From Candidatus Bathyarchaeota archaeon (lineage in GTDB: Archaea; Thermoproteota; Bathyarchaeia; Bathyarchaeales; DTEX01), in contig CAVQNT010000006.1 of NCBI GenBank assembly GCA_963714275.1, forward strand, positions 470,591 through 534,590: DNA of 64,000 nt, given 5' to 3'. The translations under genes were made by a program, and so were the position numbers. How positions within the stretch are numbered: the first letter of the stretch is position 1; each line of letters begins with the position of its first letter. Below the pieces are notes generated by a model. That model searched no databases. It was not told the origin of the DNA and saw only the letters and a list, made by a program, of their open reading frames with translations. This document shows, one piece after another, positions 1 through 64,000 of the stretch.

Positions 1-3
1 GAA

Positions 4-104
4 ACCGTATACGCTAGTTATCAGCAAACTGAAGATTCATTTTATTTTTTTTCGTTTTCTCTTTTTAATATATTAATGCACAGCTCATCCAGAAGCTGAC
101 TAGA
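4..104 (+). repeat. About 100-bp duplicated segment (copy A), near-identical to 5018-5120
   Basis: accgtatacgctagttatcagcaaactgaagattcattttattttttttcgttttctc... matches 5018-5120 with only a few indels or mismatches. In copy B this is the last codons of the CxxC zinc-ribbon gene plus its T-rich downstream region. Confidence 0.85.
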
Positions 105-677
105 TATCAAAGGCTAATCTCTAACTGGGCGGTTGCAAACGGTATTCAACGAATCTCTGTATAACTTAAGCCTGATCTTTTCATCATCTTAAATAAGCTA
201 CTTCGATGGTGATGGCTGGATTCTACCTTTTCGGAGAAGCTCACTGACTTCATATCAAAAACCATTTGGTTAGCTACATTAATATTCGTGGTCCTTCATT
301 GTAACCTCGGCAGTTAGGATTTGGCAAGTGAAAAGGCCGGACGCCACAAAACGTTTGGTCGTTTTCAGTTCTATAATCCGACTGAGCGAGAGTTGGCGAG
401 GAAAGCAGTCTTGAGAAGACAAATGGGGAGCGCGCGAAAACCGTATTGGAGAGGTAGGGGAAGAATTCCCGGTAGGGGAAGCGCGTACAAACATGTCAAG
501 GCTCTCGAATACCTTGCCATACTAGCTGTAAAAAACAGTGTTGATGCAGTCGAGTTTTTTGACAGCATTGTGGAAGCTTGGAAGAAAGATGAGTCACAAT
601 GCAAACAGCTAACGGTTAGGTGCCGAGAGAGGGCAAGAGACTCAGCGGTCTTTTTATTCATCGCGACTCACAACACT

Positions 678-1097
678 ATGGCTCAATTTTCCGTGCCGAC
701 TGCTGTCTTACAAGGAGATAAGAGTCAGCTTGAACCTTACGTGAAAACCCTTGCCTCGAGAGCTCCGTCGACCGAAGAGAATGCGAAACCCCAGATTAAG
801 GATTTGATAGCGGGAATGAAAAAGGTCAACCTGAAGGTTAAGGTGCTTGAGATTCCAGAACCGAATGCGATCTATACAAGATATGGCATAGAATCTCATG
901 TCACAAACGTACTTGTAGGGGACCAAACTGGAACAATAAGAATGTGTTTGTGGAACGAATATATCAAAACTGTTTCTAAGCACGACATAATTGAGATCGA
1001 AAACGGCGAAGTAGCCAATTACAGAGGCGAACTACAGCTAAGAATCAGGAGAAACGGAAACCTAAACGTTATCAAAAGAACTAGCTCACTCAGCTAG
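678..1097 (+). CDS. OB-fold nucleic-acid-binding protein (single OB domain, SSB/RPA-like)
   Basis: C-terminal about 95 aa (VNLKVKVLEIPEPNAIYTRYGIESHVTNVLVGDQTGTIRMCLWNEYIKTVSKHDIIEIENGEVANYRGELQLRI) has the typical archaeal OB-fold pattern. The frame is open from 321, so the start is uncertain; ATG at 678 was chosen. Confidence 0.55.
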   Translation: MAQFSVPTAVLQGDKSQLEPYVKTLASRAPSTEENAKPQIKDLIAGMKKVNLKVKVLEIPEPNAIYTRYGIESHVTNVLVGDQTGTIRMCLWNEYIKTVSKHDIIEIENGEVANYRGELQLRIRRNGNLNVIKRTSSLS

Positions 1098-1170
1098 AAT
1101 CAGATAAAGATTTTTCATAAAATAATAGCTCAGCTTGCCTTTGTCAAACAAGTCTTAAAGAGGTGTCTTA

Positions 1171-1479
1171 TTATTGTGTCAAGGTTATTTCGATCGTTGA
1201 TATGTTCCTGCTTTTACTTTCGCCTTCTCTCGGCGGCATCTCCTCCGTTCCTATGCTGATTTTGCTTACATTCAGTTCTTTCATGAATCTATGCCTCACT
1301 ATTTCGGCTGCGTCAACAGCGGTGTTTATTGCTTGTCCTCTCGCCTTCAACGTAACTTCCTTAACGTTTGGTCCAGCGAAACTCGCCATGATCCCCAAAA
1401 CATAACTCATTGGCGGTTTCATGCCCACAAACATAACTTTTGGCTCACTAGACATGACTCTGACTTCCCAACCTGTCAC
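1171..1479 (-). CDS. albA: DNA/RNA-binding chromatin protein Alba
   Basis: VMFVGMKPPMSYVLGIMASFAGPNVKEVTLKARGQAINTAVDAAEIVRHRF...SRNISTIEITL matches the Alba/Sso10b signature. The true start is probably the internal ATG at 1455. Confidence 0.9.
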   Translation of the reverse strand: MTGWEVRVMSSEPKVMFVGMKPPMSYVLGIMASFAGPNVKEVTLKARGQAINTAVDAAEIVRHRFMKELNVSKISIGTEEMPPREGESKSRNISTIEITLTQ

Positions 1480-1578
1480 TCTGATAATACAGCAGACGGC
1501 TCCGCTTTTTAAGCCTTCGCAAAGTTAGTTAGCTCACTTAACATTAGATTGCTCTGGTTCTTTTTTGGGTGTGGCAGA

Positions 1579-2589
1579 TTATTCATTTAGTTCGTTCCTA
1601 AGTTGCTTGGTCTTCTCGGATAGGAACTCAACGATCTTCTTGTTGTCAAAGTGCGCTAGAGGTTTACCGCATTTGGGGCATCGGAAAACGTGGTTTATTG
1701 CTTCCTCAAAGGGAAGGCGTCTACAACCAAGCGTGTAACAACTGTAGAAGTCGTGGTTCTTTTCGTATTCCAGTCTTGTCTCAAGCTTTTCAAGAATGTG
1801 TTTCTTTTGGTTTGTCAAGAAGCCTTCGATTTGGTCTGGTTGGAGCCTCCAACGAAAATTGAACCATCCTGTGTTCTTGTCTCGGGTTCTTTGTAGGACT
1901 ACGAGGGAATGATCATAAAGCTTGTAAAGGATCTTGCGAACCGTATTCAGTTTGACGCCGCTTTTAGCTGTAATTTCCATGTCTGTAGTTTCGTCTACAT
2001 GGCTGAGTACCTCAACTATTTTGACGGCTTCTTCACCACCCAGAACTCTTGCCACTTTCATTACAGTATCATGGTTCACAAGGTTTTGTCGCCAGCTCCT
2101 CCAACCTGTCTTTACAAGTTTCTCCCTGATTTTGGGTGCTTCAGCGACCCATTCTAGGAGTGTCCAGAAACGTCTTTCGTCTTTCAGCCTTTCCGGTGGT
2201 ACGCCTGCTTCCACACACCATTTTATGTAGCCTTTCTCAACTCTCGTTCGGAGTTCGCCTGTGCTTTCCACTTCTGCCACACTGAATCCTCTATCCTTCA
2301 AGTATCTACGTAAGCCAAATAGAATGTGTCCAGAAAGAGCATGTGCCACTTTGAAATGCGTTTCCCCATCAGCCTGCATCGCATCAACGATCTCTTCAGC
2401 AATTTTGACAGCGTCATCCAGATACCGTTTATTCTCGAAATCTGGGGGCTGAAAGGATGAAGATGGAATCCTGCGTTCCATATATTCGTGGTCTGGGAGT
2501 TTTAGAGCTCCAATCACTACACCTAAGATTAGGTCTCCCCACCCAGCGCCATCTATTAAAATCTCGTTTTCTGACATAAGCAAATCCAA
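1579..2589 (-). CDS. tfe: Transcription factor E (TFE alpha, TFIIE-alpha homolog) with an about 170-aa unrecognised N-terminal extension in the same frame
   Basis: The C-terminal half has a winged helix (VARVLGGEEAVKIVEVL...TVRKILYKLYDHSLV...RDKNTGWFNFRWRL) and a zinc ribbon (CYTLGC...FRCPKCGKPL). The N-terminal part (ILIDGAGWGDLILGVVIGA...) was not recognised. Confidence 0.8.
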   Translation of the reverse strand: MDLLMSENEILIDGAGWGDLILGVVIGALKLPDHEYMERRIPSSSFQPPDFENKRYLDDAVKIAEEIVDAMQADGETHFKVAHALSGHILFGLRRYLKDRGFSVAEVESTGELRTRVEKGYIKWCVEAGVPPERLKDERRFWTLLEWVAEAPKIREKLVKTGWRSWRQNLVNHDTVMKVARVLGGEEAVKIVEVLSHVDETTDMEITAKSGVKLNTVRKILYKLYDHSLVVLQRTRDKNTGWFNFRWRLQPDQIEGFLTNQKKHILEKLETRLEYEKNHDFYSCYTLGCRRLPFEEAINHVFRCPKCGKPLAHFDNKKIVEFLSEKTKQLRNELNE

Positions 2590-2740
2590 GTCCGAGACCT
2601 AAACTGCCAGAATTCTAGCTAGGTCCTTACCTTTCAATCGTGTTCGCTGCTTTACTAAATAATTGGGAACAAATCTGAAAAACCTTTCCTTTCTGACTTT
2701 GCAACTTCATTCAACACTAGAAGAAAAAATGAGTAGTTAG

Positions 2741-3022
2741 CTAGGGAAGGCATTGTTTCAGCACTGAGCTAGCAGTAGCCAACCCACCATTTAAAAGAGA
2801 TGACCGATGGGCTTCTTCCTTCTGACTACCAACGATAGCCGACCCGCCAGAAACCTCTTGATATGTTTCCCTGAGTAATTCCATTTGTTCCAAAATGTCT
2901 TTAACTAATTCAGAAACTTCTTCTTCAGTTAGTTCTATGGTGGAGAACGAGATTTCATTTGCATTAATGGAGACATCGAAAAGTCTTCCGTCTTCACTTG
3001 AAACATAGGGTTGGACTTTCAT
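2741..3022 (-). CDS. Hypothetical protein (93 aa)
   Basis: ORF whose start overlaps the stop of the upstream ORF by ATGA (3019-3022), consistent with operon coupling. No family recognised. Confidence 0.5.
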   Translation of the reverse strand: MKVQPYVSSEDGRLFDVSINANEISFSTIELTEEEVSELVKDILEQMELLRETYQEVSGGSAIVGSQKEEAHRSSLLNGGLATASSVLKQCLP

Positions 3023-3216
3023 GTTGTTGTCTCCTCAACTTCCCATTCATTTACAATATAGTTAATGTCTTGGTCTGTAATATCGTTAGGGTCTCTATAA
3101 TGTTGATGTTCCTCTGCAAATTTATCCGCAGCATCCTTAGAAGCAAATATTTTCACAAGGTTTCTCGCATATCCCCGTCCTAAAGGACAATTACACCAAA
3201 CAAGATATATTCTCAC
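3019..3216 (-). CDS. Hypothetical small protein (65 aa)
   Basis: ORF tightly packed between 3220-3513 and 2741-3022 on the same strand. No family recognised. Confidence 0.5.
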   Translation of the reverse strand: MRIYLVWCNCPLGRGYARNLVKIFASKDAADKFAEEHQHYRDPNDITDQDINYIVNEWEVEETTT

Positions 3217-3219
3217 TTA

Positions 3220-3513
3220 TCAAACACTTCCTCGACTTTTAGAATTGCTAAATTTCTGAATTATGTAGCTAGCTGCTTCTTTGTTCTTATGGTGTTCCAT
3301 GAGACAGATGGGATCACCAATCTTAAACAGCTTGTTGCATCCGTCGCATTGCTTGATTTTATCCTCGAGTTCTGTGTAGATGGAGCAGTGAATATAGTTC
3401 GTTACGATAAATTCTCTGATTTCAGAGCAGATATTGTACCCGTCACACTTCTTCTTTGCCTCATCAGCTTCAGGTTTTTTGGACTCAATGTACTCTATCC
3501 TCCCAAGTTTTTC
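3220..3513 (-). CDS. Cys-rich small protein; open frame without a canonical start codon
   Basis: 97-codon open frame (…KKKCDGYNICSEIREFIVTNYIHCSIYTELEDKIKQCDGCNKLFKIGDPICLMEHH…) ending 4 nt before the next gene start. A GGGAGGA SD-like motif lies at its 5-prime end, but there is no in-frame ATG/GTG/TTG there. Either an indel in the A6 run or a non-canonical start is possible. Confidence 0.35.
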   Translation of the reverse strand, partial: EKLGRIEYIESKKPEADEAKKKCDGYNICSEIREFIVTNYIHCSIYTELEDKIKQCDGCNKLFKIGDPICLMEHHKNKEAASYIIQKFSNSKSRGSV

Positions 3514-3606
3514 TTAAATCTCTTTAATATCTTTCGCGTATTTAATAATCAGAAGCGCGCTAAATTAAATTTACTAGAAGTCTTAATCTTGCTTTTAGTG
3601 GTTATT

Positions 3607-3981
3607 ATGACCGAGATATCAGAAAGGAACAGGGAATGCGCACTCAAAGTTTTGGAAGAGTTAGGCTATGAAAAGGTGTCCATACCCAATTCTCCAATAA
3701 TAGGGGCATGCTGTGACATAAGTATCAAAAAGGAAAGGAGTCTGGAGTTTTGTGTAATGTGCGAATATCCATATAAAGAATTTAAGAAATGGATGGGAAA
3801 AGGATCGCCAGAAATAAGTCTACAGGAAGTGCAAGAGCGATTAGGTAAATTGAATGGTCTCCTCAAAAAATGCATTGAACATGGTGGCAGCCAAAAAAAG
3901 AAAAAGGTTGAACAAACAAGACGGTTTCAAAAGGGTAAACAACCAAGATGGTTTCAACCCAAACTTCCCAAAGGTTTATAG
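3607..3981 (+). CDS. Hypothetical protein (124 aa, Lys-rich C-terminus)
   Basis: ATG at 3607 follows an AT-rich promoter-like stretch (ctaaattaaatttac). The upstream part of the 3289-3981 ORF is antisense to the Cys-rich ORF and looks non-coding. Confidence 0.5.
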   Translation: MTEISERNRECALKVLEELGYEKVSIPNSPIIGACCDISIKKERSLEFCVMCEYPYKEFKKWMGKGSPEISLQEVQERLGKLNGLLKKCIEHGGSQKKKKVEQTRRFQKGKQPRWFQPKLPKGL

Positions 3982-4327
3982 TTTTTTTCATAAAAAAATG
4001 AACTGGTAAAAACAAAAAACACGCGCAATCTTTCGGAATCAACGATATTTTCATGTTAACCCAGTAACTTTCGAGAACGTCGTAAAAACCACGATTAAGT
4101 TTGACCCTGACATTCTCGCTCCCTTCGAACTTGAAGTAGAACCAAAGATGGATAGTCTACAAGACCCTGACACGCGAGTAGCGAGGTGTACATTCTTCTC
4201 TTTTTATCACTACGTTCTATAGAGTCTAATATGCAGACTGTATTAACTGCAGCGACATCAGGTCTGTGATTTTAGGATCGTTCAGGTATTCCCTTTTCGC
4301 TTTCTATATTCTGGAAAGACTTTCAGT

Positions 4328-4350
4328 ATTTAATTTTAATGCACACACAC
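4328..4350 (-). repeat. Intergenic motif family, partial copy (GTGTGTGTGCATTAAAATTAAAT on minus strand)
   Basis: Shares the TGTGTGC + TTAAAATT(T)AA core with 21004-21034 and 39873-39919. Confidence 0.5.
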
Positions 4351-4491
4351 AAAATTGCATCCCGCATCTTTTCTTCTTATGATGATCTTGGATGCTAAAG
4401 CGTTAAGTAGGTTTGTTAGGATAGATAGGAGAGAACAAGTTCTAGTCAAGCGAGAACCACCAAGAAATATAGAAAAAAAGAGAAAAGAAAA

Positions 4492-4641
4492 ATGAAGAAA
4501 TCAGCAAAGGAAAGAAAAAGAAGGGAAAGGGCTCTTAAAAGATGGAAGAAAAGAAGTTGGTTAACGAAGAGTCTAAAGAATAAGAGAATTTCTCTAGATC
4601 TAGTAAGGAGAAAAGCTGAACAAGAACAAGTAAAACCATAG
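4492..4641 (+). CDS. Possible very basic 49-aa protein
   Basis: ATG..TAG frame MKKSAKERKRRERALKRWKKRSWLTKSLKNKRISLDLVRRKAEQEQVKP in an A/G-rich tract. It is too short for the ORF track and has no homology evidence. Confidence 0.25.
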   Translation: MKKSAKERKRRERALKRWKKRSWLTKSLKNKRISLDLVRRKAEQEQVKP

Positions 4642-4644
4642 TAA

Positions 4645-4674
4645 GTGTTAAATTTTAACCCCCAAACCCACACA
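4645..4674 (+). repeat. Intergenic motif family copy (GTGTTAAATTTTAACCCCCAAACCCACACA)
   Basis: Lies immediately after the stop at 4641. Shares the TTAAA(A)TTTAA + CCCCAAACCC core with 5490-5518 and 39873-39919. Confidence 0.55.
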
Positions 4675-4860
4675 GTACACTTGAAATTCTTTGCCATTGT
4701 ATCCAAAATTAGCAAGTTTTCAGCTAACCATATTAAGTTTTTTAACTTCGTCATGGATAAGTTTAAAAGAGAGGGCAACGTCTCTCTGAGATTACGCAGG
4801 AAGCAAAGCTTCTAGAATTAGACTTTATTCTTGCAAACAAAAAATAGGAGTGAAAACAAC

Positions 4861-5031
4861 ATGGAAAGTCGTGAAATGCACAAAGCAGTTTGCGCCGAGT
4901 GCGGTAAAGAATGCGAAGTTCCCTTCAAACCCGACGGCACAAGACCAGTATACTGCAGAGAGTGCTTTGCAAGAGAAGGCCCGCAAGATCAGATTTTGGC
5001 AGAAGAAGATACTAGACACCGTATACGCTAG
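4861..5031 (+). CDS. CxxC-x17-CxxC zinc-ribbon domain protein
   Basis: CAECGKECEVPFKPDGTRPVYCRECF. ATG at 4861 follows a GGAGTG SD-like motif. The 3-prime end is duplicated at window positions 4-104. Confidence 0.7.
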   Translation: MESREMHKAVCAECGKECEVPFKPDGTRPVYCRECFAREGPQDQILAEEDTRHRIR

Positions 5032-5120
5032 TTATCAGCAAACTGAAGATTCATTTTATTTTTTTTCGTTTTCTCTTTTTTATATATTAAATGCACAGCT
5101 CATCCAGAAAGCTAAGCTTA
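5018..5120 (+). repeat. About 100-bp duplicated segment (copy B) of 4-104
   Basis: Direct by-eye alignment with 4-104. Confidence 0.85.
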
Positions 5121-5206
5121 CTACAGGTATCACATAATTAATAACAGTGGGTAAATATTAAATATGTTTTGTACATTTGTTGGACAGATCTATGAGGGGA
5201 TAAAGT

Positions 5207-5476
5207 ATGTCGAAGGTTTCTAGCGGTGTAGTTATTAGTCATAGTAGAGGCCCAAAAACTCAGAAGCCGAAAGAATATTTGATACAGTTGTCTGGTGTTA
5301 AATCAGTTGGTGAAGCAGGGCAGTTAATTGGGCGAAAGGTAGCTTGGCCACTTGGAGAAAGAAAATGCTTAGGAAAGATCGTTTCTTTGCATGGGAAGAA
5401 CGGACTCGTTAGGGCTCGTTTCAGAAAAGGTGTGCCGGGTCAAGCATTGGGAAGTCTAGTGGAAATAATCGGTTAG
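5207..5476 (+). CDS. rpl35ae: Ribosomal protein L35Ae (eL33)
   Basis: GEAGQLIGRKVAWP...GKIVSLHGKNGLVRARFRKGVPGQALGSLVEI matches the L35Ae signature. Confidence 0.85.
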   Translation: MSKVSSGVVISHSRGPKTQKPKEYLIQLSGVKSVGEAGQLIGRKVAWPLGERKCLGKIVSLHGKNGLVRARFRKGVPGQALGSLVEIIG

Positions 5477-5489
5477 TGAGCTAAGTCAG

Positions 5490-5518
5490 CTAAAATTTAA
5501 TCCCCAAACCCAAAAAAA
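5490..5518 (+). repeat. Intergenic motif family copy (CTAAAATTTAATCCCCAAACCCAAAAAAA)
   Basis: Lies 14 nt after the rpl35ae stop and shares the core with the other copies. Confidence 0.55.
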
Positions 5519-5730
5519 TACGCCATTAGGATAAGCTCCCTATTTTATATACTATTGCAAAGTACATTTAATACAGTTAATGTGAGGGGGCTTGAAGCAG
5601 GGCGTGCTGAAACGCTTAAGATTTTCGCGAAGAGCTATAGGCATTGCTAGCTAGTTTTCCGCTTTGAAGAATATAATTGGACATCATAAATTTTAAGAAT
5701 CCCTTGTTCAGATAAACCAACCAGTGATGC

Positions 5731-6195
5731 ATGTTGAAAAACTTGGAAATTAAGGTATTGACTCCAAAAAACTTTAAGAAATATGGACGAATCCTCTTTC
5801 CGACTGAAGAAGAAAATAAAACAATACATGACCATTCAGTGGCCTACATAGTGCTCGAAAAAGCCGTCTCAAAAGGCTGGCTGATGTCCCATTATTCAGT
5901 GTCAAAAAGGTTCACGGACATCATGGAAAACCATCCCAACACCAAAGAAACTTTTGAGCCACTTTGCGGAGCATCCATCATAATCTTAGCCCACGGTCCA
6001 ACGCCCGAAAACCCCGAAGCTTTTCTGCTCGATAAGCCCGTTGTGCTGTACGAAGGCGTGTGGCACGATGTTCTGGCGCTTTCGGAAAACGCAACAATGC
6101 GGATAAACGAGAACACTGAAGTTCAAAGTGTTCGCCAAAAACTCTCGTTCACAATCAAAGCTAAACTATGCACGGAAACAAACAAAAAAAGATAA
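5731..6195 (+). CDS. Ureidoglycolate lyase-like cupin family protein
   Basis: N-terminal LTPKNFKKYGRIL, MENHPNTKETFEPL (compare ERHPLGTQAFIP in AllA) and VLYEGVWHDVL. Confidence 0.55.
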   Translation: MLKNLEIKVLTPKNFKKYGRILFPTEEENKTIHDHSVAYIVLEKAVSKGWLMSHYSVSKRFTDIMENHPNTKETFEPLCGASIIILAHGPTPENPEAFLLDKPVVLYEGVWHDVLALSENATMRINENTEVQSVRQKLSFTIKAKLCTETNKKR

Positions 6196-6216
6196 ACTTC
6201 AAACACCAATACGAGG

Positions 6217-6744
6217 CTACCTACAGAGTCTCATCATTTCTTTATGGAGACTCAGCACTCTTTCGGCTGAAGGATGGTCTTCGCCCAGCCTATTTTTTAG
6301 CTTCTGAACCGTCTGCCTAATCGGAACCCTTGTCTCACCTTCGACAAGTTTGTCCGCATAAGTCACAATTTTCTCCTCCAAAGTATGCGGAATATACGTT
6401 CCTTCAGGCCAACCGAACTCGCGGGCTTCGTCGTCGCTGATGCCACCGCCGAGATGTCTTTCGATGATGTTAGCCAAACTGTCAGGTAAATCCTGTGAAC
6501 GTGCAATTTTGGCTCCAACAATCGGATGGTTGATGCCGTGAGTTTTAGCCCGACCTAAGTCATGCAGAAGCGCACCGATATGAACCAAATCAACATCGAC
6601 ACGAGCTCCGTTATTAGCACATTTCTTTACCATCTGGACAGCAACCTTCGCCACAGCTTCACAGTGACGAACAACATTCGGTGAACAACCACTTTCCTCA
6701 AGAATCCTAATGGCTTCCTCCGGAGAAGGAAGGGACTTACTCAC
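6217..6744 (-). CDS. HD-domain phosphohydrolase
   Basis: HCEAVAKVA...LHDLGRAKTHGINHPIVGAKIA...ERHLGGG. The GTG start overlaps the stop of the upstream TFE paralog. Confidence 0.8.
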   Translation of the reverse strand: MSKSLPSPEEAIRILEESGCSPNVVRHCEAVAKVAVQMVKKCANNGARVDVDLVHIGALLHDLGRAKTHGINHPIVGAKIARSQDLPDSLANIIERHLGGGISDDEAREFGWPEGTYIPHTLEEKIVTYADKLVEGETRVPIRQTVQKLKNRLGEDHPSAERVLSLHKEMMRLCR

Positions 6745-7256
6745 CTAATTCGCTCCTTATCTGTTCGACCTTTTTGGATAGAAACTCTATTATTTTGCTG
6801 TTGTCGAAATGCATCAAGTGATTGTCGCATTTTGGGCAACGGAAAACGTATTCGGTTGCTTCTTCGAACGGAAGCCGTTTGCACCCCACTGTTTGGCAGA
6901 AATAGAAATCATGGTTCTTCTCGTAGTTCAGCCTAACCTCGAAGCTTCTCCAAAATGTGTTTTTTCTGGTTTGTTAGGAAACCGTCGATCTGGTCAGGCT
7001 GAAGTCGCCAGTGGAATATGAACCATCCCGTGTTTTTGTCTCTTGTCCTTCTCAGCCCCACAATAGAGTGGTCGTACAGTTTGTAAAGAATCTTACGAAC
7101 CATGTTAAGTTTAATTTCAGTTTTGGCTACAATCTCCTCGTCCATGATCTCGTTAACTTGGCTGAGAACCTCAACAATTTTTACTGCTTCGTCGCCACCA
7201 AGGATTTTGGCAACCCTAATCAACGTTTCATGGTTCACAAGGGCCAACAGAATCAC
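6737..7256 (-). CDS. tfe: Second TFE alpha paralog, frame broken near 6940
   Basis: 6933-7256 encodes the winged helix (VAKILGGDEAVKIVEVL...RDKNTGWFIFHWRL...KKHILEKL). The zinc ribbon (EVRLNYEKNHDFYFCQTVGC...FRCPKCDNHLMHFDN...) continues in another frame down to TAA at 6737. One extra base in CTT-C-GAG explains the break. About 70% identical to the TFE part of 1579-2589. Confidence 0.8.
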
Positions 7257-7338
7257 CGATGCTCTTGCCTAATGACATCGTACAATAATGGATCTTTACA
7301 AACTTAAACTAATCGCCAAAAAACACAAAATTACCAAA

Positions 7339-7882
7339 CTATAGGCTCGTTTTAACGACCTTTTTCCCTTTAGCTTGAGGAACAATCTTATTCTCAGCAC
7401 TTTCATGTTGTTTCAAAAGTTCTTTTCCTTCGAATAATTCATGCAAAAAAACACCCAATGCGCTTACCTCAGAGTGGGGTTGAGAAGTCACCGAAACATT
7501 CCAGTCTGCCAGGCTCATAAGCAGATCCGGGAACTTTGGCACCTCCAACAACAATGAACTTGTTCTTCAGGGAAACCTTTATTTCGTCAATGACTTCCTG
7601 CACTGGCAACCCATACATCGTCAAATGTATAATGTCTCCGCCACCGTGTTTCCATTCCTTAACTGTCTGCTTCCAATTATGACAAAATTTAACCTCGAAG
7701 CATCCGCCCCAAGACTTGTTCACTTTCTCGACGCTTCTTTCAACTTTTTCGTCGCGTTCTCCACTGTAAAATACGCCGTCCGCCCCAAAGGCTCTAGCTG
7801 CAAGAAACAAATGCGTCGTTACCCGTTTGTCGCGTTCAGACCTGTGGTTTAACCTGAGAACCCAGATTTTCGGTTTGTCCAA
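7339..7882 (-). CDS. trm56: tRNA (cytidine56-2-prime-O)-methyltransferase aTrm56, frame broken near 7530
   Basis: LRLNHRSERDKRVTTHLFLAARAFGADG...HLTMYG...VVGGAKVP, then in a second frame DLLMSLADWNVSVTSQPHSEVSALGVFLHEL...IVPQAKGKKV. The break lies in a CCC/GG run. Confidence 0.85.
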
Positions 7883-9087
7883 GTCTAAAAACTCCGCCTA
7901 GCTTTTCCGTGTCGTATCTAATTTTTTCCGTTATTTGAGGAGACGCGCCAAACGCGACATTCACGAAGCCTTCCTCATACTCTACGTTCTGCACTTTAGC
8001 ATGGTCGTAAATCCAAGACAAAAGTGAAAGCGACTTCTCTGTTGTTGGCAATGTGACGAAAGAATACATGTAATGAATCAAGTTTTTGTTCATTTCATTT
8101 TCCAAAAAGTCCAAATTTGTTCTGTAAAGCGCGGAAATTGGCACAATGCTTGTCAAGCGGTCTTTCAGATTTTCCGTTCTTTCATTCAAAGTCTCAGCCG
8201 AGATCAAGTCAATCTTGTTCAACACAGTGATAATTGGGACGCTGCCTGCGCCTATCTCCCGAATCGTGTCGAGGCAGCAAGACAATTTTCTTTCAATCTC
8301 GTCCTGAGGCTCGCTAACATCGACGACTAACAGTATCAAGTCGGACAAGATCGTCTCCTCCAGAGTCGAATAGAAGGCTTCCACAAGCGTTAACGGAAGG
8401 TTGTCGATGAACCCAACCGTGTCTGTTAACAATATTTTCTTATCATGGACGTTGATGGCTCGGGTCGTGGTGGAAAGAGTCGTAAACAAACCCACATTCA
8501 CGGGCACATTCTCCACAGCAAGGGCGTTGAACAAGGTGCTTTTCCCAGAACTCGTGTAGCCCGCCAGAGAAGCAGATTGAAAACCTTGCTTTTGCCTTCT
8601 GGTTCTGTGCAGTCTTCTAGTTTTTCGTATGTCTCGAAGTTTTTCCTCGATGTTCAGAACTTGGCGTTTAACGCTATCGTGGTAAACGTCCACCTCGTAT
8701 TTGCCTAAACCATGGAAGCCCGGCTGTTCGCCTAACCTTGTCAGCCTCACCTTTTGCCTTGCGTGGGCAAGCTCATGTCGCCATCTTGCTAGTCTCAATT
8801 TGGAGGTTAGCCTCTTCTGTTGAAGCCCTTTTCTGGAAAATCTCGAGGATCAGTTGAAGCCTGTCTATTACCTCGACGCCGACAGCTTTGGCGAGGTTGT
8901 AAACCTGAATAATCTTCAGTTCGTTGCCAAAGACTATTTTTTCAGCGTTAAGCTCTTTAGCCATTTCTGCAAGTTCTTCTACTTTTCCGCTGCCTATTTG
9001 AAAACGTGAACTGGGACGGGTGACCTGTTCAAGTGACCCAACTACCTCGTATCCTGCTGCTTCTGCGAGGGTCTTTAGTTCGTCCAT
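7836..9087 (-). CDS. hflX: GTPase HflX, frame broken near 8785
   Basis: N-terminal HflX domain (8773-9087) and G domain (SLAGYTSSGKSTLFNAL, LLTDTVGF, LNKID) are in different frames. N-terminal similarity seems to extend to about 9130 with no canonical start there. Confidence 0.85.
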
Positions 9088-9134
9088 GTGGGATTTTTCA
9101 GATTGGTCTCTACGGTTAACTATGATTGCCCTCG

Positions 9135-9654
9135 TTACTTTTGGCTCCTCCTCTTAGCTTCCTTCAACTTCACTATTTCACCTAAAGTCACGCCTTTGCT
9201 TGTCAGAACAGAAGGAAGAGGAACCTTAGGCACAACAAGCGGAACCAGCAGCTTAATTCCCAAAGTGTGCTCCATGCTTCTCTGAGACCTTTTGGTCCGG
9301 CACCATTTTCTCGTTTTCAATCTTCTTTAACACAGAAACTTTTTCAGCGATCTTTCTGCCTAAATCTTCGTGACTTAAACCCATCTTTTCTCTAGTTCGT
9401 CTGATGAGCGACCCATAGCCCTCAACTACAATGATGTCTTCAGAAACTGTTACGGTTCCTCTCTTTTTTATGAATGCGGTTTTTGCAGCAGAAACGTTCC
9501 CTGTTGCCACTGACCAACCGCGACTGGCGGGTTCAAGTTTCCATTCTCCTGAGCCTAGCTCGGCACATTTGTGACATGTTATCATTTTTGCTCTTTCGAT
9601 GATTACTCTGTGAGGTTCTCCGAGTATTTGGCGTCCACAAACCTCGCATTGCAT
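9135..9654 (-). CDS. Archaeal multiprotein-bridging factor aMBF1 (zinc ribbon + HTH), frame broken near 9276
   Basis: CEVCG...CHKC zinc ribbon and Cro/C1-type HTH (GLSHEDLGRKIAEKVSVLKKIENEK). The C-terminal LEHTLGIKLL... lies in a second frame (9135-9320). Confidence 0.8.
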
Positions 9655-9788
9655 GCTGGCACCACCATTGTTTTATTATCTCTCGTGTCTAACTTAAGCG
9701 TGACGCATGAAAAAGAATACACTAAAATTTTAAGAGCGATTCCGTAAAAATGGTTAATATTAAAACATTTGTGAAAGGTTCATTTTGA

Positions 9789-10289
9789 ATGTCTGAAAAA
9801 AAGTGCGAAATGTTGTGTAAGGTAAAAGCAATAGCTGACTACCAGTTCGGAAAAGGGGCAGGTGAAAGTCTCTTTCCTGAAGAAGTGTCCGTCATTATTT
9901 CCAAAAGAACCAAGAGAATTAGGCACGTGTATCTTGATAATAAACTTCTGGTTACGTTAAGACCTACAGTCGGTCTTTTTTCGTTGACGATTGAAGGAGC
10001 CCGAAGGCTTGCCTGTGACATGAAGCCCCTTCGACAATGGGTTCAGGTGCAAGATGACGTAGCATCTTTCATCAAGAAGGGAGGAGACGTGTTCGCCAAA
10101 CACGTAACAGACAATGATAACGAGATTCGACCGATGGAGGAAATAATAATTTTAGACGGAAAGCAAAGGGTCATCGCTGTTGGTAAAGCAGTGCTTTCGG
10201 GAGACGAGATGAATGCATTCAAAAAGGGGGTCGCAGTTAAAGTACGTAGAGGAGACTTGGAGAAAGTTAAAAAGCCTACGAAAAAATAG
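9789..10289 (+). CDS. PUA-domain RNA-binding protein
   Basis: ADYQFGKGAGESLFP...VQVQDDVASFIKKGGDVFAKHV...ILDGKQRVIAVGKAVLSGDEM...GVAVKVRRG is the typical N-terminal domain plus PUA arrangement. Confidence 0.7.
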   Translation: MSEKKCEMLCKVKAIADYQFGKGAGESLFPEEVSVIISKRTKRIRHVYLDNKLLVTLRPTVGLFSLTIEGARRLACDMKPLRQWVQVQDDVASFIKKGGDVFAKHVTDNDNEIRPMEEIIILDGKQRVIAVGKAVLSGDEMNAFKKGVAVKVRRGDLEKVKKPTKK

Positions 10290-10292
10290 TAT

Positions 10293-10654
10293 GTGGCAAG
10301 AGGAGTGTGTGAATTGAGGAAATTCAATCCTCGTGAAACAAGACGAATGATGCAACGTATGGGTTTAAACATGAACCAGTGGAAGTTGAGGAAGTCGTCT
10401 TTCGGACAAAAGACAAGGAAATACGGCTCGAAAACCCAGAAGTCGCTGTTCTCGAAATGCAGGGACAAAAAATCTTCCAAGTCACAGGCGGACACATGAC
10501 TGAGACATCTTTAGAAAAGAAACCCGCAATTCCCGATGAGGATGTGCAGCTTGTCGCCCAGCAAGCAAAAGTAACTCTTGAACGCGCACAAACCGCTCTT
10601 GAACAGACAAACGGCGATTTGGCGCAAGCAATTCTACTGTTAAGTCAAGGTTAA
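10293..10654 (+). CDS. nac: Nascent polypeptide-associated complex protein (NAC alpha homolog), frame broken near 10376
   Basis: NPRETRRMMQRMGLNMN (frame 1), then VEVEEVVFRTKDKEIRLENPEVAVLEMQGQKIFQVTG and a UBA-like C-terminus (frame 2). Confidence 0.85.
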
Positions 10655-11019
10655 TGAAGAAAGCATTGAGGACTTTTATTTATTCAGGATGCTAGTCGCA
10701 ATGATTTATGTTCTTTTGACCTTAACGGTTTTGTAATGTTCTCCAGTTATTCTGTATACGCTGAGTAGCCAGCCTTCCTTTTTCCTGCAACTTCCCGTAG
10801 CCCAAAAGTCTTTTTTCAATTTCGTCCAGACCTTAGCATTTTATGTATCTTTGGTCTGAACCGAAGGTTAATTGGCTTGTGAACCCTAGGTCCATACCTA
10901 AAATCCTAAAAAAATAATCCAAATCTGCGTGTGTTTTCAGTAAGATTTAATAAATGCAGTCTTGTGAATTGTTTTTGAAAAATTACTATGATTGAATGTG
11001 TATGAGGAGGAAGTGAAAA

Positions 11020-12658
11020 GTGGCATATTTGACATCAACTCCTGAAGGACAACCTGTCCTCATTCTGAAGGAAGGGACTTCTAGAAGCAGAGGAAAAGAA
11101 GCCCAAAAAAACAACATCACAGCTGCGTTGGCGGTTGCTGACACAATCAAAACTACTCTTGGTCCACGCGGAATGGATAAGATGCTCATCGACAGCATGG
11201 GCGACATAACTATAACCAATGATGGCGCCACGATACTGGACGAGATCGACGTGGGGCATCCAGCTGCAAAAATGATGGTTGAAATTGCTAAGACCCAGGA
11301 CGACATGGTCGGAGACGGCACAACAACAGTAGTAGTACTGTCAGGTGAACTGTTAAGGAAAGCGGAGGAACTTTTAGAACAGAACATTCATCCCACAGTG
11401 ATAGTCAGCGGCTATCGAAAAGCCGTTAAAAAGGCTATAGAGGTTCTTGAAAAAGTTGCCATTCCCGTAGATTTGGGTGACCGAGAGACTCTTAAGAAGG
11501 TTGCCATGACCTCGATGCGGAGCAAAGCTGTTAGCCCAGCCAGAGACTTTCTGGCAGAAATAGCGATCGACGCAGTGAATCACGTATCAGAGAAACGGGG
11601 AGACAGTATGCTGGCGGACATAGACAACATTCAGGTAGTGAAGAAAGAGGGCAAAAGCATTCTCGACACTATGCTGGTTATGGGAGTGATCCTCGACAAA
11701 GAGGTCGTTCACGCTGGTATGCCTAAACGCGTCGAAAAAGCAAAGATCGCATTGCTTAATGCCGCGTTAGAGATTAAAAAAACCGAGTTAAGTGCTGAAA
11801 TAAGGATTCGTGACCCCACCCAGATGAAAGCTTTTCTCGACAAGGAGACGAGTATGCTCAGTGGAATGGTTGAGAAGATCGCTGCAGCAGGGACAAACGT
11901 GCTAGTGTGCCAGAAGGGAATCGATGACATGGCTCAGCACTTCTTAGCGAAACACGGAGTTCTGGCTGTTCGAAGGGCAAAAGAATCTGATATGGAGAAA
12001 CTTTCGAGGGCTACTGGAGGAAAAGTGGTCACAAACATTGATGACCTTAAACCTGGAGACCTTGGACACGCTGTCCTTGTTGAGGAACGAAAAATTGGCG
12101 ACGACAAGATGGTCTTTGTGGAAGGATGCAAGGACCCGAAGTCTGTTTCTTTGCTTATTCGCGCAGGGCTCGAAAGGATGGTCGACGAAGCTGAAAGAGC
12201 CATGAAAGACGCGTTGTCCGTAGTCGCTGATGTGGTCGAAAAGAACAAAATTGTGGCTGGCGGCGGAGCAGTCGAAGCAGAGATCGCGAAAGAACTGCAC
12301 AGGTACGCCTCGAAGGTTGGAGGAAGAGAACAGATGGCTATCTCAGCCTTTGCAGACGCAATGGAAGTTATCCCGAAAGCCCTTTCAGACAATGCTGGCT
12401 TAGAATCCATAGATGTTCTAGTCAACTTGAGGGCAGCACATGAAAAACCTAAGGGACAGTTCATGGGGGTCGACGTGTTCTCAGGCAAGATCGTAGACAT
12501 GTACGAGGAAGGCGTGCTTGAACCTCTCAGCGTGAAAGAACATGCGGTGAAGTCCGCTGCTGAGGTAGACTTCGGTGATTCTCAGAATTGACGACATTGT
12601 GGCAGCTTCGAAGCCAAAGGAAAAGGGTCCAAGTAGTCTCCCAGAAGGAGAATACTAG
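11020..12658 (+). CDS. ths: Thermosome subunit (group II chaperonin), frame broken near 12557
   Basis: [25 protein letters not shown] and VAGGGA motifs. The expected C-terminus ...[17 protein letters not shown]... continues in another frame to TAG at 12656-12658. Confidence 0.95.
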
Positions 12659-13052
12659 ACAGCCACAACCTCTACTATTTTTATATCATCCATCATATTT
12701 TTAGCGACGTAGGAATCCTGAATGGTTGAGATCAAGGAAGTACTAACCGCAAAGACATAATTTGAAAGAATCGGGGCGCATAAACATGTCAAATGACTAG
12801 GCTTAAATAGCAAATTAGCGAGTGAGCTAAAACTCATGTACCATTAGTGTCTGGATTTATATTATTTGAATATAATTTGGAAATAAATCAATAATTTATT
12901 GAATTATTACGAGCATAGTTCATAGACTAAAAGCCAATCATGATAATTCTCCTTAGGGATTTTTTTCTTACTGGGTAAAAAATTTAAATCCGTGCTCAGA
13001 AACAGTGTAATTACATATTATGAGCATACGCTGTAAGGAGTGGTTTGTGAAC

Positions 13053-14033
13053 ATGAAGGCACGTATTGCCACAATTTGTCATGGAGGAAACTTCCACAAT
13101 ACCTTTGAGGAAAATCGCAAGCACGTTATGGGAGTCTTGGATCTCGCGCTTCGCCTGAAACCTGACTTGGTTTGTCTCCCTGAAGCCTTCACAACAGCCT
13201 CCGTGAGTGACAAGTCACTTACCGAATTTTTCGAGCCCGTCCCTGGTCCGACAACCGATGCTGTCGCGGAGAGAGCAAAGGAACACGGTTGTTACGTCAT
13301 TTGTCCCATCAAGGTACGGCGCGACTCGAAACTGTGGAACTCGGCGATTGTCATAGGCAGGTCAGGCGAGATTGTCGGCACATACGACAAGGTTCATCCA
13401 GTCACCAGTTCAAGCGACTACACGGTGTTTGAAGAAAGGATAACACCGGGAAGAGAGTTCCCCATTTTCGACTTGGACTTTGGACGAGTTGGAATCCAGA
13501 TTTGCTTCGACATCGGTTTCCCGGAGGGTTGGAACGAATTAGCCCAGAAGGGAGCCAAACTGGTTTTTTGGCCATCAGCGTATAATGGAGGGTTTCCGCT
13601 TCAGGTTTATGCGTGGCTGCACCACTATTATGTCGTGTCTTCGGTTTCCTCCGATAAATCCAGAATCATTGACCCTTGCGGAGTGATTCTTGCCGAAACG
13701 GATCAGCACGTGAACGTCGTCTGCCGCGACATTAACCTGGACTACGCCGTTTCGCATTATGATTTCAACTATAGCATCCCAGACAGAATCATGAAGGCTT
13801 ATCCAGACCGCGTGGAGGTGCGGTCTCATCTGGATGAAGGTCACTTTCTGTTGGAACCTGTCGATGACGCCATAACGACAAAGCAGCTTCAACAGGAATT
13901 TGGTTTCGAGTCCGTTTTCCAGTATTTTCAGCGGCACCGAGAAGCATACGAGTCAATTCACCGAGGAAAATTGCCTGTTCCTCAAAGGGCGCTGCACGGG
14001 GACAGACCTCAGTACTCAAAAGAAGACGAGTAG
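13053..14033 (+). CDS. Carbon-nitrogen hydrolase (nitrilase superfamily)
   Basis: Catalytic E-K-C context: CLPEAF, YDKVHP and QICFDIGFPE. ATG at 13053 follows a GGAGTG SD-like motif. Confidence 0.75.
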   Translation: MKARIATICHGGNFHNTFEENRKHVMGVLDLALRLKPDLVCLPEAFTTASVSDKSLTEFFEPVPGPTTDAVAERAKEHGCYVICPIKVRRDSKLWNSAIVIGRSGEIVGTYDKVHPVTSSSDYTVFEERITPGREFPIFDLDFGRVGIQICFDIGFPEGWNELAQKGAKLVFWPSAYNGGFPLQVYAWLHHYYVVSSVSSDKSRIIDPCGVILAETDQHVNVVCRDINLDYAVSHYDFNYSIPDRIMKAYPDRVEVRSHLDEGHFLLEPVDDAITTKQLQQEFGFESVFQYFQRHREAYESIHRGKLPVPQRALHGDRPQYSKEDE

Positions 14034-14129
14034 CTACGAAACGTGTAAAACTGATAAATTGATTGAAGGAAGCAAAGAACCTTTAACGACAACAATAAAA
14101 TATATTGCATATTACGTGACTAAATCCGT

Positions 14130-15384
14130 GTGAATGGTATGAAGACAATCGTTGAGGAAAGAAAGGAAACCGAGGTCGCTGCTGAAGTTGACGTGGTGGT
14201 AGCTGGCGGAGGACCAGCTGGCTTAGCAGCAGCAGTCGCAGCTGCCAGAAACGGGGCTGACACTATTCTGGTTGAACGTTACGGGTACCTCGGCGGACTG
14301 GCTACAGGAGGACTCGTCATATGTTTGGTCGAAACAGACAGGTATGGCTACGGGATATGCCAAGAAGTGATTGACGGTCTTTGCGATTTGAAAGCTGCAA
14401 AGTTGAACAGAGCCAGTGGCGAAACGCCTCGTTGGGTGGAAGGAGCTAGTTTCAGTGGCGAGGAATCTTGGAGCTTTGACCCTCAAGCTTTAAAATACGT
14501 GGCAGACAAGATGGTGACCGAATCTGGTGCAGACCTTCTGTTTCATTCATATGTTGCTACTTCTGTCGTGAAGGAGAAGAAGGTTCAAGGATTAATTGTT
14601 GAAGGGAAATCTGGAAGACAGGCTATTTTAGGCAAGGTTGTAGTAGACACAACTGGAGACGCTGATGTAGCAGCAGCCTCTGGTGCCCCCTTCAATCTGG
14701 ACAGGCATCCATGGGGGATAAACCTCGAATGTAGAATCGGTAATGTCGATATTGAAAAAGCCCTTGAATGGAAAAGAGAGAACCAAAAGACTTTCGAAAA
14801 GCTCATGAAGGAACTTGGAAAGGACGTCGGAATCATAGGCTGGGGAGGAGATGTCAACAGGGGCATTGTTTGGAGTCACGGTCCACACTCCTATGAAGCT
14901 GATGGATTGAATACTAAGCACCTATCAAAGATCGAAATAGATTCAAGAAAGAAGATTATTGAAGCCCTAAAGTTTTACAGAAAAAATGTGTCTGGATTCG
15001 AAGCAGACTTTCGTGTTAGAGTTTGCTCCCCAAATCGGCGTACGCGAAACACGTCGCATAATGGGAGAGTATACTCTAACTAAAGAAGATGCGGTTGCTG
15101 GAAGAATATTCGACGATGCGGTCGCAAACGGACCATTCGGCATTCCTTACCGATGCTTGGTTCCCAGAGAAGTTGACGGACTCCTAGTGGCAGGAAGGTG
15201 CATATCCACAACGCATGAAGCCCAAGGTATCATAAGGAACATCCCACCTTGCCTCATAACTGGCCAAGCAGCAGGCACAGCCGCAGCCCTCGCAGCTAAA
15301 AAAGGTGTCAAACCCCGAAAACTGGATGTCCGCCTTTTGAGAGAAGCCCTTAAAAAACAGGGCGTTAAGATAAAGGCTTCATGA
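14130..15384 (+). CDS. FAD-dependent oxidoreductase (FAD_oxidored-like), frame broken near 15010
   Basis: VVVAGGGPAGLAAAVAAARNGADTILVERYGYLGG dinucleotide-binding motif. The C-terminal GVRETRRIMGEY...LVAGRCIS...GQAAGTAAALA lies in a second frame. Confidence 0.75.
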
Positions 15385-15447
15385 AATACGTATGTTTGAT
15401 TCCCCGATTGTTATTGTTTATATGATCTCTTATGCTCATTGAAAGTC

Positions 15448-15897
15448 ATGCCAGCATTCGATAAACGCAAAAAAGCTGCCATCAGTTGGGCTTTAAGCAG
15501 GCTCGAATCGACCGAATACAGAATTTAGTGTTTGGGCTTTGTTGAAGACGCCTACGAGAAGGGTGCAGGCGTAGAATTCGCAGGATTCTACTTTGCTAAG
15601 GAGGCAGCAGACAAACTCGACGCTGGACGAAACACGGGTATTCCCACTCTTGGAGCCTTTGTTTTCTACGATTGTTGGGGAACCATAAACGGAAAATACC
15701 GTAACTGGGGGCATGTTGGACTGTCGATTGGTGAAGGAAAGGTGGTTCACGCTTGGGACAAGGTTCGTGTCGACAATTACTTAGATGTTCAGAACCTGCA
15801 AGCAGCAGAAGGATGGACAAATCCCCAGTATGTTGGGTGGGCTCCAGTAGAGGAGTATCCACGCGCCAAAAAACATGACAAAAATTCAAACAAGTAA
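15448..15897 (+). pseudogene. NlpC/P60-type cysteine peptidase interrupted by an in-frame TAG at 15526-15528
   Basis: MPAFDKRKKAAISWALSRLESTEYRI-TAG-CLGFVEDAYEKG...GAFVFYD...GHVGLSIGEGKVVHA. The conserved catalytic Cys codon is the first codon after the TAG, in the same frame as the upstream ATG. Confidence 0.55.
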
Positions 15898-15906
15898 TAC
15901 GAGTTT

Positions 15907-16689
15907 CTACAGGTTTTTCTTTAGTGGGCAGTTCATTGTCACTCTCAGCATTTCCGCGTAATAGTCTTTTCCGGACTTTGCTTTGAGCGGACGTTCGAGC
16001 CTGAAGTCTGCTTCGACGTTTGCTTCTCTGCAGACTTCTCGTAAGGGACAGACATGGCAACGAACGACCCGTGAAACCTGCGTGCTAGTTATGACGGGAA
16101 TGGGCTTCGCAGGCGCAGCAAGCATTGTTTCTTCTTGGGTATTGAAGGACTTTAGAAGGAATATGAGTATGGTTAAGCCCATGAGGAAGTCGCCTACTTT
16201 AACATAAAAAGTCGATGCCGTCACAAGAAACCAATTGCTGAGCGTCGCCCCTTGAAGATAGGCTAACACAAAACTAGCAACGAAAAAAGTCAGTAATGCA
16301 AATGACGCGAACTTAAAAATTTTTTCACGGAGTCTCCAAATGCTGAATAATGCTATGAGCCCAAGGACCATCAAGCCCAGATTAATGATTGCCCCAAGAA
16401 TGCTGGGTAATGAAGCCGAGGTGAGACTTAAAATCTGCTGGACAATTGTAGAGACTCTAAATCCCGTTGAGGTTGCCCTAACTGTGCCCCAGTATCCGCC
16501 AAAAGCGAACGTTTGGGTTCCAGCTTGGTTTATCTGAAACCACCCAACTGCTAAGGCGACAACGAGGAGAATGGCCCCTATCTTAAGCCACATGTTTAAC
16601 TTTTTTTCCTGCAAGGGCATTGTTGACCTGTGGGCGAATTGTTCGCTCAATTTTACTGCTCCTTTTATGGTTTGTATTTTAGGTAGCAT
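15907..16689 (-). CDS. Multi-pass membrane protein with C-terminal Cys cluster
   Basis: Several hydrophobic segments. C-terminus is CHVCPLREVC...NCP. No family recognised. Confidence 0.5.
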   Translation of the reverse strand: MLPKIQTIKGAVKLSEQFAHRSTMPLQEKKLNMWLKIGAILLVVALAVGWFQINQAGTQTFAFGGYWGTVRATSTGFRVSTIVQQILSLTSASLPSILGAIINLGLMVLGLIALFSIWRLREKIFKFASFALLTFFVASFVLAYLQGATLSNWFLVTASTFYVKVGDFLMGLTILIFLLKSFNTQEETMLAAPAKPIPVITSTQVSRVVRCHVCPLREVCREANVEADFRLERPLKAKSGKDYYAEMLRVTMNCPLKKNL

Positions 16690-16704
16690 TCGGATTTAAG
16701 CCTA

Positions 16705-17865
16705 ATGAGTTTCCCGAAAAACATTAAATATTGTGCGGTCCTATCTTCCTTTTGTTTCCCGTTAAAGGCACAGTCTGGTGTTCAGCGAGCATTGAAAACA
16801 TGCATTACGTATCATGAAAAGTTTCAGCAGTATGACCTAGGAGCCAACCATCCCTTCAGAGGTGACCGTTTTGTCAAGGCGAAGGTTTTTTTTGACGAAA
16901 AAGGATTGATGCAGTCACCGGACACCATGCTCATTCATCCCAACCCGATAGAACGAACAGGATTACTTAAGGTGCACACGGAGGAATACGTGGACCTCAT
17001 TTACCGTCTGGCTGAACTGGGCAAACCATACGACATTGACACTCCTGTCTCCAAAAACATCGTTGAGGGACTAACTTACATCATCGGCGGAGTAGTCGAG
17101 GCGGGAACAGTTCTTTTTGAAGGCAAAGCTGACCGAGCTGTTGCTTTAGGAGGAGGCTTTCACCATGCGGGCAAGGATTATGGTGGCGGATTCTGCCTTT
17201 TCAACGATATCGCAGTTTTGGTTGAGCATCTCCGCGAAAAATTTAATCTACGCCGTTTTCTCGTCTTGGATTATGATGTGCATTTCGGGAACGGCACAAG
17301 CGACATTTACTATAAAGATCCATGCGTGCTTTTCATCTCGTTGCATCAGGACCCTCACACGATCTTTCCGGGAAGAGGATTCGTCAATGAAATCGGCGAA
17401 GGAGAAGGAGAGGGCTTCAACGTCAATGTCCCACTTCCCATGAGGACAGGTGAACAGGCATACCTCTACGCGCTGAGAGACGTTTTTCCTCTGCTTGCTG
17501 AGGAGTTTAAGCCCGACATCATCATAGCGAATGGTGGAAGCGATGCTCACTTCGCTGACCACTTGGGCAGTCTCGGATTGACAGCTAAGGGATTCTTCGA
17601 GATATCCAGAATCATATCTGAAGTCTCAAAAAAGGTATGCAGCGGGAAAACCATTCTACTAATTACGAGTGGCTACAACATCTCAGTTTTGCCATATTCT
17701 TGGTATGCTTTAGCATCTGGGATCGCTGAATACGAGCTTAATAAAGATGCGATTGAGGACTATTACCCTGCACCTCGTGACCCGTACCAGAACCAACGCG
17801 AGGTCGAAGCGATAGTGAAGGAGCTTAAAGGGATTTTGAAACAGTATTGGAACTGTTTTCGGTGA
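16705..17865 (+). CDS. Histone deacetylase / acetoin-utilisation (HDAC/AcuC) family deacetylase
   Basis: GGGFHHA, FCLFNDIAV, DYDVHFGNGT. The start codon is uncertain. Confidence 0.85.
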   Translation: MSFPKNIKYCAVLSSFCFPLKAQSGVQRALKTCITYHEKFQQYDLGANHPFRGDRFVKAKVFFDEKGLMQSPDTMLIHPNPIERTGLLKVHTEEYVDLIYRLAELGKPYDIDTPVSKNIVEGLTYIIGGVVEAGTVLFEGKADRAVALGGGFHHAGKDYGGGFCLFNDIAVLVEHLREKFNLRRFLVLDYDVHFGNGTSDIYYKDPCVLFISLHQDPHTIFPGRGFVNEIGEGEGEGFNVNVPLPMRTGEQAYLYALRDVFPLLAEEFKPDIIIANGGSDAHFADHLGSLGLTAKGFFEISRIISEVSKKVCSGKTILLITSGYNISVLPYSWYALASGIAEYELNKDAIEDYYPAPRDPYQNQREVEAIVKELKGILKQYWNCFR

Positions 17866-17883
17866 AGCACAATCAATCATTGC

Positions 17884-18456
17884 CTATAAATATTTCACCA
17901 GTTTCAATGTCTCTCTGAATTCTGGTGTTCCCGCCTTCTTGAGTAATTCGTAAATGAGCATCTCGGCTGAAACGACCGTTACTCCGCTTTGTCTCATCCG
18001 CTGGATTGCTGTGGCTTTGTCTTCTAGTTTCCTCGAAGACGTCGCATCCTCGACAATGCACATTCTGAAGCCATTTTCTAATCCCTCAATAGCAGTCTGG
18101 GTTACGCAAATGTGTGTCTCTATTCCCGATAGTATGAGCGTCTTAACTTGGATTCTTGTAAAGGTTTCTCTGAATTTCTGTGAGCCGAAGCAGCTGAACT
18201 CTAGTTTCTCTATGGGCTGAAGATTTGGGACAAGTCCCTTAATTTGGGGTATCGTCTGCCCTAAGCCCTTTGGGTATTGTTCAGTCAAAATTACGGGAAT
18301 TTTCATGATATGTGCAAACTGTATGAGCTTAACCAGATTCTCTGTGAGTTTTTCTTTTTCAGCCATATGAGCGAAAAGTTTTTCTTGGACATCAATTACG
18401 ACTAGGGCTGCTGCTTCCTTAGAAACCAATCCTGTCCTCATTTTCGCCTTCACCAA
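17884..18456 (-). CDS. Isochorismatase-family cysteine hydrolase
   Basis: ALVVIDVQEKLF and LILSGIETHICVTQTA (catalytic Cys context). Confidence 0.8.
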   Translation of the reverse strand: MVKAKMRTGLVSKEAAALVVIDVQEKLFAHMAEKEKLTENLVKLIQFAHIMKIPVILTEQYPKGLGQTIPQIKGLVPNLQPIEKLEFSCFGSQKFRETFTRIQVKTLILSGIETHICVTQTAIEGLENGFRMCIVEDATSSRKLEDKATAIQRMRQSGVTVVSAEMLIYELLKKAGTPEFRETLKLVKYL

Positions 18457-18652
18457 TAATCAGCATATACATAATTATCTACTACAATTGTCTCATTAAA
18501 GCCTATTCAACACTTCATCATTCTTTTTCAAATACTCAAAAATTCCGTGTGCATAAAGAATGGCACCCATTCAAGACACAGTGGCACGATGTAAAATGAC
18601 TTGTTTAGAAAACTTATATACTCATGTTCTCCACGAGTCTTTTGTGAGATAG

Positions 18653-19201
18653 ATGGATTTAGACCAAGCGCTCAGGGGAAGAAGAAGCGTTCGGGACTAC
18701 CTTGACAAAAGCGTCCTAGAAAATCTTGTAAGACAAATAATCGAGGCTGCCACCTTGGCTCCTTCAGCGAAGAACGGTCAGCAATGGCGGTTCATGGTGC
18801 TCACGGACAACGCGAAAAAGGAGTTAACTGACCTCTTCAGGCGTGAACTGGAAAAGGTTTCAGAAAGAATCGGACGCGAAAAGATGGGTTCTTCTTTCTC
18901 GTCATGCAGCATAATGGAAAAGGCGCCAGTCGTGATAATGGTTTGGAACGCTGGAGAAAAAGGCTGGGAAACCGAAGTTCACAGCGTAGCAGCCGCAATT
19001 CAGAACATGCTGCTTAAAGCCCATGATTTAGGATTAGGCACAGTATGGATCGGCGGCATCTTCTACACGATCAAAGCCTTAGAACGTCAAATCCGAAAGC
19101 ATTGGAAGCTGACAGCAGCTGTAGCACTCGGATGGCCAGCCAAAAGTCCGAAGATGCCCTTAAGAAAAACAGTTGACGAAGTCGCCGAGTTTCTAAGCTA
19201 A
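18653..19201 (+). CDS. Nitroreductase family protein
   Basis: RRSVRDY, APSAKNGQQWRF, GLGTVWIGG. Confidence 0.8.
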   Translation: MDLDQALRGRRSVRDYLDKSVLENLVRQIIEAATLAPSAKNGQQWRFMVLTDNAKKELTDLFRRELEKVSERIGREKMGSSFSSCSIMEKAPVVIMVWNAGEKGWETEVHSVAAAIQNMLLKAHDLGLGTVWIGGIFYTIKALERQIRKHWKLTAAVALGWPAKSPKMPLRKTVDEVAEFLS

Positions 19202-19662
19202 CATCCATCCTATTTCTATATGAATGTATGGTCAAGCGTTCCTGTTAAGTATGTTCTGTTCATCAACTGAATCTGCATTTTAAATAACACACAACATTGC
19301 CCAGACTCGTTCTATTTCATGGCGCACTTGCTCTGTTGTTTTAGGCACAAACATAGATAACATGTCTATTTCGTAACTTGCAAAGATTTTTATTTATACA
19401 GCAATATTTTATTAGAAAAAATCTATATAATTTTCTGTCTCATTCGCTTCATTTCCGAATGTGATGATCTCTTTCAAAAGAAGTTTAGGGAGTGAGAGTT
19501 AAAGAATGATAGTAGAGAAAAGACAGTCAATTGAAATCTTAATTAATGAAGAAGCTCTTATTATTCGCTAGGTATCTAAGAAACGAAAAAAATATATGGC
19601 TTCCTAGAATTCCATAGGACATTAGCACACGCTAATTAGAACATGGGGCTGGATTTGATTTA

Positions 19663-20888
19663 ATGAAAAAAGAGAAACTACTCGAAAAAATAACCAATCA
19701 ATATCTCGGATCCAGAGATTTCAATGGATTACCTCTTTCTGTTTTCAAATCTGAGAAGGAGAACATTATAGCCCTAGTACGCGAGGGTAAGATCGAAATC
19801 ATTTCGGGACAAGCATCCTAATCCACATATAAAAGCCTTTGAACTGGACGACAAGGATGCACAAATCCTCAAAATCGAGAGCATCGGGTTCGAATATGCC
19901 TGCGCATATCCAACAAAAGAGCATCTTAAAAGAGTGGTTAACATCGACGAATTCAAAGACAGACCGTTCACTTTAAAAATTGCGTTGGGAGAACCCGTGC
20001 TAAACTACGCTGTCTTTGATCTGAGCATCCTAAGAATCTTACAGAAACGATCCCCGTTACATCTATTCTATTGATGACATACAAGGGTGGATTTCCGTTT
20101 CCGATGAGTATTACCAATCTTTGAAGATGAAACCTTCAGACAAGATTGTGCTCCAGTCTTTCGGCTTCTGCTTCGAGAAAGGTACTATGAATCGTGCTGT
20201 CGCTGTTTTTTACAGATATTTGGCGAATTTGACCCCAGAACACCAACAAATATGGAGTAGCAAAATCCTAACAGGAGAATATTTCTTGCATCCTGATTAC
20301 GCAAGGAGTTCGGGGGGAATTTCTATGAAAAAGAGTCTATATTTGTTGCCTTTGTTGAAGAACTGCATACAATCAACGAGTTTTCGAAATTGATGGGATC
20401 GTCCTATCCTTTTCCATGAGAGTTACAGAGAAAATAAACCAAAGGAATTTGGCTTCTTGATTCGCCCCACTCTCAAAGAGTTCAACTCGTTTATTCATTT
20501 GCTAGACAAGATGATTTCTGAGAATGTTAACAAGGATTTCTTCCAACATGAAATACCTTACGAGACAGAAACAAAAAGATCTGATGGCAGAATAATTGTC
20601 AAAGAAAAAGGAACAATTGCCTTGCTTAAAGAATGGCTAGGGATTAAAGTCAAAACACCAGACCCAAAACCTATAGATGAAATGATTCAGACTTTTCTAA
20701 AGATTAGAAAAATGAGAATGAAGCCAGCTCACAAAGTGGATGAGGATAGATTTGAACAAGAATATTTGAAAGAACAAAGAAAACTCATAATTGAAGCATA
20801 TTATGCAATTAGAACGCTGAGACTTATTTTTGCAAATCATCCTAAAACGAAATCTTATGTAATGCCAGAATGGCTATTCAAAGGATGA
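19663..20888 (+). pseudogene. Degraded gene of about 400 aa and unknown family, split over at least 5 frame segments
   Basis: A continuous protein can be read only by switching frames near 19815, 20060, 20330 and 20400 (MKKEKLLEKITNQYLG... / HPNPHIKAFELDD... / ...SIDDIQGWISVSDEYYQSL... / ...FYEKESIFVAFVEELHTINEFSKLMG / ...LIRPTLKEFNSFIHLLDKM...MKPAHKVDEDRF...). Confidence 0.55.
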
Positions 20889-21003
20889 TAGTTTTGGCTT
20901 ATCTAGTTCTATTTGTTATTGTGCGCGTGATTGTTTATTTGGATTGATAAGAGAGAGAGTATGTATGTGAGTGAATGAGAGAACGGAAAATAAAAGTAAA
21001 TTA

Positions 21004-21034
21004 GTGTTTGGGTGATTAAATTTTAATGCACACA
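21004..21034 (-). repeat. Intergenic motif family copy (minus strand TGTGTGCATTAAAATTTAATCACCCAAACAC)
   Basis: Nearly collinear with the plus-strand copy at 39873-39919. Lies about 130 nt beyond the 16S 3-prime end. Confidence 0.6.
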
Positions 21035-21117
21035 TAAAAAAAACTGCAGAACAACAAAAAACAACAAAAAGTCACTAAAAGTGACCAATTTTAATTTCAA
21101 TACTAATTTTTTTTGGT

Positions 21118-21132
21118 GGCTTGGCGCACCCC
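21118..21132 (-). promoter_or_regulatory. 3-prime half of the pre-16S processing stem
   Basis: ggcttggcgcacccc is the perfect reverse complement of 22696-22710. A second 7-bp pairing (GGCTGAA / TTCAGCC) lies closer to the mature ends. Confidence 0.75.
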
Positions 21133-21161
21133 TTCTTTGTTCAGCCCCTTTTTGGTTTCTT

Positions 21162-22664
<1,503 letters not shown>

Positions 22665-22695
22665 TGTATGGTCGCTTTTGTAAGGCTGAATTTTT

Positions 22696-22710
22696 GGGGT
22701 GCGCCAAGCC
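22696..22710 (-). promoter_or_regulatory. 5-prime half of the pre-16S processing stem
   Basis: ggggtgcgccaagcc pairs with 21118-21132. The upstream leader (22760-22840) contains nested hairpins (gtcaactc/gagttgac, gaggc/gcctc, ccgca/tgcgg). Confidence 0.75.
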
Positions 22711-23030
22711 TATCTTGGATCTAAGTCCAATGCTCAGATCTGCATTTTTTGTTTCCGCAACTGGAGGTCAACTCTTCATTCTGAGGCTTGTTGCCTCGAT
22801 GGTCTGAGTTGACGCCGCATTCGCGTATTGCGGTTTTGAGTCTGTTCGCTCAAGTTAGCATCTATACGAACAACTTAATAAACTTTCTTTTAGGGATTTT
22901 TGCTGTGTAAATGTAGGTTTAAACGTTTTTGCTTGGTCTGTTTTGCGGCGCACCTATGTTGTTTTGGGGCGTAAACGTGAAGAAACATCTAAGTTCATGT
23001 ATATACTATTTCTGAGTTTAGTGGTTTCGT

Positions 23031-24248
23031 TTGGCGAAGGTTCAGAAAAGAAGTCTTGTGTTCCGCTCATTCAGCGCTTTTTTATTACTGTTCTTTCTAT
23101 CGGTTTTGGTCGTCGGGTCCTTTGTTCCCCCTATTGTCTACGAGCCAGCGGACGATGATTCAGCGAACAGATTCTTCACGATTGCCACCACCGTGACCTA
23201 TGAGAACAGGAACAGCCGAGGAGATGTCTGGCATTTCGCCGACGAAGACAGGGAGTTAGGCTTGTTCATGAACAACAGTTGGCAGACTGTTTACTTGCTT
23301 AACGTTTCGTTTCCTATAGCAAGGTTCGAGGCTGATCATGACGGTAACCCTACGGCTTACATTGATTTTCCTGAATCAGAAATTGGTCCACGCGAGAACT
23401 TGACTTACGAGGTTTTTTACAGGATCGTCCTTAAGCCTCGGGTTTTGCCACAGATTATTGTGAATGGTTCAGGTAGTTTAGCGGACATACCTGAAGGTTT
23501 GAAGGCTTTATATTGTTCTTCTTCGGGTTCTTGGCAGTCAGACATATCCCTGATTCGTGATTTGGCTTTCAGGATAGTGGGAAACGACACACAGGTTCTA
23601 TCAATACTGTCCGATTATATTTTGTGGATCACGCAGAACATTGAATATGGAAGCCTCGATGTTCCCCGTTTCCCTAATGAGACGTTGTTGGGACGCACAG
23701 GCGATTGTGACGACCAAGCTAACCTTTTGGTTGGGTTATGCTGCACGGTGGGAATCCCCGCTTATCTGCAGATTGGATGCATCTATTTACCGGGCAGAAC
23801 CAGTACAAGCAATTATTGGGACGGTTTGTGGACAAACACGTTAACTGACATTGGTTGGCATGGCTGGGCGGTCGTGTACGTGCCTCCTTGGGGTTGGCTG
23901 CCGGTCGACCTGACTTATTCTAGGGGGAACAATTCAGATCCCCTGAGTCACATCACCTCATCGGCGATCATAACAGATCTGACTGTGCAGTACGCGAATG
24001 TGACAGTGACTGATTATGTTTCGGACTCACGCCGTGTGAAGAACGTCGTAATTTCCGAGATGCGCAGGATCATTACAAGCGACGTCATGGTTGAGGAGGT
24101 TCAGGAAAACGAAACGTTGGAGTTTTCTGTTGGGGCGCCTTCACGGTTTAACGTCTACTTCGTAGTTTTCGTGTACGCAACGTGCGTGGTTATGCCATTT
24201 TTTGTGTTTTCCAGGTATGTTCGGGTTCGCAAAAGGGCGAATGCTTAA
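23031..24248 (+). CDS. Transglutaminase-like domain protein, membrane anchored at both ends
   Basis: N-terminal hydrophobic anchor; core GRTGDCDDQANLLVGLCCTVGIPAYL ... WHGWAVVYVPPWGWLPVDLT (Cys-His-Asp); C-terminal TM segment. Confidence 0.7.
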   Translation: MAKVQKRSLVFRSFSAFLLLFFLSVLVVGSFVPPIVYEPADDDSANRFFTIATTVTYENRNSRGDVWHFADEDRELGLFMNNSWQTVYLLNVSFPIARFEADHDGNPTAYIDFPESEIGPRENLTYEVFYRIVLKPRVLPQIIVNGSGSLADIPEGLKALYCSSSGSWQSDISLIRDLAFRIVGNDTQVLSILSDYILWITQNIEYGSLDVPRFPNETLLGRTGDCDDQANLLVGLCCTVGIPAYLQIGCIYLPGRTSTSNYWDGLWTNTLTDIGWHGWAVVYVPPWGWLPVDLTYSRGNNSDPLSHITSSAIITDLTVQYANVTVTDYVSDSRRVKNVVISEMRRIITSDVMVEEVQENETLEFSVGAPSRFNVYFVVFVYATCVVMPFFVFSRYVRVRKRANA

Positions 24249-24310
24249 TAATGGAGTCTTCGTTCATTACGTTCCGAATCTAATGGCTGTTTCGGAGCGA
24301 GTGTCTCAAG

Positions 24311-24715
24311 ATGGCAAAGTTTAAAGTTATAGTCTCAGACCCTGAGGATGGAAAGTCCAGCGTGGTTGAACTTGAGGAAAGCCGAGCTGCGCCTTTTGTG
24401 GGCAGAAAAATCGGTGAAACAGTTGATGGCACCGTGCTTGGGCTTTCGGGACACACGGTCATCATAACGGGCGGAAGCGACAAGTCTGGGTTTCCGATGA
24501 GACCTGACGTTCACGGCGGAATCAAGAAAAAAATACTGCTTGGCCGAGGAGTGGGATTTAAGCCTTCACAAAAAAGTATCAGACGCAGAAAGACGATACG
24601 TGGAAACATAATTACGGACGACATAGCCCAGATTAACGTGAGGATTGCTGAGAAACCAGCAAAGAAGCCCAAGAAGACTGAGGAAAAGTCTGAGCCAGCA
24701 AAAGAACCAGCATAG
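24311..24715 (+). CDS. rps6e: Ribosomal protein S6e (eS6)
   Basis: FKVIVSDPEDGKS...ITGGSDKSGFPMRPDVHGG...RRRKTIRGN. Confidence 0.9.
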   Translation: MAKFKVIVSDPEDGKSSVVELEESRAAPFVGRKIGETVDGTVLGLSGHTVIITGGSDKSGFPMRPDVHGGIKKKILLGRGVGFKPSQKSIRRRKTIRGNIITDDIAQINVRIAEKPAKKPKKTEEKSEPAKEPA

Positions 24716-25248
24716 ACCAAATCTAGCTGCGCGTGCTGTATGAGCATTATTCTCTATATTAAATGTGGAATGTTAGAGACTTTATATTAGCACTAATAAA
24801 TTAAAATAGTCATCGTTTCCAGTCTGGTCTGATTTGTTTTGCTTTTAAGTTTTTGTTTTGTGTGACAAACCAGAGTTTATTAAAAAACAAACCGTTTAAA
24901 AATACATTTGTCCCGTGGTTTCAGAACATTTGCTCATTGATTTGAATTGGTTTCTGGGCTGCACGGATTTTCAAAAAATAATAGTTATAAAGTCTTTGGT
25001 TCTTGTTTTCAAGGTTTTTTTAGATGTATTATTAATATATTTTTTTGCTATTTAATTGACATTCAAACCTTTTTTATAGTCTGCATACTTTCCATGAAAA
25101 GAAGGAGTGATGCCACAGATGAGTGTAAATCAAGTAAGTAGAATACCATCTATTCCTGAAAAAATCAAAGGCACATTTTCCTTCTTTAACAGTAATAATA
25201 AATGTATGTTTTCTAAAGACCGAATTTACATTTGAAAAACTCTGGAGC

Positions 25249-26214
25249 ATGGAGGAAAAAATGAAAAGAGTTATCGGCAAGATACCTTCGTTGATGCCAC
25301 CTATCGAGATAGTTCAGGTTAAGAAGGAAGATCCGCAAGCTAAGGCCTTCGCTGAGCTAGAAGCATTATTTTCTGCGGCAGCAAGCATCGATGCGATAAA
25401 AATTTTCTATGCTGCAAAAGATGGCATAAAGAGCTCCACTCAAGCCATAATAAAGCTGGACTTAACTCAGAAGAAATATTACACCAATCTCAAAAGACTC
25501 ATCGATACGGGCTTGGTAGAAAGGGATAATGGAGCATATAAGCACACAACACTAGGTAAAATAGGCTTCAAACTTACAGAAGAATTAATGATTGCCATTA
25601 ATCAAAAAGACCGCTTAGATTTGGTTGACAAGTTATCTAAGGCAAAGAACATAACATTCGAAGAAACTGAGGAAATCATGCGCGCAATCCTGAAAGATAC
25701 AAATCTGATATCAGGAGAAAGGATAACGAATCTTTTAGGACCAGTCAGAATGGCAGATACTTGGGATAAAGTCGTCAATGATGTTTTGGATTTAATAAAT
25801 AATGCTGAAAAAGAGATCTATTTTGTCACGCAATATTTGGATATGAAAGTTGTTGAATCCCTACTTAAAGCTGCTCAAAGGAATGTTAAAATGAAATTCT
25901 TGGTTGGTGAAGAAAAAAATATCACTGACGCGGTTCATTTACTTCTAAGATCATTGTTAACTGATCCAAAGTCACTAATGTCTCTTTTCGGATCTGTAAA
26001 ATCTCCTGATCTCCGCTATACGGAATTACCTTATACTTTCATAGTGGTTGACGGAAAATATTCAATGGTTGAGGTTCCCAAGCCGCATACCAAATCTTTT
26101 TCACTTGCCTTCTTCTTCCACAACGAAAAGCTCTCAGAAAGGCTCAAGGAATCCTTTAAAGCCCTCTGGGAAAATGCTTCAGAAATATTGATTCTAGAAA
26201 AATTCCCAAAATAG
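25249..26214 (+). CDS. Winged-helix transcriptional regulator, TrmB-like architecture
   Basis: N-terminal wHTH (KKYYTNLKRLIDTGLVERDNGAYKHTTLGK). The C-terminal domain with IYFVTQYLD...FIVVDGKYSMVEV resembles the TrmB C-terminal domain. Assignment is tentative. Confidence 0.45.
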   Translation: MEEKMKRVIGKIPSLMPPIEIVQVKKEDPQAKAFAELEALFSAAASIDAIKIFYAAKDGIKSSTQAIIKLDLTQKKYYTNLKRLIDTGLVERDNGAYKHTTLGKIGFKLTEELMIAINQKDRLDLVDKLSKAKNITFEETEEIMRAILKDTNLISGERITNLLGPVRMADTWDKVVNDVLDLINNAEKEIYFVTQYLDMKVVESLLKAAQRNVKMKFLVGEEKNITDAVHLLLRSLLTDPKSLMSLFGSVKSPDLRYTELPYTFIVVDGKYSMVEVPKPHTKSFSLAFFFHNEKLSERLKESFKALWENASEILILEKFPK

Positions 26215-26593
26215 GTTTCTTATCTCTAATTATAATGTAAGGGGTAGAGATATTAGAATAAGAGCTATTTGTGAAGTCACAAATAGGCTAAACATTGACT
26301 TACATGCTTTCTCATATAGTTTTTCTTCAAAGCTGTTTAGTAGCGGAAAAAGAAACGCGGCGCAATGGTTAAGAGTATTTTTAAGTCTTCTCCAAGGCCT
26401 ACATCCTACCATGGTCGATCCTATTCTTCCTCTATTGACCTCCACTATTTCATGCATCAATACGGATTTTTCTCAGGACTAAAAAGTTGGTTGAGCATCT
26501 TCTGAGCCAACATATTCTTACCAGACTAGTAGAAAGCATTCCCGAAATGAGCTATTATATTTTTTTCTCATACCTTAGAATCCGATAAATGAA

Positions 26594-28021
26594 TCATAAA
26601 ACCCATATTCTAATTCCCAAATTACTGTTAAGCTTTCCCATTTGAGGCGGCAAAACCTCGTCCGCTTTTTTTGTTCTACAAGATATTTTTACCATGAAGG
26701 TGGTTCCCTCCCCAACAACACTTTCAACAGTTATGCTGCCATTTAAAGCCTCCACCAACCGCTTACACACAGCCAACCCAAGCCCTTGGCCCTTAGCCTT
26801 CGTGGTGAACAAAGGCTGGAACATCTTATTTAAGTTCTCCTCAGGAATTCCCACACCCGTATCTTTAAACCTGAAAAACACCTCCTCAGATGTTCCAGAA
26901 ACCTTTATCGACAAACGACCACCATCAGGCATAGCCTGCACGGCGTTCAGAATCAAATTCGTGAAGACCCGCTTCAACAAATAAGAATCAGCCAAAAATA
27001 CGGTAGCGTTTTCCTCAACATCAATAGAAACTTTGATTGTCTCAGGAACCTTTATCGCTAACAAGGTTTCATTAAGCAACCTCTTCGATTCAACCTCAAC
27101 AAACTCAGGCTTCACCGGCCTAGCATAATCCTGCAAGTCTGAAACAATCTTATTCATGTATTCAACCTGCTCCTCAATAACATCAAGCGATTCCTCAAGT
27201 TCCCCCTTCGATAAAGACCCCAGCTGCATCCTAGCAAGGTAAAGAACATTTACAATAGCCTGCAACGGATTACGAAGATCATGACCCACCATAGCAGCTG
27301 CCTCCCCAATAGCAGCAAGCCTCTGAGACTTCAAGAGGTTTTCTTGTACCTCTTTCAGTTCTCTAGTTTTCTCATCAATCAACTCTTCCAAGTAATCTGA
27401 GTATAACTCATAAATCTGGGTTTTAGGCACCTTTGTCGCTAATGTTCCTAGCAATCTCGGGTAAACCCCGAGAGAAATAGCAACATCTTTATTCAGTAAT
27501 AGGACTAACCTCAGTTTATTCAGTATCTCATCAATTTCGTTCTTTGAATCTGTCTGTAGCCAGTCATAAACGGAACTTAAGAAATTGTTGATTGTCTCGA
27601 TGACTAACTGCATTCGTTGGTCTGAATATATCCTTTGAATCTGCTCTTTGAATTCCTTGAGCGACACCTCACCATATCCAGTAATTTTTATCGCATTAAT
27701 TAAACTAGTTCTGCCAGGAATTTCCATGTTTTGAATCATGCCTGCAATTGGCAACAATATTCTTTTATAGATTCTCAGGCAAGCATCAATTTCGTCCAAA
27801 TCATCCAAACTTTCGTCGCGATCAATACTTTCAAGAAATCTCCCTTGAGAGACACCGTATACAAGGTCAGTTTTTTTCAAGATATCCAGGTTATATTGTA
27901 TTAAATCGTACGACTTCCACCTAAGCCTATAATCCGCTGCATTGAGAACTCGTAAATAATAGTCAGTTACCTCGTCAGGGGTTTGATATTTCTCGAAATA
28001 CGCCAAATTTTTATTAATCAA
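26594..28021 (-). CDS. Sensor histidine kinase (HisKA + HATPase_c)
   Basis: H-box HDLRNPLQAI, N-box LILNAVQAMPDGG, DTGVGIP, GQGLGLAV. The frame stays open upstream to about 28170 and overlaps the end of the 7TM ORF. Confidence 0.9.
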   Translation of the reverse strand: MINKNLAYFEKYQTPDEVTDYYLRVLNAADYRLRWKSYDLIQYNLDILKKTDLVYGVSQGRFLESIDRDESLDDLDEIDACLRIYKRILLPIAGMIQNMEIPGRTSLINAIKITGYGEVSLKEFKEQIQRIYSDQRMQLVIETINNFLSSVYDWLQTDSKNEIDEILNKLRLVLLLNKDVAISLGVYPRLLGTLATKVPKTQIYELYSDYLEELIDEKTRELKEVQENLLKSQRLAAIGEAAAMVGHDLRNPLQAIVNVLYLARMQLGSLSKGELEESLDVIEEQVEYMNKIVSDLQDYARPVKPEFVEVESKRLLNETLLAIKVPETIKVSIDVEENATVFLADSYLLKRVFTNLILNAVQAMPDGGRLSIKVSGTSEEVFFRFKDTGVGIPEENLNKMFQPLFTTKAKGQGLGLAVCKRLVEALNGSITVESVVGEGTTFMVKISCRTKKADEVLPPQMGKLNSNLGIRIWVL

Positions 28022-28133
28022 ATTAATTATATCAAACTTCTCAGGCTCTGTAAACGTAACACCTCCTTTATTAAAGGAAACATAGCCATCAATCTTTGAG
28101 TTTATTAAGAAATCCTTGAACTCGTGGAATTCT

Positions 28134-28934
28134 TCACCAAGATAGCCTACTGGCAGTATATTGATAATAGACTTTTAAAAATGACGAATAGATTTCAGAG
28201 AAATCCACTAGTTTCTCAACTGATGTGGAAGGCATCTTTTCTTTTAAAGACAGTGCGTACCAAATTGTCAAAAATGCTAGGAACTGCATTATTCCTCCCA
28301 TTTGGAAAATCGGATCTAGGGAGCCTGTTGCTTGTAACGCGTTTACTACGGTCGTTCCAAGAATCTGGAAAGATATAAAACTTCCAAGAAGAATAGTGTA
28401 CTTTCTTCTGAGTAATTGAGCCCGTGTATTTCTGATTAGAATAAGTAAAGCTAAAACGACCCCGAACAGATATGACACAAAGATGACGCCGACAAAAATC
28501 AAAATGGGTTGAAAGCTATTAACTTTATATACCCAACCAAGTTCGTTCTGAAAGAATTCATAACTCATTATATAACTGTCTTGAAATATTAAGATGCTTT
28601 GCACTATCGCAGGTAGTAAAATAATCAGAAGAAATCTGAAATCTCTTCTCTCACGAATATTAAAAACAGTGAAGAGGAAAATGGGATAGCACAGATGGCT
28701 ACTTAATATCATTATTCTAAAGAACGTCATGGCTGCCGATACATCAGGTGCTGTCCTATAAAGAAAGGTGGTGCATTCCCAAACTGTGACTATCAAACCG
28801 AATATCAACAAACACTTCGAAGCTAGAGTCCTAGGTCCCTTAACCAAAACGTATATCGAAACAAGAAGTGAGAGAGCTCCACCTATCAAATATTGGATTT
28901 CATTCATACTTAGTAACTCTTCCAATGTTTTCAT
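28134..28934 (-). CDS. 7-TM membrane protein, probable sensor module of the downstream kinase
   Basis: About seven hydrophobic helices. It ends 36 nt inside the open upstream extension of the kinase frame, so a single indel would fuse the two. Confidence 0.55.
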   Translation of the reverse strand: MKTLEELLSMNEIQYLIGGALSLLVSIYVLVKGPRTLASKCLLIFGLIVTVWECTTFLYRTAPDVSAAMTFFRIMILSSHLCYPIFLFTVFNIRERRDFRFLLIILLPAIVQSILIFQDSYIMSYEFFQNELGWVYKVNSFQPILIFVGVIFVSYLFGVVLALLILIRNTRAQLLRRKYTILLGSFISFQILGTTVVNALQATGSLDPIFQMGGIMQFLAFLTIWYALSLKEKMPSTSVEKLVDFSEIYSSFLKVYYQYTASRLSW

Positions 28935-29070
28935 GTAGTCAAGGCTTTATTGAAATTATGAACCCTTAGTAAATATCATAAAACTGTAAGCTAAAACTTA
29001 ATAGCCTATGATACTGTTAAATATCATCTAGCTAAGTGTAGATATTGCGTTAGCTAGTATCAGTGAATTC

Positions 29071-30705
29071 TTGATGAAGAACGTAAATCTCTGGGATAAA
29101 TACTGCCGATTTTATGAGAAGGACTTTACAGAACAATTAGAGTTTAACAGGAATCGACTGAAATCATACTTCTCAGCTTGGAAGAAGACCGACCTTGTAA
29201 AAGAACTTTGCCAAACTATCCCAGAACGGCACAAAGATGTTCCCATTACAACATATTCAAGCTACCCTATGTTAAGCGAATTCGGCAGAAAAATAACACA
29301 AACATCAGAAACAAGCCCCAGAAAACAAGGCGAATTATTCAAAACATATTATGATCACGTCAGTCGCGAAATTGGTTCTTCACTTAACCATTTCATGGTT
29401 GAGCCTTACTATATGTGCGCAAAAACCACAGGCACCACAGGTCAATATAAATGGATCGTTTATGGCGAAACTTTCTGGAAAAACTTTCAACAAGCGTCCA
29501 TCGCAACTGCAGTAATTGCCTGTAGCGAAAGCTGGGGAGAAACCAGCCTCAATCATGGAGACAAATCTCTAAATCTAAATGCTGCCGTACCATTGATCTC
29601 AGGCTGGGGAGCTTGGGCGACCAAAGATATATTGAGTTTAGTCCCTCCCATCGAAATAGCGGATAATCTTCGAGACATGAAGGAAAAATTTAGTCTCATA
29701 CTCAAGCTAATACAGAAAGGCGAAAAAATATTAGTAGCAGGCGGGATTGGCTCAATCTTCTTTATGATATGCAAATATTTCCAGAAGCCCGAAGATTTCT
29801 ACAGGGAGTACTACAAATCAATGAACATGGACCTGAAAAAACTTCTCCTATATCTAAAAATCCTATCAATCAAACTAGGTCAAAAAAAGAAAATAAGAAT
29901 AACCGAGGTCATGCCACTCAAAGGAGTCCTTGTCGCAGGAGTAGAAGGACGACTTTATCTAGACTTTTTCAGAGAAGAGTTTAACCTAAGCCCACTTCAC
30001 ATTTATGGATCAACAGAAGCCGGACCACTAATGAGAGGAGACCCAGATAGAAAAGAAGACCTAGTTCCCGAACTTAAAACCAGCTACTTGGAATTCCTAA
30101 CAGAGGATGGAGAAATCAGAGAACTAGACGAAGTCAAAAAGGGAGAAGTATACGAACTGGTTGTAACCCCCTTTGGCTCGTTAATTTACCGCTACAACAT
30201 GGAAGACCTTTTAAGAGTCATAGATTTCAGGGATGACGGTATGCCAATATTTACTTTTGAAAGCAGAAAGAAAACCATACTAGAGCTGTATAGCCGTTAC
30301 AGAATAACTCCAAACATCATTGTACAAGCCCTTTCCAAGGCAGGCTTAAGAGCATCTGACAAATGGGCAGTTGCTAAGCCCTTAAAGCCTAAAGAACATC
30401 TTCATTTTCTAATGGAAAAGGAATGGCCGTACTCTGAAGTTGAAGCAGAGAAAATCATCTTTAATTACCTTCAAGAAACATATCGCACAATTCCGCATGG
30501 CGGAGATGTCCTCACTGACTATATAGCCCATTATAAAATTAAGAATCCTTCAGAAGTAGTTAAAGTGGAATATTTAAAACCCGGCGCTTTTACTAGATAC
30601 TCAATGAAGAAAGCAAAAGAAGGGGCTCCAATGGGTCAATATAAACCGCCACAAATCATTACAGCTGACAAGATGGATGTTTTCGATACCTTAAGGAAAA
30701 TATAG
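29071..30705 (+). CDS. GH3-family (auxin-responsive GH3-like) adenylate-forming enzyme
   Basis: KTTGTTGQYKWI, HIYGSTEAGPL, VYELVVTPFGSLIYRYNMEDLLRVIDFRDDGMPIFTFESRKK. Confidence 0.65.
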   Translation: MMKNVNLWDKYCRFYEKDFTEQLEFNRNRLKSYFSAWKKTDLVKELCQTIPERHKDVPITTYSSYPMLSEFGRKITQTSETSPRKQGELFKTYYDHVSREIGSSLNHFMVEPYYMCAKTTGTTGQYKWIVYGETFWKNFQQASIATAVIACSESWGETSLNHGDKSLNLNAAVPLISGWGAWATKDILSLVPPIEIADNLRDMKEKFSLILKLIQKGEKILVAGGIGSIFFMICKYFQKPEDFYREYYKSMNMDLKKLLLYLKILSIKLGQKKKIRITEVMPLKGVLVAGVEGRLYLDFFREEFNLSPLHIYGSTEAGPLMRGDPDRKEDLVPELKTSYLEFLTEDGEIRELDEVKKGEVYELVVTPFGSLIYRYNMEDLLRVIDFRDDGMPIFTFESRKKTILELYSRYRITPNIIVQALSKAGLRASDKWAVAKPLKPKEHLHFLMEKEWPYSEVEAEKIIFNYLQETYRTIPHGGDVLTDYIAHYKIKNPSEVVKVEYLKPGAFTRYSMKKAKEGAPMGQYKPPQIITADKMDVFDTLRKI

Positions 30706-30714
30706 CCCGTGTCT

Positions 30715-31101
30715 CTAAAATTGGGACCACGAAAGACTGAGTATCTTGCCCGCTATTTCAAAAGACACCTTGTTGGCAGCAATACCTAGGCAGATTAAGA
30801 CAGCAAAACCGTACAATGGAACGTAGATCAAATTTAGGCTCGAAGACCACATAATAAAGGCGAATGACTCAAGTAGAACCCTGAATAAATAGACCCCAGA
30901 CAATATTAAATACAGAACGTAGTTGTCCCTCGCCACTATAAGGATAGGCAATACTAAAAATATGGCAACCGAGACTAAATTCAATGCCCAGAAGCCGAGA
31001 GGGTCTGGAAAAACAGGCTCATTAACGCCTAATATACCCAAAACAGCAACAATGTTAGCGAAAGCAAGCAACACCAAATACGTTTTCATCTGTCGCCCCA
31101 A
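30715..31101 (-). CDS. Small 4-TM membrane protein
   Basis: Hydrophobic ORF; last gene of the receiver-led minus-strand operon. Confidence 0.5.
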   Translation of the reverse strand: MGRQMKTYLVLLAFANIVAVLGILGVNEPVFPDPLGFWALNLVSVAIFLVLPILIVARDNYVLYLILSGVYLFRVLLESFAFIMWSSSLNLIYVPLYGFAVLICLGIAANKVSFEIAGKILSLSWSQF

Positions 31102-31107
31102 TTGACA

Positions 31108-31416
31108 CTAGATTCCAACCTCCTTTCTTAAAAGCCGCAGGTAGTCTGCGAATGCGTAATCCTTTCTCCACTTCAGTTCCGCATTTAACCTGGAAAATAG
31201 ATTTTCAAGAATCAAGTCCTCAACAATTGTCGCTCCATTTCCTAGAATTTTGTGTAGAGAATCGGAAAAACACTGGACCCGAGTATCTAATTTCCCTTTA
31301 TCATTTTCACCTATAAACTGAAGAAGAGTCAAAGCTGTACGATTATCAAAAACATTTTCCAATACTTCCCTTATTGTCTTTACTAGAATATCATCGAAAT
31401 TGATTGTTTTTTGCAT
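31108..31416 (-). CDS. Hypothetical protein (102 aa)
   Basis: ATG at 31416 overlaps the receiver gene stop (TAATG). No family recognised. Confidence 0.5.
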   Translation of the reverse strand: MQKTINFDDILVKTIREVLENVFDNRTALTLLQFIGENDKGKLDTRVQCFSDSLHKILGNGATIVEDLILENLFSRLNAELKWRKDYAFADYLRLLRKEVGI

Positions 31417-31907
31417 TATGCTTCGCCGGTCTTCAGCTTCATCACACGGTTTTCTATCCAATTCCTTACTTTCTCTTCACTCATCTTCTCTACTTCTTCT
31501 TGTTCACCTAGTTTTTCTTTTACCTCCTTCAACAACATTTTCGGGTTAACGGGTTTCATTAGGTACGCGTCTGCGCCCAAGTTCAGAGATTGCACAGCAT
31601 TATCGAGCTCTGGGTAACCCGTCACCATAATCTTCATCATTTTAGGCTCAGTCTGATGAATCTTTGAAAGCAGTTTCGTCCCATCCATGTCTGGAAGCTT
31701 AATATCCAGCAGAACAAGATTGTAGAAGTTAGCCTGAAATTTCTTTATGGCTTCTTGACCAGTCCCCGCTGTGTCAACACGATAACCCTCCATATTCAGT
31801 ACACCCTCAAGACTCTTGAGGATAACTTGATCATCATCAACAATAAGAATGCTTTTTCCTTTCATTTTACAGCTCACGTCTTGTAGGCTTTTAATCAAGA
31901 CATGCAA
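31416..31907 (-). CDS. Response regulator, receiver domain only (CheY-like)
   Basis: ILIVDDDQ...LVLLDIKLPDMDG...MVTGY...GADAYLMKP. The likely start is the ATG at 31865. Confidence 0.9.
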   Translation of the reverse strand: MHVLIKSLQDVSCKMKGKSILIVDDDQVILKSLEGVLNMEGYRVDTAGTGQEAIKKFQANFYNLVLLDIKLPDMDGTKLLSKIHQTEPKMMKIMVTGYPELDNAVQSLNLGADAYLMKPVNPKMLLKEVKEKLGEQEEVEKMSEEKVRNWIENRVMKLKTGEA

Positions 31908-32457
31908 ATCTATTTTATATATGAATTATGAATCTAGGATACAGTTTTTAAAAGACAAAAAAAGCTGCTAGATCTGACCATAGAAGAACCTTTTGTAACT
32001 CCAACAATAACGGATTTCGTAGGAATCAGTATACCAGCTTTCTCATTACCAAAAAAACTTAATATAATTTAGAATCTTATTTGCTCTAGAATTCTTTTTC
32101 TTAGATGGAGATGCAAATGTTATTTTCATTTAGGTGTTGCTCTTCATTACATTCAAGACAGATGAATGTTGCGTCCAAGATTAAAAGAAAAACATACTGA
32201 TTGAGAAGTGGTAATAGAGTCAACATGCCAATTCATGGATGATTCAATATTGGATGAAAAAAATAAAGGATATTCCCCTTCCCATAAAAGCAGAAACTGC
32301 TTATTTATCTTTATTAAACAAAATTAGGACAGTAACTTTTCATGGAACAATCGGAAAGGTTCTTGCTATACCTCTCTCAGACCATCCATCTATTTGGAGT
32401 GCTCCAATCCTTGATTTTTACTTCACTAGACATCATCGAATTGCTGTTTAGACATAA

Positions 32458-32796
32458 CTAGATAACCAGTCCTGAGTATAGTCCTAGGATTACGAGTATG
32501 TTGTTTATTGTACCTATGTATGATGCAATTGCAAGCCCATTGATACCAAGTGTCCAAGGCTTTTTTCTCGGTAATGTCAATGTGAGTATAGTTATAGCTG
32601 TCCAGAAGATTAATAATGCAAAAACTGGGCTGTATTGCATTTGAGTTTCGTAAAGACCCGTATAAAAGTTCAGACCTATTGTCGTAGTTGTATAGTCAGA
32701 TATGATGCCTCCTAGTGCCAGAAAGAAGGGCAGCATCCAAGATTTCAGTATCACGCTTGTTTTCACCAAAAGTCGTTTATAAATATGTATTTTCAA
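32458..32796 (-). CDS. Small membrane protein (3-4 TM)
   Basis: Hydrophobic ORF preceded by the shared motif at 32838-32880. Confidence 0.45.
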   Translation of the reverse strand: MKIHIYKRLLVKTSVILKSWMLPFFLALGGIISDYTTTTIGLNFYTGLYETQMQYSPVFALLIFWTAITILTLTLPRKKPWTLGINGLAIASYIGTINNILVILGLYSGLVI

Positions 32797-32837
32797 TATA
32801 TATTTGTGAAATATAAAATTAACTAACTTAAAAAAGG

Positions 32838-32880
32838 TGCGAAAGCATCTTAAGAAGGGAAAATCTATAACTCACATTAG
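32838..32880 (-). promoter_or_regulatory. Shared upstream motif, copy 1 (about 80% identical to 35012-35054)
   Basis: tgcgaaagcNNNttaagaaNNNaaaatctataaNtcac is present 40-85 nt upstream of two minus-strand genes. It contains TATA-like TTATAGATTTT on the minus strand. Confidence 0.45.
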
Positions 32881-33457
32881 CTACTTTTTTCTAAAATTTT
32901 ACAATATTGCTCTCTTTATTATTCTTGAAGTCTTTTTGTAAAATTTTTTTATACCTCTTCTTCTACCTTTTATGCTCCCCCTTTACTCTCTCACACGTGT
33001 GTATAAAAAATGTAAATATATTTTTTTAGGATACTATCTGAAGAGAAATATTTTGGAAGAAATAGAATTAATGAAGAACCAAATTCAGAGAACGAACTAA
33101 AAAATAAATTTAAGAGAAAATGAAATTGACGTCAAAAAGGCTTTAGACAATTACATGATTAAGCAAGACGAGATTTAGGATGAAATTGAAGAATCAAATA
33201 GACAAGACTGAAAATATAGGCGAAAAGTTTTTTAAAGAAGACTTGAAAGGATTCGGTGAAATCGAGTCCGGTGTTGTTTATAAAGTAAGAACAGATTTAC
33301 CAAAAATAATAACACAAGAACTTTTCATTGTGTTCAAAGGATTTATGGAGTGTAAGGAAAGAATTAGGTGGTAATTGCACCTAAAACGAAAAGAGCAATA
33401 AAAAGATTGATCGTTTCCATTTTAATCCATCTTAATCATATAAAGTAACTGGCTAAT

Positions 33458-33727
33458 TTAATCAATTCCGAATTCTTGTAGACTATAGAACTGCTGAAGG
33501 TATTCTATGCCTTTTTCAGTGGTTTTAATTAAACCGCCGTTGCCTTCAGAGTTTGCGATTAATCCTGCTTTTTTGAGTTTTTCAAGGTACTCGTCCAGCA
33601 TTTTGAAGTTCATGTTCACTCCATATACTATTCTGGTTTTTTTGGCGCCTTTTCTCGCAATCTTCAGAATCTCAGCAACAATTTCTAGGTTACTTCTTCT
33701 TTGAGACATAGACATTTTCGTTAACAT
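33458..33727 (-). CDS. Winged-helix DNA-binding protein (COG3432-like)
   Basis: RRSNLEIVAEILKIARKGAKKTRIVYGVNMNFKMLDEYLEKLKKAGLI. Confidence 0.65.
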   Translation of the reverse strand: MLTKMSMSQRRSNLEIVAEILKIARKGAKKTRIVYGVNMNFKMLDEYLEKLKKAGLIANSEGNGGLIKTTEKGIEYLQQFYSLQEFGID

Positions 33728-33827
33728 CGTTTTTTACCTCGCTTTTGAATTATGGTTCAATGTTTCTGACTAACACAAGGTTGGACTTCCTAAACTGAAC
33801 CTAATGTAAATTCAGTCACTTGCGCAG

Positions 33828-34145
33828 TCATCGCATTAAATGGCTAGAAGACTCCTTTGCCTTTTCAAGGATGTCTTCAGACGGGTTTTTCAAGGGAGTA
33901 ATAGGCTCTAGAGGAGTCTCTATCATAGTGTTTTGTATTGCTAAGGCTTGCCTCGACTCTTTAAGTCCTTCCTTTGCCCTTTCAAAAATATCTTCAGACG
34001 GTTTTATCAAGAGAGTAATAGGTTCTTGAGGAGTTTCTATCATAATGTTTTGTGTTGCCAAGGCTTGCTTAGATTCTTTAAGTCCTTTCAGATAGAGTCT
34101 TGCTCCAAGTTCTATTTCATCAATTTCTTCTCTTTTGTTGAACAT
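33828..34145 (-). CDS. Hypothetical protein made largely of two 39-aa repeats
   Basis: KESKQALATQNIMIETPQEPITLLIKPSEDIFERAKEGL / KESRQALAIQNTMIETPLEPITPLKNPSEDILEKAKES. Confidence 0.5.
   Translation of the reverse strand: MFNKREEIDEIELGARLYLKGLKESKQALATQNIMIETPQEPITLLIKPSEDIFERAKEGLKESRQALAIQNTMIETPLEPITPLKNPSEDILEKAKESSSHLMR
33852..34085. repeat. Tandem duplication 2 x 117 bp inside the ORF
   Basis: Units 33852-33968 and 33969-34085 align without gaps at roughly 80% identity. Confidence 0.85.
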
Positions 34146-34369
34146 TGTTTCTTACCTCGCTTTCTAATTATAGTTCTATGTTTACCAGTAACTGACTAAG
34201 CCTATTTTAAGGTTTTCTAACAAAAAAAGACAGTTTTTACCAATATTAAACAAAAGAAAACGTTTTTTACCACATAAAGAAAAACGATCATATTATTTCT
34301 GGTTTATGGAAAAAATAATTCAATTTGTCCAATTTTGGGAAAAAATTTTAAAATGATCAAAAATCTAAT

Positions 34370-34961
34370 TTAACCGATCACTCTGCCTTCCACAATTTTG
34401 TTTTCGGGGATACCTATTTCAGCGGAAAGCCACCGTCTTGCCGTCTTCGAATTGATGACAGTCTTGTAAGCAGCGTCTCCATCAACCGACATATTTCCTT
34501 CAGACGCAAGCATCTGATCCTCGTCTGATTCAGGGCTTCTTTCTATCCAGCGCCTTACGCCTTTATTCACAGGCATCATCGTTTCGTTGAGCTCTACAGA
34601 AAAAGTGAACATGTACAGGTCCGAAACAGAGTAAAAGAATGCTTGTTCGCCAATCACCTCGTAGGCTACGAGCAAAGACTCCTTGACTGGCGCCCTTGAA
34701 AGACTGCCAGCTTTTGCAGTTAACCGTTACCAGAGGACCCTTTGTCCCTGTGGCTCCGATAATGTTTCGTATTTTTTGTCCTCCCAGATGTTCGAGTACC
34801 CGGTCGAGGACTGCCGCCTTCTCTTCAAAAGTCGAAAGATCATTACACACGGCATCGAACCTATCGGCAATTTTTGAAAGCGACTCCTCATGGTCCCTAA
34901 GAATGCTTATTAGTATGTCTAAAACGTCGACTTTTTCCTGAAATTCCTTAGGAGAAGGCAT
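34370..34961 (-). CDS. Hypothetical protein of about 197 aa, frame broken near 34680
   Basis: 34563-34961 and 34370-34675 read as one protein after a one-base shift (…KSWQSFKGASQGV / SLLVAYEVIGEQAFFYSV…). No family recognised. Confidence 0.5.
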
Positions 34962-35011
34962 ACACGCAAACCTCAGTACAGCATTTCAACATCTAAGAAC
35001 TTATTAAGAGA

Positions 35012-35054
35012 TGCGAAAGCCGATTAAGAACATAAAATCTATAAATCACTATGA
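35012..35054 (-). promoter_or_regulatory. Shared upstream motif, copy 2
   Basis: See 32838-32880. Lies 50-90 nt upstream of the 34961 start. Confidence 0.45.
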
Positions 35055-35121
35055 GATTTTCATACGTATCTAAAAAATAAAACATAAAAATAAATAAATC
35101 CAGTTTATTAAGACAAGTCAT

Positions 35122-35137
35122 CTAAGCCTTAAACCAT
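35122..35137. repeat. Third, partial (16 nt) copy of the endA-derived att core
   Basis: ctaagccttaaaccat is identical to the core of 35950-35971 and 51195-51216. It overlaps the stop of ORF 35129-35459 in a different frame from endA. Confidence 0.7.
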
Positions 35138-35459
35138 AGTGGCTATGGATCTTAACCTTAAAACCTCAGTTTGGTCAAGACCTCCCTGTTGTAGAGCGTC
35201 TAAAGCAGCATACAGGACCCTGAGAGCTTCCTCAACGCTTGGAAGATCATCTGGAATACTTAATCTCGTTGTAGTAGTCCCGTGAATTCCGTGGGCTACT
35301 ACTTTTAGATCAAGTCTGTCAATTTTCTTCTGTATTGCTTGAGGAGTCTTATTCATCGTTGTAGCTATGAGATTAACAGGCTTCTCTTGTTCACACAATT
35401 CCCGTAGTTGCTTTTCCTCCTCAGTCTGTCCAAGGCTTACCTTTCAGCAAATCAATCAC
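35129..35459 (-). CDS. Myb/SANT-like HTH protein, frame broken near 35425
   Basis: GTG at 35459 gives IDLLKGKPWT, then after a one-base shift EEEKQLRELCEQEKPVNLIATTMNKTPQAIQKKIDRLDLKV (W-T-x-EE...IA...T..Q pattern). The start overlaps the upstream ORF stop (GTGA). Confidence 0.45.
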
Positions 35460-35665
35460 CTTTTCAGTTTGTCCTTGAAATACCATTCAACCGCAAGTAA
35501 GACCAAAGGCACAAGGACTTTGCCGCTTTCCGCATCTCCCCTGATGAGAATGATAACAAGCCCAAGGACGAGAATTAAAGCGATTAAGAAACGGTAGTCA
35601 GCCATCCCGACTTTGATGCCAAGATTCTTAATTGTTATCCGTGGCTCTTTTCGGGGCTCAGGCAT
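35456..35665 (-). CDS. Small membrane protein (69 aa)
   Basis: Two hydrophobic segments; translationally coupled to 35129-35459. Confidence 0.4.
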   Translation of the reverse strand: MPEPRKEPRITIKNLGIKVGMADYRFLIALILVLGLVIILIRGDAESGKVLVPLVLLAVEWYFKDKLKR

Positions 35666-35945
35666 TAAAGGTTCTCCTCTTAATTATGCGCCTACGACCA
35701 GAAGTAAAGCTCAACAATAGAAGCTCGGCGACGTCAGGCGGAATCTCAGTTTTGTGGATAACCGTTACGCCGTCAAGGAAGCTACAGGGATGCAAGTGTA
35801 ATCGACTTCGTAAAAGTCGTTGTTAAGTTTGAAACTATTTTGGGCGAGAACAATATGTCTCCGTTTCTGTCCAAGGACTCTCAGGTATATCCCCCAAGCG
35901 CGCGCTATGAAAAAACGAATACTAGACTCTCAGAAAATCCGTTAT

Positions 35946-35971
35946 TTTACCCTAAGCCTTAAACCATTTAT
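35946..35971. repeat. Left direct repeat (attL-like) of the integrated element
   Basis: ccctaagccttaaaccatttat (35950-35971) is a perfect 22-mer match to 51195-51216. Similarity extends to tttac with one C-run indel. It is an orphan copy of the last endA codons. Confidence 0.85.
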
Positions 35972-36273
35972 TATGGACATACTGTTTGAGGTATTGTATT
36001 TCTCTTTATTTATCTTAAATATTTCCTACTCTTTATTTATATTGAGGTGAGAAACTGTTGGAAAAAAGATTAGAATCTCTAATAATTGATACTTACGATA
36101 CAGTTATGAGAATAGAAAAAAACTTAAGGAAATTGAGGTTAAACTTAACTGAATAGAAAGTAAAACAAAAATGATTTAGATTAACTCTATGAAGATTTTA
36201 TTATATGTATGACTTTGAAACTTCCCTAAGATAATCAATGTATAAGGGACTTAATTCAAAGCAAACATATGGT

Positions 36274-36768
36274 TCAAAGATCATGTGATTCATATTCAAC
36301 CAGAAGCATTTTAGAATAGACAGATTCAATCATATCTGAAGGGATATGTTCCAAAATTTTTAAATTATGAGTCTTTGGAACATTGATTATTTCTAAAAGT
36401 CGTCTGAGTTCTCTCTTATCATTTTCCTTTAATCCATTAATAAGGTTCGCATATGTTAGAACTTCACTTAATAATCCCAATTCCACGTGTGATGGAGCCC
36501 ATGTAATAAGATATCGCTCGTTTTTAATAATATCTGGAATTTCATTTTGTGCTTTTTCCTTAATTAAATATGAAATGAAGTCTCTTCGTTCACGAAAAGT
36601 TTTAAAGGTTGTGTCAAAAACCTTGATTGTGTGTGTTCGGAGAAGTTCGTCTTTAATTTTGCCGATTTCCAATCTAAGATTGGGCTTGGAAAAATCATCA
36701 AGCAAATAAAATATGACTAAAAAAGTTTTGGTATTTTCGTGCCAATTCCAACGAACATATATAGGCAA
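36274..36768 (-). CDS. Hypothetical protein (164 aa)
   Basis: ORF 9 nt downstream of 36777-37647 on the same strand. No family recognised. Confidence 0.5.
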   Translation of the reverse strand: MPIYVRWNWHENTKTFLVIFYLLDDFSKPNLRLEIGKIKDELLRTHTIKVFDTTFKTFRERRDFISYLIKEKAQNEIPDIIKNERYLITWAPSHVELGLLSEVLTYANLINGLKENDKRELRRLLEIINVPKTHNLKILEHIPSDMIESVYSKMLLVEYESHDL

Positions 36769-36776
36769 TTCAACAC

Positions 36777-37647
36777 CTAACCGTTTGACTGTAATATCTT
36801 GGTTAGTTCTTCAAGACTGTTTGTGCACAGATTTAAAATTTTAAGCCAACCTTCATTCCAATTTGTTAATGGATATCTATCAATACCCAAATTTCTTAAA
36901 ACCATTAGAATCTCGGATGAAGTACAATGAACAGGATACATCTTGTTCCTAAGTGTTATCAAATTTCTTAAATTCGAGGTAGCATGGCGAGGAAGATTAT
37001 TATAATTTTCCTTTAGAATATGCTCGAGTATGTTTATCGAACCCTGTAATGTTTTACGCTTTTCTGGATCTTTTATTATGTCTTTTCAGCTCATTCTCAT
37101 TAATTCTATCAAAGACACCTGCTAAGGCTTGTATCTTATAAGAAAAATTCTCACAATCTGTACAAGGCTTTGTGAAATCAACAACAGCAAGCATGTCATC
37201 TAGAACAGGCTTGAAAAAGTTTCTACCAAACTTGTCTTTAAAATTGGTATCAAAATAGTTCCTATTCTCAACAAATAATTGAATTGGTGGCATGACAAGT
37301 GAGGTTCCATAAAGTTCTTTCATTTCTTCCATAACTTTTTCATCAAGTAGAGGAATTAAGTCTGTTTTATTTTGTGATGTATTGAACTCACAGGAATCGC
37401 AGTTCTTTGACAAATTTAAGTATTTTAAGACTTGACCATAAGTCTGATAAGGACCCACTTTTTCTATCTTCTCGGATCTCTTACAGAAGGCATACCATGC
37501 TATTTCTCCAGTTTTGTAATGCTTACCAGACATTACAAAGCATCTTTTACATCGTGGAATTGTCTCGTCTGTATAAACGTGCATACCATTAAAGTATTTA
37601 CCCGTATCTCTAACTGATTTGGGAATGCTCATATTCACTTTTACCAA
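36777..37647 (-). CDS. Cys-rich hypothetical protein with C-terminal R-x6-H segment, frame broken near 37055
   Basis: 37054-37647 (CKRC, CDSC and CTDC pairs) continues after a shift into DPEKRKTLQGSINILEHILKENYNNLPRHATSNLRNLITLRNKMYPVHCTSSEIL... down to 36777. The HEPN-like reading of LRNKMYPVH is speculative. Confidence 0.4.
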
Positions 37648-38023
37648 AAAATCTCCCTCGTTGTAGATTGTATATTCTCATTATTAAAAATTATTGTATA
37701 ACTTTTGAAAAATTACTAACTTTTCGCTCCCGCATTAATACTTGTGTTTTCAGGGTTATTTTTGTTGTTTCTAATACAAAATGACCCACAAAACATATAT
37801 GGGACATACCCCCTCTTAACGGGGTTTTTACCCCATGAAAACACCGAAAATATGGTCATGGAGGTTTGATAAAAATGCTTACTGGACAACATGGAAATCC
37901 GTTTGGAACAGACATAAAGAATGTCAGAATCTTCTTTAGAGACAACAAACCGCATTCACTAAGAGAATTAAACCACTTGCCTAATGCTCATCCCTATATT
38001 CGCAAACTGTTTCACCAGAGAAA

Positions 38024-39373
38024 TTGCTTAGAACAAGAGATTTACTAAATTACGATTACATTGAGAAACATGGTAAGAAATCAAAATGGTGTCGTATCAG
38101 AGGTTACATGTACATTAGGAAAAAAAGTCCAAAATTGTCTGAGAACAACACATTACAATGGGAGTTCAAATATACAGAAAGCCTTACAATGAAAGCAAAC
38201 TCAGAAAAGGTAACGCTACAGTTCATAACATATGAAGAAAGTAAAAAAATGCAGACAGACAACTACAAACAAGTCATATCACAAAATGAAATACTGGAAT
38301 ATTTCAAACAACGAGGCATAGGTGCAACATTGTCGATTATATCAACCGATTTGAATGTAGACCCAAAATTAGTGAAAACACATGTTTACAAAATGGTCAG
38401 AAATGGAAAACTAACAAAGAAAGGAAAATGGAATCAATCATTTGGTCGAGAAACAATATTTAGAGGCAAATTACACGGATACGTCTATGGATTAACACCT
38501 GAACAATGCGACCTTTTCATTAAATCTGGAGAGGTTTTAAGTCCTGAGACCAATGCCATACTAAAAGAGGTAATTAAAAACTCAAACGAACACAGAGTTA
38601 CAGCAACACATCTCTTCGAACATCCGCCATACAATTATGACCCAGCAGGTGTTAAATATGATGCTGAAGTTCTAACAAATACCTTCCCAAACATTGTAAA
38701 AATTGCAGTAGCAGGATATGTATTAATCTATGATAAAGACAAACTCACAGAAGAAGATGTTGAAAAAGAAAAAACCTATTGGACAAACCAAGCAAGTAAG
38801 GACAAATCGCTGGGACATACTATTGGAGAAACACATGAAAAAGTTGTGCAGATATGCTTAGACCAAATGGGTAAAGACGCAGATATTAAGTGGCTATTTC
38901 AATCTGTTATTCGTAGTAAAAAAATTAGTTATCAAATACGCCTCAGTAACGGTCGTGAAATAGACAGAATACTGCAAGTAAATATCGAACCATTTGGAAT
39001 TAAGCATTACTATCCAATAGAAGCCAAGTATCAAAGGACAGATGTAATGATTGCAGATGTATTTCAATTTTACGATACACTTTGCAATTCATACGAATAC
39101 GGTTGTTCTATCAAATACAATGGACAAGATGTAAAAACATTGAAGTTCAATGTGACACCTATATTTATCGCTCCAAAAATAACTAAAGACGCAAGGAATT
39201 GGGCATTATCACATGGTATGATGGTAATTCCAACATGGGTAATGACACAATATTATCGGAAAAAACACAACCTAAAAACTATCGTAATAAAGGATCTTTC
39301 AACTGAATTTCTTAACCGAACAAACAAGAAGCAAACAATTGATGAATTTCTAAAGGAAAAAATAGGCAGGTGA
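38024..39373 (+). CDS. Winged-helix + Mrr-like PD-(D/E)xK nuclease-domain protein
   Basis: wHTH (ILEYFKQRGIGATLSIISTDLNVDPKLVKTHVYKMVRNGKLTKKG). The C-terminal GETHEKVVQICLDQMG...REIDRIL...YPIEAKYQ...VMIADVFQF fits the E...D...ExK order of Mrr-type endonucleases. It may start further upstream (37866) via a frame break. Confidence 0.55.
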   Translation: MLRTRDLLNYDYIEKHGKKSKWCRIRGYMYIRKKSPKLSENNTLQWEFKYTESLTMKANSEKVTLQFITYEESKKMQTDNYKQVISQNEILEYFKQRGIGATLSIISTDLNVDPKLVKTHVYKMVRNGKLTKKGKWNQSFGRETIFRGKLHGYVYGLTPEQCDLFIKSGEVLSPETNAILKEVIKNSNEHRVTATHLFEHPPYNYDPAGVKYDAEVLTNTFPNIVKIAVAGYVLIYDKDKLTEEDVEKEKTYWTNQASKDKSLGHTIGETHEKVVQICLDQMGKDADIKWLFQSVIRSKKISYQIRLSNGREIDRILQVNIEPFGIKHYYPIEAKYQRTDVMIADVFQFYDTLCNSYEYGCSIKYNGQDVKTLKFNVTPIFIAPKITKDARNWALSHGMMVIPTWVMTQYYRKKHNLKTIVIKDLSTEFLNRTNKKQTIDEFLKEKIGR

Positions 39374-39380
39374 ACCAATA

Positions 39381-39782
39381 ATGGTCATACGCAGGGCAAC
39401 CATCACCAATGTGCCTGCGTTGACCAAGATACATCGTGAAGTGTTTAGCGGAAGATGGAATTTATCAGAACAAGATATGACATGGCTTGTAAAACATTGT
39501 CTAACGTATTGGATTAAGGACATTGGTTACATATCTGTTTGTTCAACCAACGGTTATCAAAGAATCGAGTCTCTTGTAGTTATACCCAAATATCAAAGAA
39601 AGGGCTACGGAACACGTTTAGTACGACATGCTCTAATGAAAAGTAAGTGAAGAACAACAGTTATGTGCAGCACAAGAAAAGTGAAGTTCTACGAGAAATT
39701 CGGTTTTAGAAAAACCAGAGTGTATAAACATCACGATTGTTGGAATGGACAAACTGCGATACTCATGGTAAAAGAATTCTGA
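39381..39782 (+). pseudogene. GNAT-family N-acetyltransferase with in-frame TGA at 39648-39650
   Basis: Motif A VVIPKYQRKGYGTRLVRHAL, then TGA, then in the same frame RTTVMCSTRKVKFYEKFGFRK (motif B). Starts 8 nt after the preceding gene. Confidence 0.65.
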
Positions 39783-39872
39783 GACTAATGGATTAAAATT
39801 TATAGCCCAACACATCCGCAGCATTACACAAGTTCACCTATAAATCGCCAAGGTTATCCTTCAATGGCTTTA

Positions 39873-39919
39873 GTGTGTGTGCGGTGGGTTAAAATTTAAT
39901 CCCAAACCCAAACCCAAAC
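39873..39919 (+). repeat. Intergenic motif family, most complete copy (GTGTGTGTGCGGTGGGTTAAAATTTAATCCCAAACCCAAACCCAAAC)
   Basis: Contains both the TGTGTGC half and the TTAAAATTTAATCCCAAACCC half seen separately elsewhere. Confidence 0.6.
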
Positions 39920-39994
39920 TGTGGACCGTATGTTCACATAATTTATATGTTGTAGTGATATAATTCAAATATAGTTTATGAAGGGTGAGAGATC

Positions 39995-40306
39995 ATGTCT
40001 TCTTGCGAAAACATATTAGCGAGCGAGAAAAATCGAGGTGGATTTACTCTCTCAGTAGTCGCAGAGTTCAATGACTATGGTCCTGTTAAGTATACTATTC
40101 GTATTGAAAAACCGAATGGGGAATGTGCGGACTTTGTTAGTAGCTTGGATGGATTCAGGAAATTTGGAGAGTTGTTATTAGATTTGCATTCGTTTACAGA
40201 AGAAAAACTCTATGCTACAGACAAAGAAAAACTGAAAGAAATCTTGACTGCTGAAAACATCAAGACTTATGTTACTTTCAAGAAAGTAGGGACATTTAAG
40301 AAGTAA
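39995..40306 (+). CDS. Hypothetical protein (103 aa)
   Basis: ORF with an upstream GGGTGAGAG SD-like motif, bracketed by two copies of the intergenic motif. No family recognised. Confidence 0.45.
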   Translation: MSSCENILASEKNRGGFTLSVVAEFNDYGPVKYTIRIEKPNGECADFVSSLDGFRKFGELLLDLHSFTEEKLYATDKEKLKEILTAENIKTYVTFKKVGTFKK

Positions 40307-40378
40307 TTCAAGCTAGCGTTGCACTGAGCAATAAGCTTAGCATTAGACATCAGTCAACTCTCTTTCAACGTAAAAAAA

Positions 40379-40448
40379 ATTTGGTTGGTTGGTTGGATCA
40401 AAATTTAACCGTAACACAGAGGTGTTGATTTTAACCCATTTCTGTGTT
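40379..40448 (+). repeat. Intergenic motif family variant plus hairpin
   Basis: tttggttggttggttggatcaaaatttaacc followed by an 8-bp stem, aacacaga (40411-40418) / tctgtgtt (40440-40447). Confidence 0.45.
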
Positions 40449-40500
40449 GAGGGTTCTGATGGATTTGTTATTTTATGACAAGAACCTTACAACATTAATT

Positions 40501-41237
40501 TTAGTTACAAAAAACATGAAACAAGATTATGCCAACACCAAAAGAAATCCTACATGAATTTTACCTATTACTTAACCAATATGTAATTCTGGGAAGTTCC
40601 TATATCAAATGTAGCGTGATTGGTTTTTTCCACATTAATATTTTCCCGTAATTTGCTGTTTTCTACAAGAAACCTTATTAAAACCAAGTCATAGTGTGCA
40701 CTCTTTGTTTGTTTAAACATTTTAGAAGAAAATCTAAACATGATGCAAGTTGCTTGTTACAAAATCCGTAACAATATTGTAGAATATTGTGGAATAACAA
40801 CAAGTGGAAGAATCCACATAATTTCTGGTTCGTTTTGTAACATTTTTTACATTGAATCCAATGTGTTATTATGGAAAACATTAATTACGTATGTGAATTT
40901 GGTGTTTTAGTTTTTCAGACCATCTATATGTGTTTACTCTTGTAATAGTGGTTTACCCACACTCACAACCCATTTTTAAAAAACGTATTGTATTTTTATG
41001 TAAAATCCTTTGGATGTTAGGCACCACTTTTGAAACATACAATGAAAACAACAAGATTCTCCCAATCAAACCACAAAAAGGTGGATTTACTGTATTGTCG
41101 GACAGTTAGTAACACAAAACCCAAAGAAAATGGGTTTTCAATGTCCGTTTCCAATACCTTTTACTAAACCCTCTTGGTTTTTTAGTTACAAAGACCGAAC
41201 TTGTTGTATTTTTTATCCACACAATTAGTTACAAAAC
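40501..41237. repeat. Iteron-bearing non-coding region (TTAGTTACAAA motif)
   Basis: ttagttacaaaa at 40501 and 41226, ttagttacaaag at 41182, ttagtaacacaaaac at 41106, gttacaaaatccgtaac at 40756, and inverted ttttgtaac at 40833. No credible ORF lies across 40320-41280. Confidence 0.6.
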
Positions 41238-41282
41238 AATGTCTTTTAGGTTTTTAGTGAGTGAGATTCAAACGTACAGACA

Positions 41283-41621
41283 ATGAAATATTTTGAGGAT
41301 GTAAAGGAGACAGAGAAGGCAACGAGGCTTATTGAAACTGAAAATTCAAAATCGAAGGGCAAGGTTGAAAGCATGGGTCTCGAACAAGCCGAGTTCCAAA
41401 AGAAGATGAATACGCTCGAGTCACATCAGAGGACTGTTGACCACGTTTTGGGGTTGCTAGACCTTAAGGAAGAGGATGCTAAAGTCATCAGTGAAATGAT
41501 TATGGACTATCGGGAGAGGAAGAGACTAAAAGTGAGGTTGAAATATTGGAGGCTAACCAAAAAAGTAGAGATGAGATACTGGAAGAGCTTAGGAAAGAAA
41601 AAAAGGTTAGTCTATTTCTAA
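41283..41621 (+). CDS. Hypothetical coiled-coil-like protein (112 aa)
   Basis: Charged, heptad-like composition. No family recognised. Confidence 0.4.
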   Translation: MKYFEDVKETEKATRLIETENSKSKGKVESMGLEQAEFQKKMNTLESHQRTVDHVLGLLDLKEEDAKVISEMIMDYRERKRLKVRLKYWRLTKKVEMRYWKSLGKKKRLVYF

Positions 41622-41634
41622 TCTAATCAAAAAA

Positions 41635-43419
41635 TTAATCGTGAAATCTGATAGAAACTAATACTTTTTTAATAGATTCAGGGGTTCTGCTCTTTTCACC
41701 AATATTCTTAGCGATAGAATAGCAAAAAACATTAAAGCCCATTACAATACCTTTCTCCACAAGTATTTTTTGATAAAATTTCCCCAGAATTGTTTTACCA
41801 TTAAATTTTGTAAATGCCATCTTTGATGATACCATGTTCTTTAATTCTTCTATTATTTTTTGAATCTTTTCTAAAATTTTCTTATTTTCATCAGGGTCCG
41901 TGAAGTCACTATTTAATTTCTTTATTGTATCATCTCTTTCAATGACTAACTCGTTCAGATTTCTTCCTTTAAAGTTGAATTTAAAAGGTGGAATTAGTGT
42001 CGCTAATCTCTTATCAATTTCATCCTGCAAACTTTCTTCGCATATAGTGAACATTTCCTTCTCAACATCTTCTGGACAAGATATTCCTGTTTTTTCTTTG
42101 TATGGCTCTAGCACTTCAAATATCGAAACTGGATTTATTAGTGCGTTTTCAATTGTACAGAATTCCCATGTAAATATTGAGGGAGAAGGTTCTCTAAAAA
42201 AGAAATCAGCATCTACGACTGCGTAAGCAGGAAAACCAATTAGCTTGTCCGTAATGATTTGATTTAGTATCATTGTAGTCTTTCTTGACTTCTCCTTTAC
42301 CGCCCATTGGTATGAATATAAATTGTTTGGCCTCGGAGCAAAGTAATTCTAATATTCTCTGATCACTTGGGCTAGTCTTTATGTCTTGAGGACTCTTTCC
42401 TTCTATAAACACTATAGGTCGTCCTAGTGTAAGAATGGCAATGTCTCCGCACACATTTCTGAGAAGGTCAAGTTTTTCTTGGCTTGAAACAACTCTACGT
42501 CAGGCTGGTTCTCGTTTCCTGCTCTACTTTTTTCTACGAGCACGAAAGTCTCTTCAGAAGATGCTTCATTAATTATGACCGGAGAGTGTGTTGCGATTAT
42601 AAACTGGACATTATCCTGATTTGCTCTTTCTCTCATATATTCAATCATTCTCTTTTGAAGTACAGAATGTATATGCAAATCTGGTTCATCAATTACCATT
42701 ATCGTGTCTGGTGTTACATTCAAATCTGGCGGTTTACCCTTTTTCTATTCTTCGTAGAAATGCATTAATTTCCCTCTCGATTAAAGGCATAAACAACGCA
42801 ATGATCTCTTTTTCTCCCAGACTTAAGGTCATCTATGTCGATAGGTTCATTTGACCCCCCAATATTCAAAAGACATGTTACATTACCCCGATTCTTTTAA
42901 TCAATACCTACAAACTTCAAATGAGGAAGAAGTAAATCCAGAAGATCCTTAAGTGGTTTATAAACATCAGGTGCATGTCCTTCAGGATACTTTAAATCGT
43001 TTTTGTCGATTTCAGACACGATCGCAGTCAGACGTCTAATTTCTATCTGAGCAAGAGTATACTTAATGAATCCTAAAGATTCATCAGCACTATCTGCTCT
43101 TCTAGACCGATCTGATAATATTGGCATTCCTTCAATATTGGGTATGGAATCCGCTTCTAATATACTTGAATATTCCAATTCTTGCGTCCATAACGTTGTT
43201 GTTCTAATAGTTCTTCTCCGCCAAGTGCGATGCGGAGCTGACGTAAAGAATTTTACCGGAACCTTTAACCTTATCTCCTGATAACTTCCTTAGTTCATAT
43301 AGTAAGGTAGACTTTCCTACGCCATTAGGACCAGCAATAATCATTAATTTTGGAACTGACTCACAGAATACTTTTTGAATGATTTTTACATCTGTTACTT
43401 TAAATGATTGTATTGGCAT
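41635..43419 (-). pseudogene. ABC-type ATPase fused to a DUF4435/Toprim-like domain (OLD / PARIS AriA-AriB-like), heavily disrupted
   Basis: Walker A IIAGPNGVGKSTLL (43204-43419); signature-like DLKSGEKEIIAL; Walker B and H-loop IMVIDEPDLHIH...IIATHSP (42424-42723); IVFIEGKSPQD...IFIPMGGKGEV (42206-42454); AVVDADFF...WEFCTIENALINP (41635-42273). At least 5 frame switches plus an in-frame TAA at 42897 are needed to read it. Confidence 0.6.
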
Positions 43420-43689
43420 GATAGCTCCTCCTATTTTTCCTTGTATGATTCATCGTTTCTTTCGCTCATCTCTATTTACTGATATATCTTTAATAAACAT
43501 CTTTTTCTATTTAACATACATAAACAGTGACTTAAAAATATGATGAAAAATATATATCAATCGATCGAACGAACCATGCCTGAGCTCAAGTTATACACAG
43601 AAAAGAAGAACTGCAACATATCTCACAGAGAGACATATCTATCAAAAGACAATATATGGCAAGTAGAGATATTATTGTGGGGATAGTAA

Positions 43690-44172
43690 TTGGATAAAGA
43701 AAAAATTTCAATCTTATTCAAAAGTTTAAATGAAAATGAGAGAAAGCCTCTTGAGAAAATATTGACCATAAAAGAAATAGAACTTTGGAATGAAATACAA
43801 AATGAATGGGTTGAAAAACTAAAGTTCTTTGTGAGTATTGATTCTGTTAGAGAAAAACTTGGTTTGAAACATGATAAAAACAAAATAAAAGAATTCTATA
43901 CTAAAGAAGACATCATTTGGTTAATTCATAAATATTGGAAAAAACCCAAAAATTATCTCCAAGAAAGACTAACTTTAGCACGTGATGCCCAACTTTGGCT
44001 TCTAAATATATATTCAGCCATCTTAACTGTTGGGTTACTAGGTACATGGCTTCTTTTTCTATCATATTGCTTCCAATCACAAGATATTGTACTTTTTCTT
44101 ATTATCTTAATTCCAGGAATTATATCCATGAAAATTAATCGTATAAGAAGGTGGATCAGCATTGTTTATTAG
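43690..44172 (+). CDS. Hypothetical protein with soluble N-terminus and two C-terminal TM helices
   Basis: ORF with hydrophobic segments LWLLNIYSAILTVGLLGTWLLFL and IVLFLIILIPGII. Confidence 0.45.
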   Translation: MDKEKISILFKSLNENERKPLEKILTIKEIELWNEIQNEWVEKLKFFVSIDSVREKLGLKHDKNKIKEFYTKEDIIWLIHKYWKKPKNYLQERLTLARDAQLWLLNIYSAILTVGLLGTWLLFLSYCFQSQDIVLFLIILIPGIISMKINRIRRWISIVY

Positions 44173-44345
44173 TGATAAATTCATTCGAGGGAATCTAAAC
44201 CACTATGATATCGAAAGCTATGTGATTGCTAAGATTCTTGATAAAAAAGAAAAGCCTGAAAAGAAAAATGGACAATAGTTTACGCGCGCGCTAAAAGTGA
44301 TAAGATTGAGGAATTAGAACTCACCTAGTAATTGGTGAAGCAGTC

Positions 44346-45296
44346 TTGAAAAGGGTTCTATACAATTCATCTGAAATTAGAAAGGAAATAATAAGAATAT
44401 TCAAATCTTATAATGAGCGTCGTGTCGCGATTTCTGCTTTTATTGGAGAAGGTGCTGATGCATACTTACCCACACCACAAGGTTTACAACTTATTTGCTG
44501 GCCAAAAGCGGGAAGTACTAATCCGGATATGTTAAGAGAACTCATTAAACGCGGGGTTGATGTTTTCTTTGCTGATGACCTGCATATGAAACTATATTGG
44601 AGCGAAAGTCAAGGAGCAGTTTTAACTTCTGCAAATCTATCAACCAACGCTCTTGGTTCGGGAAATCAGAAGGAGATAGGTATTCTAGTATCATCCAAAG
44701 ATATTGACATTGACCATTTAATAGCCTCAATACAAACGCGGCACGCATCTAAAAACGAGCTTCAGGAATTAGACCGTTTATACAAATCCTATGTCGTTAG
44801 AAATCCGCACGAGTTCAAATATAGGCATAGAGCAATGTCTTTTGCAGAATGGTACGAATCGCCTTTTCGAAAAGAATGGAAACTGGGCTGGTATGGTGAA
44901 TATGGACCAATATCATCTATTGCTAAGGAAAGAGCAATGAGAGAATATGGAGTTAATGAACCTAAGGATTGGCTAAACGCCTGCGAAGGAGAATTTAAAG
45001 AAGGTGATTGGATTCTTTCATTCAAGTTAATACGGCTTCCAAGGCAACTTCAATGGATATCGGTGGATGATGTCGTTAGTGTCCCCAAGTCTGATAAGGC
45101 ATACGAAAAAGAGTACCCTTACCAAGTTGTGCAGACTCATCCAAATAATTGTTATCCACAACCTCCATTTAGAATTAATAATAAGAAATTTATGAAAGCC
45201 TTCTCGAATGCAGTCCAGAAGTTCGGAGTAGATAAAGTAAAGAAAGTAATCACTCCCCCTAATGATTTAATTAAGTTTATTTTAACTAACATGTAG
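44346..45296 (+). CDS. PLD-superfamily (HKD motif) nuclease-like protein with unknown C-terminal domain
   Basis: DLHMKLYWSESQGAVLTSANLSTNAL fits H-x-K-x4-(D/E)...S-x-N. The N-terminal about 130 aa looks like a single Nuc-type PLD domain. Confidence 0.6.
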   Translation: MKRVLYNSSEIRKEIIRIFKSYNERRVAISAFIGEGADAYLPTPQGLQLICWPKAGSTNPDMLRELIKRGVDVFFADDLHMKLYWSESQGAVLTSANLSTNALGSGNQKEIGILVSSKDIDIDHLIASIQTRHASKNELQELDRLYKSYVVRNPHEFKYRHRAMSFAEWYESPFRKEWKLGWYGEYGPISSIAKERAMREYGVNEPKDWLNACEGEFKEGDWILSFKLIRLPRQLQWISVDDVVSVPKSDKAYEKEYPYQVVQTHPNNCYPQPPFRINNKKFMKAFSNAVQKFGVDKVKKVITPPNDLIKFILTNM

Positions 45297-45531
45297 CCAT
45301 ATCAAGATTAATCACTTTTTCAACAGAAAACCAGCTAACCAGGATATTTTTGTCCTTTTAGAAGCTTCCATTGACTTTTATAATCGTCCAAAGGAAAGAC
45401 TTCGTGTCTTGGATGAGGGAAGCCACGTATTGAACTTTTCTTGATTCGACCTCACTCTTTAGACCTTATTATTGCTCTCTCATTTTCTCTTTTAATATAA
45501 TCAGCAACTTTATTGGATGATATTAGCTGAG

Positions 45532-45936
45532 CTAACTTATGGTATTGCTGGAAATATGTCCGAGTTGTTGTCTCTTAAGTTTAAAATAGGCGATACTTTC
45601 TGCCGTTGTCTCCATTATTCTACCTCCACTTGTTTCACTGCTACCTTTGGTGTTCTTTTTTGTTTTATTCCGAGCTTCTTTCATCTTAGCGGCTAATAGT
45701 TGCATTAACCGAGTTGTGTCTTTGCTTTGGTTTGTTTGTTTCATGACATACATGTTTGAAGCATAGGCAACCCAGAAAATAGGTTCTTCTTCTTTGGTTA
45801 CAACAAAAATGCTTTCTGGATTGAATCTTTTTGGTATGTCTGATCTCATTTCTTTCGGTATTCTAGAGGATGTTTGTATTTCTGCATCTAAACCATTGGC
45901 ATCGAAGAAATCTTCTAAGACTTCTGTTATTTTCAT
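45532..45936 (-). CDS. Hypothetical protein (134 aa)
   Basis: Last ORF of the 47230-45532 minus-strand operon. The start overlaps the upstream stop (ATGA). Confidence 0.45.
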   Translation of the reverse strand: MKITEVLEDFFDANGLDAEIQTSSRIPKEMRSDIPKRFNPESIFVVTKEEEPIFWVAYASNMYVMKQTNQSKDTTRLMQLLAAKMKEARNKTKKNTKGSSETSGGRIMETTAESIAYFKLKRQQLGHISSNTIS

Positions 45937-46121
45937 TTTTTCAACCTCCTATTATCTTCATCATATTCTTCTACGAAAGTTCCACAACTTGGGCAGACGA
46001 AGCCTCTCTTTCCTTCCCTAACGCACCACTTTCTGTAATAATTAAGTTCTTTAACCGAAGTCTCGAACCAGCACTTACTACACTTTAAACTTTTATCCAC
46101 CACTCGTTTTGTGTGCGCCAT
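45933..46121 (-). CDS. Zinc-ribbon protein (62 aa)
   Basis: CSKCWF...CPSCGTF. Confidence 0.5.
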   Translation of the reverse strand: MAHTKRVVDKSLKCSKCWFETSVKELNYYRKWCVREGKRGFVCPSCGTFVEEYDEDNRRLKK

Positions 46122-46141
46122 GGCGATTCTCCTCCTCCTTT

Positions 46142-46864
46142 TTAATTTTTGATGTAAATCCCATTACCCTTCACGTCAAAGACATTTAGTCCAAGAAATG
46201 CTGAATATTGTGGTGTTACGAGAATTACCTTACGAGCAAACTTTCTGGACTCATAAACAAAACTCAAGAACGATTGAATGTTTTGGTATCGGTGCGCTTC
46301 TTCTACAATGATAATCCAATTTTTAAGATATTTGCGTTTGTCATTCAATCGTTCAAATATCCACTCGATGTCTCTTTCAGCCTTACGCACTTCTTTATCT
46401 GGTCTGAACCGCACACGGATCAAATCACCTTTGAATTGAAAATCATCAGATACATGTCTCAAAATGCCATACTCATGTGCAGTATCGACCACATAAATAT
46501 TATATCGCATTACCTTTTGCTTTTTGATCCAATTTAAGATCTTGTTTTTAACGAAATATGTCTTCCCACTTAGCGGTTTCCCTGTAATAACTATTGGTTC
46601 AGTCCCACGCATTGCTGTGGTGACGTCAACAGGATCACCATATTTTTGGCTTACAAGGTTTGTTTCATGTGCGATTACAGAACCTAAACTTGGAAGATTC
46701 ATTGTTTTCGTTAATTCTCTTAGTTTTGTGTGAATATCAAGTGGCACTTTCACCGTCTTTACGGGCTGATCACGGTAAAGTTCCCACAAAGGAGCAACTT
46801 CTTGCACTTTATTGTTCTCTGTTTTTATCACAGAACACTCACCTTCTAATAGAACAACAGGCAA
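46142..46864 (-). CDS. Small P-loop NTPase, FtsK/HerA/A32-like
   Basis: Walker A ITGKPLSGKT; VVDTAHEYG (HerA-like D-x-h-x-EY); Walker B-like WIIIVEEAHRY. Confidence 0.5.
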   Translation of the reverse strand: MPVVLLEGECSVIKTENNKVQEVAPLWELYRDQPVKTVKVPLDIHTKLRELTKTMNLPSLGSVIAHETNLVSQKYGDPVDVTTAMRGTEPIVITGKPLSGKTYFVKNKILNWIKKQKVMRYNIYVVDTAHEYGILRHVSDDFQFKGDLIRVRFRPDKEVRKAERDIEWIFERLNDKRKYLKNWIIIVEEAHRYQNIQSFLSFVYESRKFARKVILVTPQYSAFLGLNVFDVKGNGIYIKN

Positions 46865-46966
46865 AAATCAGAATAATTTACAACTTGTTTCTTCTACCAA
46901 ACTGCAACAATCTTTTGCCTCTTCTCGGCATCTTTTTGCGTTTCTTTTTCTGCTTTCTTACCTTTG

Positions 46967-47230
46967 TCATCGCCACTGCTCCATTACTAGCTTTTCTGTT
47001 TCTTTGTACTCTTTTCTGAATTTAACAAGTTTTACCTTTGTCTTATCCAGTGACAGTAAAATGTAACCACGAGAAAATAACAGATCTACAAATTCTTGAT
47101 ATTCTTTATGTTCGCTTATGTCAATCCAACCGTCAAATGATGGCGAGTTCCTTGATAGTTTTTTGTCAATACATAGCAACATGACATAAAATTCTCCCAC
47201 TCCCATTTTTTTTCCCAGCTTTTTTACCAT
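46967..47230 (-). CDS. Hypothetical protein (87 aa)
   Basis: First ORF downstream of the palindromic site 47317-47390. Confidence 0.4.
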   Translation of the reverse strand: MVKKLGKKMGVGEFYVMLLCIDKKLSRNSPSFDGWIDISEHKEYQEFVDLLFSRGYILLSLDKTKVKLVKFRKEYKETEKLVMEQWR

Positions 47231-47316
47231 TACAATTCGATCATGTGGATGTTTTTAACAAGTGGTCTTTTTGTGTTGTTTGGTATAGGTTTTTTACTAA
47301 ACGTTTATTAAATCAA

Positions 47317-47390
47317 TTTTTTGTCACATAGGATTCGTGTTAGACAAAATTTGTCTAATAAGGTGACATACGATTCCTATTGTGACAAAA
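47317..47390. promoter_or_regulatory. 74-bp imperfect palindrome (operator or origin-like)
   Basis: Outer arms ttttgtcaca / tgtgacaaaa, middle ataggattcg / cgattcctat, central ttagacaaa-a-tttgtctaa. Lies upstream of the 47230-45532 operon. Confidence 0.6.
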
Positions 47391-47408
47391 CGACAATAAT
47401 TTTGGTTG

Positions 47409-47633
47409 TTAAAATGGTTGCAAGTTTTGTAGGACATACAACACCATTTCTGACAGCCCATCAAGTGTGTAAGTGAAAAGTATGCCACAAATTAAGAGTA
47501 AGATTCCACTAAAATAGAGATCATAATCAAAAGTTACCACCAGCAAAGCCATTAAAATCCCAAGTGCTCCGAGAATGATGCAAATGTGCATCATTGTAGA
47601 GAAATCTCTGGCATCATTTATTGTGAACATCAT
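47409..47633 (-). CDS. Small 2-TM membrane protein (74 aa)
   Basis: Hydrophobic ORF. Confidence 0.4.
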   Translation of the reverse strand: MMFTINDARDFSTMMHICIILGALGILMALLVVTFDYDLYFSGILLLICGILFTYTLDGLSEMVLYVLQNLQPF

Positions 47634-47978
47634 TCCCTTTTCTTCTTAAAACTAAACTGGCTCCTTTCGTTTTTCATCTTGATACCAAAACAGCATTCCC
47701 TCTACATGCTGGAAAACATGATTTAGAAATTTATTTTTATTATGTAACAAAAATACGATAGACAACTTTACCATATAAAAGGTTTGTGGTATGTACTTGT
47801 ATTGAAAAATACACTGCCTTCCGTTGTGATCAGTTAAGATAATGGTGTAAAAGTCAATATTGGTTACAACTTGTTATTTTTTTTTACAACAACCTATTAT
47901 CAAACAGCTTTTTACTCTTGTGCTTTCTCAAATATTCTAATTCTATCACCATTGGCATGTATTCGAATTTTGTTTTGA

Positions 47979-48414
47979 TCACGTAATTTGCAAACCAAAT
48001 CCCAAAACTACGACAAATTTTTTCAAATCGTCTTCCCAGATGACATGCAATTCGTATCCACGTTTCTTGAAATATTGGATACGTGCTTTTTCTGTTAATT
48101 TTCTACAATGAATCTTGCCACTCATGTCGTAGATAATGAGATTTAATATCATCCCACCACTGAGAAACAGGTGTTCTCTCGTAATTTGCATATGGGTTGC
48201 ATTCCTCTAGAAATGCATCTACCACATATCCATAGACTTTTCTTTTGAGAAAAGCTATAATTGCATCTCTTTTCTCCGAAGAAAGAAACCCACTATACCA
48301 ATCGAAATTCAAACTATAGAAAGCTCTAAGAATTTTCACTCCCTCTTTGTTCCCTGCTTCATCTTCTAACGCTATTAGAGTCTTTCCAGTACTTAATTTC
48401 TTCCCACTCTTCAA
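47979..48414 (-). CDS. Possible Vsr/DUF559-like endonuclease, frame broken near 48150
   Basis: The C-terminal segment KLTEKARIQYFKKRGYELHVIWEDDL resembles the conserved tail of Vsr/DUF559 PD-(D/E)xK proteins. The two ORF pieces (48103-48414, 47979-48191) overlap in different frames. Confidence 0.35.
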
Positions 48415-48452
48415 GACCTTTCAGTTCTTCTTTAGTTGGCTTCATTGCATCT

Positions 48453-48704
48453 TCATATTCCATTGCCATTTTTTGTAAGCTTTTCTTGTAGCTTTATTGT
48501 TGGGTCGTAAAAAGTGTAGTTACAGTGTTTGCAATGATAACGCTGAATTTTATGTGGGCGTCGTTTTACTTTGTGAAACCCTGTTTTTATGATATTACGT
48601 GAACTGCACTTGGGACATATATGCGACTCTTTGACCATACAACCAACTACACGTTTAACAACACAAAAATGCCCTCTATATATATTTTTGCAAAAAGACA
48701 CCAT
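48453..48704 (-). CDS. Zinc-ribbon protein (CPxC...QRYxCxxC pattern)
   Basis: ICPKCSSRNIIKTGFHKVKRRPHKIQRYHCKHCNYTF. Probable start is the ATG at 48638. Paralogous in pattern to 49951-50298. Confidence 0.5.
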   Translation of the reverse strand: MVSFCKNIYRGHFCVVKRVVGCMVKESHICPKCSSRNIIKTGFHKVKRRPHKIQRYHCKHCNYTFYDPTIKLQEKLTKNGNGI

Positions 48705-48834
48705 GTTTTGTTTGGTTCAAAACAAACCAGAAATTTCAAAAAAGATACTCTAGAGCCAAAAACGTGTAGCTGGACGTGTAGTTTTAACAACTACACGATT
48801 AACGACACAAAAAAATGATGTATCATATCTTAAT

Positions 48835-49182
48835 TCAAAACACTTTTACGCTATCTCCATTAACATGTATCTGACATTTGTGTTGGTCTTTTAGCTGTAA
48901 TATCAGGTTCATGACCACTTTATCAGAAGCTTCTAGCCTGTCTGCGATGTCAATAATTGGTATCCAACCCTCTTGTTTCTGATATTTTCTCTTCTTTTTA
49001 AGCGAAGATAACCATGTGTATAGCATCTTAAGTGTTTCCTCTTCATCATCTAAGAATTGGGTTATTGCCTTTTGATCTATTGGTTTATCTTGTTCTATTT
49101 CTTCAGCGTGTCTTTCAGTTGTTTCTGCATCTGTTGGCTGTGTTTTTTGTGGAAAGAATTTGTCCTTAATCCGTTTAAACAT
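48835..49182 (-). CDS. Hypothetical protein (115 aa)
   Basis: ORF in the long minus-strand gene string. A 33-codon ORF (49179-49278) overlaps its start by ATGTTTAA. Confidence 0.4.
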   Translation of the reverse strand: MFKRIKDKFFPQKTQPTDAETTERHAEEIEQDKPIDQKAITQFLDDEEETLKMLYTWLSSLKKKRKYQKQEGWIPIIDIADRLEASDKVVMNLILQLKDQHKCQIHVNGDSVKVF

Positions 49183-49272
49183 CTTCCAACCCTTTCTCGA
49201 TTTCTTCTTTTATGTTCTCAGGCAACAGCTTAAATATTTGTTCCATATCTGTTGCAAAATCTTCTTCTGACA

Positions 49273-49473
49273 TCATATTTCGCCTCCAATGTACTTTATT
49301 ATGGCTTGACATCTTCCCTTGGCTTCGATTTCCACTATTTCCCATCCACCAGCAATCAATTTCTCAAGTTGCTTGTAGACAGTTTTAAGCGGTCTTCTAT
49401 CCAAGTCAAGAATACGCTCCATAAAATGCATCCCCTTTGAAACTTTACGTGTCTGTTGACAACTTCCAAACAC
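49273..49473 (-). CDS. Hypothetical small protein, possibly wHTH
   Basis: MERILDLDRRPLKTVYKQLEKLIAGGWEIVEIEAKG. Weak. Confidence 0.35.
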   Translation of the reverse strand: MFGSCQQTRKVSKGMHFMERILDLDRRPLKTVYKQLEKLIAGGWEIVEIEAKGRCQAIIKYIGGEI

Positions 49474-49933
49474 TACTACGTTTCATCTTTCCAGCGAGTA
49501 CTTTCCAAAAACTTTGAATCCCTATGAAATATGGACTATTGGGTAAATCACCAATAACAAGCACAATGCTTCTTTTACCCAATGTTGCCTTTCCACACCG
49601 TATGTATGTGTTGTTGACTAAATTAAAAATCGGGATGTCAGAATCTTTGTGTCTTATTAAATTTTTTACATCTAACACATAAATGAAAAATTGCCGAAGG
49701 TTTGAATAATCTTGCGGTTGAGAACCACCATTTGGTGTCATATAAATTACTCGTGGCGGTTTTGGTCCTATTCCAATCCAAACCAATAATGTATTTCGAT
49801 TTTTTGATAACCGAAATACGCCACTGCGTGTTGCATCAGGATATAAGTTAAGCAAATCTCTGTTTATTTCTTCTAACGCTTTTTGAATTTCTATCCTTTT
49901 CCTTTCTTTATTACTTAGTTCTGATTCTGACAT
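49445..49933 (-). CDS. Hypothetical protein (162 aa)
   Basis: ORF with no family recognised. Confidence 0.45.
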   Translation of the reverse strand: MSESELSNKERKRIEIQKALEEINRDLLNLYPDATRSGVFRLSKNRNTLLVWIGIGPKPPRVIYMTPNGGSQPQDYSNLRQFFIYVLDVKNLIRHKDSDIPIFNLVNNTYIRCGKATLGKRSIVLVIGDLPNSPYFIGIQSFWKVLAGKMKRSSVWKLSTDT

Positions 49934-49950
49934 ACATACACACCATTTAT

Positions 49951-50298
49951 TTATGCTACCTTTTTGTATGTTCGTGGCTGTTTTGGTATCAATTTTAATT
50001 TGCCACTTGTTCTCATCTTTTTCAATACAAAATTTAGCGTGCCTATGCCATCATTACCATATTTCGTAGTGACAATCTGTTTGATGCTTTCATACGTAAA
50101 TTTTTCAGAAAAAACATTGATGATATTCTTGATGCCAGTAATTGATACACTTGGTTGTTCGTAAAATGTTTTGCCACATTTCTGACATTGAAAGCGTTGT
50201 TTCTTATGAAGTTGTGGCTTCATAACTATGCGAAAACCAATCTTAGATGTTTTATCTGAACCGCATGCTGGACATGATACCATTTTACATACACACAC
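49951..50298 (-). CDS. Zinc-ribbon protein (CPxC...QRFxCxxC pattern) with C-terminal extension
   Basis: SCPACGSDKTSKIGFRIVMKPQLHKKQRFQCQKCGKTF. First gene after the 50.3-51.2 kb non-coding region. Confidence 0.5.
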   Translation of the reverse strand: MCVCKMVSCPACGSDKTSKIGFRIVMKPQLHKKQRFQCQKCGKTFYEQPSVSITGIKNIINVFSEKFTYESIKQIVTTKYGNDGIGTLNFVLKKMRTSGKLKLIPKQPRTYKKVA

Positions 50299-50637
50299 TA
50301 TAAGATTACAATAATATTTTTATAATTTGTCGTTTGAAAATTACCCATCTGTTCCAAGACGATGCACAAAACTAAAAAAATTTTAACACGTTTGTGTTAA
50401 ATTCGGGTAGCTGTAAACAATTTACAACAATGTCAAAACTGTGCAACCAATTGATCCATGTTAAAAAATAGTGTGTATGTAATTCAATGTCGAAAATATG
50501 AATACATGTACCAGAATCCATGCTTCCATAATACAACAGACATACAAGTCCCAATATAACCCAAAAAAGTTTTTAATACAAAACTGTAAATTCACCATTA
50601 AAACCCTATTGTTTACGATACTCTAACGATTATCGTT

Positions 50638-50681
50638 ATCGTAGATTAGTATAGACAAGTATTATCGTAGATCGTAGATTA
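50638..50681. repeat. Three copies of ATCGTAGAT(TA) in the non-coding end of the element
   Basis: atcgtagatta at 50638, atcgtagat at 50664, and atcgtagatta at 50671 (the last two overlapping). Confidence 0.6.
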
Positions 50682-51189
50682 CTCTATAGATCTGTTCTTT
50701 TTTAGAAAGTCTGAAAACCTTTTTTTAAGGTTTAAACACAATTTAACAATTTGGTCACACACAGAAAAAAGACATGGAAAACACATGTCGAAAAAAATCT
50801 TAACAACCTATTTTACGTTAAAAAATGTAAATTTTCCATGATTTCTAATTACTTTGTATTAGTGTTTTTTATGTAAATTTCCACATACAACAATTTTCCA
50901 ACACCATTGTCTTAAAAAAAACGAAAGTATTAACCAATAAGATATTAAACATTGAGTGTCAGTAAAAAACAACGAGTGAAATTGCATCTGTAAGTAGTGT
51001 AATCTGAACACTCTCTCTGAGTGAAAAATTACCCTGAATATTTAAGATCGAAGGTAAGCTTATAAAACATTTATAAAGAATACAATACCTCATAGAAAAC
51101 CAAAATTAACCACATCTGGGCTTTCCAATACAAACCAATAAACCCAAAAACGTGTCCAAAAACCAAAATCCTATCAGAAAACCCCTCGA

Positions 51190-51216
51190 TTTACCCCTAA
51201 GCCTTAAACCATTTAT
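51190..51216. repeat. Right direct repeat (attR-like), equal to the 3-prime end of endA
   Basis: Perfect 22-mer 51195-51216 matches 35950-35971. It covers the codons for KWFKA, the stop and about 9 nt downstream. Confidence 0.85.
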
Positions 51217-51754
51217 AGATGAAGTATTGAATCTTGTTTTTTTCTAGGTCGGGTACTGCTATTATGAAGCGTTTCCTTACTGTGGTTGCTAGTCTGCCTG
51301 CTTTTACAATTTCAGTTGCTGTGATGATGTCTTTTTGGCTTTTCACCGAAACCATGTAGGGCGCGTGGTCGATGCCTGGTCCCTGCTTGTAAACAGCGAA
51401 GTCGCATCCATACTTAACTCCGGGTGTAACCACTAAACTTTTTTCTCTCAAGTCCCGGTACACCGCATACATAGCGTCGAACGCGTCAAACGTTTTTTGG
51501 GCTCTACCTTTAAGAGTCCGAAGATTTACCCCTTTCTTTTCGGGTCCCTCAACAACGTGGACCAAGCCCTTCTCCGCGAGGTACAACCCCTCCATCAAGT
51601 CGAGAACAAGGGGCACGTCGAACTCTGAGCTTTTAGGCTTAGGAATACCGAGGGGCTTGCCGTAGAATCCGAGTTCAAAAAGATCTGAACCCTTTTTGGA
51701 ATCCCAAACAACGAGGAAATTCTCAACAAACTCAGCCTCAGTTTCCTCTGGCAA
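51197..51754 (-). CDS. endA: tRNA-splicing endonuclease EndA
   Basis: YRDLREKSLVVTPGVKYGCDFAVYKQGPGIDHAPYMVSV...AGRLATTVRKRFIIAV matches the archaeal EndA catalytic domain pattern (Y..LR..G..V..G.KYG.DF..Y....H..Y.V). Confidence 0.9.
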   Translation of the reverse strand: MPEETEAEFVENFLVVWDSKKGSDLFELGFYGKPLGIPKPKSSEFDVPLVLDLMEGLYLAEKGLVHVVEGPEKKGVNLRTLKGRAQKTFDAFDAMYAVYRDLREKSLVVTPGVKYGCDFAVYKQGPGIDHAPYMVSVKSQKDIITATEIVKAGRLATTVRKRFIIAVPDLEKNKIQYFIYKWFKA

Positions 51755-51772
51755 AAAACGTTCAGTCCCCCT

Positions 51773-52432
51773 TTATACCGCGAACGCCAGTATCCGAGCT
51801 GCGTCAGACGCGTCCTCAATCTTGTCAGCAATGTCTTCTAGAAGCTGAATGATGTCCCTCATTAAAAGAAGCGTGTTAATGTCAAGTTTGCTTTCGAGAA
51901 TCGCGATTTCAAGGTCACGGTACTTGTCGTCGACTTTTCTCTCCGAAACCTCCACATCCTTGGCTTTCTCCAACACCTTAGGCGACCCGTAATTCAACAT
52001 GAGGAAAGTGTCCCTAAGCATCGAGGCAGTGTCAGACACGGCACCCGCAAGGTCAACAATGCCCTTCTTGATGTCAGAAGGAACATCCCACCCTCGCTCC
52101 ACCATCTGAGACAGCCTGAAAGCAATGCCCTTGCAGAAGTCCGCAATCTCGCTTGTAACGTCAGTGAACCTAAGGAAATCTTCACGGCTAATCAGTATGG
52201 TGCCAATCTCGACCAGTTCTTGGGCGACTGCCCTTTTCGAATCGTCCACCCCGTCCCCGAGTTCCTGGACTTCACTGTAAAGCTGCTGAAGGGACGACTT
52301 GTCGTTCTCCATGAAGGCGTCAATCACCTGAGCCGTCTTCCGGTTAACGTTCATGACCTTTCGAAGATGGTCTTGGCACAAACGTAGGGCTCTCCTCTTT
52401 GCCCTGTGCTCTGCTTCAATGGGAAAAACCAA
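51773..52432 (-). CDS. DUF47 / PhoU-like (TIGR00153-type) protein
   Basis: Helical repeat protein with ...DDSKRAVAQEL...REDFLRFTD... and C-terminal LLEDIADKIEDASDAARILA, typical of DUF47. Confidence 0.65.
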   Translation of the reverse strand: MVFPIEAEHRAKRRALRLCQDHLRKVMNVNRKTAQVIDAFMENDKSSLQQLYSEVQELGDGVDDSKRAVAQELVEIGTILISREDFLRFTDVTSEIADFCKGIAFRLSQMVERGWDVPSDIKKGIVDLAGAVSDTASMLRDTFLMLNYGSPKVLEKAKDVEVSERKVDDKYRDLEIAILESKLDINTLLLMRDIIQLLEDIADKIEDASDAARILAFAV

Positions 52433-52540
52433 ACAGTTTCCGCCTCATGCACAAATAACTAGCTAACACTATCTAAATGGGTGACAACCTTAAAAAACCT
52501 AGCTAGTCAACCACAACACACATTACTCGACAAATCAATC

Positions 52541-54293
52541 TCAAGACTTTATGGGAGACCCCAAATCCTCAAAGCCAATTTTACCGCGGAAAAAGTCGCA
52601 CAGAAGCCCGGGCAAAATGTCAACTTTCGTCCTAACCTGCTTCCACGATGCTCTGTCACGGATCGTCACAGTTCCATCCTCAACCGTTTTATAGTCCACT
52701 GTAACGCATAGAGAGGTACCAATTTCGTCGAAACGCGCGTATCTTCTTCCGATTGAACCCCCATCATCATATTCAACCGAGAATCCCTCGTCAACGAGTA
52801 GGTCACACAAATGCATAGCATTTTCGGGCAAGCCACCTTTACTTACAAGCGGAAGAACAGCCAACTGCAAAGGAGCAACATCGCGCGGAAAATTCAGAAC
52901 CGTCCTTCCCTTTCTCACCTTATAGGCATATTCTAACGCGACGTAGGCTAGGCGATCTGACCCGAAGCTCGGCTCAATAGCGTGAGGAATGAATCTACGT
53001 CCTGTCTCCTCGACCTTTTTCTGAACGAACGCTACGTGTTTTGGAAGAATTTTGAATTTTCCAGCCAAATAATGTCCTTGTTCTTTAAGCGAAGCTTCAA
53101 TCTTCTTCGGATCAGCCTTTAATAATAGTTCAATCACTTTCGGCGTGTCTTCCTTGAAGGCTGGACCCAACTCCGAGTGGACAGGTCTAATAACAAGTTC
53201 GGTTTTTACCCTTTTTATTCCATCCGCCTTAAAAACGGTCATGTCGACTCCGCTTTCCTGCATGTGCCCCCGGAGGTCGTAGTCCGTTCGGTAGTTGAAG
53301 CCCGAAACCTCAACCCACCCCCAACGGTCAAGATAAACCTCCTGATCAAATCCCTGAACAGAATAATGAGCCCTTTCCCAAGCAAACTTCTCGATGAACC
53401 GCTGCTTGTCCTCAGGGACCCCCAAATCCTTCAGGAACCGTTTAGCCAAAGCCATAAAGTACGCCTGCCACTCCGTCTTAATGTAACCTTTGGCTATGGA
53501 TTCCTTTACGGAAACCTCGACAGGAACATCCAAACCCTTTGACCTTTTATCTGTAAGCAGAAGCCTCAACGTTTCATCCTCAACTTCACCTAAACGTGGG
53601 CATTCGGGACGTTCCGGATCAATGAAAAATTCAAGGTCTATTATGGTGAACTCTCTCAGGCGGATTGGTCCCTGACGGGGAGAAATCTCGTTCCGAAGGG
53701 CATGACCGATAGTGAAAAAGCCAACAGGCAACTTTTCTCTTGTCTGCTCGTATAGACGCTTGAATTCCACGAAAACTCCCTGTGCAGCCTCAGGACGACC
53801 ATAACCCACAGCGTCAGAGTACGGTCCAATGGTCGTCTTAAACATTGTAAGGAATTGTTCTGGCGGTCCGAGGCTTCCCCCGCAGTCTGGACACTTGATT
53901 CCGTATTTTTCAACAGCTTCTCTGATTTCGTTGAGCTGCATCTTATCCGTTTCTTGCGAGCTCAGCTTCGCATTTTCCTGCAGAAGATGGTCCGCCCTGA
54001 ACCATTTTTGGCATTCGCCACATTTAACCATGGGTTCCTTGAAGCTTTTAACGTGACCCGAAGCAATGAAGACCCTTTCCGGCATGATGATGGGGGACTC
54101 AAGTCTCGTATAACCCTAATCTGCGCAGAAACTGGTCTCTGAGTTTTTCCTCAATCTTCCTCTTCATCACTGAACCCAAGGGACCCCAATTAATGAACCC
54201 GCCTGTGCCACCATAAATTTCATAGGAAGGCCAAAAGAAACCTCGGCGTCGTGCCAGTTCGCTGACTTTTTCGTATTTGTCCACTTTTTTCAA
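52541..54293 (-). CDS. glyS: Glycine--tRNA ligase (archaeal/eukaryal type), frame broken near 54097
   Basis: N-terminal RRGFFWPSYEIYGGTGGFINWGPLG (54099-54293), then after a shift LESPIIMPERVFIASGHVKSF...RNEISPRQGPIRLREF...PHAIEPSFGSDR... Confidence 0.92.
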
Positions 54294-54398
54294 AGGCTCA
54301 AACCATCCATCCTAGAGGCTTCAAATACTCAAGCCCACCATCGATATTAGCATTACCTAATATGAACATAGTTTAATTTAAAAATACAGTATTCTGGT

Positions 54399-55986
54399 CT
54401 ACAATTTTTTGCTCACGTAAGACCCATCGTATCTGTAACCGAGTCTCTTGTAGTACCTTTTGGTACCCAAAGCACTCGTAACCATAATTTTTTTGTAGCC
54501 CTGCTCTCTGCTAAGTTGCTCAGCCTTCTCCAGAAGCCGTTTCCCGCAGCCTCTATGCTGATGAGCTCCTCGGATACGCTTCCCGACGGGAACAACTTGA
54601 CCGCAAACACGTAACTCCCGAACTATCGAGGCTTCTTTTCCCAGGATTTCTGGTCTGTGCGGCTTATCGGATGGAAACCGAAGCCTTAAGTAGCCTATCA
54701 GAACATCGTTCGTTTGGTCCTCTAATGAAAAAAAATGCTCTGCTCCACCAGAAGCCTCGTACGTTTTCATCAACATCTCAACCTGCTTGTAATCGGGAAC
54801 AACCTTGTCCTTCAGCCATCTGTGCCCAACCTCGCGGCATCGAATGCACCTGCACATTCGACCTTCTTCTTTGAGTTTGTTTTGAACAAGTTCTCGGAGG
54901 TTGCTTTTTTTCACGCCCTTTTCAATCAGGTACGCAGGGATGTCTCTTTGGACACGCATTATTCTGACCCATTCTGGAACAAATTTTTTGATTTCAGATA
55001 TCAGCTCTACAGTTTCATCAGTCGTGTAAGGTTCATACTTGCCCTGTTTCCACCAATCATACAGCCTGGTTCCTTCGATGACGAGGCAAGGATAAATCTT
55101 CAACATATCAGGTTTGAAGCTGAGAGTCAGAAAAAATCGTTTTAAAGCCCTCAACATCTCTTTCAAAATTTGAACCGGGAAGCCCAGGCATCACGTGATA
55201 AACGACCTTGAGCCCAGAGTCCTTCAAAACACGGGTCGCATCAACCACGTCCATAAGGGTGTGACCGCGATTAACGAGCTCATAGATATCGTCGTAAACA
55301 TTTTGCACACCGATTTCGACCCTTGTCACGCCCAACGAAAGCATCTGGTCAACGTCTTTTTCCTTAGCCCAGTCCGGACGGGTCTCAACCGTGACTCCCA
55401 CGTTTCGGACTCGACTTGACTCAGCAAACCGTTTAGCTTCATCAATCGTGTTAGAGGATTGTCCGTTGATTGCATCCAAGCATCCCTTAACAAATTCCTC
55501 TTGATAGCTTTGAGGAGTGCTTGGAAAAGTTCCCCCCATAATTATGAGCTCAACCTTGTCAACCGAATGTCCAATAGATTCGTACTGTTCTATCCTGTGC
55601 CTGACCTGCTTGTACGCGTCGTAGGCGTTCTGCGACCCCCTCATGGAGGCTGGCTCAACTCCCGTGTAGCTCTGCGGAACACCCTTAGAAGGTCCGCCTG
55701 GGCAATACGCGCATGGCTGTCCTTGAGGGCACGGCCAAGGCTTCGTCATCACCGCGACAACGGTGACTCCTGAGGCTGCGCGGACTGGTTTTCTGCACAA
55801 AACTTTAAGGATTTTTTTTCGTTCGTTCGGTTTTAGAAACTCTATTATTTCCGAGTTTTTCGGAACTTGAGTTAGACCATATTTTTGTGCAATTCTGGTT
55901 TTGACTCGGTTTACGTCGTCTCTGGATGGGTTCTGAAGCCGTATTAGGCTGTCTATGGCTTCTCGGGCTGCAACTTTATTCATCAA
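54399..55986 (-). CDS. elp3: Elp3 family radical-SAM / GNAT protein, frame broken near 55120
   Basis: Radical SAM part (PWPCPQGQPCAYCPGG, VTVETRPD, RVEIGVQ) in 55108-55986. The FKPDMLKIYP...GNAT part (HQHRGCGKRLLEKAE) is in 54399-55166. Removing one C in CAG-C-TTC restores SDSQFKPDM. Confidence 0.88.
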
Positions 55987-56078
55987 TGGTCGATAAAGAG
56001 TTGAGAGCTGCCGAATAAAAACGCTTTCTCACAATAGTTCAAAAAATAACAATTTAGATGAACAGCAACAAGTATCTA

Positions 56079-57621
56079 TTATGCGACATGTCGAGTCAAA
56101 AATTTTCTATGTTTGGCAAACGTTTTCCTTAAAGCCAAGCTAACGTTGTCCTGGATTTCCTGCAGCTCATGGTAGACTTCGACATTTGTGGGCTTTGGAT
56201 GAGCAAGAGTTTCTTCGTCCACCCTGACGTAACGGTTAGTAATCTCTTGGATGCTTGTTCTTTCTCCGAAGCCATTTTCGTAGGTCCACATCGCCTGCAA
56301 CGCAGCCCCGTAAGCAGCGCCTTCATCTGTTTCGAGGCACACAACCTCAGCGTCAAACACGTCAGCCGCTATCTGCCTCCAAGCAGCGTTCTTTGAGCCG
56401 CCGCCAGTAAGCCTAATCTGCGAAGGCTTGATGCCTAGGCTCCTCATTCTGTTGAGACCATAATTCATGCCTAAAGTGACGCCTTCCATAGATGCCCTTG
56501 CGAAATGTTCCTTGTAAAAGGTTTCTTTGTTAAGGCCGTAGAAAAGCCCAGTTCCATCTGGAACGTTAGGCGTCCTTTCGCCCTCGAAGTACGGAAGAAG
56601 AATCAAACCATCTGAACCCGGCGGAGTCTTTTCCACAACATTACTTCAGCTCATCGTGAGAAAGCTTAAACATGTTCCTAACGAACTCCGTGGCAACCGT
56701 GACGTTCATCGTGCAAAGCAGGGGAAGCCAAGCGTTCGTCGAGTCGCAGAAGGCTGCGATTTCTCCCTCAGGATCAACTACAGGCTTACCAGAGTAGGCA
56801 TAGATGGTGCCTGAGGTGCCGAGGCTAGCTGTAACTATTCCTTCTCGCGTGTTTCCGGTCCCTATTGCGCCCATCATGTTGTCTCCACCACCTGCGCTAA
56901 CAAGAACGTCGTTGCGGAACCCAAATTTCTCAGCGATTCCTTCTTGGATTGTTCCTACTGGTTTGTTGGAACCCTGCAGCGGAGGAAGTTTCTCTATTAG
57001 ATTCGGGTCGATTGCGTCCAAAACCTCTTTACACCATTTTCTTGTTAGAACATTCATGAGGGCGGTGCCTGAACCGTCGCCATACTCCATCACCTTTTTG
57101 CCCGTCAGGTAAAAGTTCAAGTAGTCATGCGGCAGCAAAATCGTGCTCAGTTTATCATAGTTCGCTGGTTCATGCCTTTTGAGCCAAAGAACCTTTGAAG
57201 CTGTGAACCCAGGCGGAATTGTAAGCCCCAAATATTCTATGACTGCCTTTTTTCCTCCAAGCTTCCGGGTGAGGATGTTGCATTCATCAAGCGTGCTTGT
57301 ATCGTTCCACAGCTTAACTGGCCTAATCACTTTTCCTTTTTCGTCAAGAGGAACAAAACCGTGCTGTTGCCCAGAAACGCCTATCGCCTTAACGTTTCGA
57401 GGGTCTGTCTTCGCCTCATGCAAAGCTTGGTTCATCGTTTCGTGCAGGGCGTCGATCCAGACGGTTGGGTCTTGTTCTTTGTGGCCAGGCGGAAGCCCTT
57501 CTACGAGCCCGTATCCTTTTGCTGCTTTGGCTACGACTTGCCCTGTTTCGCCATCCACGATAATGGTTTTGGTGCTTTGGGTGCCGTTGTCGACTCCAAG
57601 GAAATATTGTTTTTCAACCAT
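56079..57621 (-). CDS. xylB: FGGY-family sugar kinase, xylulokinase-like, frame broken near 56640
   Basis: YFLGVDNGTQSTK, GVSGQQHG, SAGGGDNMMGAIG (56641-57621), then PPGSDGLILLPYFEGERTPN...IRLTGGGSKN (56079-56636). Confidence 0.75.
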
Positions 57622-57686
57622 TTCCCTCGCCCACCTTTTTGTGGTGCAAATGTTATGTATATCTTTGCATTCTTATAATTTGTATT

Positions 57687-58415
57687 ATGATGTTGATTTC
57701 TCTGTCGATTCTTGATTACGAGCCTGAACTTGCTACCCATGTCAATGACATTTTAGAATCCAAAGCCATAGCAACCATACTCAGTTTAATCAAGACAGGC
57801 AAGTTTCACCGCGTCCACATAGATATCATGAAACCACCGATGATACCAAATAGAACAACATTCAAAATCAATCTGATACGTGCTTTATATCAAGGCTTGA
57901 TTGATAAGATTCCTTTGGCTACTCACCTCATGGTTGACGACCCATACCCAATCATTGAGGAAATGAACATATTCATGCCCAGAAAGGAAAGAAACGATTT
58001 CGAAATTTTCGTCCAAAGAGAATCCTTCAGTTCCGAAGCTAACACAATTAAGGCTCTTAATTTTCTGAAAGAGTGCAACTATTTATCTGGGATTTGCCTA
58101 AACCTGCCAACATCAACCGAGGTTCTCAGTGCAAAAATCGTCGAATCTTCTGACATAATCCTTCTCATGACGGTGCCGATGGGGGCGGGCGGACAAGGAT
58201 ACAACATGGAAGGTTCGAAAAGGATTTCCCTTTTTTCAAAGAGATTCCCAAAAAAGACGATAGCGGTTGATGGCGGGATGAACCCGAAAACGATAGTTGA
58301 GGCAGAAAAAGCGGGAGCCGAGATAGCCATTGTTGGCTCGTTCATTACTCGCAATAAACACCCAATCAATGCTGTTTTTGAGCTTGAACAAAGCCTAAAA
58401 AAAGGCAAAAAGTAA
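57687..58415 (+). CDS. Divergent ribulose-phosphate 3-epimerase-family TIM-barrel protein
   Basis: ISLSILDYE, HIDIMKPPMIPN, HLMVDDP, LLMTVPMGAGGQGY, AVDGGMNP...IVGSFI follow the Rpe motif order with substitutions in the metal and substrate motifs. Confidence 0.55.
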   Translation: MMLISLSILDYEPELATHVNDILESKAIATILSLIKTGKFHRVHIDIMKPPMIPNRTTFKINLIRALYQGLIDKIPLATHLMVDDPYPIIEEMNIFMPRKERNDFEIFVQRESFSSEANTIKALNFLKECNYLSGICLNLPTSTEVLSAKIVESSDIILLMTVPMGAGGQGYNMEGSKRISLFSKRFPKKTIAVDGGMNPKTIVEAEKAGAEIAIVGSFITRNKHPINAVFELEQSLKKGKK

Positions 58416-58444
58416 AGTTTACCATTTTTCACAATTTGCAAATC

Positions 58445-59762
58445 TTAATTTTGCGAAAGGATTCTTCTGGTCTCTTTTTTGTAACTTTCTACGCTGGGTT
58501 GTCCGAACGGGTTCACGCCCAGTAAGTATCCTAGGTAGATTGTTTCGAGCATCTTGAACTGTAGAAACTGCCCAGCGGAACATTCGGATTTGTCTGGAAG
58601 AACAATCTCGGAGTACGGTCTCACATGTTCCCTGAAGGCTGCCTTCGTTCCCTCAAGTATGGCGTCCATGACTGTTTTCAGGCTCTTACCCCGAACTCCA
58701 GCCACTAATTCATCATAGTCGCCTGTTTTTGGCACCTTCAATGATGAGAAACCGTTTTGGACAGAAACAAACGTCGTAAACTTGTCGAATGGACCACCAA
58801 GGTAAAGCTGAGCTATCGAATGCAGGTCTGTTGACCCAACCGAAACGGTCGGCGTAAGCCCAGAATTCACTTTTTCGCCCTTTTTTGTTAAGTTCCCTGC
58901 CTAGACTTTCTGCCACAAGTTGCCTGTTCCATTTGCCCATGGACTCCAGATCGTTCGAGAACAGGAACAGGTCGAAAATGTTCACCCCTTGCCTAAAATG
59001 CTGGAACTGCATCGACGCGGATTCCGCAGCGGGGTTCCTCTCAACATCGTCACCGATGCACTTGTCTCTGGCAGATTTGGCACCAGCAAGCAATTCATCA
59101 ATGTTTATTCCTAAGAGTCCGAGCGGAAACAAACCGACGGGTGAAAGAACAGAGTATCTTCCGCCTACTTTTTCGGGAATTTCGAGTGCGTCGAAGCCTT
59201 CTTTTTGTCCGAGCTTCCACAGTTTGGAATCCTTGTCCGAGGTTATTACGACATATTTTTTGTAGTCACGTTTGTGCTTGCGGACGACGTCAATTAGCAC
59301 TTCGAAGTTCACTGCGGTCTCAGTCGTTGTCCCAGACTTGCTTATGCAGTTAATAATGACGTTTCTTCCTTTCTTTAATGCTGGTTCAATCAACTTGACA
59401 ATGCTGTTGATGTAATCTGTGTCCACGGTGTCAGCGAACAAAACCTTGGTTGCGGGATTAAGTTGATTGTGCAGCTTCCCCAGAACTGCTTCCTGAACAG
59501 CCACGGTGCCAAGGTTGCTTCCGCCTATTCCGACGACTACAATATACTCCGGGTTTAGGCGTTTCTTTTCCTGCACGAGTTCCTTGACTTTTCTATGCAT
59601 GTCCTTGTCGTCGGGCAGGTTGATGCAAGCTTTGTCATCATCGTAACCCTTGGACGTGGCTTGCACGCAGTTTTCGATTTCAGGCAAAAGTATTTTCGCG
59701 GTCTCAACTATTTTTTCTGAAGAAATGAGACAGTTTTCGAAAGCGAATTCCACGTTTTTCAT
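58445..59762 (-). CDS. pgi: Glucose-6-phosphate isomerase, frame broken near 58880
   Basis: VVVGIGGSNLG, ISKSGTTTET, GGRYSVLS, QLVAESLG (58713-59762), then NSGLTPTVSVGSTDLHSIAQLYLGGP... (58445-58870). Confidence 0.85.
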
Positions 59763-59837
59763 CTTTTGGTCGCTGTTAACTACTGTTTAAAATCAGTAAA
59801 TAACCTTTTTGAACCTACACAAAAATGGTTGGTTCCA

Positions 59838-60241
59838 CTATGATCTTTTCTTCGCATCAGCCTTTTTTAAGGTTACAGAGTGTCCTCCGAACTGTTCTCT
59901 CAGCGCAGAAAGCATCTTTCCAGTGTACGAAGGGTTGTCTTGGGATTCGATTCTGAAATTAACCACTTCCTCAATAATTTTCGTCTTTAGACCCATTTCA
60001 CGCGCCATTTTTACGGTCCATTCTCCCTGCCTGTATGGGCTACCCTTCCCGGGACATCCTTTAAGTCGGCGCTGTGGACTTCGAACGCCTTTCCCAGCCG
60101 CTCCATGAGCCTCGACTCGATCACGCTGCTGTGGTTATACACTTCCGCCACATCCTCAAGGTTAAGCGAGTAATCCACATTCCTTAACAATTTTTGCTTC
60201 TTTGCCCAAGCCTTCAGTCTTCGATTAAGCGTCAATAACAC
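59838..60241 (-). CDS. Hypothetical protein of about 134 aa, frame broken near 60040
   Basis: 60011-60241 continues after a shift as KGSPYRQGEWTVKMAREMGLKTKIIEEVVNFRIESQDNPSYTGKMLSALREQFGG... to TAG at 59838. Confidence 0.4.
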
Positions 60242-60254
60242 TTTCTCGGTTCAA

Positions 60255-62686
60255 TCATGGATGAACATTTGAATTCAAGTCGTCAGGGTCAACGAGCGTT
60301 TTCGAGCCCGTGCAGTCCACCAGTTCGAAAAAGTTAGCCCCATAGCCGTCGCCATCTTCGTCAAGGCATACTTTGGCGCCTTCCGCGTAGTTTACAATCA
60401 TGTATGCTGAGTGAGGTTTGAGGGTCATGTTGTAGTTGTTTGTGAAGTTGTATACCAGTGTGTAGTTTAGGTGCAAGTCCTCAGACGATTCGTCGTTGTA
60501 AGCATATGGGCTGTCACCAGTCAATGAAACAATCAGCGACCTGTTTGAAGGCATGTAAGGTAAGCTCGAGCTGTACATCTACACTTTTCTCTAAGTCCCT
60601 ATTAATCAACAGAATGGAATACCTGTCACCATACTTGAATGGGTATACAGCGATGTCTGGCACATTAATGGGGTACCTGTGGACTTCGAGGTTATAGCTC
60701 TGAAAGTTTTCCCACATTATGAAGTTGTTGGCTGCGTCGCCTAATGGGTCAAACGTACCTGAAGTGAAGGAGCAATCGAGGAGCTGCCCCCTTTGGAATT
60801 CGCCGTACATTTGCAGGGCGTAGTAAACGGGTCTTTTCTTGACGTAGGCATAATCCTCCATGAAGCCCCACGTCCACCCGAAGCCTTGAACATAAAAAGC
60901 GTTAATGGGGTCTAACCCGTTCTTCCTTAGGCTTAAGCTTTGGTCAAGTACCGCTATCGCTGCGCCAAGGCTTGTTTCCATGTTTGCCAGCTCGTGGTTG
61001 AAGGGTTCTCTTTTAAAGACGCCTGTCATTCCATATTCGTAAATTCCAACATCGATGGACGTTGGGTAGTTCTCTTCAACCATCTCCTTAAGGTACGAAG
61101 CGTACTCATCTATGTATGCGGCTTCGCCTAACGCTCTCCGGTACCACACTGCCCTGTTCAGCTTCGGAGCCCGTTAAGCTGCCTTCGCTGTACGTAGTTT
61201 GCCTATTGGCATAATAGTTCGTGAAGTCGTGTCCAGGAAAATACTCAGCCACTAATATGAAGTCGAAGTCTCCTTCGCCCGCATTGTTGCTTTCGTCAGT
61301 TAAAAATTGAACGTTAAGCCCAACGTCCGAGTACCACAGCCCGACGCCTATCTTGTTCAGGCTTGAGTTCCAGTACGGCGAAGACTTGGCGACTCTAACC
61401 GCCTCTGTAACGTAATCCGCATACTCTCTTTGGGTCCAGGTTGGTCCATTGCCGTTCTGCAGGACCTCGTTTCCCAACTCGAAGTAGACCTTGTCGAACT
61501 TGCCCTTCCACGATTCAAACCCCGCCTTTTCCCTCATCGCTCCGTAAGCTGTCGCGTTGTCTCCGTACATGTATTCCAGCAAGTCCGAAATTAAGGATGG
61601 CTCCATAATCAAAAACTGCGAAATAACGTAGTCTGGGCACGCTCCCGTCAGCTCGCACAGTTTCAGAAACTGGTTAAAGTCGAACACGTCACCTCCAACA
61701 TTGCCGTCCCAGTCAGCATAATTCTGCAAATCAAACCTGTCTCCAAAGATACTCTCGGGTCGTAGCGAGTTACATCCAAGCCCACCGTACCGAAGGGTCG
61801 AAGGCCTAAGATTCCTTACTTCATCAATGAAACGTGTGGACAGCCCCCAAGCGTTTATGCCCTCGGAATCGTAGAACTGGGCATCGTCAATCCAAAGGGT
61901 GCCTGACGAAAAAACTTCGATTCTCTCGGAGTTAGACTGTCCATAGTAAGGATCAATTGGCGTACAATTGACCGGAAGAACAAAATCCATCTCGTAATAG
62001 CGCCACTCTGTACTCACCGTGAAGCTCTGAGACTGGTCAAACCTATCGTCTCCACTCCAGAATCTGACTCTTAACCTAACATCCTGTGTTAGACCACTCT
62101 GTTTCATCCAGCACCCAAACTTGTAGGTTCTGTTCGCTAAGAATTCCCTGCCAGACTGATATTGCCCAAGCCTAACGGGTTCAGAACAACTTGTAATCAT
62201 TATTTTTTGGGCGTACCGTCCGTGGACAAAATTGCCTTGGGTCCCATCTTTACTGAAGGTCACAGTGCTGCTTGTGTTGTCAGCTGCGAAGTCTTCGTTG
62301 GTCCATAGCAGCCAGTCGTCCGCCATTTCACCAAAAGGGGTGGTTCGGTAGGCTTCGAAACCGTAAGTTCCCAGAAAATTCATGTTTGGCGATGAACTGT
62401 ACCGGGTTGAGGTTTCAGGAATCTGCAGCCCCACACGCATATCGGGCGACTGCCCATAATAGGTTGATGATGAAATGGTTACTTGAACAAGCTTGGGCTC
62501 TTCAGACGGTTTTTCGCCGCTGGGACTGAAGTATTCGAGTGCTTTGGGAATGGCAAATGTAGCAACTATGACGAACAATATGAGGGACGCCATAGCTTTA
62601 CGTTTCGTCAGAGACAGAAAGGGATTGAACGGGGCAATACTAGATAGGCACGAAATAAAGCGTGGTTTCCAATCCAAATTTGTCAT
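60255..62686 (-). CDS. Secreted or anchored glycoside hydrolase (clan GH-A-like barrel) with N-terminal CBM-like domain; two frame breaks (about 61130 and 60560)
   Basis: N-terminal anchor ASLILFVIVATFAIP; beta-sandwich-like segment ending GTLWIDDAQFY; LRYGG and VYFELGNE (acid/base context); C-terminal DEDGDGYG metal-binding-like tail. The exact GH family was not determined. Confidence 0.6.
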
Positions 62687-62710
62687 CCCATGAATATTTG
62701 GTTAAAGATT

Positions 62711-64000
62711 TTATTTATCAATTGTGAGCTTAACAGCAATGTCTTTGCTAAGGGTTTCGATTAGAAGCGGGATTTTTCCTCCTACTGCTTGAAGAGATTC
62801 TCTTTTGATAACGATACCTGTGTAAGTGTCCCACCACTCAACAGTGTACGTTTCCGTCTTTGAAGCCGAGAAGCTCGAGCTCCACCGACTCCAAGGGTTC
62901 AATAGGCATTTGGTTGACCACGTTCCACCATGTGTGTTCTTTATTCTGTATCCAAACCATCGCGAAAGTGCCGTTGGATAAACCCATGACCCTTGCTTTG
63001 CTGCTTTTCAGCACCGCTTTTGTGAATATCACGTAGTCTATCGTGAACCAGTCGTTGCCGCCGTTGTCGAGCTTGACTTGTGTCTGCCAGCTAGAACAGG
63101 AACTGATACGTCAAGGTTATACTCGTTAACGAAGCCGTCGTTTTTCCTGTCAATGTCGGTCAGGTTGACTGTTTTCACGAGTGAACCGTCAATAAAGATT
63201 TTGAGAACCGCGCCTGAGTTTGCTACCGAATTCACGTGGACCACGACTTCGCCTCCGTACGTAAAATTGACGATGAACGTGGGGTTGTTCCTGAGTCAGG
63301 GTGGAATGCGCCGTGAATGTAACCACTGAGCTGAGAAGCATTGCCAATATTGCCATACAGGTCAACCTCGAAAACATTCGCTTCAGGCATACTCCAGCCT
63401 AAGCTTGGGTACACCGTTAAATTGCACAGGTCATAGACATTAATCTGCGCAGGCTCAACAAATTGCACTTCTAAAGCTCTTAGCCCAGCTTCGTCTGGCT
63501 TGATTCCTTCAAGGTATCGGCTTAGAGCCTTAAAATGGTAGTAAAGATTGTTTTGGGTGGATGTAGTTGTCCCACCACCACAACATTGCTGACGATGCTG
63601 ACCCAGAATGAACCGAAGACCAGATGCCATTGTGAATCTGTACTCCATCAACGTCTTTTGTCGTGTATGAGTCATCTGACCACCTCCAGTCCGCACCGAA
63701 CTCAGCTAAAATCACAGGCTTATGGTATTGCTGTATTAGGTCGCTGATCAAGTCAAGAACTGCGCCACCAATGTCAAGAAAGCCCGTTGGACCATACCTG
63801 TGCACTGTCAGCAGATCCAAGGATTGCAGACTACCGAAACTGCAGTCAGAGCTCGTGGTTATCAGGTGTCCGTATGGATCATTGTTTCTGATAAATTCAG
63901 CCATATTGTTGTGCCATTCGCTGACCTTCACGAAATCATAATTGTCGGTTAGCTCAACCTCGTTCCACAGTTCCCAAGCCAAAATGTTTGTGCTGTATCC
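62711..64000 (-). pseudogene. GH5-like glycoside hydrolase with C-terminal beta-sandwich region; partial at window edge, at least 4 frame breaks
   Basis: AWELWNEVE (acid/base NE) and PVILAEFG (nucleophile) in 63530-64000. Downstream pieces lie in other frames (63232-63696, 63038-63244, 62838-63032, 62711-62902). Confidence 0.6.

Follow-up and report, generated by a model that had tools for sequence, protein, structure and literature searches.

A recently mobile island integrated site-specifically at the 3' end of endA in a Bathyarchaeia genome, with no recognisable recombinase

In the stretch of DNA analysed here (the window, 64,000 nucleotides from a Candidatus Bathyarchaeota archaeon), the tRNA-splicing endonuclease gene endA is separated from its downstream neighbours by a 15.2-kb AT-rich block, flanked by copies of the end of that gene, in which no integrase had been recognised. 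This raises the question of what the block is and how it came to be inserted at this site. Our analysis indicates that the block, island A, is a recently mobile and site-specifically integrated element, whose recombinase is supplied in trans, has been lost or is of an unrecognised kind. The features of the locus are listed in Table 1.

Table 1. Features of the endA locus, by position in the window
Feature	Position	Strand	Description
Native flank gene	34563..34961	-	In relatives 100-190 nt downstream of endA
att3	35122..35137	.	16-nt partial core, segment B/native flank junction
Segment B ORF	35129..35443	-	Frameshifted in the window; intact 122-aa ORF in L105; weak Myb-like HTH
Segment B	35138..35949	.	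812-nt older insertion remnant between att2 and att3, 44% G+C
att2	35950..35971	.	22-nt core; distal junction of island A and proximal junction of segment B
Island A	35972..51194	.	15,223-nt integrated element, 34.1% G+C
Four ORFs	36274..37955	-	Between att2 and the nuclease gene; no family matches
Restriction-like nuclease	37866..39373	+	~500 aa; one frameshift near 38030
GNAT acetyltransferase fragment	39381..39650	+	Pfam Acetyltransf_1 1e-7; homologue in L065
AriA-AriB-like (PARIS) fused ABC-ATPase/TOPRIM gene	41635..43419	-	Broken into at least 5 frames
PLD-like (HKD-motif) nuclease	44346..45296	+	316 aa
134-aa backbone protein	45532..45936	-	Conserved; homologues in L070/L063 and L060/L061
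Backbone ATPase	46142..46864	-	RHH-like N-terminus and P-loop; family marker gene
Two small backbone genes	46967..47633	-	87-aa protein; 74-aa protein with two hydrophobic helices
Second Zn-ribbon protein	48453..48704	-	83 aa; related to integrase N-terminal domains of related elements
InsA-like protein	49951..50298	-	115 aa; Zn ribbon and C-terminal domain
AT-rich stretch	50299..51194	.	~0.9 kb beside att1, no ORF of at least 70 aa
Element-side arm beside att1	51160..51194	.	endA-sense strand reads GGGGTAAATCGAGGGGTTTTCTGATAGG
att1	51195..51216	.	22-nt core, endA-proximal junction of island A; exact repeat
endA	51197..51754	-	tRNA-splicing endonuclease, 185 aa; target gene, 3' end regenerated by att1

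Boundaries of the insertion

The 22-nt core, CCCTAAGCCTTAAACCATTTAT, is present in two exact copies at 35950-35971 and 51195-51216, as the initial annotation had reported. Allowing 2 mismatches brought up no further occurrence, nor did any of 100 shuffled sequences contain a match (chance expectation 0); the 22-mer is not a dispersed repeat. The att1 copy consists of the last 6 codons of endA, the stop codon and 2 nt; its sequence context confirms that the core closes the endA ORF. The likeness between att1 and att2 runs ~40 nt further on the low-coordinate side, with indels, for a total of ~60 nt. A 16-nt third copy had been overlooked: the exact 16-mer CTAAGCCTTAAACCAT, common to att1 and att2, is located at 35122-35137. 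In empty-site relatives (L003, L005), the endA stop codon occupies the same place with respect to the conserved intergenic region downstream, and the full insertion therefore extends over ~35138-51194 (16.07 kb), comprising island A and segment B. Of the original picture of two repeats around a single insertion, the repeats stand and the count is refined to three att copies and two tandem insertions.

The element-side arm beside att1 resembles the family-type arm with which segment B starts (35915-35949), as well as the arm at equal distance from the core in a related element, L070/L063, with an alignment score that was reached by 2 of 500 shuffles. In agreement with the initial annotation, there are no terminal inverted repeats at the element ends. 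Neither the window nor L070/L063 has an ORF that crosses a core or adjoins one. As reconstructed, attP sits in a divergent intergenic region, and no tRNA genes were found anywhere in the window. The lower G+C content described for the island holds in comparison with the endA-glyS flank (34.1% versus 46.9%), with a marked shift at att1, but not in comparison with the native DNA to the left (24751-35121), which is also low at 37.0%; by composition there is therefore a sharp boundary only on the right.

Segment B, to the left of island A, is also foreign DNA, and L003, L005 and other genomes with an empty site lack it. The match of its ORF to Pfam Myb_DNA-bind_6 is below the curated cutoff (E 0.0016), and a homologue (47% identical) is positioned directly upstream of the large terminase gene in a viral contig (L109).

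Occupied and empty endA sites in related genomes

The metagenome contig L105, which matches the window at 99.3-99.4% identity on both sides, carries endA, the core and segment B and is missing island A. It joins window position 51171 to 35971 through a single core, with the junction inside the core. Between 99.3%-identical genomes, the 15.2 kb is either there in full or missing in full, as a single core-bounded block, indicating that the event is recent. A fully empty site was found in at least six more distant Bathyarchaeia, and homologues of the native flank gene directly follow endA in L003, L005, L007, L010, L014 and L016. A comparison with the endA loci of 58 relatives gave no homologue for any island A ORF. 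The initial proposal, an integrated plasmid- or virus-like element or a defence island with the 3' end of endA as attachment site and no recognisable integrase, is supported by L105, the empty sites, the lack of further 22-mer copies, this comparison and the profile searches described below.

A second element of the same family (L070/L063, ~19.8 kb) is situated at endA of another genome, between 24-nt repeats that agree at 23 of 24 positions, with a homologous element-side arm beside the core. The genes that it shares with island A are in the same order: the Rep-like C-terminal domain, the ATPase and the 134/110-aa protein, with the nuclease gene last. In a third genome, L069, a homologue of the nuclease gene is found 138 nt after endA, where a different defence island is present. 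Downstream of endA in L001, whose EndA orthologue is 93% identical (homologues carry PF01974 and PF02778), there is an unrelated 2.7-kb segment without repeats.

Gene content of island A

The backbone genes for the RHH-ATPase, the 134-aa protein and the wHTH-nuclease match no described family. Only 5 homologues of the ATPase were obtained in the first protein search, and relatives are present in 32 metagenome loci. The closest relative of the element is L062, with which island A has a backbone module in common at 86-95% protein identity; the 87-aa and 74-aa proteins, which gave no match in family searches, are 86-87% identical to genes of L062. The C-terminal domain of the InsA-like protein matches the C-terminal part of the Rep-like proteins encoded by L062 and L070 (55% identity to the 320-aa protein of L062), and its Zn ribbon matches the NCBIfam IS1/IS1595 Zn-binding domain (8e-7) and an HMM built from the integrases of related elements (1e-7). 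The same HMM matches the 83-aa Zn-ribbon protein (2e-6), which also gives tblastn matches to integrase N-termini of L080 and L092.

Three defence-type nuclease genes are part of the defence cargo that the island brings to its host: one for a PARIS-type AriAB ATPase-nuclease, one for a restriction-like nuclease and one for a PLD-like nuclease. The AriAB fragments match Pfam AAA_15 and AAA_21, and the frame-joined protein matches PADLOC AriAB at 9.5e-56. The restriction-like nuclease combines a beta domain at the N-terminus with winged-helix domains and, at the C-terminus, a PD-(D/E)xK domain, with EIDR...PIEAK kept in its ~500-aa homologues; its AF2 model (pLDDT 81) retrieved MspJI (4e-5), then NucS/EndoMS and FokI in Foldseek, all with low TM-scores of 0.17-0.24. 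Its pairing with a GNAT gene recurs in L065. The PLD-like nuclease matches PLDc_2 below the Pfam cutoff (1.4e-4) and PADLOC DrmC (8e-5).

Some 30 ORFs, mostly without recognisable families, had been counted in the island. ORFs without matches are indeed present, but the count is probably inflated, as the fragmentation is partly sequencing error. The assembly is rich in indels: glyS and other essential host genes are frameshifted relative to intact orthologues, and the differences from the short-read contig L105 are mostly 1-nt indels. Many of the small ORFs are therefore probably pieces of fewer genes.

Search for a recombinase

Neither island A nor L070/L063 yielded a tyrosine or serine recombinase, a transposase or Cas1 in searches with Pfam on all fragments of at least 40 aa, NCBIfam, PHROGs and the integrase HMM, which in the window matched only the two Zn-ribbon ORFs. 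The profile searches likewise gave no match to Rep, primase, MCM or capsid families, so that on both points the first reading stands. Because of the many assembly indels, a very divergent and fragmented recombinase could still be present. The gene pool to which the family belongs does contain tyrosine integrases with a Zn-ribbon N-terminus: the family ATPase co-occurs with an integrase in five loci, and a sixth holds only a 68-aa integrase fragment. The available DNA of these integrase-bearing relatives contains no endA-like att sequence.

Mode of integration and alternative explanations

We favor, at a probability of about 0.5, that island A belongs to a mobile-element family of Bathyarchaeia not described before, is non-autonomous and integrative, and targets the last ~20 bp of endA. 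Its circular form would carry an attP consisting of a 22-bp core identical to the endA end and family-conserved arms, and a crossover within the core inserted the 15.2 kb, rebuilt the endA 3' end at att1 and left the orphan copy att2. An earlier element had already used the same site, with 0.8 kb left as segment B, ending in att3, which makes the locus a tandem array. The reaction would be conservative site-specific recombination by an enzyme without a recognisable gene in the element, most likely one that acts in trans and comes from a helper element, from a virus or, as an Xer-type enzyme, from the host. Both InsA-like Zn-ribbon proteins, given their homology to the N-terminal domains of related-element integrases, may bind the att sites. 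This reading draws on the repeats, L105, the empty sites, the L070/L063 element, the L069 nuclease, the composition shift at att1, the integrase-bearing loci and the defence cargo. Counting against it, neither a helper or trans-acting integrase nor a circular junction or free form of the element was found, the integrase-bearing relatives show no endA-like att in their available DNA, and the assembly indels could hide a very divergent recombinase. The complete L070/L063 element has no integrase either, which simple loss would not lead one to expect and which makes an unrecognised enzyme encoded by the element itself conceivable.

We consider it unlikely that the family itself encodes unrecognised integration machinery, for which the conserved wHTH/PD-(D/E)xK nuclease is the leading candidate. 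In such a scheme the nuclease would make staggered cuts in attP and attB across the core, and the exchanged ends would be rejoined by a host or fused ligase. The nuclease is encoded in both att-bounded, integrase-less elements, its gene starts at a distance of 64 nt from the distal att of L063 and close to the endA stop in L069, and it is also located at island borders in L065, L066 and L068. Among the available loci it never occurs together with the family-type tyrosine integrase; its family is a rare one, with 56 clusters among 1.84 billion representatives, and three of the members carry an intact ATP-dependent DNA ligase as a fused domain. However, its best fold matches are ordinary restriction and repair nucleases, and conservative site-specific integration is not known from any PD-(D/E)xK enzyme. 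The gene also occurs in defence-island contexts and tailed-virus contigs, its frameshifted copy in the window is 1.9 kb from att2, and its orientation relative to the endA-sense att sequence is not the same in L063 and L069. Deletion of a classical tyrosine integrase gene beside attP after integration, leaving island A as a locked-in remnant, is likewise rather doubtful. The AT-rich non-coding DNA at att1, in a place that a regulator gene and a Rep-like gene take up in L070, would fit such a loss, as would the reduction of the L062/L070 Rep-like protein to the 115-aa homologue of its C-terminus, the splitting of AriAB and the resemblance of the two Zn-ribbon ORFs to integrase N-termini. Yet there is no trace of a catalytic domain in any frame, the insertion is polymorphic between nearly identical genomes, and much of the ORF breakage is assembly error. 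In addition, L070/L063 is apparently complete, with its Rep-like gene kept, and is also without an integrase.

Host homologous recombination, in which a plasmid with a captured ~60 bp of the endA end would enter by a Campbell-type single crossover and no site-specific enzyme, would yield the same repeat structure and could account for the extended, imperfect likeness of att1 and att2. It is improbable, considering that exact identity is limited to 22 nt, that two independent elements in different genomes crossed over in the same ~20 bp, that the conserved arms are element-specific and not copies of host flank, and that the site was reused in tandem. Very improbable is the absence of any discrete mobile element, with the locus being a piecemeal defence hot spot downstream of endA or an assembly chimera at the shared 22-mer. 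The variation of the locus among relatives (L001, L069) and the error-prone assembly are in line with this, whereas the presence or absence of the island as a single block with exact core bounds, the syntenic repeat-flanked element in an independent assembly (L070/L063) and the identity of the backbone module to that of L062 all argue against it.

Comparison with known integrated elements

In bacteria, cis-mobilisable elements and integrative mobilisable elements depend on an integrase that is provided in trans, and IMEX use the host XerCD. Island A resembles these elements in being flanked by att sites and integrated site-specifically without a recombinase of its own, and differs in that no helper was identified. 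No archaeal counterpart was found in PMC6563490 or PMC8371274. Protein-gene 3' ends, initially regarded as much rarer targets, are not rare in archaea, being used by 14 of 68 integrated elements in a thaumarchaeal survey (PMC6563490). Like those att-flanked and cryptic elements, island A has direct repeats around an AT-rich, mostly ORFan block, 3'-distal integration into a protein gene with reconstitution of the gene end, empty sites in relatives, tandem reuse of one site, and restriction or defence cargo. In contrast, the vast majority of the thaumarchaeal elements encode a XerC/D-like tyrosine integrase (PMC6563490), which is undetectable in both att-bounded copies here, endA is not among their reported target genes, and the present host belongs to the Bathyarchaeia.

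Elements with SSV-type (class I, "suicidal") integrases also have att cores of tens of bp, but split their own int gene at attP (PMC7253208, PMC8371274), unlike the uncrossed cores and intergenic attP described above. Casposons at the 3' end of the EF-2 gene share with island A the use of a conserved protein-gene end, direct repeats and tandem arrays; they differ in having Cas1 and PolB genes, terminal inverted repeats and a target-site duplication of 14-15 bp (PMC6563490, PMC4779613), all of which are lacking here. The backbone ATPase, which is absent from IMG/VR, is similar in size (~210-240 aa) and P-loop to STIV B204/A32-like packaging ATPases, its weak best match in both sequence and fold. 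This likeness is marginal (sequence E 0.2-0.3; Foldseek 7e-4, TM 0.4, model pLDDT 60), with a terminase-like PHROG match at 6.6e-5; unlike the corresponding (pro)viruses, the protein has an RHH-like N-terminus and no capsid protein accompanies it. The cargo is related to PARIS and to MspJI-like type IV restriction enzymes through the AriAB and MspJI matches given above. AriAB differs from PARIS in being frame-disrupted in this assembly, and the restriction-like nuclease differs from MspJI in its extra winged-helix domains, its rare family and its ligase-fused members.

Insertion of island A at the endA 3' end

Island A is a site-specifically integrated element with defense cargo, in itself an ordinary kind of thing; it is unusual in representing a new family, in a new host class, at a new target gene, with no recognizable recombinase in two independent copies. 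It is flanked by an exact 22-nt pair of direct repeats (CCCTAAGCCTTAAACCATTTAT), for which 0 are expected by chance and 0 shuffles matched; a third copy of the core, exact over 16 nt, lies further left. The perfect pair reported in the initial annotation is therefore confirmed, and the 22-mer does not behave as a dispersed repeat, as the window holds no further site at ≤2 mismatches. Read on the minus strand, the right copy was correctly recognized as the end of the tRNA-splicing endonuclease gene endA, comprising its final six codons and stop, but only 2 nt follow the stop rather than the about 9 nt first proposed. Beyond the 22-mer, the two copies stay imperfectly similar for another ~40 nt in the direction downstream of endA. 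The element-borne end keeps endA intact, the gene reading through att1 to YKWFKA-stop and encoding the full-length 185 amino acids seen in orthologs. A search of the element ends found no terminal inverted repeats, as had been noted, and a tRNA as the target is ruled out, since neither the window nor any of 17 related loci contains a tRNA gene. The G+C content of island A is 34.1% versus 46.9% in the endA-glyS flank, close to the contrast of one third and one half estimated by eye, with 44.0% for segment B (the 812 nt that separate core copies two and three) and 37.0% for the native DNA beyond it on the left. In the related loci L014, L020, and L023, the low-G+C genes found here at 25-35 kb (histidine kinase, response regulator, GH3-like, and others) likewise lie close to endA and are thus native; the whole of 25-51 kb can therefore not be taken as foreign by its low G+C, and the left border is not marked by composition alone. 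Besides the histidine kinase, response regulator, and GH3-like enzyme, the native region 24751-35121 (G+C 37%) encodes membrane proteins, and its 26-32 kb part is present in L014, L020, and L023 and missing from L001 and L003.

Features of island A and its surroundings (junctions in endA sense)
Feature	Position	Description
endA	51197-51754	minus strand
att1	51195-51216	22-nt core, endA end
att2	35950-35971	22-nt core
att3	35122-35137	16-nt core copy
Island A	35972-51194	15,223 nt
Segment B	35138-35949	insert between att2 and att3
attR junction		...CTATAAATGGTTTAAGGCTTAGGGGTAAATCGAGGGG
attL junction		...GTATGTCCATAATAAATGGTTTAAGGCTTAGGGTAAAATAACGG
attB junction		...CTATAAATGGTTTAAGGCTTAGGGTAAAATAACGG
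Predicted attP junction		...GTATGTCCATAATAAATGGTTTAAGGCTTAGGGGTAAATCGAGGGG
Arm of element family		GGTAAATCGNGGGG
~500-aa protein	37866-39373	cargo; predicted winged-helix and PD-(D/E)xK restriction-like nuclease
GNAT fragment	39381-39650	cargo
Fused AriA-AriB (PARIS)	41635-43419	frame-broken; Pfam AAA_15, AAA_21 on fragments
PLD/HKD-type nuclease	44346-45296	cargo
Backbone module	45.5-50.3 kb	all minus strand, same direction as endA; InsA-like Zn-ribbon proteins, small ORFans, 74-aa two-hydrophobic-helix protein, RHH/P-loop ATPase, conserved 134-aa protein
RHH/P-loop ATPase	46142-46864	family marker
L070 genes after arm		regulator, 600-aa P-loop Rep-like protein, ATPase, type I restriction-modification genes

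Empty sites and recent mobility

Blastn synteny of L003 and L005 with the window covers glyS and endA to its stop and resumes ~80 nt on at window position 35045, and in both loci the intergenic sequence after endA aligns with the sequence past att3. The homolog of 34563-34961 starts 100-190 nt after endA in L003, L005, L007, L010, L014, and L016. Homologs of the ORFs between 35129 and 51100 were found in none of 58 endA loci, and att repeats downstream of endA in none of 41 relatives. The empty sites together with the att3 alignment indicate that the ancestral junction is att3 and that the insertion amounts to 16.07 kb. The closest EndA in the protein collection (P0017, 98% identity) is encoded on the conspecific contig L105 (JGI 3300047202), which matches the window at 52967-51171 (99.39%) and at 35971-34093 (99.26%), the two matches overlapping by 45 nt across one core. 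L105 contains endA, the core, segment B, and the flank, with island A missing exactly at the core, indicating that island A forms a single discrete unit, delimited by the core, that was inserted or excised recently; this strain-level presence and absence points to recent activity. Segment B, common to the window and L105, is older than the island A event. The proposal that an integrated element or defense island uses endA as its attachment site thus stands on the repeats, the intact endA, the defense cargo, and empty sites of two kinds, L105 lacking island A at the core and the six distant relatives (L003, L005, L007, L010, L014, and L016) lacking both insertions. Neither a circular junction nor another exact 22-mer copy was found in IMG/VR or the JGI contig collection (metagenome_contigs), a weak negative because that collection does not cover all JGI samples and is incomplete, L105 itself having the 22-mer.

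Segment B opens with a family-type arm. Its main ORF, intact in L105 at 122 aa with a weak Myb-like HTH, has a homolog (47%) directly upstream of a Terminase_6N large terminase in L109 (13039-16500), the usual place of a small terminase subunit. L109 (IMG/VR UViG_3300049478_000122) is a tailed-virus contig that also carries a homolog of the 37866-39373 nuclease. The best reading of segment B is that it was left behind by an element integrated earlier at this site; archaeal elements are known to use a single site repeatedly in tandem (PMC6563490).

Host lineage and quality of the assembly

The source of the window is a Bathyarchaeia archaeon. Its EndA is 93% identical to that of the MAG CAZRIK01 (L001) and 60-85% identical to those of dozens of other Bathyarchaeia, and an exact look-up returned no record of the same protein. 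The assembly is indel-rich, with ORFs that are intact in L001, including glyS (589 aa), lying in two or three frames in the window; between 51217 and 62071, glyS and ORFs of 542, 523, 607, and 446 aa, all intact in L001, shift frame once or twice. In the left-hand segment (34093-35971), 1-nt indels account for 7 of the 14 differences from the 99.3%-identical short-read contig L105. The pattern suggests that long-read sequencing erred systematically, perhaps at a methylated motif. The frameshifts in host genes and the 1-nt indels relative to L105 together indicate that the fragmentation of island A ORFs is partly an artifact. Six of the seven 1-nt indels fall within AGCT-containing contexts, and AGCT is not depleted overall. 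The host flanks of the window and L001 are strongly depleted in GGCC (observed/expected 0.16-0.32), CTAG (about 0.3), and GATC (about 0.3-0.6), a scarcity consistent with restriction avoidance. An archaeal 16S rRNA gene at 21162-22664 stands alone, with no 23S rRNA match in the window (Rfam). L001, which represents the closest species, has an unrelated, repeat-free 2.7 kb (10559-13234) encoding an MFS transporter and a 291-aa protein where endA would otherwise adjoin the conserved flank gene.

Gene content and defense cargo

The defense cargo of the family comprises PARIS-type AriAB and restriction-like nucleases. When joined across at least 5 frame breaks, the AriAB product matches the PADLOC AriAB profile (9.5e-56, positions 245-690 of 694); by sequence it qualifies as a PARIS system, with an AriA ABC-ATPase and an AriB TOPRIM nuclease that are here fused, its intactness being uncertain. 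Among signature genes of mobile elements (replication, packaging, or conjugation), the searches gave in island A only the ATPase, for which the one structural relative suggested, and that marginally, is the B204 packaging ATPase of STIV. Of the P-loop Rep-like protein encoded by its relatives L070 and L062, the island has the C-terminal module alone. Integrase, resolvase, transposase, Cas1, Rep, primase, and capsid families gave no match in island A with Pfam, PHROGs, or NCBIfam, the Pfam search covering the ORFs and all other stop-to-stop fragments ≥40 aa (152 remaining fragments), in agreement with the initial view that the island has no Rep, primase, or capsid-like gene.

Several known kinds of element were weighed against this content. 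An IS or DDE transposon does not fit, as only InsA-like Zn-ribbon/HTH domains occur, with no DDE domain and no terminal inverted repeats; the 115-aa ORF and the ORFs downstream of it likewise have no DDE domain and were rejected as an IS1 transposase. A casposon was rejected because Pfam detects neither Cas1 nor PolB and terminal inverted repeats are lacking, and casposons make a 14-15-bp target duplication, whereas island A has a 22-nt repeat and element-conserved arms. Tailless icosahedral proviruses (STIV/TKV4-like) carry a jelly-roll major capsid protein beside an A32/B204-type packaging ATPase; in island A the ATPase resemblance is marginal, and Pfam and PHROGs gave no capsid family. No relatives of the ATPase were found in viral contigs, and a role of the 74-aa two-helix protein as a spindle-virus capsid is unsupported by Pfam and PHROGs.

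Related elements

Relatives of the ATPase are few, a metagenome scan yielding 32 loci. L062 is a close relative of island A: their ATPases are 95% identical, and two neighboring genes share 86-87%. L070 opens with the endA 3' end and has, directly past the stop, the arm TGGTAAATCGGGGGTGCTTTTGAG, a homolog of the arm GGGGTAAATCGAGGGGTTTTCTGATAG of island A; only 2 of 500 shuffles reached the score of this alignment. L063 overlaps L070 at 100% identity and holds a second copy of the endA end at 9914-9937 (23/24 nt), 64 nt upstream of a 518-aa nuclease homolog. L070/L063 is an independent ~19.8-kb repeat-flanked element in which the shared genes keep their order and the nuclease gene comes last. 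Both nuclease and ATPase are also encoded in L065 and L068. The position downstream of endA is a general variable spot, and L069, from another Bathyarchaeon, is a different defense-type island at the same endA site. L069 (1-9325) has glyS, PhoU_div, and endA; a nuclease homolog begins 138 nt beyond endA, oriented opposite to that in L063, and DUF87/HerA ATPase, ThiF-E1, and E2-like genes lie past it.

Bathyarchaeia belong to the most abundant archaea of sediments, and to our knowledge very few of their mobile elements have been described. The gene endA is essential and highly conserved, and the att site of the island A family is precisely mapped in it. A survey of mobile elements in Bathyarchaeia proposes four virus families (PMC10848311), none of which matches the island A family.

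Missing recombinase

No tyrosine or serine recombinase was found in island A with Pfam (ORFs and stop-to-stop fragments ≥40 aa), NCBIfam, PHROGs, or an HMM built from five integrases of ATPase-bearing loci (L059, L080, L092, L094, and L096), bearing out the initial annotation. Run on the six-frame translation of the 64-kb window (fragments ≥20 aa), this HMM matched only the Zn-ribbon ORFs 49951-50298 (1e-7) and 48453-48704 (2e-6), and as the 152-fragment Pfam search also gave Zn-ribbon domains only, a hidden or fragmented integrase was rejected. An SSV-type split integrase was rejected as well, since the cores are free of crossing ORFs both in the window and in the attP reconstructed for L070/L063, and the HMM found no catalytic fragment; the earlier argument that no ORF abuts either repeat holds. 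In L070/L063, no integrase is detectable by Pfam. The integrases of the five loci belong to the tyrosine type, carry a Zn ribbon at the N terminus, and measure up to ~430 aa, some of them being cut by contig ends; L098 has a 68-aa fragment of one. They were rejected as acting at endA because loci of the L059 type have no endA-like core or arm. In these six loci the IS1-like Zn-ribbon integrases often lie beside a UvrD-like helicase, and in several of the loci the ATPase gene is followed by one for a very large protein (838-1483 aa).

We rank first a recombinase supplied in trans, as the searches used detect no recombinase or replication protein in island A, which retains integrase-type Zn-ribbon DNA-binding proteins and was mobile recently. 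Loss of the recombinase and a recombinase of an unrecognized kind are possibilities. An IMEX-like element would have an att core resembling the host dif site and recombined by host XerA; both that dif site and the xerA gene lie outside the window. A more specific proposal, which we regard as unlikely, is that endA-end elements without a tyrosine or serine recombinase are integrated by the wHTH/PD-(D/E)xK nuclease together with an ATP-dependent DNA ligase. The nuclease, encoded next to the att site, would act as the cutter, and the ligase would be fused to it in some members and host-supplied otherwise; if true, the pair would represent a new mechanistic class of integrase, one that cuts and ligates. 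With 56 clusters among 1.84 billion representatives, the nuclease family is rare, its gene is located at element or island borders, and none of the loci available has both it and a family-type integrase. In three members (P0146, P0147, and P0156), the nuclease is fused at its C terminus to an ATP-dependent DNA ligase domain (PF01068, 1e-30) whose KxDG motif is intact. Rarity, border position, lack of co-occurrence, and ligase fusions are suggestive, not a demonstration, and the same protein can be read equally well as restriction-type defense cargo. Close homologs of the nuclease keep EIDR...PIEAK, and the aspartate of EIDR is invariant across 33 distant members. The best Foldseek matches of its AF2 model (pLDDT 81) are MspJI (4e-5), NucS/EndoMS, and FokI; because the TM-scores are low (0.17-0.24), the match holds at the fold-class level only, supporting a PD-(D/E)xK core, in which D...ExK is conserved, and not membership of the MspJI family. 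Two independent att-bounded copies without a recognizable recombinase provide a concrete test case for either trans-mobilization among archaea or integration by a new kind of enzyme, for which the nuclease-ligase fusions are a directly testable lead and the conserved 22-bp target with its arms a ready in vitro substrate. A further nuclease homolog, in L066 (1-400), follows what appears to be a truncated, frameshifted threonyl-tRNA synthetase fragment, recognized from its motifs by eye.

What the first reader, a model, noticed from the sequence alone, without database searches (positions are those of the whole stretch)
41635..43419. Degraded single-polypeptide ABC-ATPase plus DUF4435/Toprim-like nuclease (OLD / PARIS AriA-AriB-like) on the island
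Seen, reading the minus strand through at least 5 frame switches and one in-frame TAA (42897):
- Walker A GPNGVGKST
- an LSGGE-like DLKSGEKE
- Walker B VIDEPDLHIH
- ATHSP
- IVFIEGKSPQD ... IPMGGKGEV ... VVDADFF ... WEFCTIENALINP

Established: this order (ABC/AAA_21-type ATPase followed by a Toprim-like DUF4435 with EG..D, GG and D.D motifs and a W....IEN tail) characterises OLD-family nucleases and the AriA/AriB pair of the PARIS anti-phage system, for which fused forms are known.

Inference: this is an archaeal, island-borne fused version. Its lesion density is clearly above the window background, so it may be a genuinely inactivated defence gene.
Basis: partly seen in the sequence, partly recalled or inferred. 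Interest (0 to 1): 0.6.

Follow-up and report, generated by a model that had tools for sequence, protein, structure and literature searches.

The report
Frameshifted fused PARIS anti-virus gene
This is a single-protein version of the known PARIS anti-virus system (an ATPase sensor fused to an AriB-type RNA-cutting nuclease). It sits on a mobile element in a Bathyarchaeia genome, and most of its apparent damage looks like the sequencing-error pattern seen in essential genes of the same window.

Summary

**What it is.** Intact homologues of 590-600 aa (60-67% identity, 99% coverage) show it is one gene. It matches the fused PARIS profile (PADLOC AriAB, E=2e-58). The only significant solved-structure matches of the C-terminal fold are AriB chains of PARIS complexes. 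The host is a Bathyarchaeia archaeon. The gene lies in a 15.2 kb low-GC integrated element, flanked by 16-nt direct repeats of the 3' end of the tRNA-splicing endonuclease gene.

**Is it degraded?** This is not established. Chromosomal genes in the window, including GlyRS, also carry frameshifts, and six of ten sit at AGCT (for example AGCT to AGACT). Four of the five frameshifts here fit the same AGCT signature and the fifth lies in an A5G3 run. Removing six bases and changing TAA to TTA gives a full-length protein that keeps all catalytic residues.

**What remains open.** Lesion density is about four times the window mean (P about 0.01), and the TAA could be real.

**Verdict.** An ordinary new member of a known family; whether it is inactivated is undecided.

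The parts
41635..43419 (-). Fused PARIS (AriA-AriB, 'AriAB') gene. It codes 592 codons once six extra bases are removed and TAA is read as TTA.
   Evidence: reconstruction; intact homologues of 590-600 aa, 60-67% identity, 99% coverage. PADLOC AriAB PDLC02981, E=2.3e-58.
42520..43419 (-). N-terminal ABC/AAA_15-AAA_21 ATPase half (about residues 1-300): Walker A G30-T38 (43332-43306), signature L-(K/S)-S-G-E near 42811-42827, Walker B VIDEPDLHIH (42696-42667), H-loop ATHSP (42594-42580).
   Evidence: Pfam AAA_15 6e-17 and AAA_21 5e-14. Family-invariant G30 N32 G35 K36 S37 T38, S201 G202 E203, D244, H249 H251, H278.
41635..42519 (-). C-terminal AriB-like half: Toprim/DUF4435 core with E339-G340 (42403-42398), D402-x-D404 (42213-42205) and E423-N424 (42150-42145), followed by a helical bundle.
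   Evidence: PADLOC AriAB 6.7e-22 and AriB 1.2e-5 on this half alone. DUF4435 found in 23 of 50 family members. The AlphaFold model of family member P0243 matches only AriB chains 8ux9_A and 8v46_D in the PDB.
43236..43242 (-). Lesion 1: one extra base at gtcAGCTcc (frame switch after ...KILYV).
   Evidence: AGCT present at 43236-43239.
42897..42899 (-). In-frame TAA where homologues have Leu. P0003 DNA reads 'ggt att gat tta aag aat', against 'ggt att gat taa aag aat' in the window (TTTAAA becomes TTAAAA).
42811..42824 (-). Lesion 2: one extra base in 'aagtctgggagaaaaag'. It lies next to K200, where all 49 homologues have Ser. P0002 DNA has ctcAGCTcg at this spot.
42737..42744 (-). Lesion 3: one extra base in the homopolymer pair a5g3 (gaaaaagggtaa).
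   Evidence: sequence.
42500..42506 (-). Lesion 4: 'cagcCtgAcgt'. Removing C and A gives cAGCTg cgt = N-Q-L-R-R-V, identical to P0003 and restoring the 96%-conserved Leu306.
42277..42281 (-). Lesion 5: aaAGACTaca. Removing the middle A gives aaAGCTaca = K-A-T, as in P0003 DNA (aaAGCTaca) and protein (EKAT).
42547..42551 (-). Frame-neutral anomaly of the same kind: gAGACTttc (T291), where 48 of 49 homologues have Leu and P0002 DNA reads gAGCTtttt.
35968..51196. Integrated element of about 15.2 kb and GC about 0.34 that carries the gene. No integrase was recognised, and ORFs of 100 aa or more cover only about 60% of it (own tally from the coordinates).
   Evidence: Absent from relative L002, where the corresponding sites are 79 bp apart. 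Composition. Family scans.
51197..51212 (.). att-like direct repeat CTAAGCCTTAAACCAT, which is the last five codons plus stop of the tRNA-splicing endonuclease gene (51197-51754, minus strand). Identical copies lie at 35952-35967 and 35122-35137.
   Evidence: families D2 and D5.

Best explanation
The locus encodes a single-polypeptide PARIS system: an AriA-like ABC ATPase fused to an AriB-like Toprim/DUF4435 nuclease with a C-terminal helical bundle. It is cargo of a 15.2 kb element integrated at the 3' end of the tRNA-splicing endonuclease gene of a Bathyarchaeia chromosome. By analogy with two-protein PARIS, the ATPase half would sense a viral trigger protein and use ATP to switch on the Toprim half, which cuts host tRNA and halts translation (abortive infection). 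This mechanism is inferred, not shown here. Because the two halves are covalently joined, activation cannot be by release of the nuclease. It must instead be by conformational change or oligomerisation (inference). The apparent degradation is mostly, perhaps entirely, an assembly artefact. The window's sequence carries systematic 1-nt indels at AGCT (typically AGCT to AGACT/AGTCT) and in short homopolymers. The gene is therefore not shown to be dead. Only the TAA at 42897 is a credible candidate for a real inactivating mutation.
For: **Identity**
- PADLOC AriAB E=2.3e-58 on the full length. On the C-terminal half alone: AriAB 6.7e-22, AriB 1.2e-5, Old only 1.5e-3.
- 172 homologues were found. 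The top 42 are intact at 573-630 aa (40 of them 582-630 aa) with 58-67% identity over 95-100% of the query.
- DUF4435 hits in 23 of 50 family members.
- 405 clusters at 50% identity score E<=1e-30.
- The AlphaFold model of a C-terminal family member (pLDDT 91.9) has only two significant PDB matches, both AriB chains of PARIS complexes: 8ux9_A at 1.5e-4 and 8v46_D at 1.5e-3, each aligned over its full length.
- Fused AriA-AriB forms are stated to exist in PMC11464382 and PMC12409363.
- Homologues sit alone, with no separate AriB gene, on contigs with archaeal genes (Cbf5, archease, proteasome), in a named Bathyarchaeota MAG and in Chloroflexota.

**Artefact reading**
- Compared with relative L001 (88% nucleotide identity), the core region 51.2-64 kb has about 11 uncompensated frameshifts, in GlyRS, ELP3, PGI, xylulokinase and others.
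- Six of ten sit at AGCT (binomial P=8e-6). GlyRS at 54104 is AGCT to AGACT.
- AGACT/AGTCT sites lie in the frame-switch regions of two HflX breaks, an oxidoreductase, a sensor kinase and a flank gene, and a single-base deletion there rejoins the ORFs. This test is not enriched over control 5-mers (3.6% against 2.3%). An AGCT-to-AGACT change also sits in the 16S leader.
- In the target, lesion 5 is AAAGCTACA to AAAGACTACA (the homologue DNA has AGCT there). Lesion 2 and T291 lie where homologue DNA has AGCT. Lesion 4 restores cAGCTg and the conserved Leu. Lesion 1 is at AGCT. Lesion 3 is in an a5g3 run.
- The repaired protein keeps 38 of 39 family-invariant residues and deviates at 6 of 84 columns conserved at 90% or more, against 0-4 in controls. 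Three of those six sit directly at AGCT lesions and the other three are conservative changes.
Against: - Density is about 4 times the chromosomal mean (P 0.003-0.02).
- The per-AGCT lesion rate is far higher here (4-5 of about 7 inferred sites) than in the core (6 of 70), the 16S gene (0 of 8) or the flank (1 of 18); Fisher P about 0.002-0.004. This excess is unexplained.
- No in-frame stop was found in 12.8 kb of core genes, yet the island has two: this TAA and a TGA in a GNAT gene at 39651.
- The element itself looks decayed: no integrase, about 60% coding, other broken genes.
- The inferred true AGCT sites rest on homologue DNA at only about 67% protein identity.
- No reads are available.
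- The mechanism is transferred from E. coli PARIS, and no fused or archaeal member was tested here.
Confidence: 0.55

Rival explanations
1. Genuine pseudogene: the fused PARIS gene was really inactivated in this lineage by at least the TAA and some of the indels, as part of the decay of a defective integrated element.
For: Lesion density is about 4 times the window mean. TTA to TAA is a substitution-type lesion not seen in 12.8 kb of core genes. A second in-frame stop lies in the island's GNAT gene, and a DUF559-like gene is frameshifted. The element lacks an integrase and is only about 60% coding. The per-AGCT lesion rate is much higher than elsewhere. K200 replaces the invariant signature-motif Ser.
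Against: Four of five frameshifts share the AGCT signature that also hits GlyRS and other core genes, and lie where an AGACT/AGTCT site could explain breaks in HflX. After repair there is no excess of substitutions at conserved positions, whereas six independent neutral lesions would normally come with dozens of substitutions (the expectation is my inference). TTTAAA to TTAAAA is also a plausible homopolymer-boundary miscall. One chromosomal gene shows the same density.
Confidence: 0.4
2. It is an OLD-family, Gabija GajA-type or Septu/retron PtuA-type ATPase-nuclease rather than PARIS.
For: The ATPase half scores as well against PtuA (7.7e-22) and GajA (8e-15) as against AriA (1.2e-19). Full-length Foldseek and PDB profile hits are led by PtuA, retron I-A ATPase, GajA and Thermus OLD.
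Against: Those matches cover only the generic ABC core. The full-length best model by 36 orders of magnitude is AriAB. The C-terminal half hits AriAB/AriB, with Old at only 1.5e-3, and its fold matches AriB alone in the PDB. PtuA systems need a separate HNH partner, and none is adjacent.
Confidence: 0.04
3. The locus was originally two genes (separate ariA and ariB), and the apparent fusion comes from stitching frames together.
For: Canonical PARIS is two genes. Some library members cover only the N- or the C-terminal half.
Against: Dozens of intact single ORFs of 590-600 aa align end to end with the reconstruction. The one half-length member examined comes from a '2x' long-read contig with the ATPase fragment immediately upstream, so it is probably itself a frameshift split. 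No stop or start signal separates the halves in the homologues.
Confidence: 0.01

Closest known systems
Fused ('merged') PARIS, AriAB: PADLOC model PDLC02981. Fused AriA-AriB polypeptides are mentioned in Burman et al. 2024 (PMC11464382) and PMC12409363.
   Same: One polypeptide with an N-terminal AAA_15/AAA_21 ABC ATPase and a C-terminal DUF4435 Toprim plus helical bundle. E=2.3e-58 to the profile, matched in two stretches, the better one covering profile positions 246-690 of 694. Stand-alone gene on a mobile element.
   Different: At 592 aa it is about 100 residues shorter than the 694-position profile. From the reported coordinates (protein residue 121 aligns to profile position 246) I infer that the shortfall lies in the insertion region of the ATPase half; the second stretch's coordinates were not reported. 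Archaeal host. No fused member has been characterised in the papers I read, so its activation mode is unknown.
Two-protein PARIS of E. coli B185 (AriA 464 aa in the solved structures, AriB about 306 aa; PDB 8ux9, 8v45-8v49).
   Same: The C-terminal half has the AriB fold, the only significant PDB match. Acidic Toprim residues are spaced as in AriB: E339 to D402 is 63 residues, against 62 for E26 to D88. The DxD/DxE pair and a later Glu (E423 against E122) are present. The ATPase has Walker A Lys, Walker B Asp-Glu, a signature motif and an H-loop.
   Different: The halves are covalently fused, so release of free AriB from an AriA hexamer, the demonstrated activation step, cannot apply. The ATPase half is about 300 aa against 464 and is not specifically closer to AriA than to PtuA. 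The trigger (Ocr in E. coli) and the tRNA target are unknown.
OLD-family nucleases (P2 Old, Thermus OLD 6p74) and Gabija GajA.
   Same: Single-chain ABC ATPase plus Toprim order. The ATPase cores are structurally similar.
   Different: The Toprim half matches the Old profile only marginally (1.5e-3) and does not retrieve OLD or GajA structures. Per Deep et al., AriB-type Toprims lack the catalytic Lys of OLD and resemble RNase M5, meaning RNA rather than DNA cleavage.

Membership tests
PARIS (fused AriAB subtype) | Significant full-length match to a curated fused AriA-AriB profile | tested here: met
   PADLOC PDLC02981 AriAB, E=2.3e-58, 196.5 bits, two stretches, the best covering residues 121-589 against profile 246-690 of 694. 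The C-terminal half alone gives 6.7e-22.
PARIS (fused AriAB subtype) | ATPase and nuclease in one ORF | tested here: met
   The reconstruction aligns end to end with intact 590-600 aa proteins. In the window assembly itself the ORF is interrupted six times.
PARIS | AriA-type ABC ATPase with Walker A Lys, Walker B Glu, signature motif and H-loop | tested here: met
   GPNGVGKST, VIDEPDLHIH and ATHSP are present and family-invariant. The signature reads L-K-S-G-E, with K200 in place of the invariant Ser, next to lesion 2. The ATPase is not specifically AriA-like: AriA 1.2e-19 against PtuA 7.7e-22.
PARIS | AriB-type DUF4435 Toprim nuclease with a C-terminal helical bundle and conserved acidic metal ligands | tested here: met
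   E339-G340, D402-x-D404 and E423-N424 are invariant in 50 sequences. PADLOC AriB 1.2e-5. Pfam DUF4435 hits 23 of 50 family members, although the window protein itself gives no Pfam hit. The fold matches AriB chains only.
PARIS | AriA hexamer sequestering AriB; trigger- and ATP-dependent activation; tRNA cleavage; phage protection | not testable with these tools
   This is functional and biochemical. It is known only for E. coli PARIS.
OLD / Gabija GajA | OLD-type Toprim domain (profile or fold match to OLD/GajA nuclease domains) | tested here: not met
   The Old profile gives 1.5e-3 on the C-terminal half. No OLD or GajA chain is among the significant fold matches of the C-terminal model. 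GajA and OLD hits of the full-length protein cover the ATPase core only.
Pseudogene (real inactivation) | Lesions present in the DNA rather than in the assembly only | not testable with these tools
   No reads are available. Indirect evidence points to artefact for the frameshifts and is open for the TAA.
Integrated mobile element | Insertion relative to close relatives, flanked by direct repeats of the target site | tested here: met
   L002 has an empty site. A 16-nt perfect repeat occurs three times and a 28-nt imperfect repeat twice. No integrase was found.

The most novel reading that the evidence does not exclude
The AGCT-linked indels in this gene are real 'restriction scars'. Under this reading the incoming element's AGCT sites were cut by a host AG^CT-type restriction enzyme and repaired imprecisely, which knocked out the one AGCT-rich cargo gene, while the element's other genes had already purged AGCT (2 sites against 16 expected). 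This reading would account for the otherwise unexplained six-fold higher per-AGCT lesion rate in the target compared with chromosomal genes.
Probability: 0.05. Interest if true: 0.65.

Novelty: new member of a known kind. Interest (0 to 1): 0.22.

Why it matters
If the gene is intact in vivo, it adds a Bathyarchaeia example to a moderately sized family of single-chain PARIS systems: about 400 clusters at 50% identity, shared between contigs of archaeal type, named Bathyarchaeota and Nitrosotalea MAGs, and Chloroflexota. Members of this family cannot use the release-of-AriB activation step shown in E. coli, so the family is a reasonable target for asking how a fused sensor-nuclease is switched on and which archaeal tRNAs it cuts.

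The locus itself teaches little beyond that. The practical lesson is methodological. In this window, frameshift 'pseudogenes' cannot be called from the assembly, because 1-nt indels cluster at AGCT even in GlyRS and other core genes.

Tried and rejected
- **Pfam on the C-terminal half:** no hit even at E<=10. DUF4435 became visible only through family members.
- **PDB sequence search with the C-terminal profile:** only coiled-coil noise and no AriB. The fold search was needed instead.
- **Full-length fold search:** swamped by ABC ATPases (PtuA, GajA, OLD) and uninformative for the nuclease half.
- **Structure prediction on the reconstructed window protein:** Homologues P0003 and P0243 were modelled instead.
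- **Exact-sequence look-ups of two window ORFs:** found nothing, so the source assembly and sequencing technology remain unknown.
- **Conserved partner gene:** tblastx of the island against homologue contigs found only the target itself to be shared. The 160-aa divergent neighbour seen next to P0002 is not homologous to the window's 160-aa ORF.
- **Reference-free frameshift map by adjacent overlapping ORFs:** too noisy to use.
- **Deleting the middle base of AGACT/AGTCT to merge ORFs:** recovered plausible sites, but the rate was only 3.6% against 2.3% for control 5-mers, so this is not a significant test on its own.
- **Local sequence context as an explanation for which AGCT sites are hit:** the same 7-mers occur unharmed elsewhere in the window.
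- **Low GC or homopolymer load as an explanation for the excess:** homopolymer density is similar (62 against 57-67 runs of 3 or more per kb), and low-GC flank genes are nearly clean.
- **A natural two-gene variant of this family:** the one case inspected is on a 2x long-read contig and is probably a frameshift split.

Full report
**1. The observation**

I aligned the DNA to the two closest intact homologues with a frameshift-aware dynamic programme. That alignment needs exactly five frame switches: four single extra bases near 43239, 42818, 42742 and 42283, and a two-base skip near 42500. It also crosses one in-frame TAA at 42897-42899, where homologues have Leu. Removing six bases and reading TAA as TTA gives a 592-residue protein that is 67% identical to P0001, P0002 and P0003 over its whole length.

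**2. What the gene is**

- Pfam sees only the ABC-type ATPase (AAA_15 6e-17, AAA_21 5e-14).
- PADLOC's fused PARIS model AriAB scores E=2.3e-58, far ahead of PtuA (7.7e-22), AriA (1.2e-19) and GajA (8e-15), which match the ATPase core only.
- The C-terminal 294 residues alone score AriAB 6.7e-22, AriB 1.2e-5 and Old 1.5e-3. They give no Pfam hit, but DUF4435 is detected in 23 of 50 aligned family members.
- A search of 5.8 billion proteins found 172 homologues. The 42 best are single ORFs of 573-630 aa (40 of them 582-630 aa) with 58-67% identity over 95-100% of the query.
- A profile search of 1.84 billion cluster representatives found 405 clusters at E<=1e-30.
- Family-invariant residues are Walker A GxNGxGKST, the signature S-G-E, Walker B Asp, H249/H251 and the H-loop His. 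In the nuclease half they are E339-G340, D402-x-D404 and E423-N424. The spacing matches the AriB metal ligands E26, D88, E90 and E122 reported.
- An AlphaFold model of intact P0003 is confident (pLDDT 88.6), but its PDB matches are dominated by ABC ATPases.
- A model of a C-terminal-only family member (P0243, pLDDT 91.9) has just two significant PDB matches. Both are AriB chains of PARIS complexes, aligned over their full length (8ux9_A E=1.5e-4, 8v46_D E=1.5e-3). The next hit is at E=0.1.
- Two PARIS papers state that AriA and AriB are 'occasionally' or 'sometimes' fused into a single polypeptide.

The 'OLD' label is too broad.

**3. Host and island**

The window carries an archaeal 16S rRNA gene. 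Its GlyRS is 89% identical to that of a Bathyarchaeia MAG.

Relatives L001-L003 are collinear with window 64000-51196. In L002 the next homologous sequence is window 35045, only 79 bp further on. Window 35046-51195 (GC about 0.34 against 0.45-0.49) is therefore an insertion.

It is bounded by a 16-nt perfect direct repeat, CTAAGCCTTAAACCAT, at 35122, 35952 and 51197. That repeat is the last five codons and the stop of the tRNA-splicing endonuclease gene. A 28-nt imperfect version lies at 35944 and 51189. This indicates a 15.2 kb integrated element plus a 0.8 kb remnant.

No integrase was recognised. Neighbouring genes include a PLD/DrmC-like protein, a P-loop ATPase, zinc-ribbon proteins and a GNAT.

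Homologues of the target sit alone in unrelated neighbourhoods. These include contigs carrying archaeal genes (Cbf5, archease, proteasome), a named Bathyarchaeota MAG and Chloroflexota. The gene is thus a self-contained, horizontally mobile module.

**4. Is it degraded?**

*The background is error-prone.* Against L001 proteins, the right-hand core (12.8 kb) has about 11 uncompensated frameshifts. GlyRS, ELP3, PGI and xylulokinase have one each. An 810-aa gene has two. A glycoside-hydrolase-like gene has four to five in 1.3 kb. No in-frame stops were found. Low-GC flank genes have one frameshift in about 3.3 kb. Frameshifts in GlyRS cannot plausibly be real, so the assembly is error-prone.

*The errors have a signature.* Six of ten core frameshift indels sit at AGCT (P=8e-6). 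Examples are GlyRS 54104 (cgAGCTtg to cgAGACTtg), 63295 (GAGCT to GACT) and 56647. AGACT/AGTCT sites also lie in the frame-switch regions of both HflX breaks, an oxidoreductase, a sensor kinase and a flank gene, and deleting their middle base rejoins the ORFs. That test is not significantly enriched over control 5-mers (3.6% against 2.3%), so it is suggestive only. An AGCT-to-AGACT change also sits in the 16S leader.

*The target's lesions fit the same signature.*

| Lesion | Window sequence | What the comparison shows |
|---|---|---|
| 5 | aaAGACTaca | P0003 DNA and protein have aaAGCTaca (K-A-T) |
| 2 | next to K200 | K200 replaces an invariant Ser; P0002 DNA reads ctcAGCTcg there |
| T291 (in frame) | gAGACTttc | 48 of 49 homologues have Leu; P0002 reads gAGCTtttt |
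| 4 | cagcCtgA | repair restores cAGCTg and the conserved Leu306 |
| 1 | gtcAGCTcc | sits at an AGCT |
| 3 | a5g3 run | homopolymer miscount |
| TAA | TTAAAA | differs from P0003's TTA only as TTTAAA to TTAAAA |

*No sign of relaxed constraint.* After repair the protein deviates at 6 of 84 highly conserved columns, against 0-4 in controls. Three of the six lie at the AGCT lesions and the other three are conservative changes. A gene that had really accumulated six neutral lesions would be expected to show many more substitutions; that expectation is my inference.

**5. What remains against the artefact reading**

- Lesion density is about four times the chromosomal mean (P 0.003-0.02).
- The per-AGCT lesion rate (4-5 of about 7 inferred sites) is much higher than in the core (6 of 70), the 16S gene (0 of 8) or the flank (1 of 18); Fisher P about 0.002-0.004.
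- Local 7-mer context, GC content and homopolymer load do not explain this excess.
- Substitution-type stops occur only in the island: this TAA and a TGA inside a GNAT gene at 39651.
- The element looks decayed: about 60% coding and no integrase.

I put roughly 55% on 'mostly or wholly artefact, gene possibly intact' and 40% on 'at least one real inactivating lesion'. Reads would settle it.

**6. Mechanism**

This is inferred, not shown. In E. coli, an AriA hexamer holds AriB inactive. A phage anti-restriction protein such as Ocr, together with ATP, triggers release of AriB. AriB then dimerises and cleaves tRNA-Lys and other tRNAs, which arrests translation.

The fused protein has the same catalytic equipment but cannot release its nuclease. 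Its ATPase half is only about 300 aa, against 464 for AriA. Activation is therefore most likely by ATP- and trigger-driven conformational change or oligomerisation that brings two Toprim domains together. The trigger and the tRNA target in Bathyarchaeia are unknown.

**7. Novelty**

Fused PARIS is already known and has a curated profile. Family members already exist in public archaeal MAGs (Nitrosotalea, Bathyarchaeota). This is a new member of a known kind, of low interest. The main value of the analysis is a caution against calling pseudogenes in this assembly.

Noticed in passing
window-wide; e.g. 54104, 56647, 55125, 60570, 61160, 63295, 34678, 22841, 15007, 8793, 7884, 28171: Single-base indels cluster at AGCT, often AGCT to AGACT/AGTCT, and several frameshift chromosomal genes including GlyRS (one, at 22841, lies in the non-coding 16S leader). 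The sites at 7884, 8793, 15007 and 28171 are inferred only from an ORF-merging test that is not enriched over controls. This looks like a systematic basecalling or consensus error at a methylated AGCT motif, and it suggests the organism methylates AGCT.
   Followed up: partly
35122-35137, 35952-35967, 51197-51212 (also 35944-35971 / 51189-51216): Three identical 16-nt direct repeats equal to the 3' end of the tRNA-splicing endonuclease gene (51197-51754, minus strand). They delimit a 15.2 kb integrated element plus a 0.8 kb remnant, and relative L002 has the empty site. No integrase was recognised.
   Followed up: partly
39381-39830 (+): A GNAT acetyltransferase gene is interrupted by an in-frame TGA at 39651-39653. 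The same frame continues through the ...KFYEKFGF... motif. This is a second nonsense lesion on the island.
   Followed up: partly
47979-48414 (-): Two overlapping ORFs (48103-48414 and 47979-48191) look by eye like one frameshifted DUF559/Vsr-like endonuclease gene; Pfam gave no hit to either ORF.
   Followed up: no
38024-39373, 46142-46864, 49445-49933, 44346-45296 and other intact island ORFs: The island's intact ORFs contain only 2 AGCT sites in 5.1 kb, against 16 expected from composition (P=2e-5). This is either restriction-site avoidance by the element or a selection effect, since only AGCT-free ORFs survive the AGCT-linked errors.
   Followed up: partly
62703-64000 (-): A chromosomal glycoside-hydrolase-like gene, syntenic with L001 at 84% amino-acid identity, carries 4-5 frameshifts in 1.3 kb. 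That is as dense as the target, so lesion density is very uneven along the window.
   Followed up: partly
26594-28934 (-): A membrane-domain ORF (28134-28934) and a histidine-kinase ORF (26594-28021) would fuse into one 783-codon sensor kinase if the middle base of an AGTCT at 28171 were removed.
   Followed up: no
about 59965-60252: A 287-nt insertion relative to L001 lies between two conserved genes. Its content was not examined.
   Followed up: no
21162-22664 (-): A complete archaeal 16S rRNA gene with no 23S rRNA gene detected anywhere in the window (unlinked rRNA operon). The gene itself shows no indels against L002 despite 8 AGCT sites.
   Followed up: partly
44346-45296 (+) and 38024-39373 (+): Neighbours of the target include a PLD-family protein with weak DrmC-like matches (PADLOC 8e-5). 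There is also a 449-aa protein with a weak MarR-like (winged-helix) match; I read a PD-(D/E)xK-like 'PIEAKY' motif in its sequence by eye. These may be further defence cargo.
   Followed up: no
L039 (ENA contig ctg172694_2x_l) 2034-3585: A related AriAB gene appears split into a 228-aa ATPase ORF and a 273-aa DUF4435 ORF on a long-read contig labelled 2x. This is probably the same kind of frameshift artefact in another assembly.
   Followed up: no
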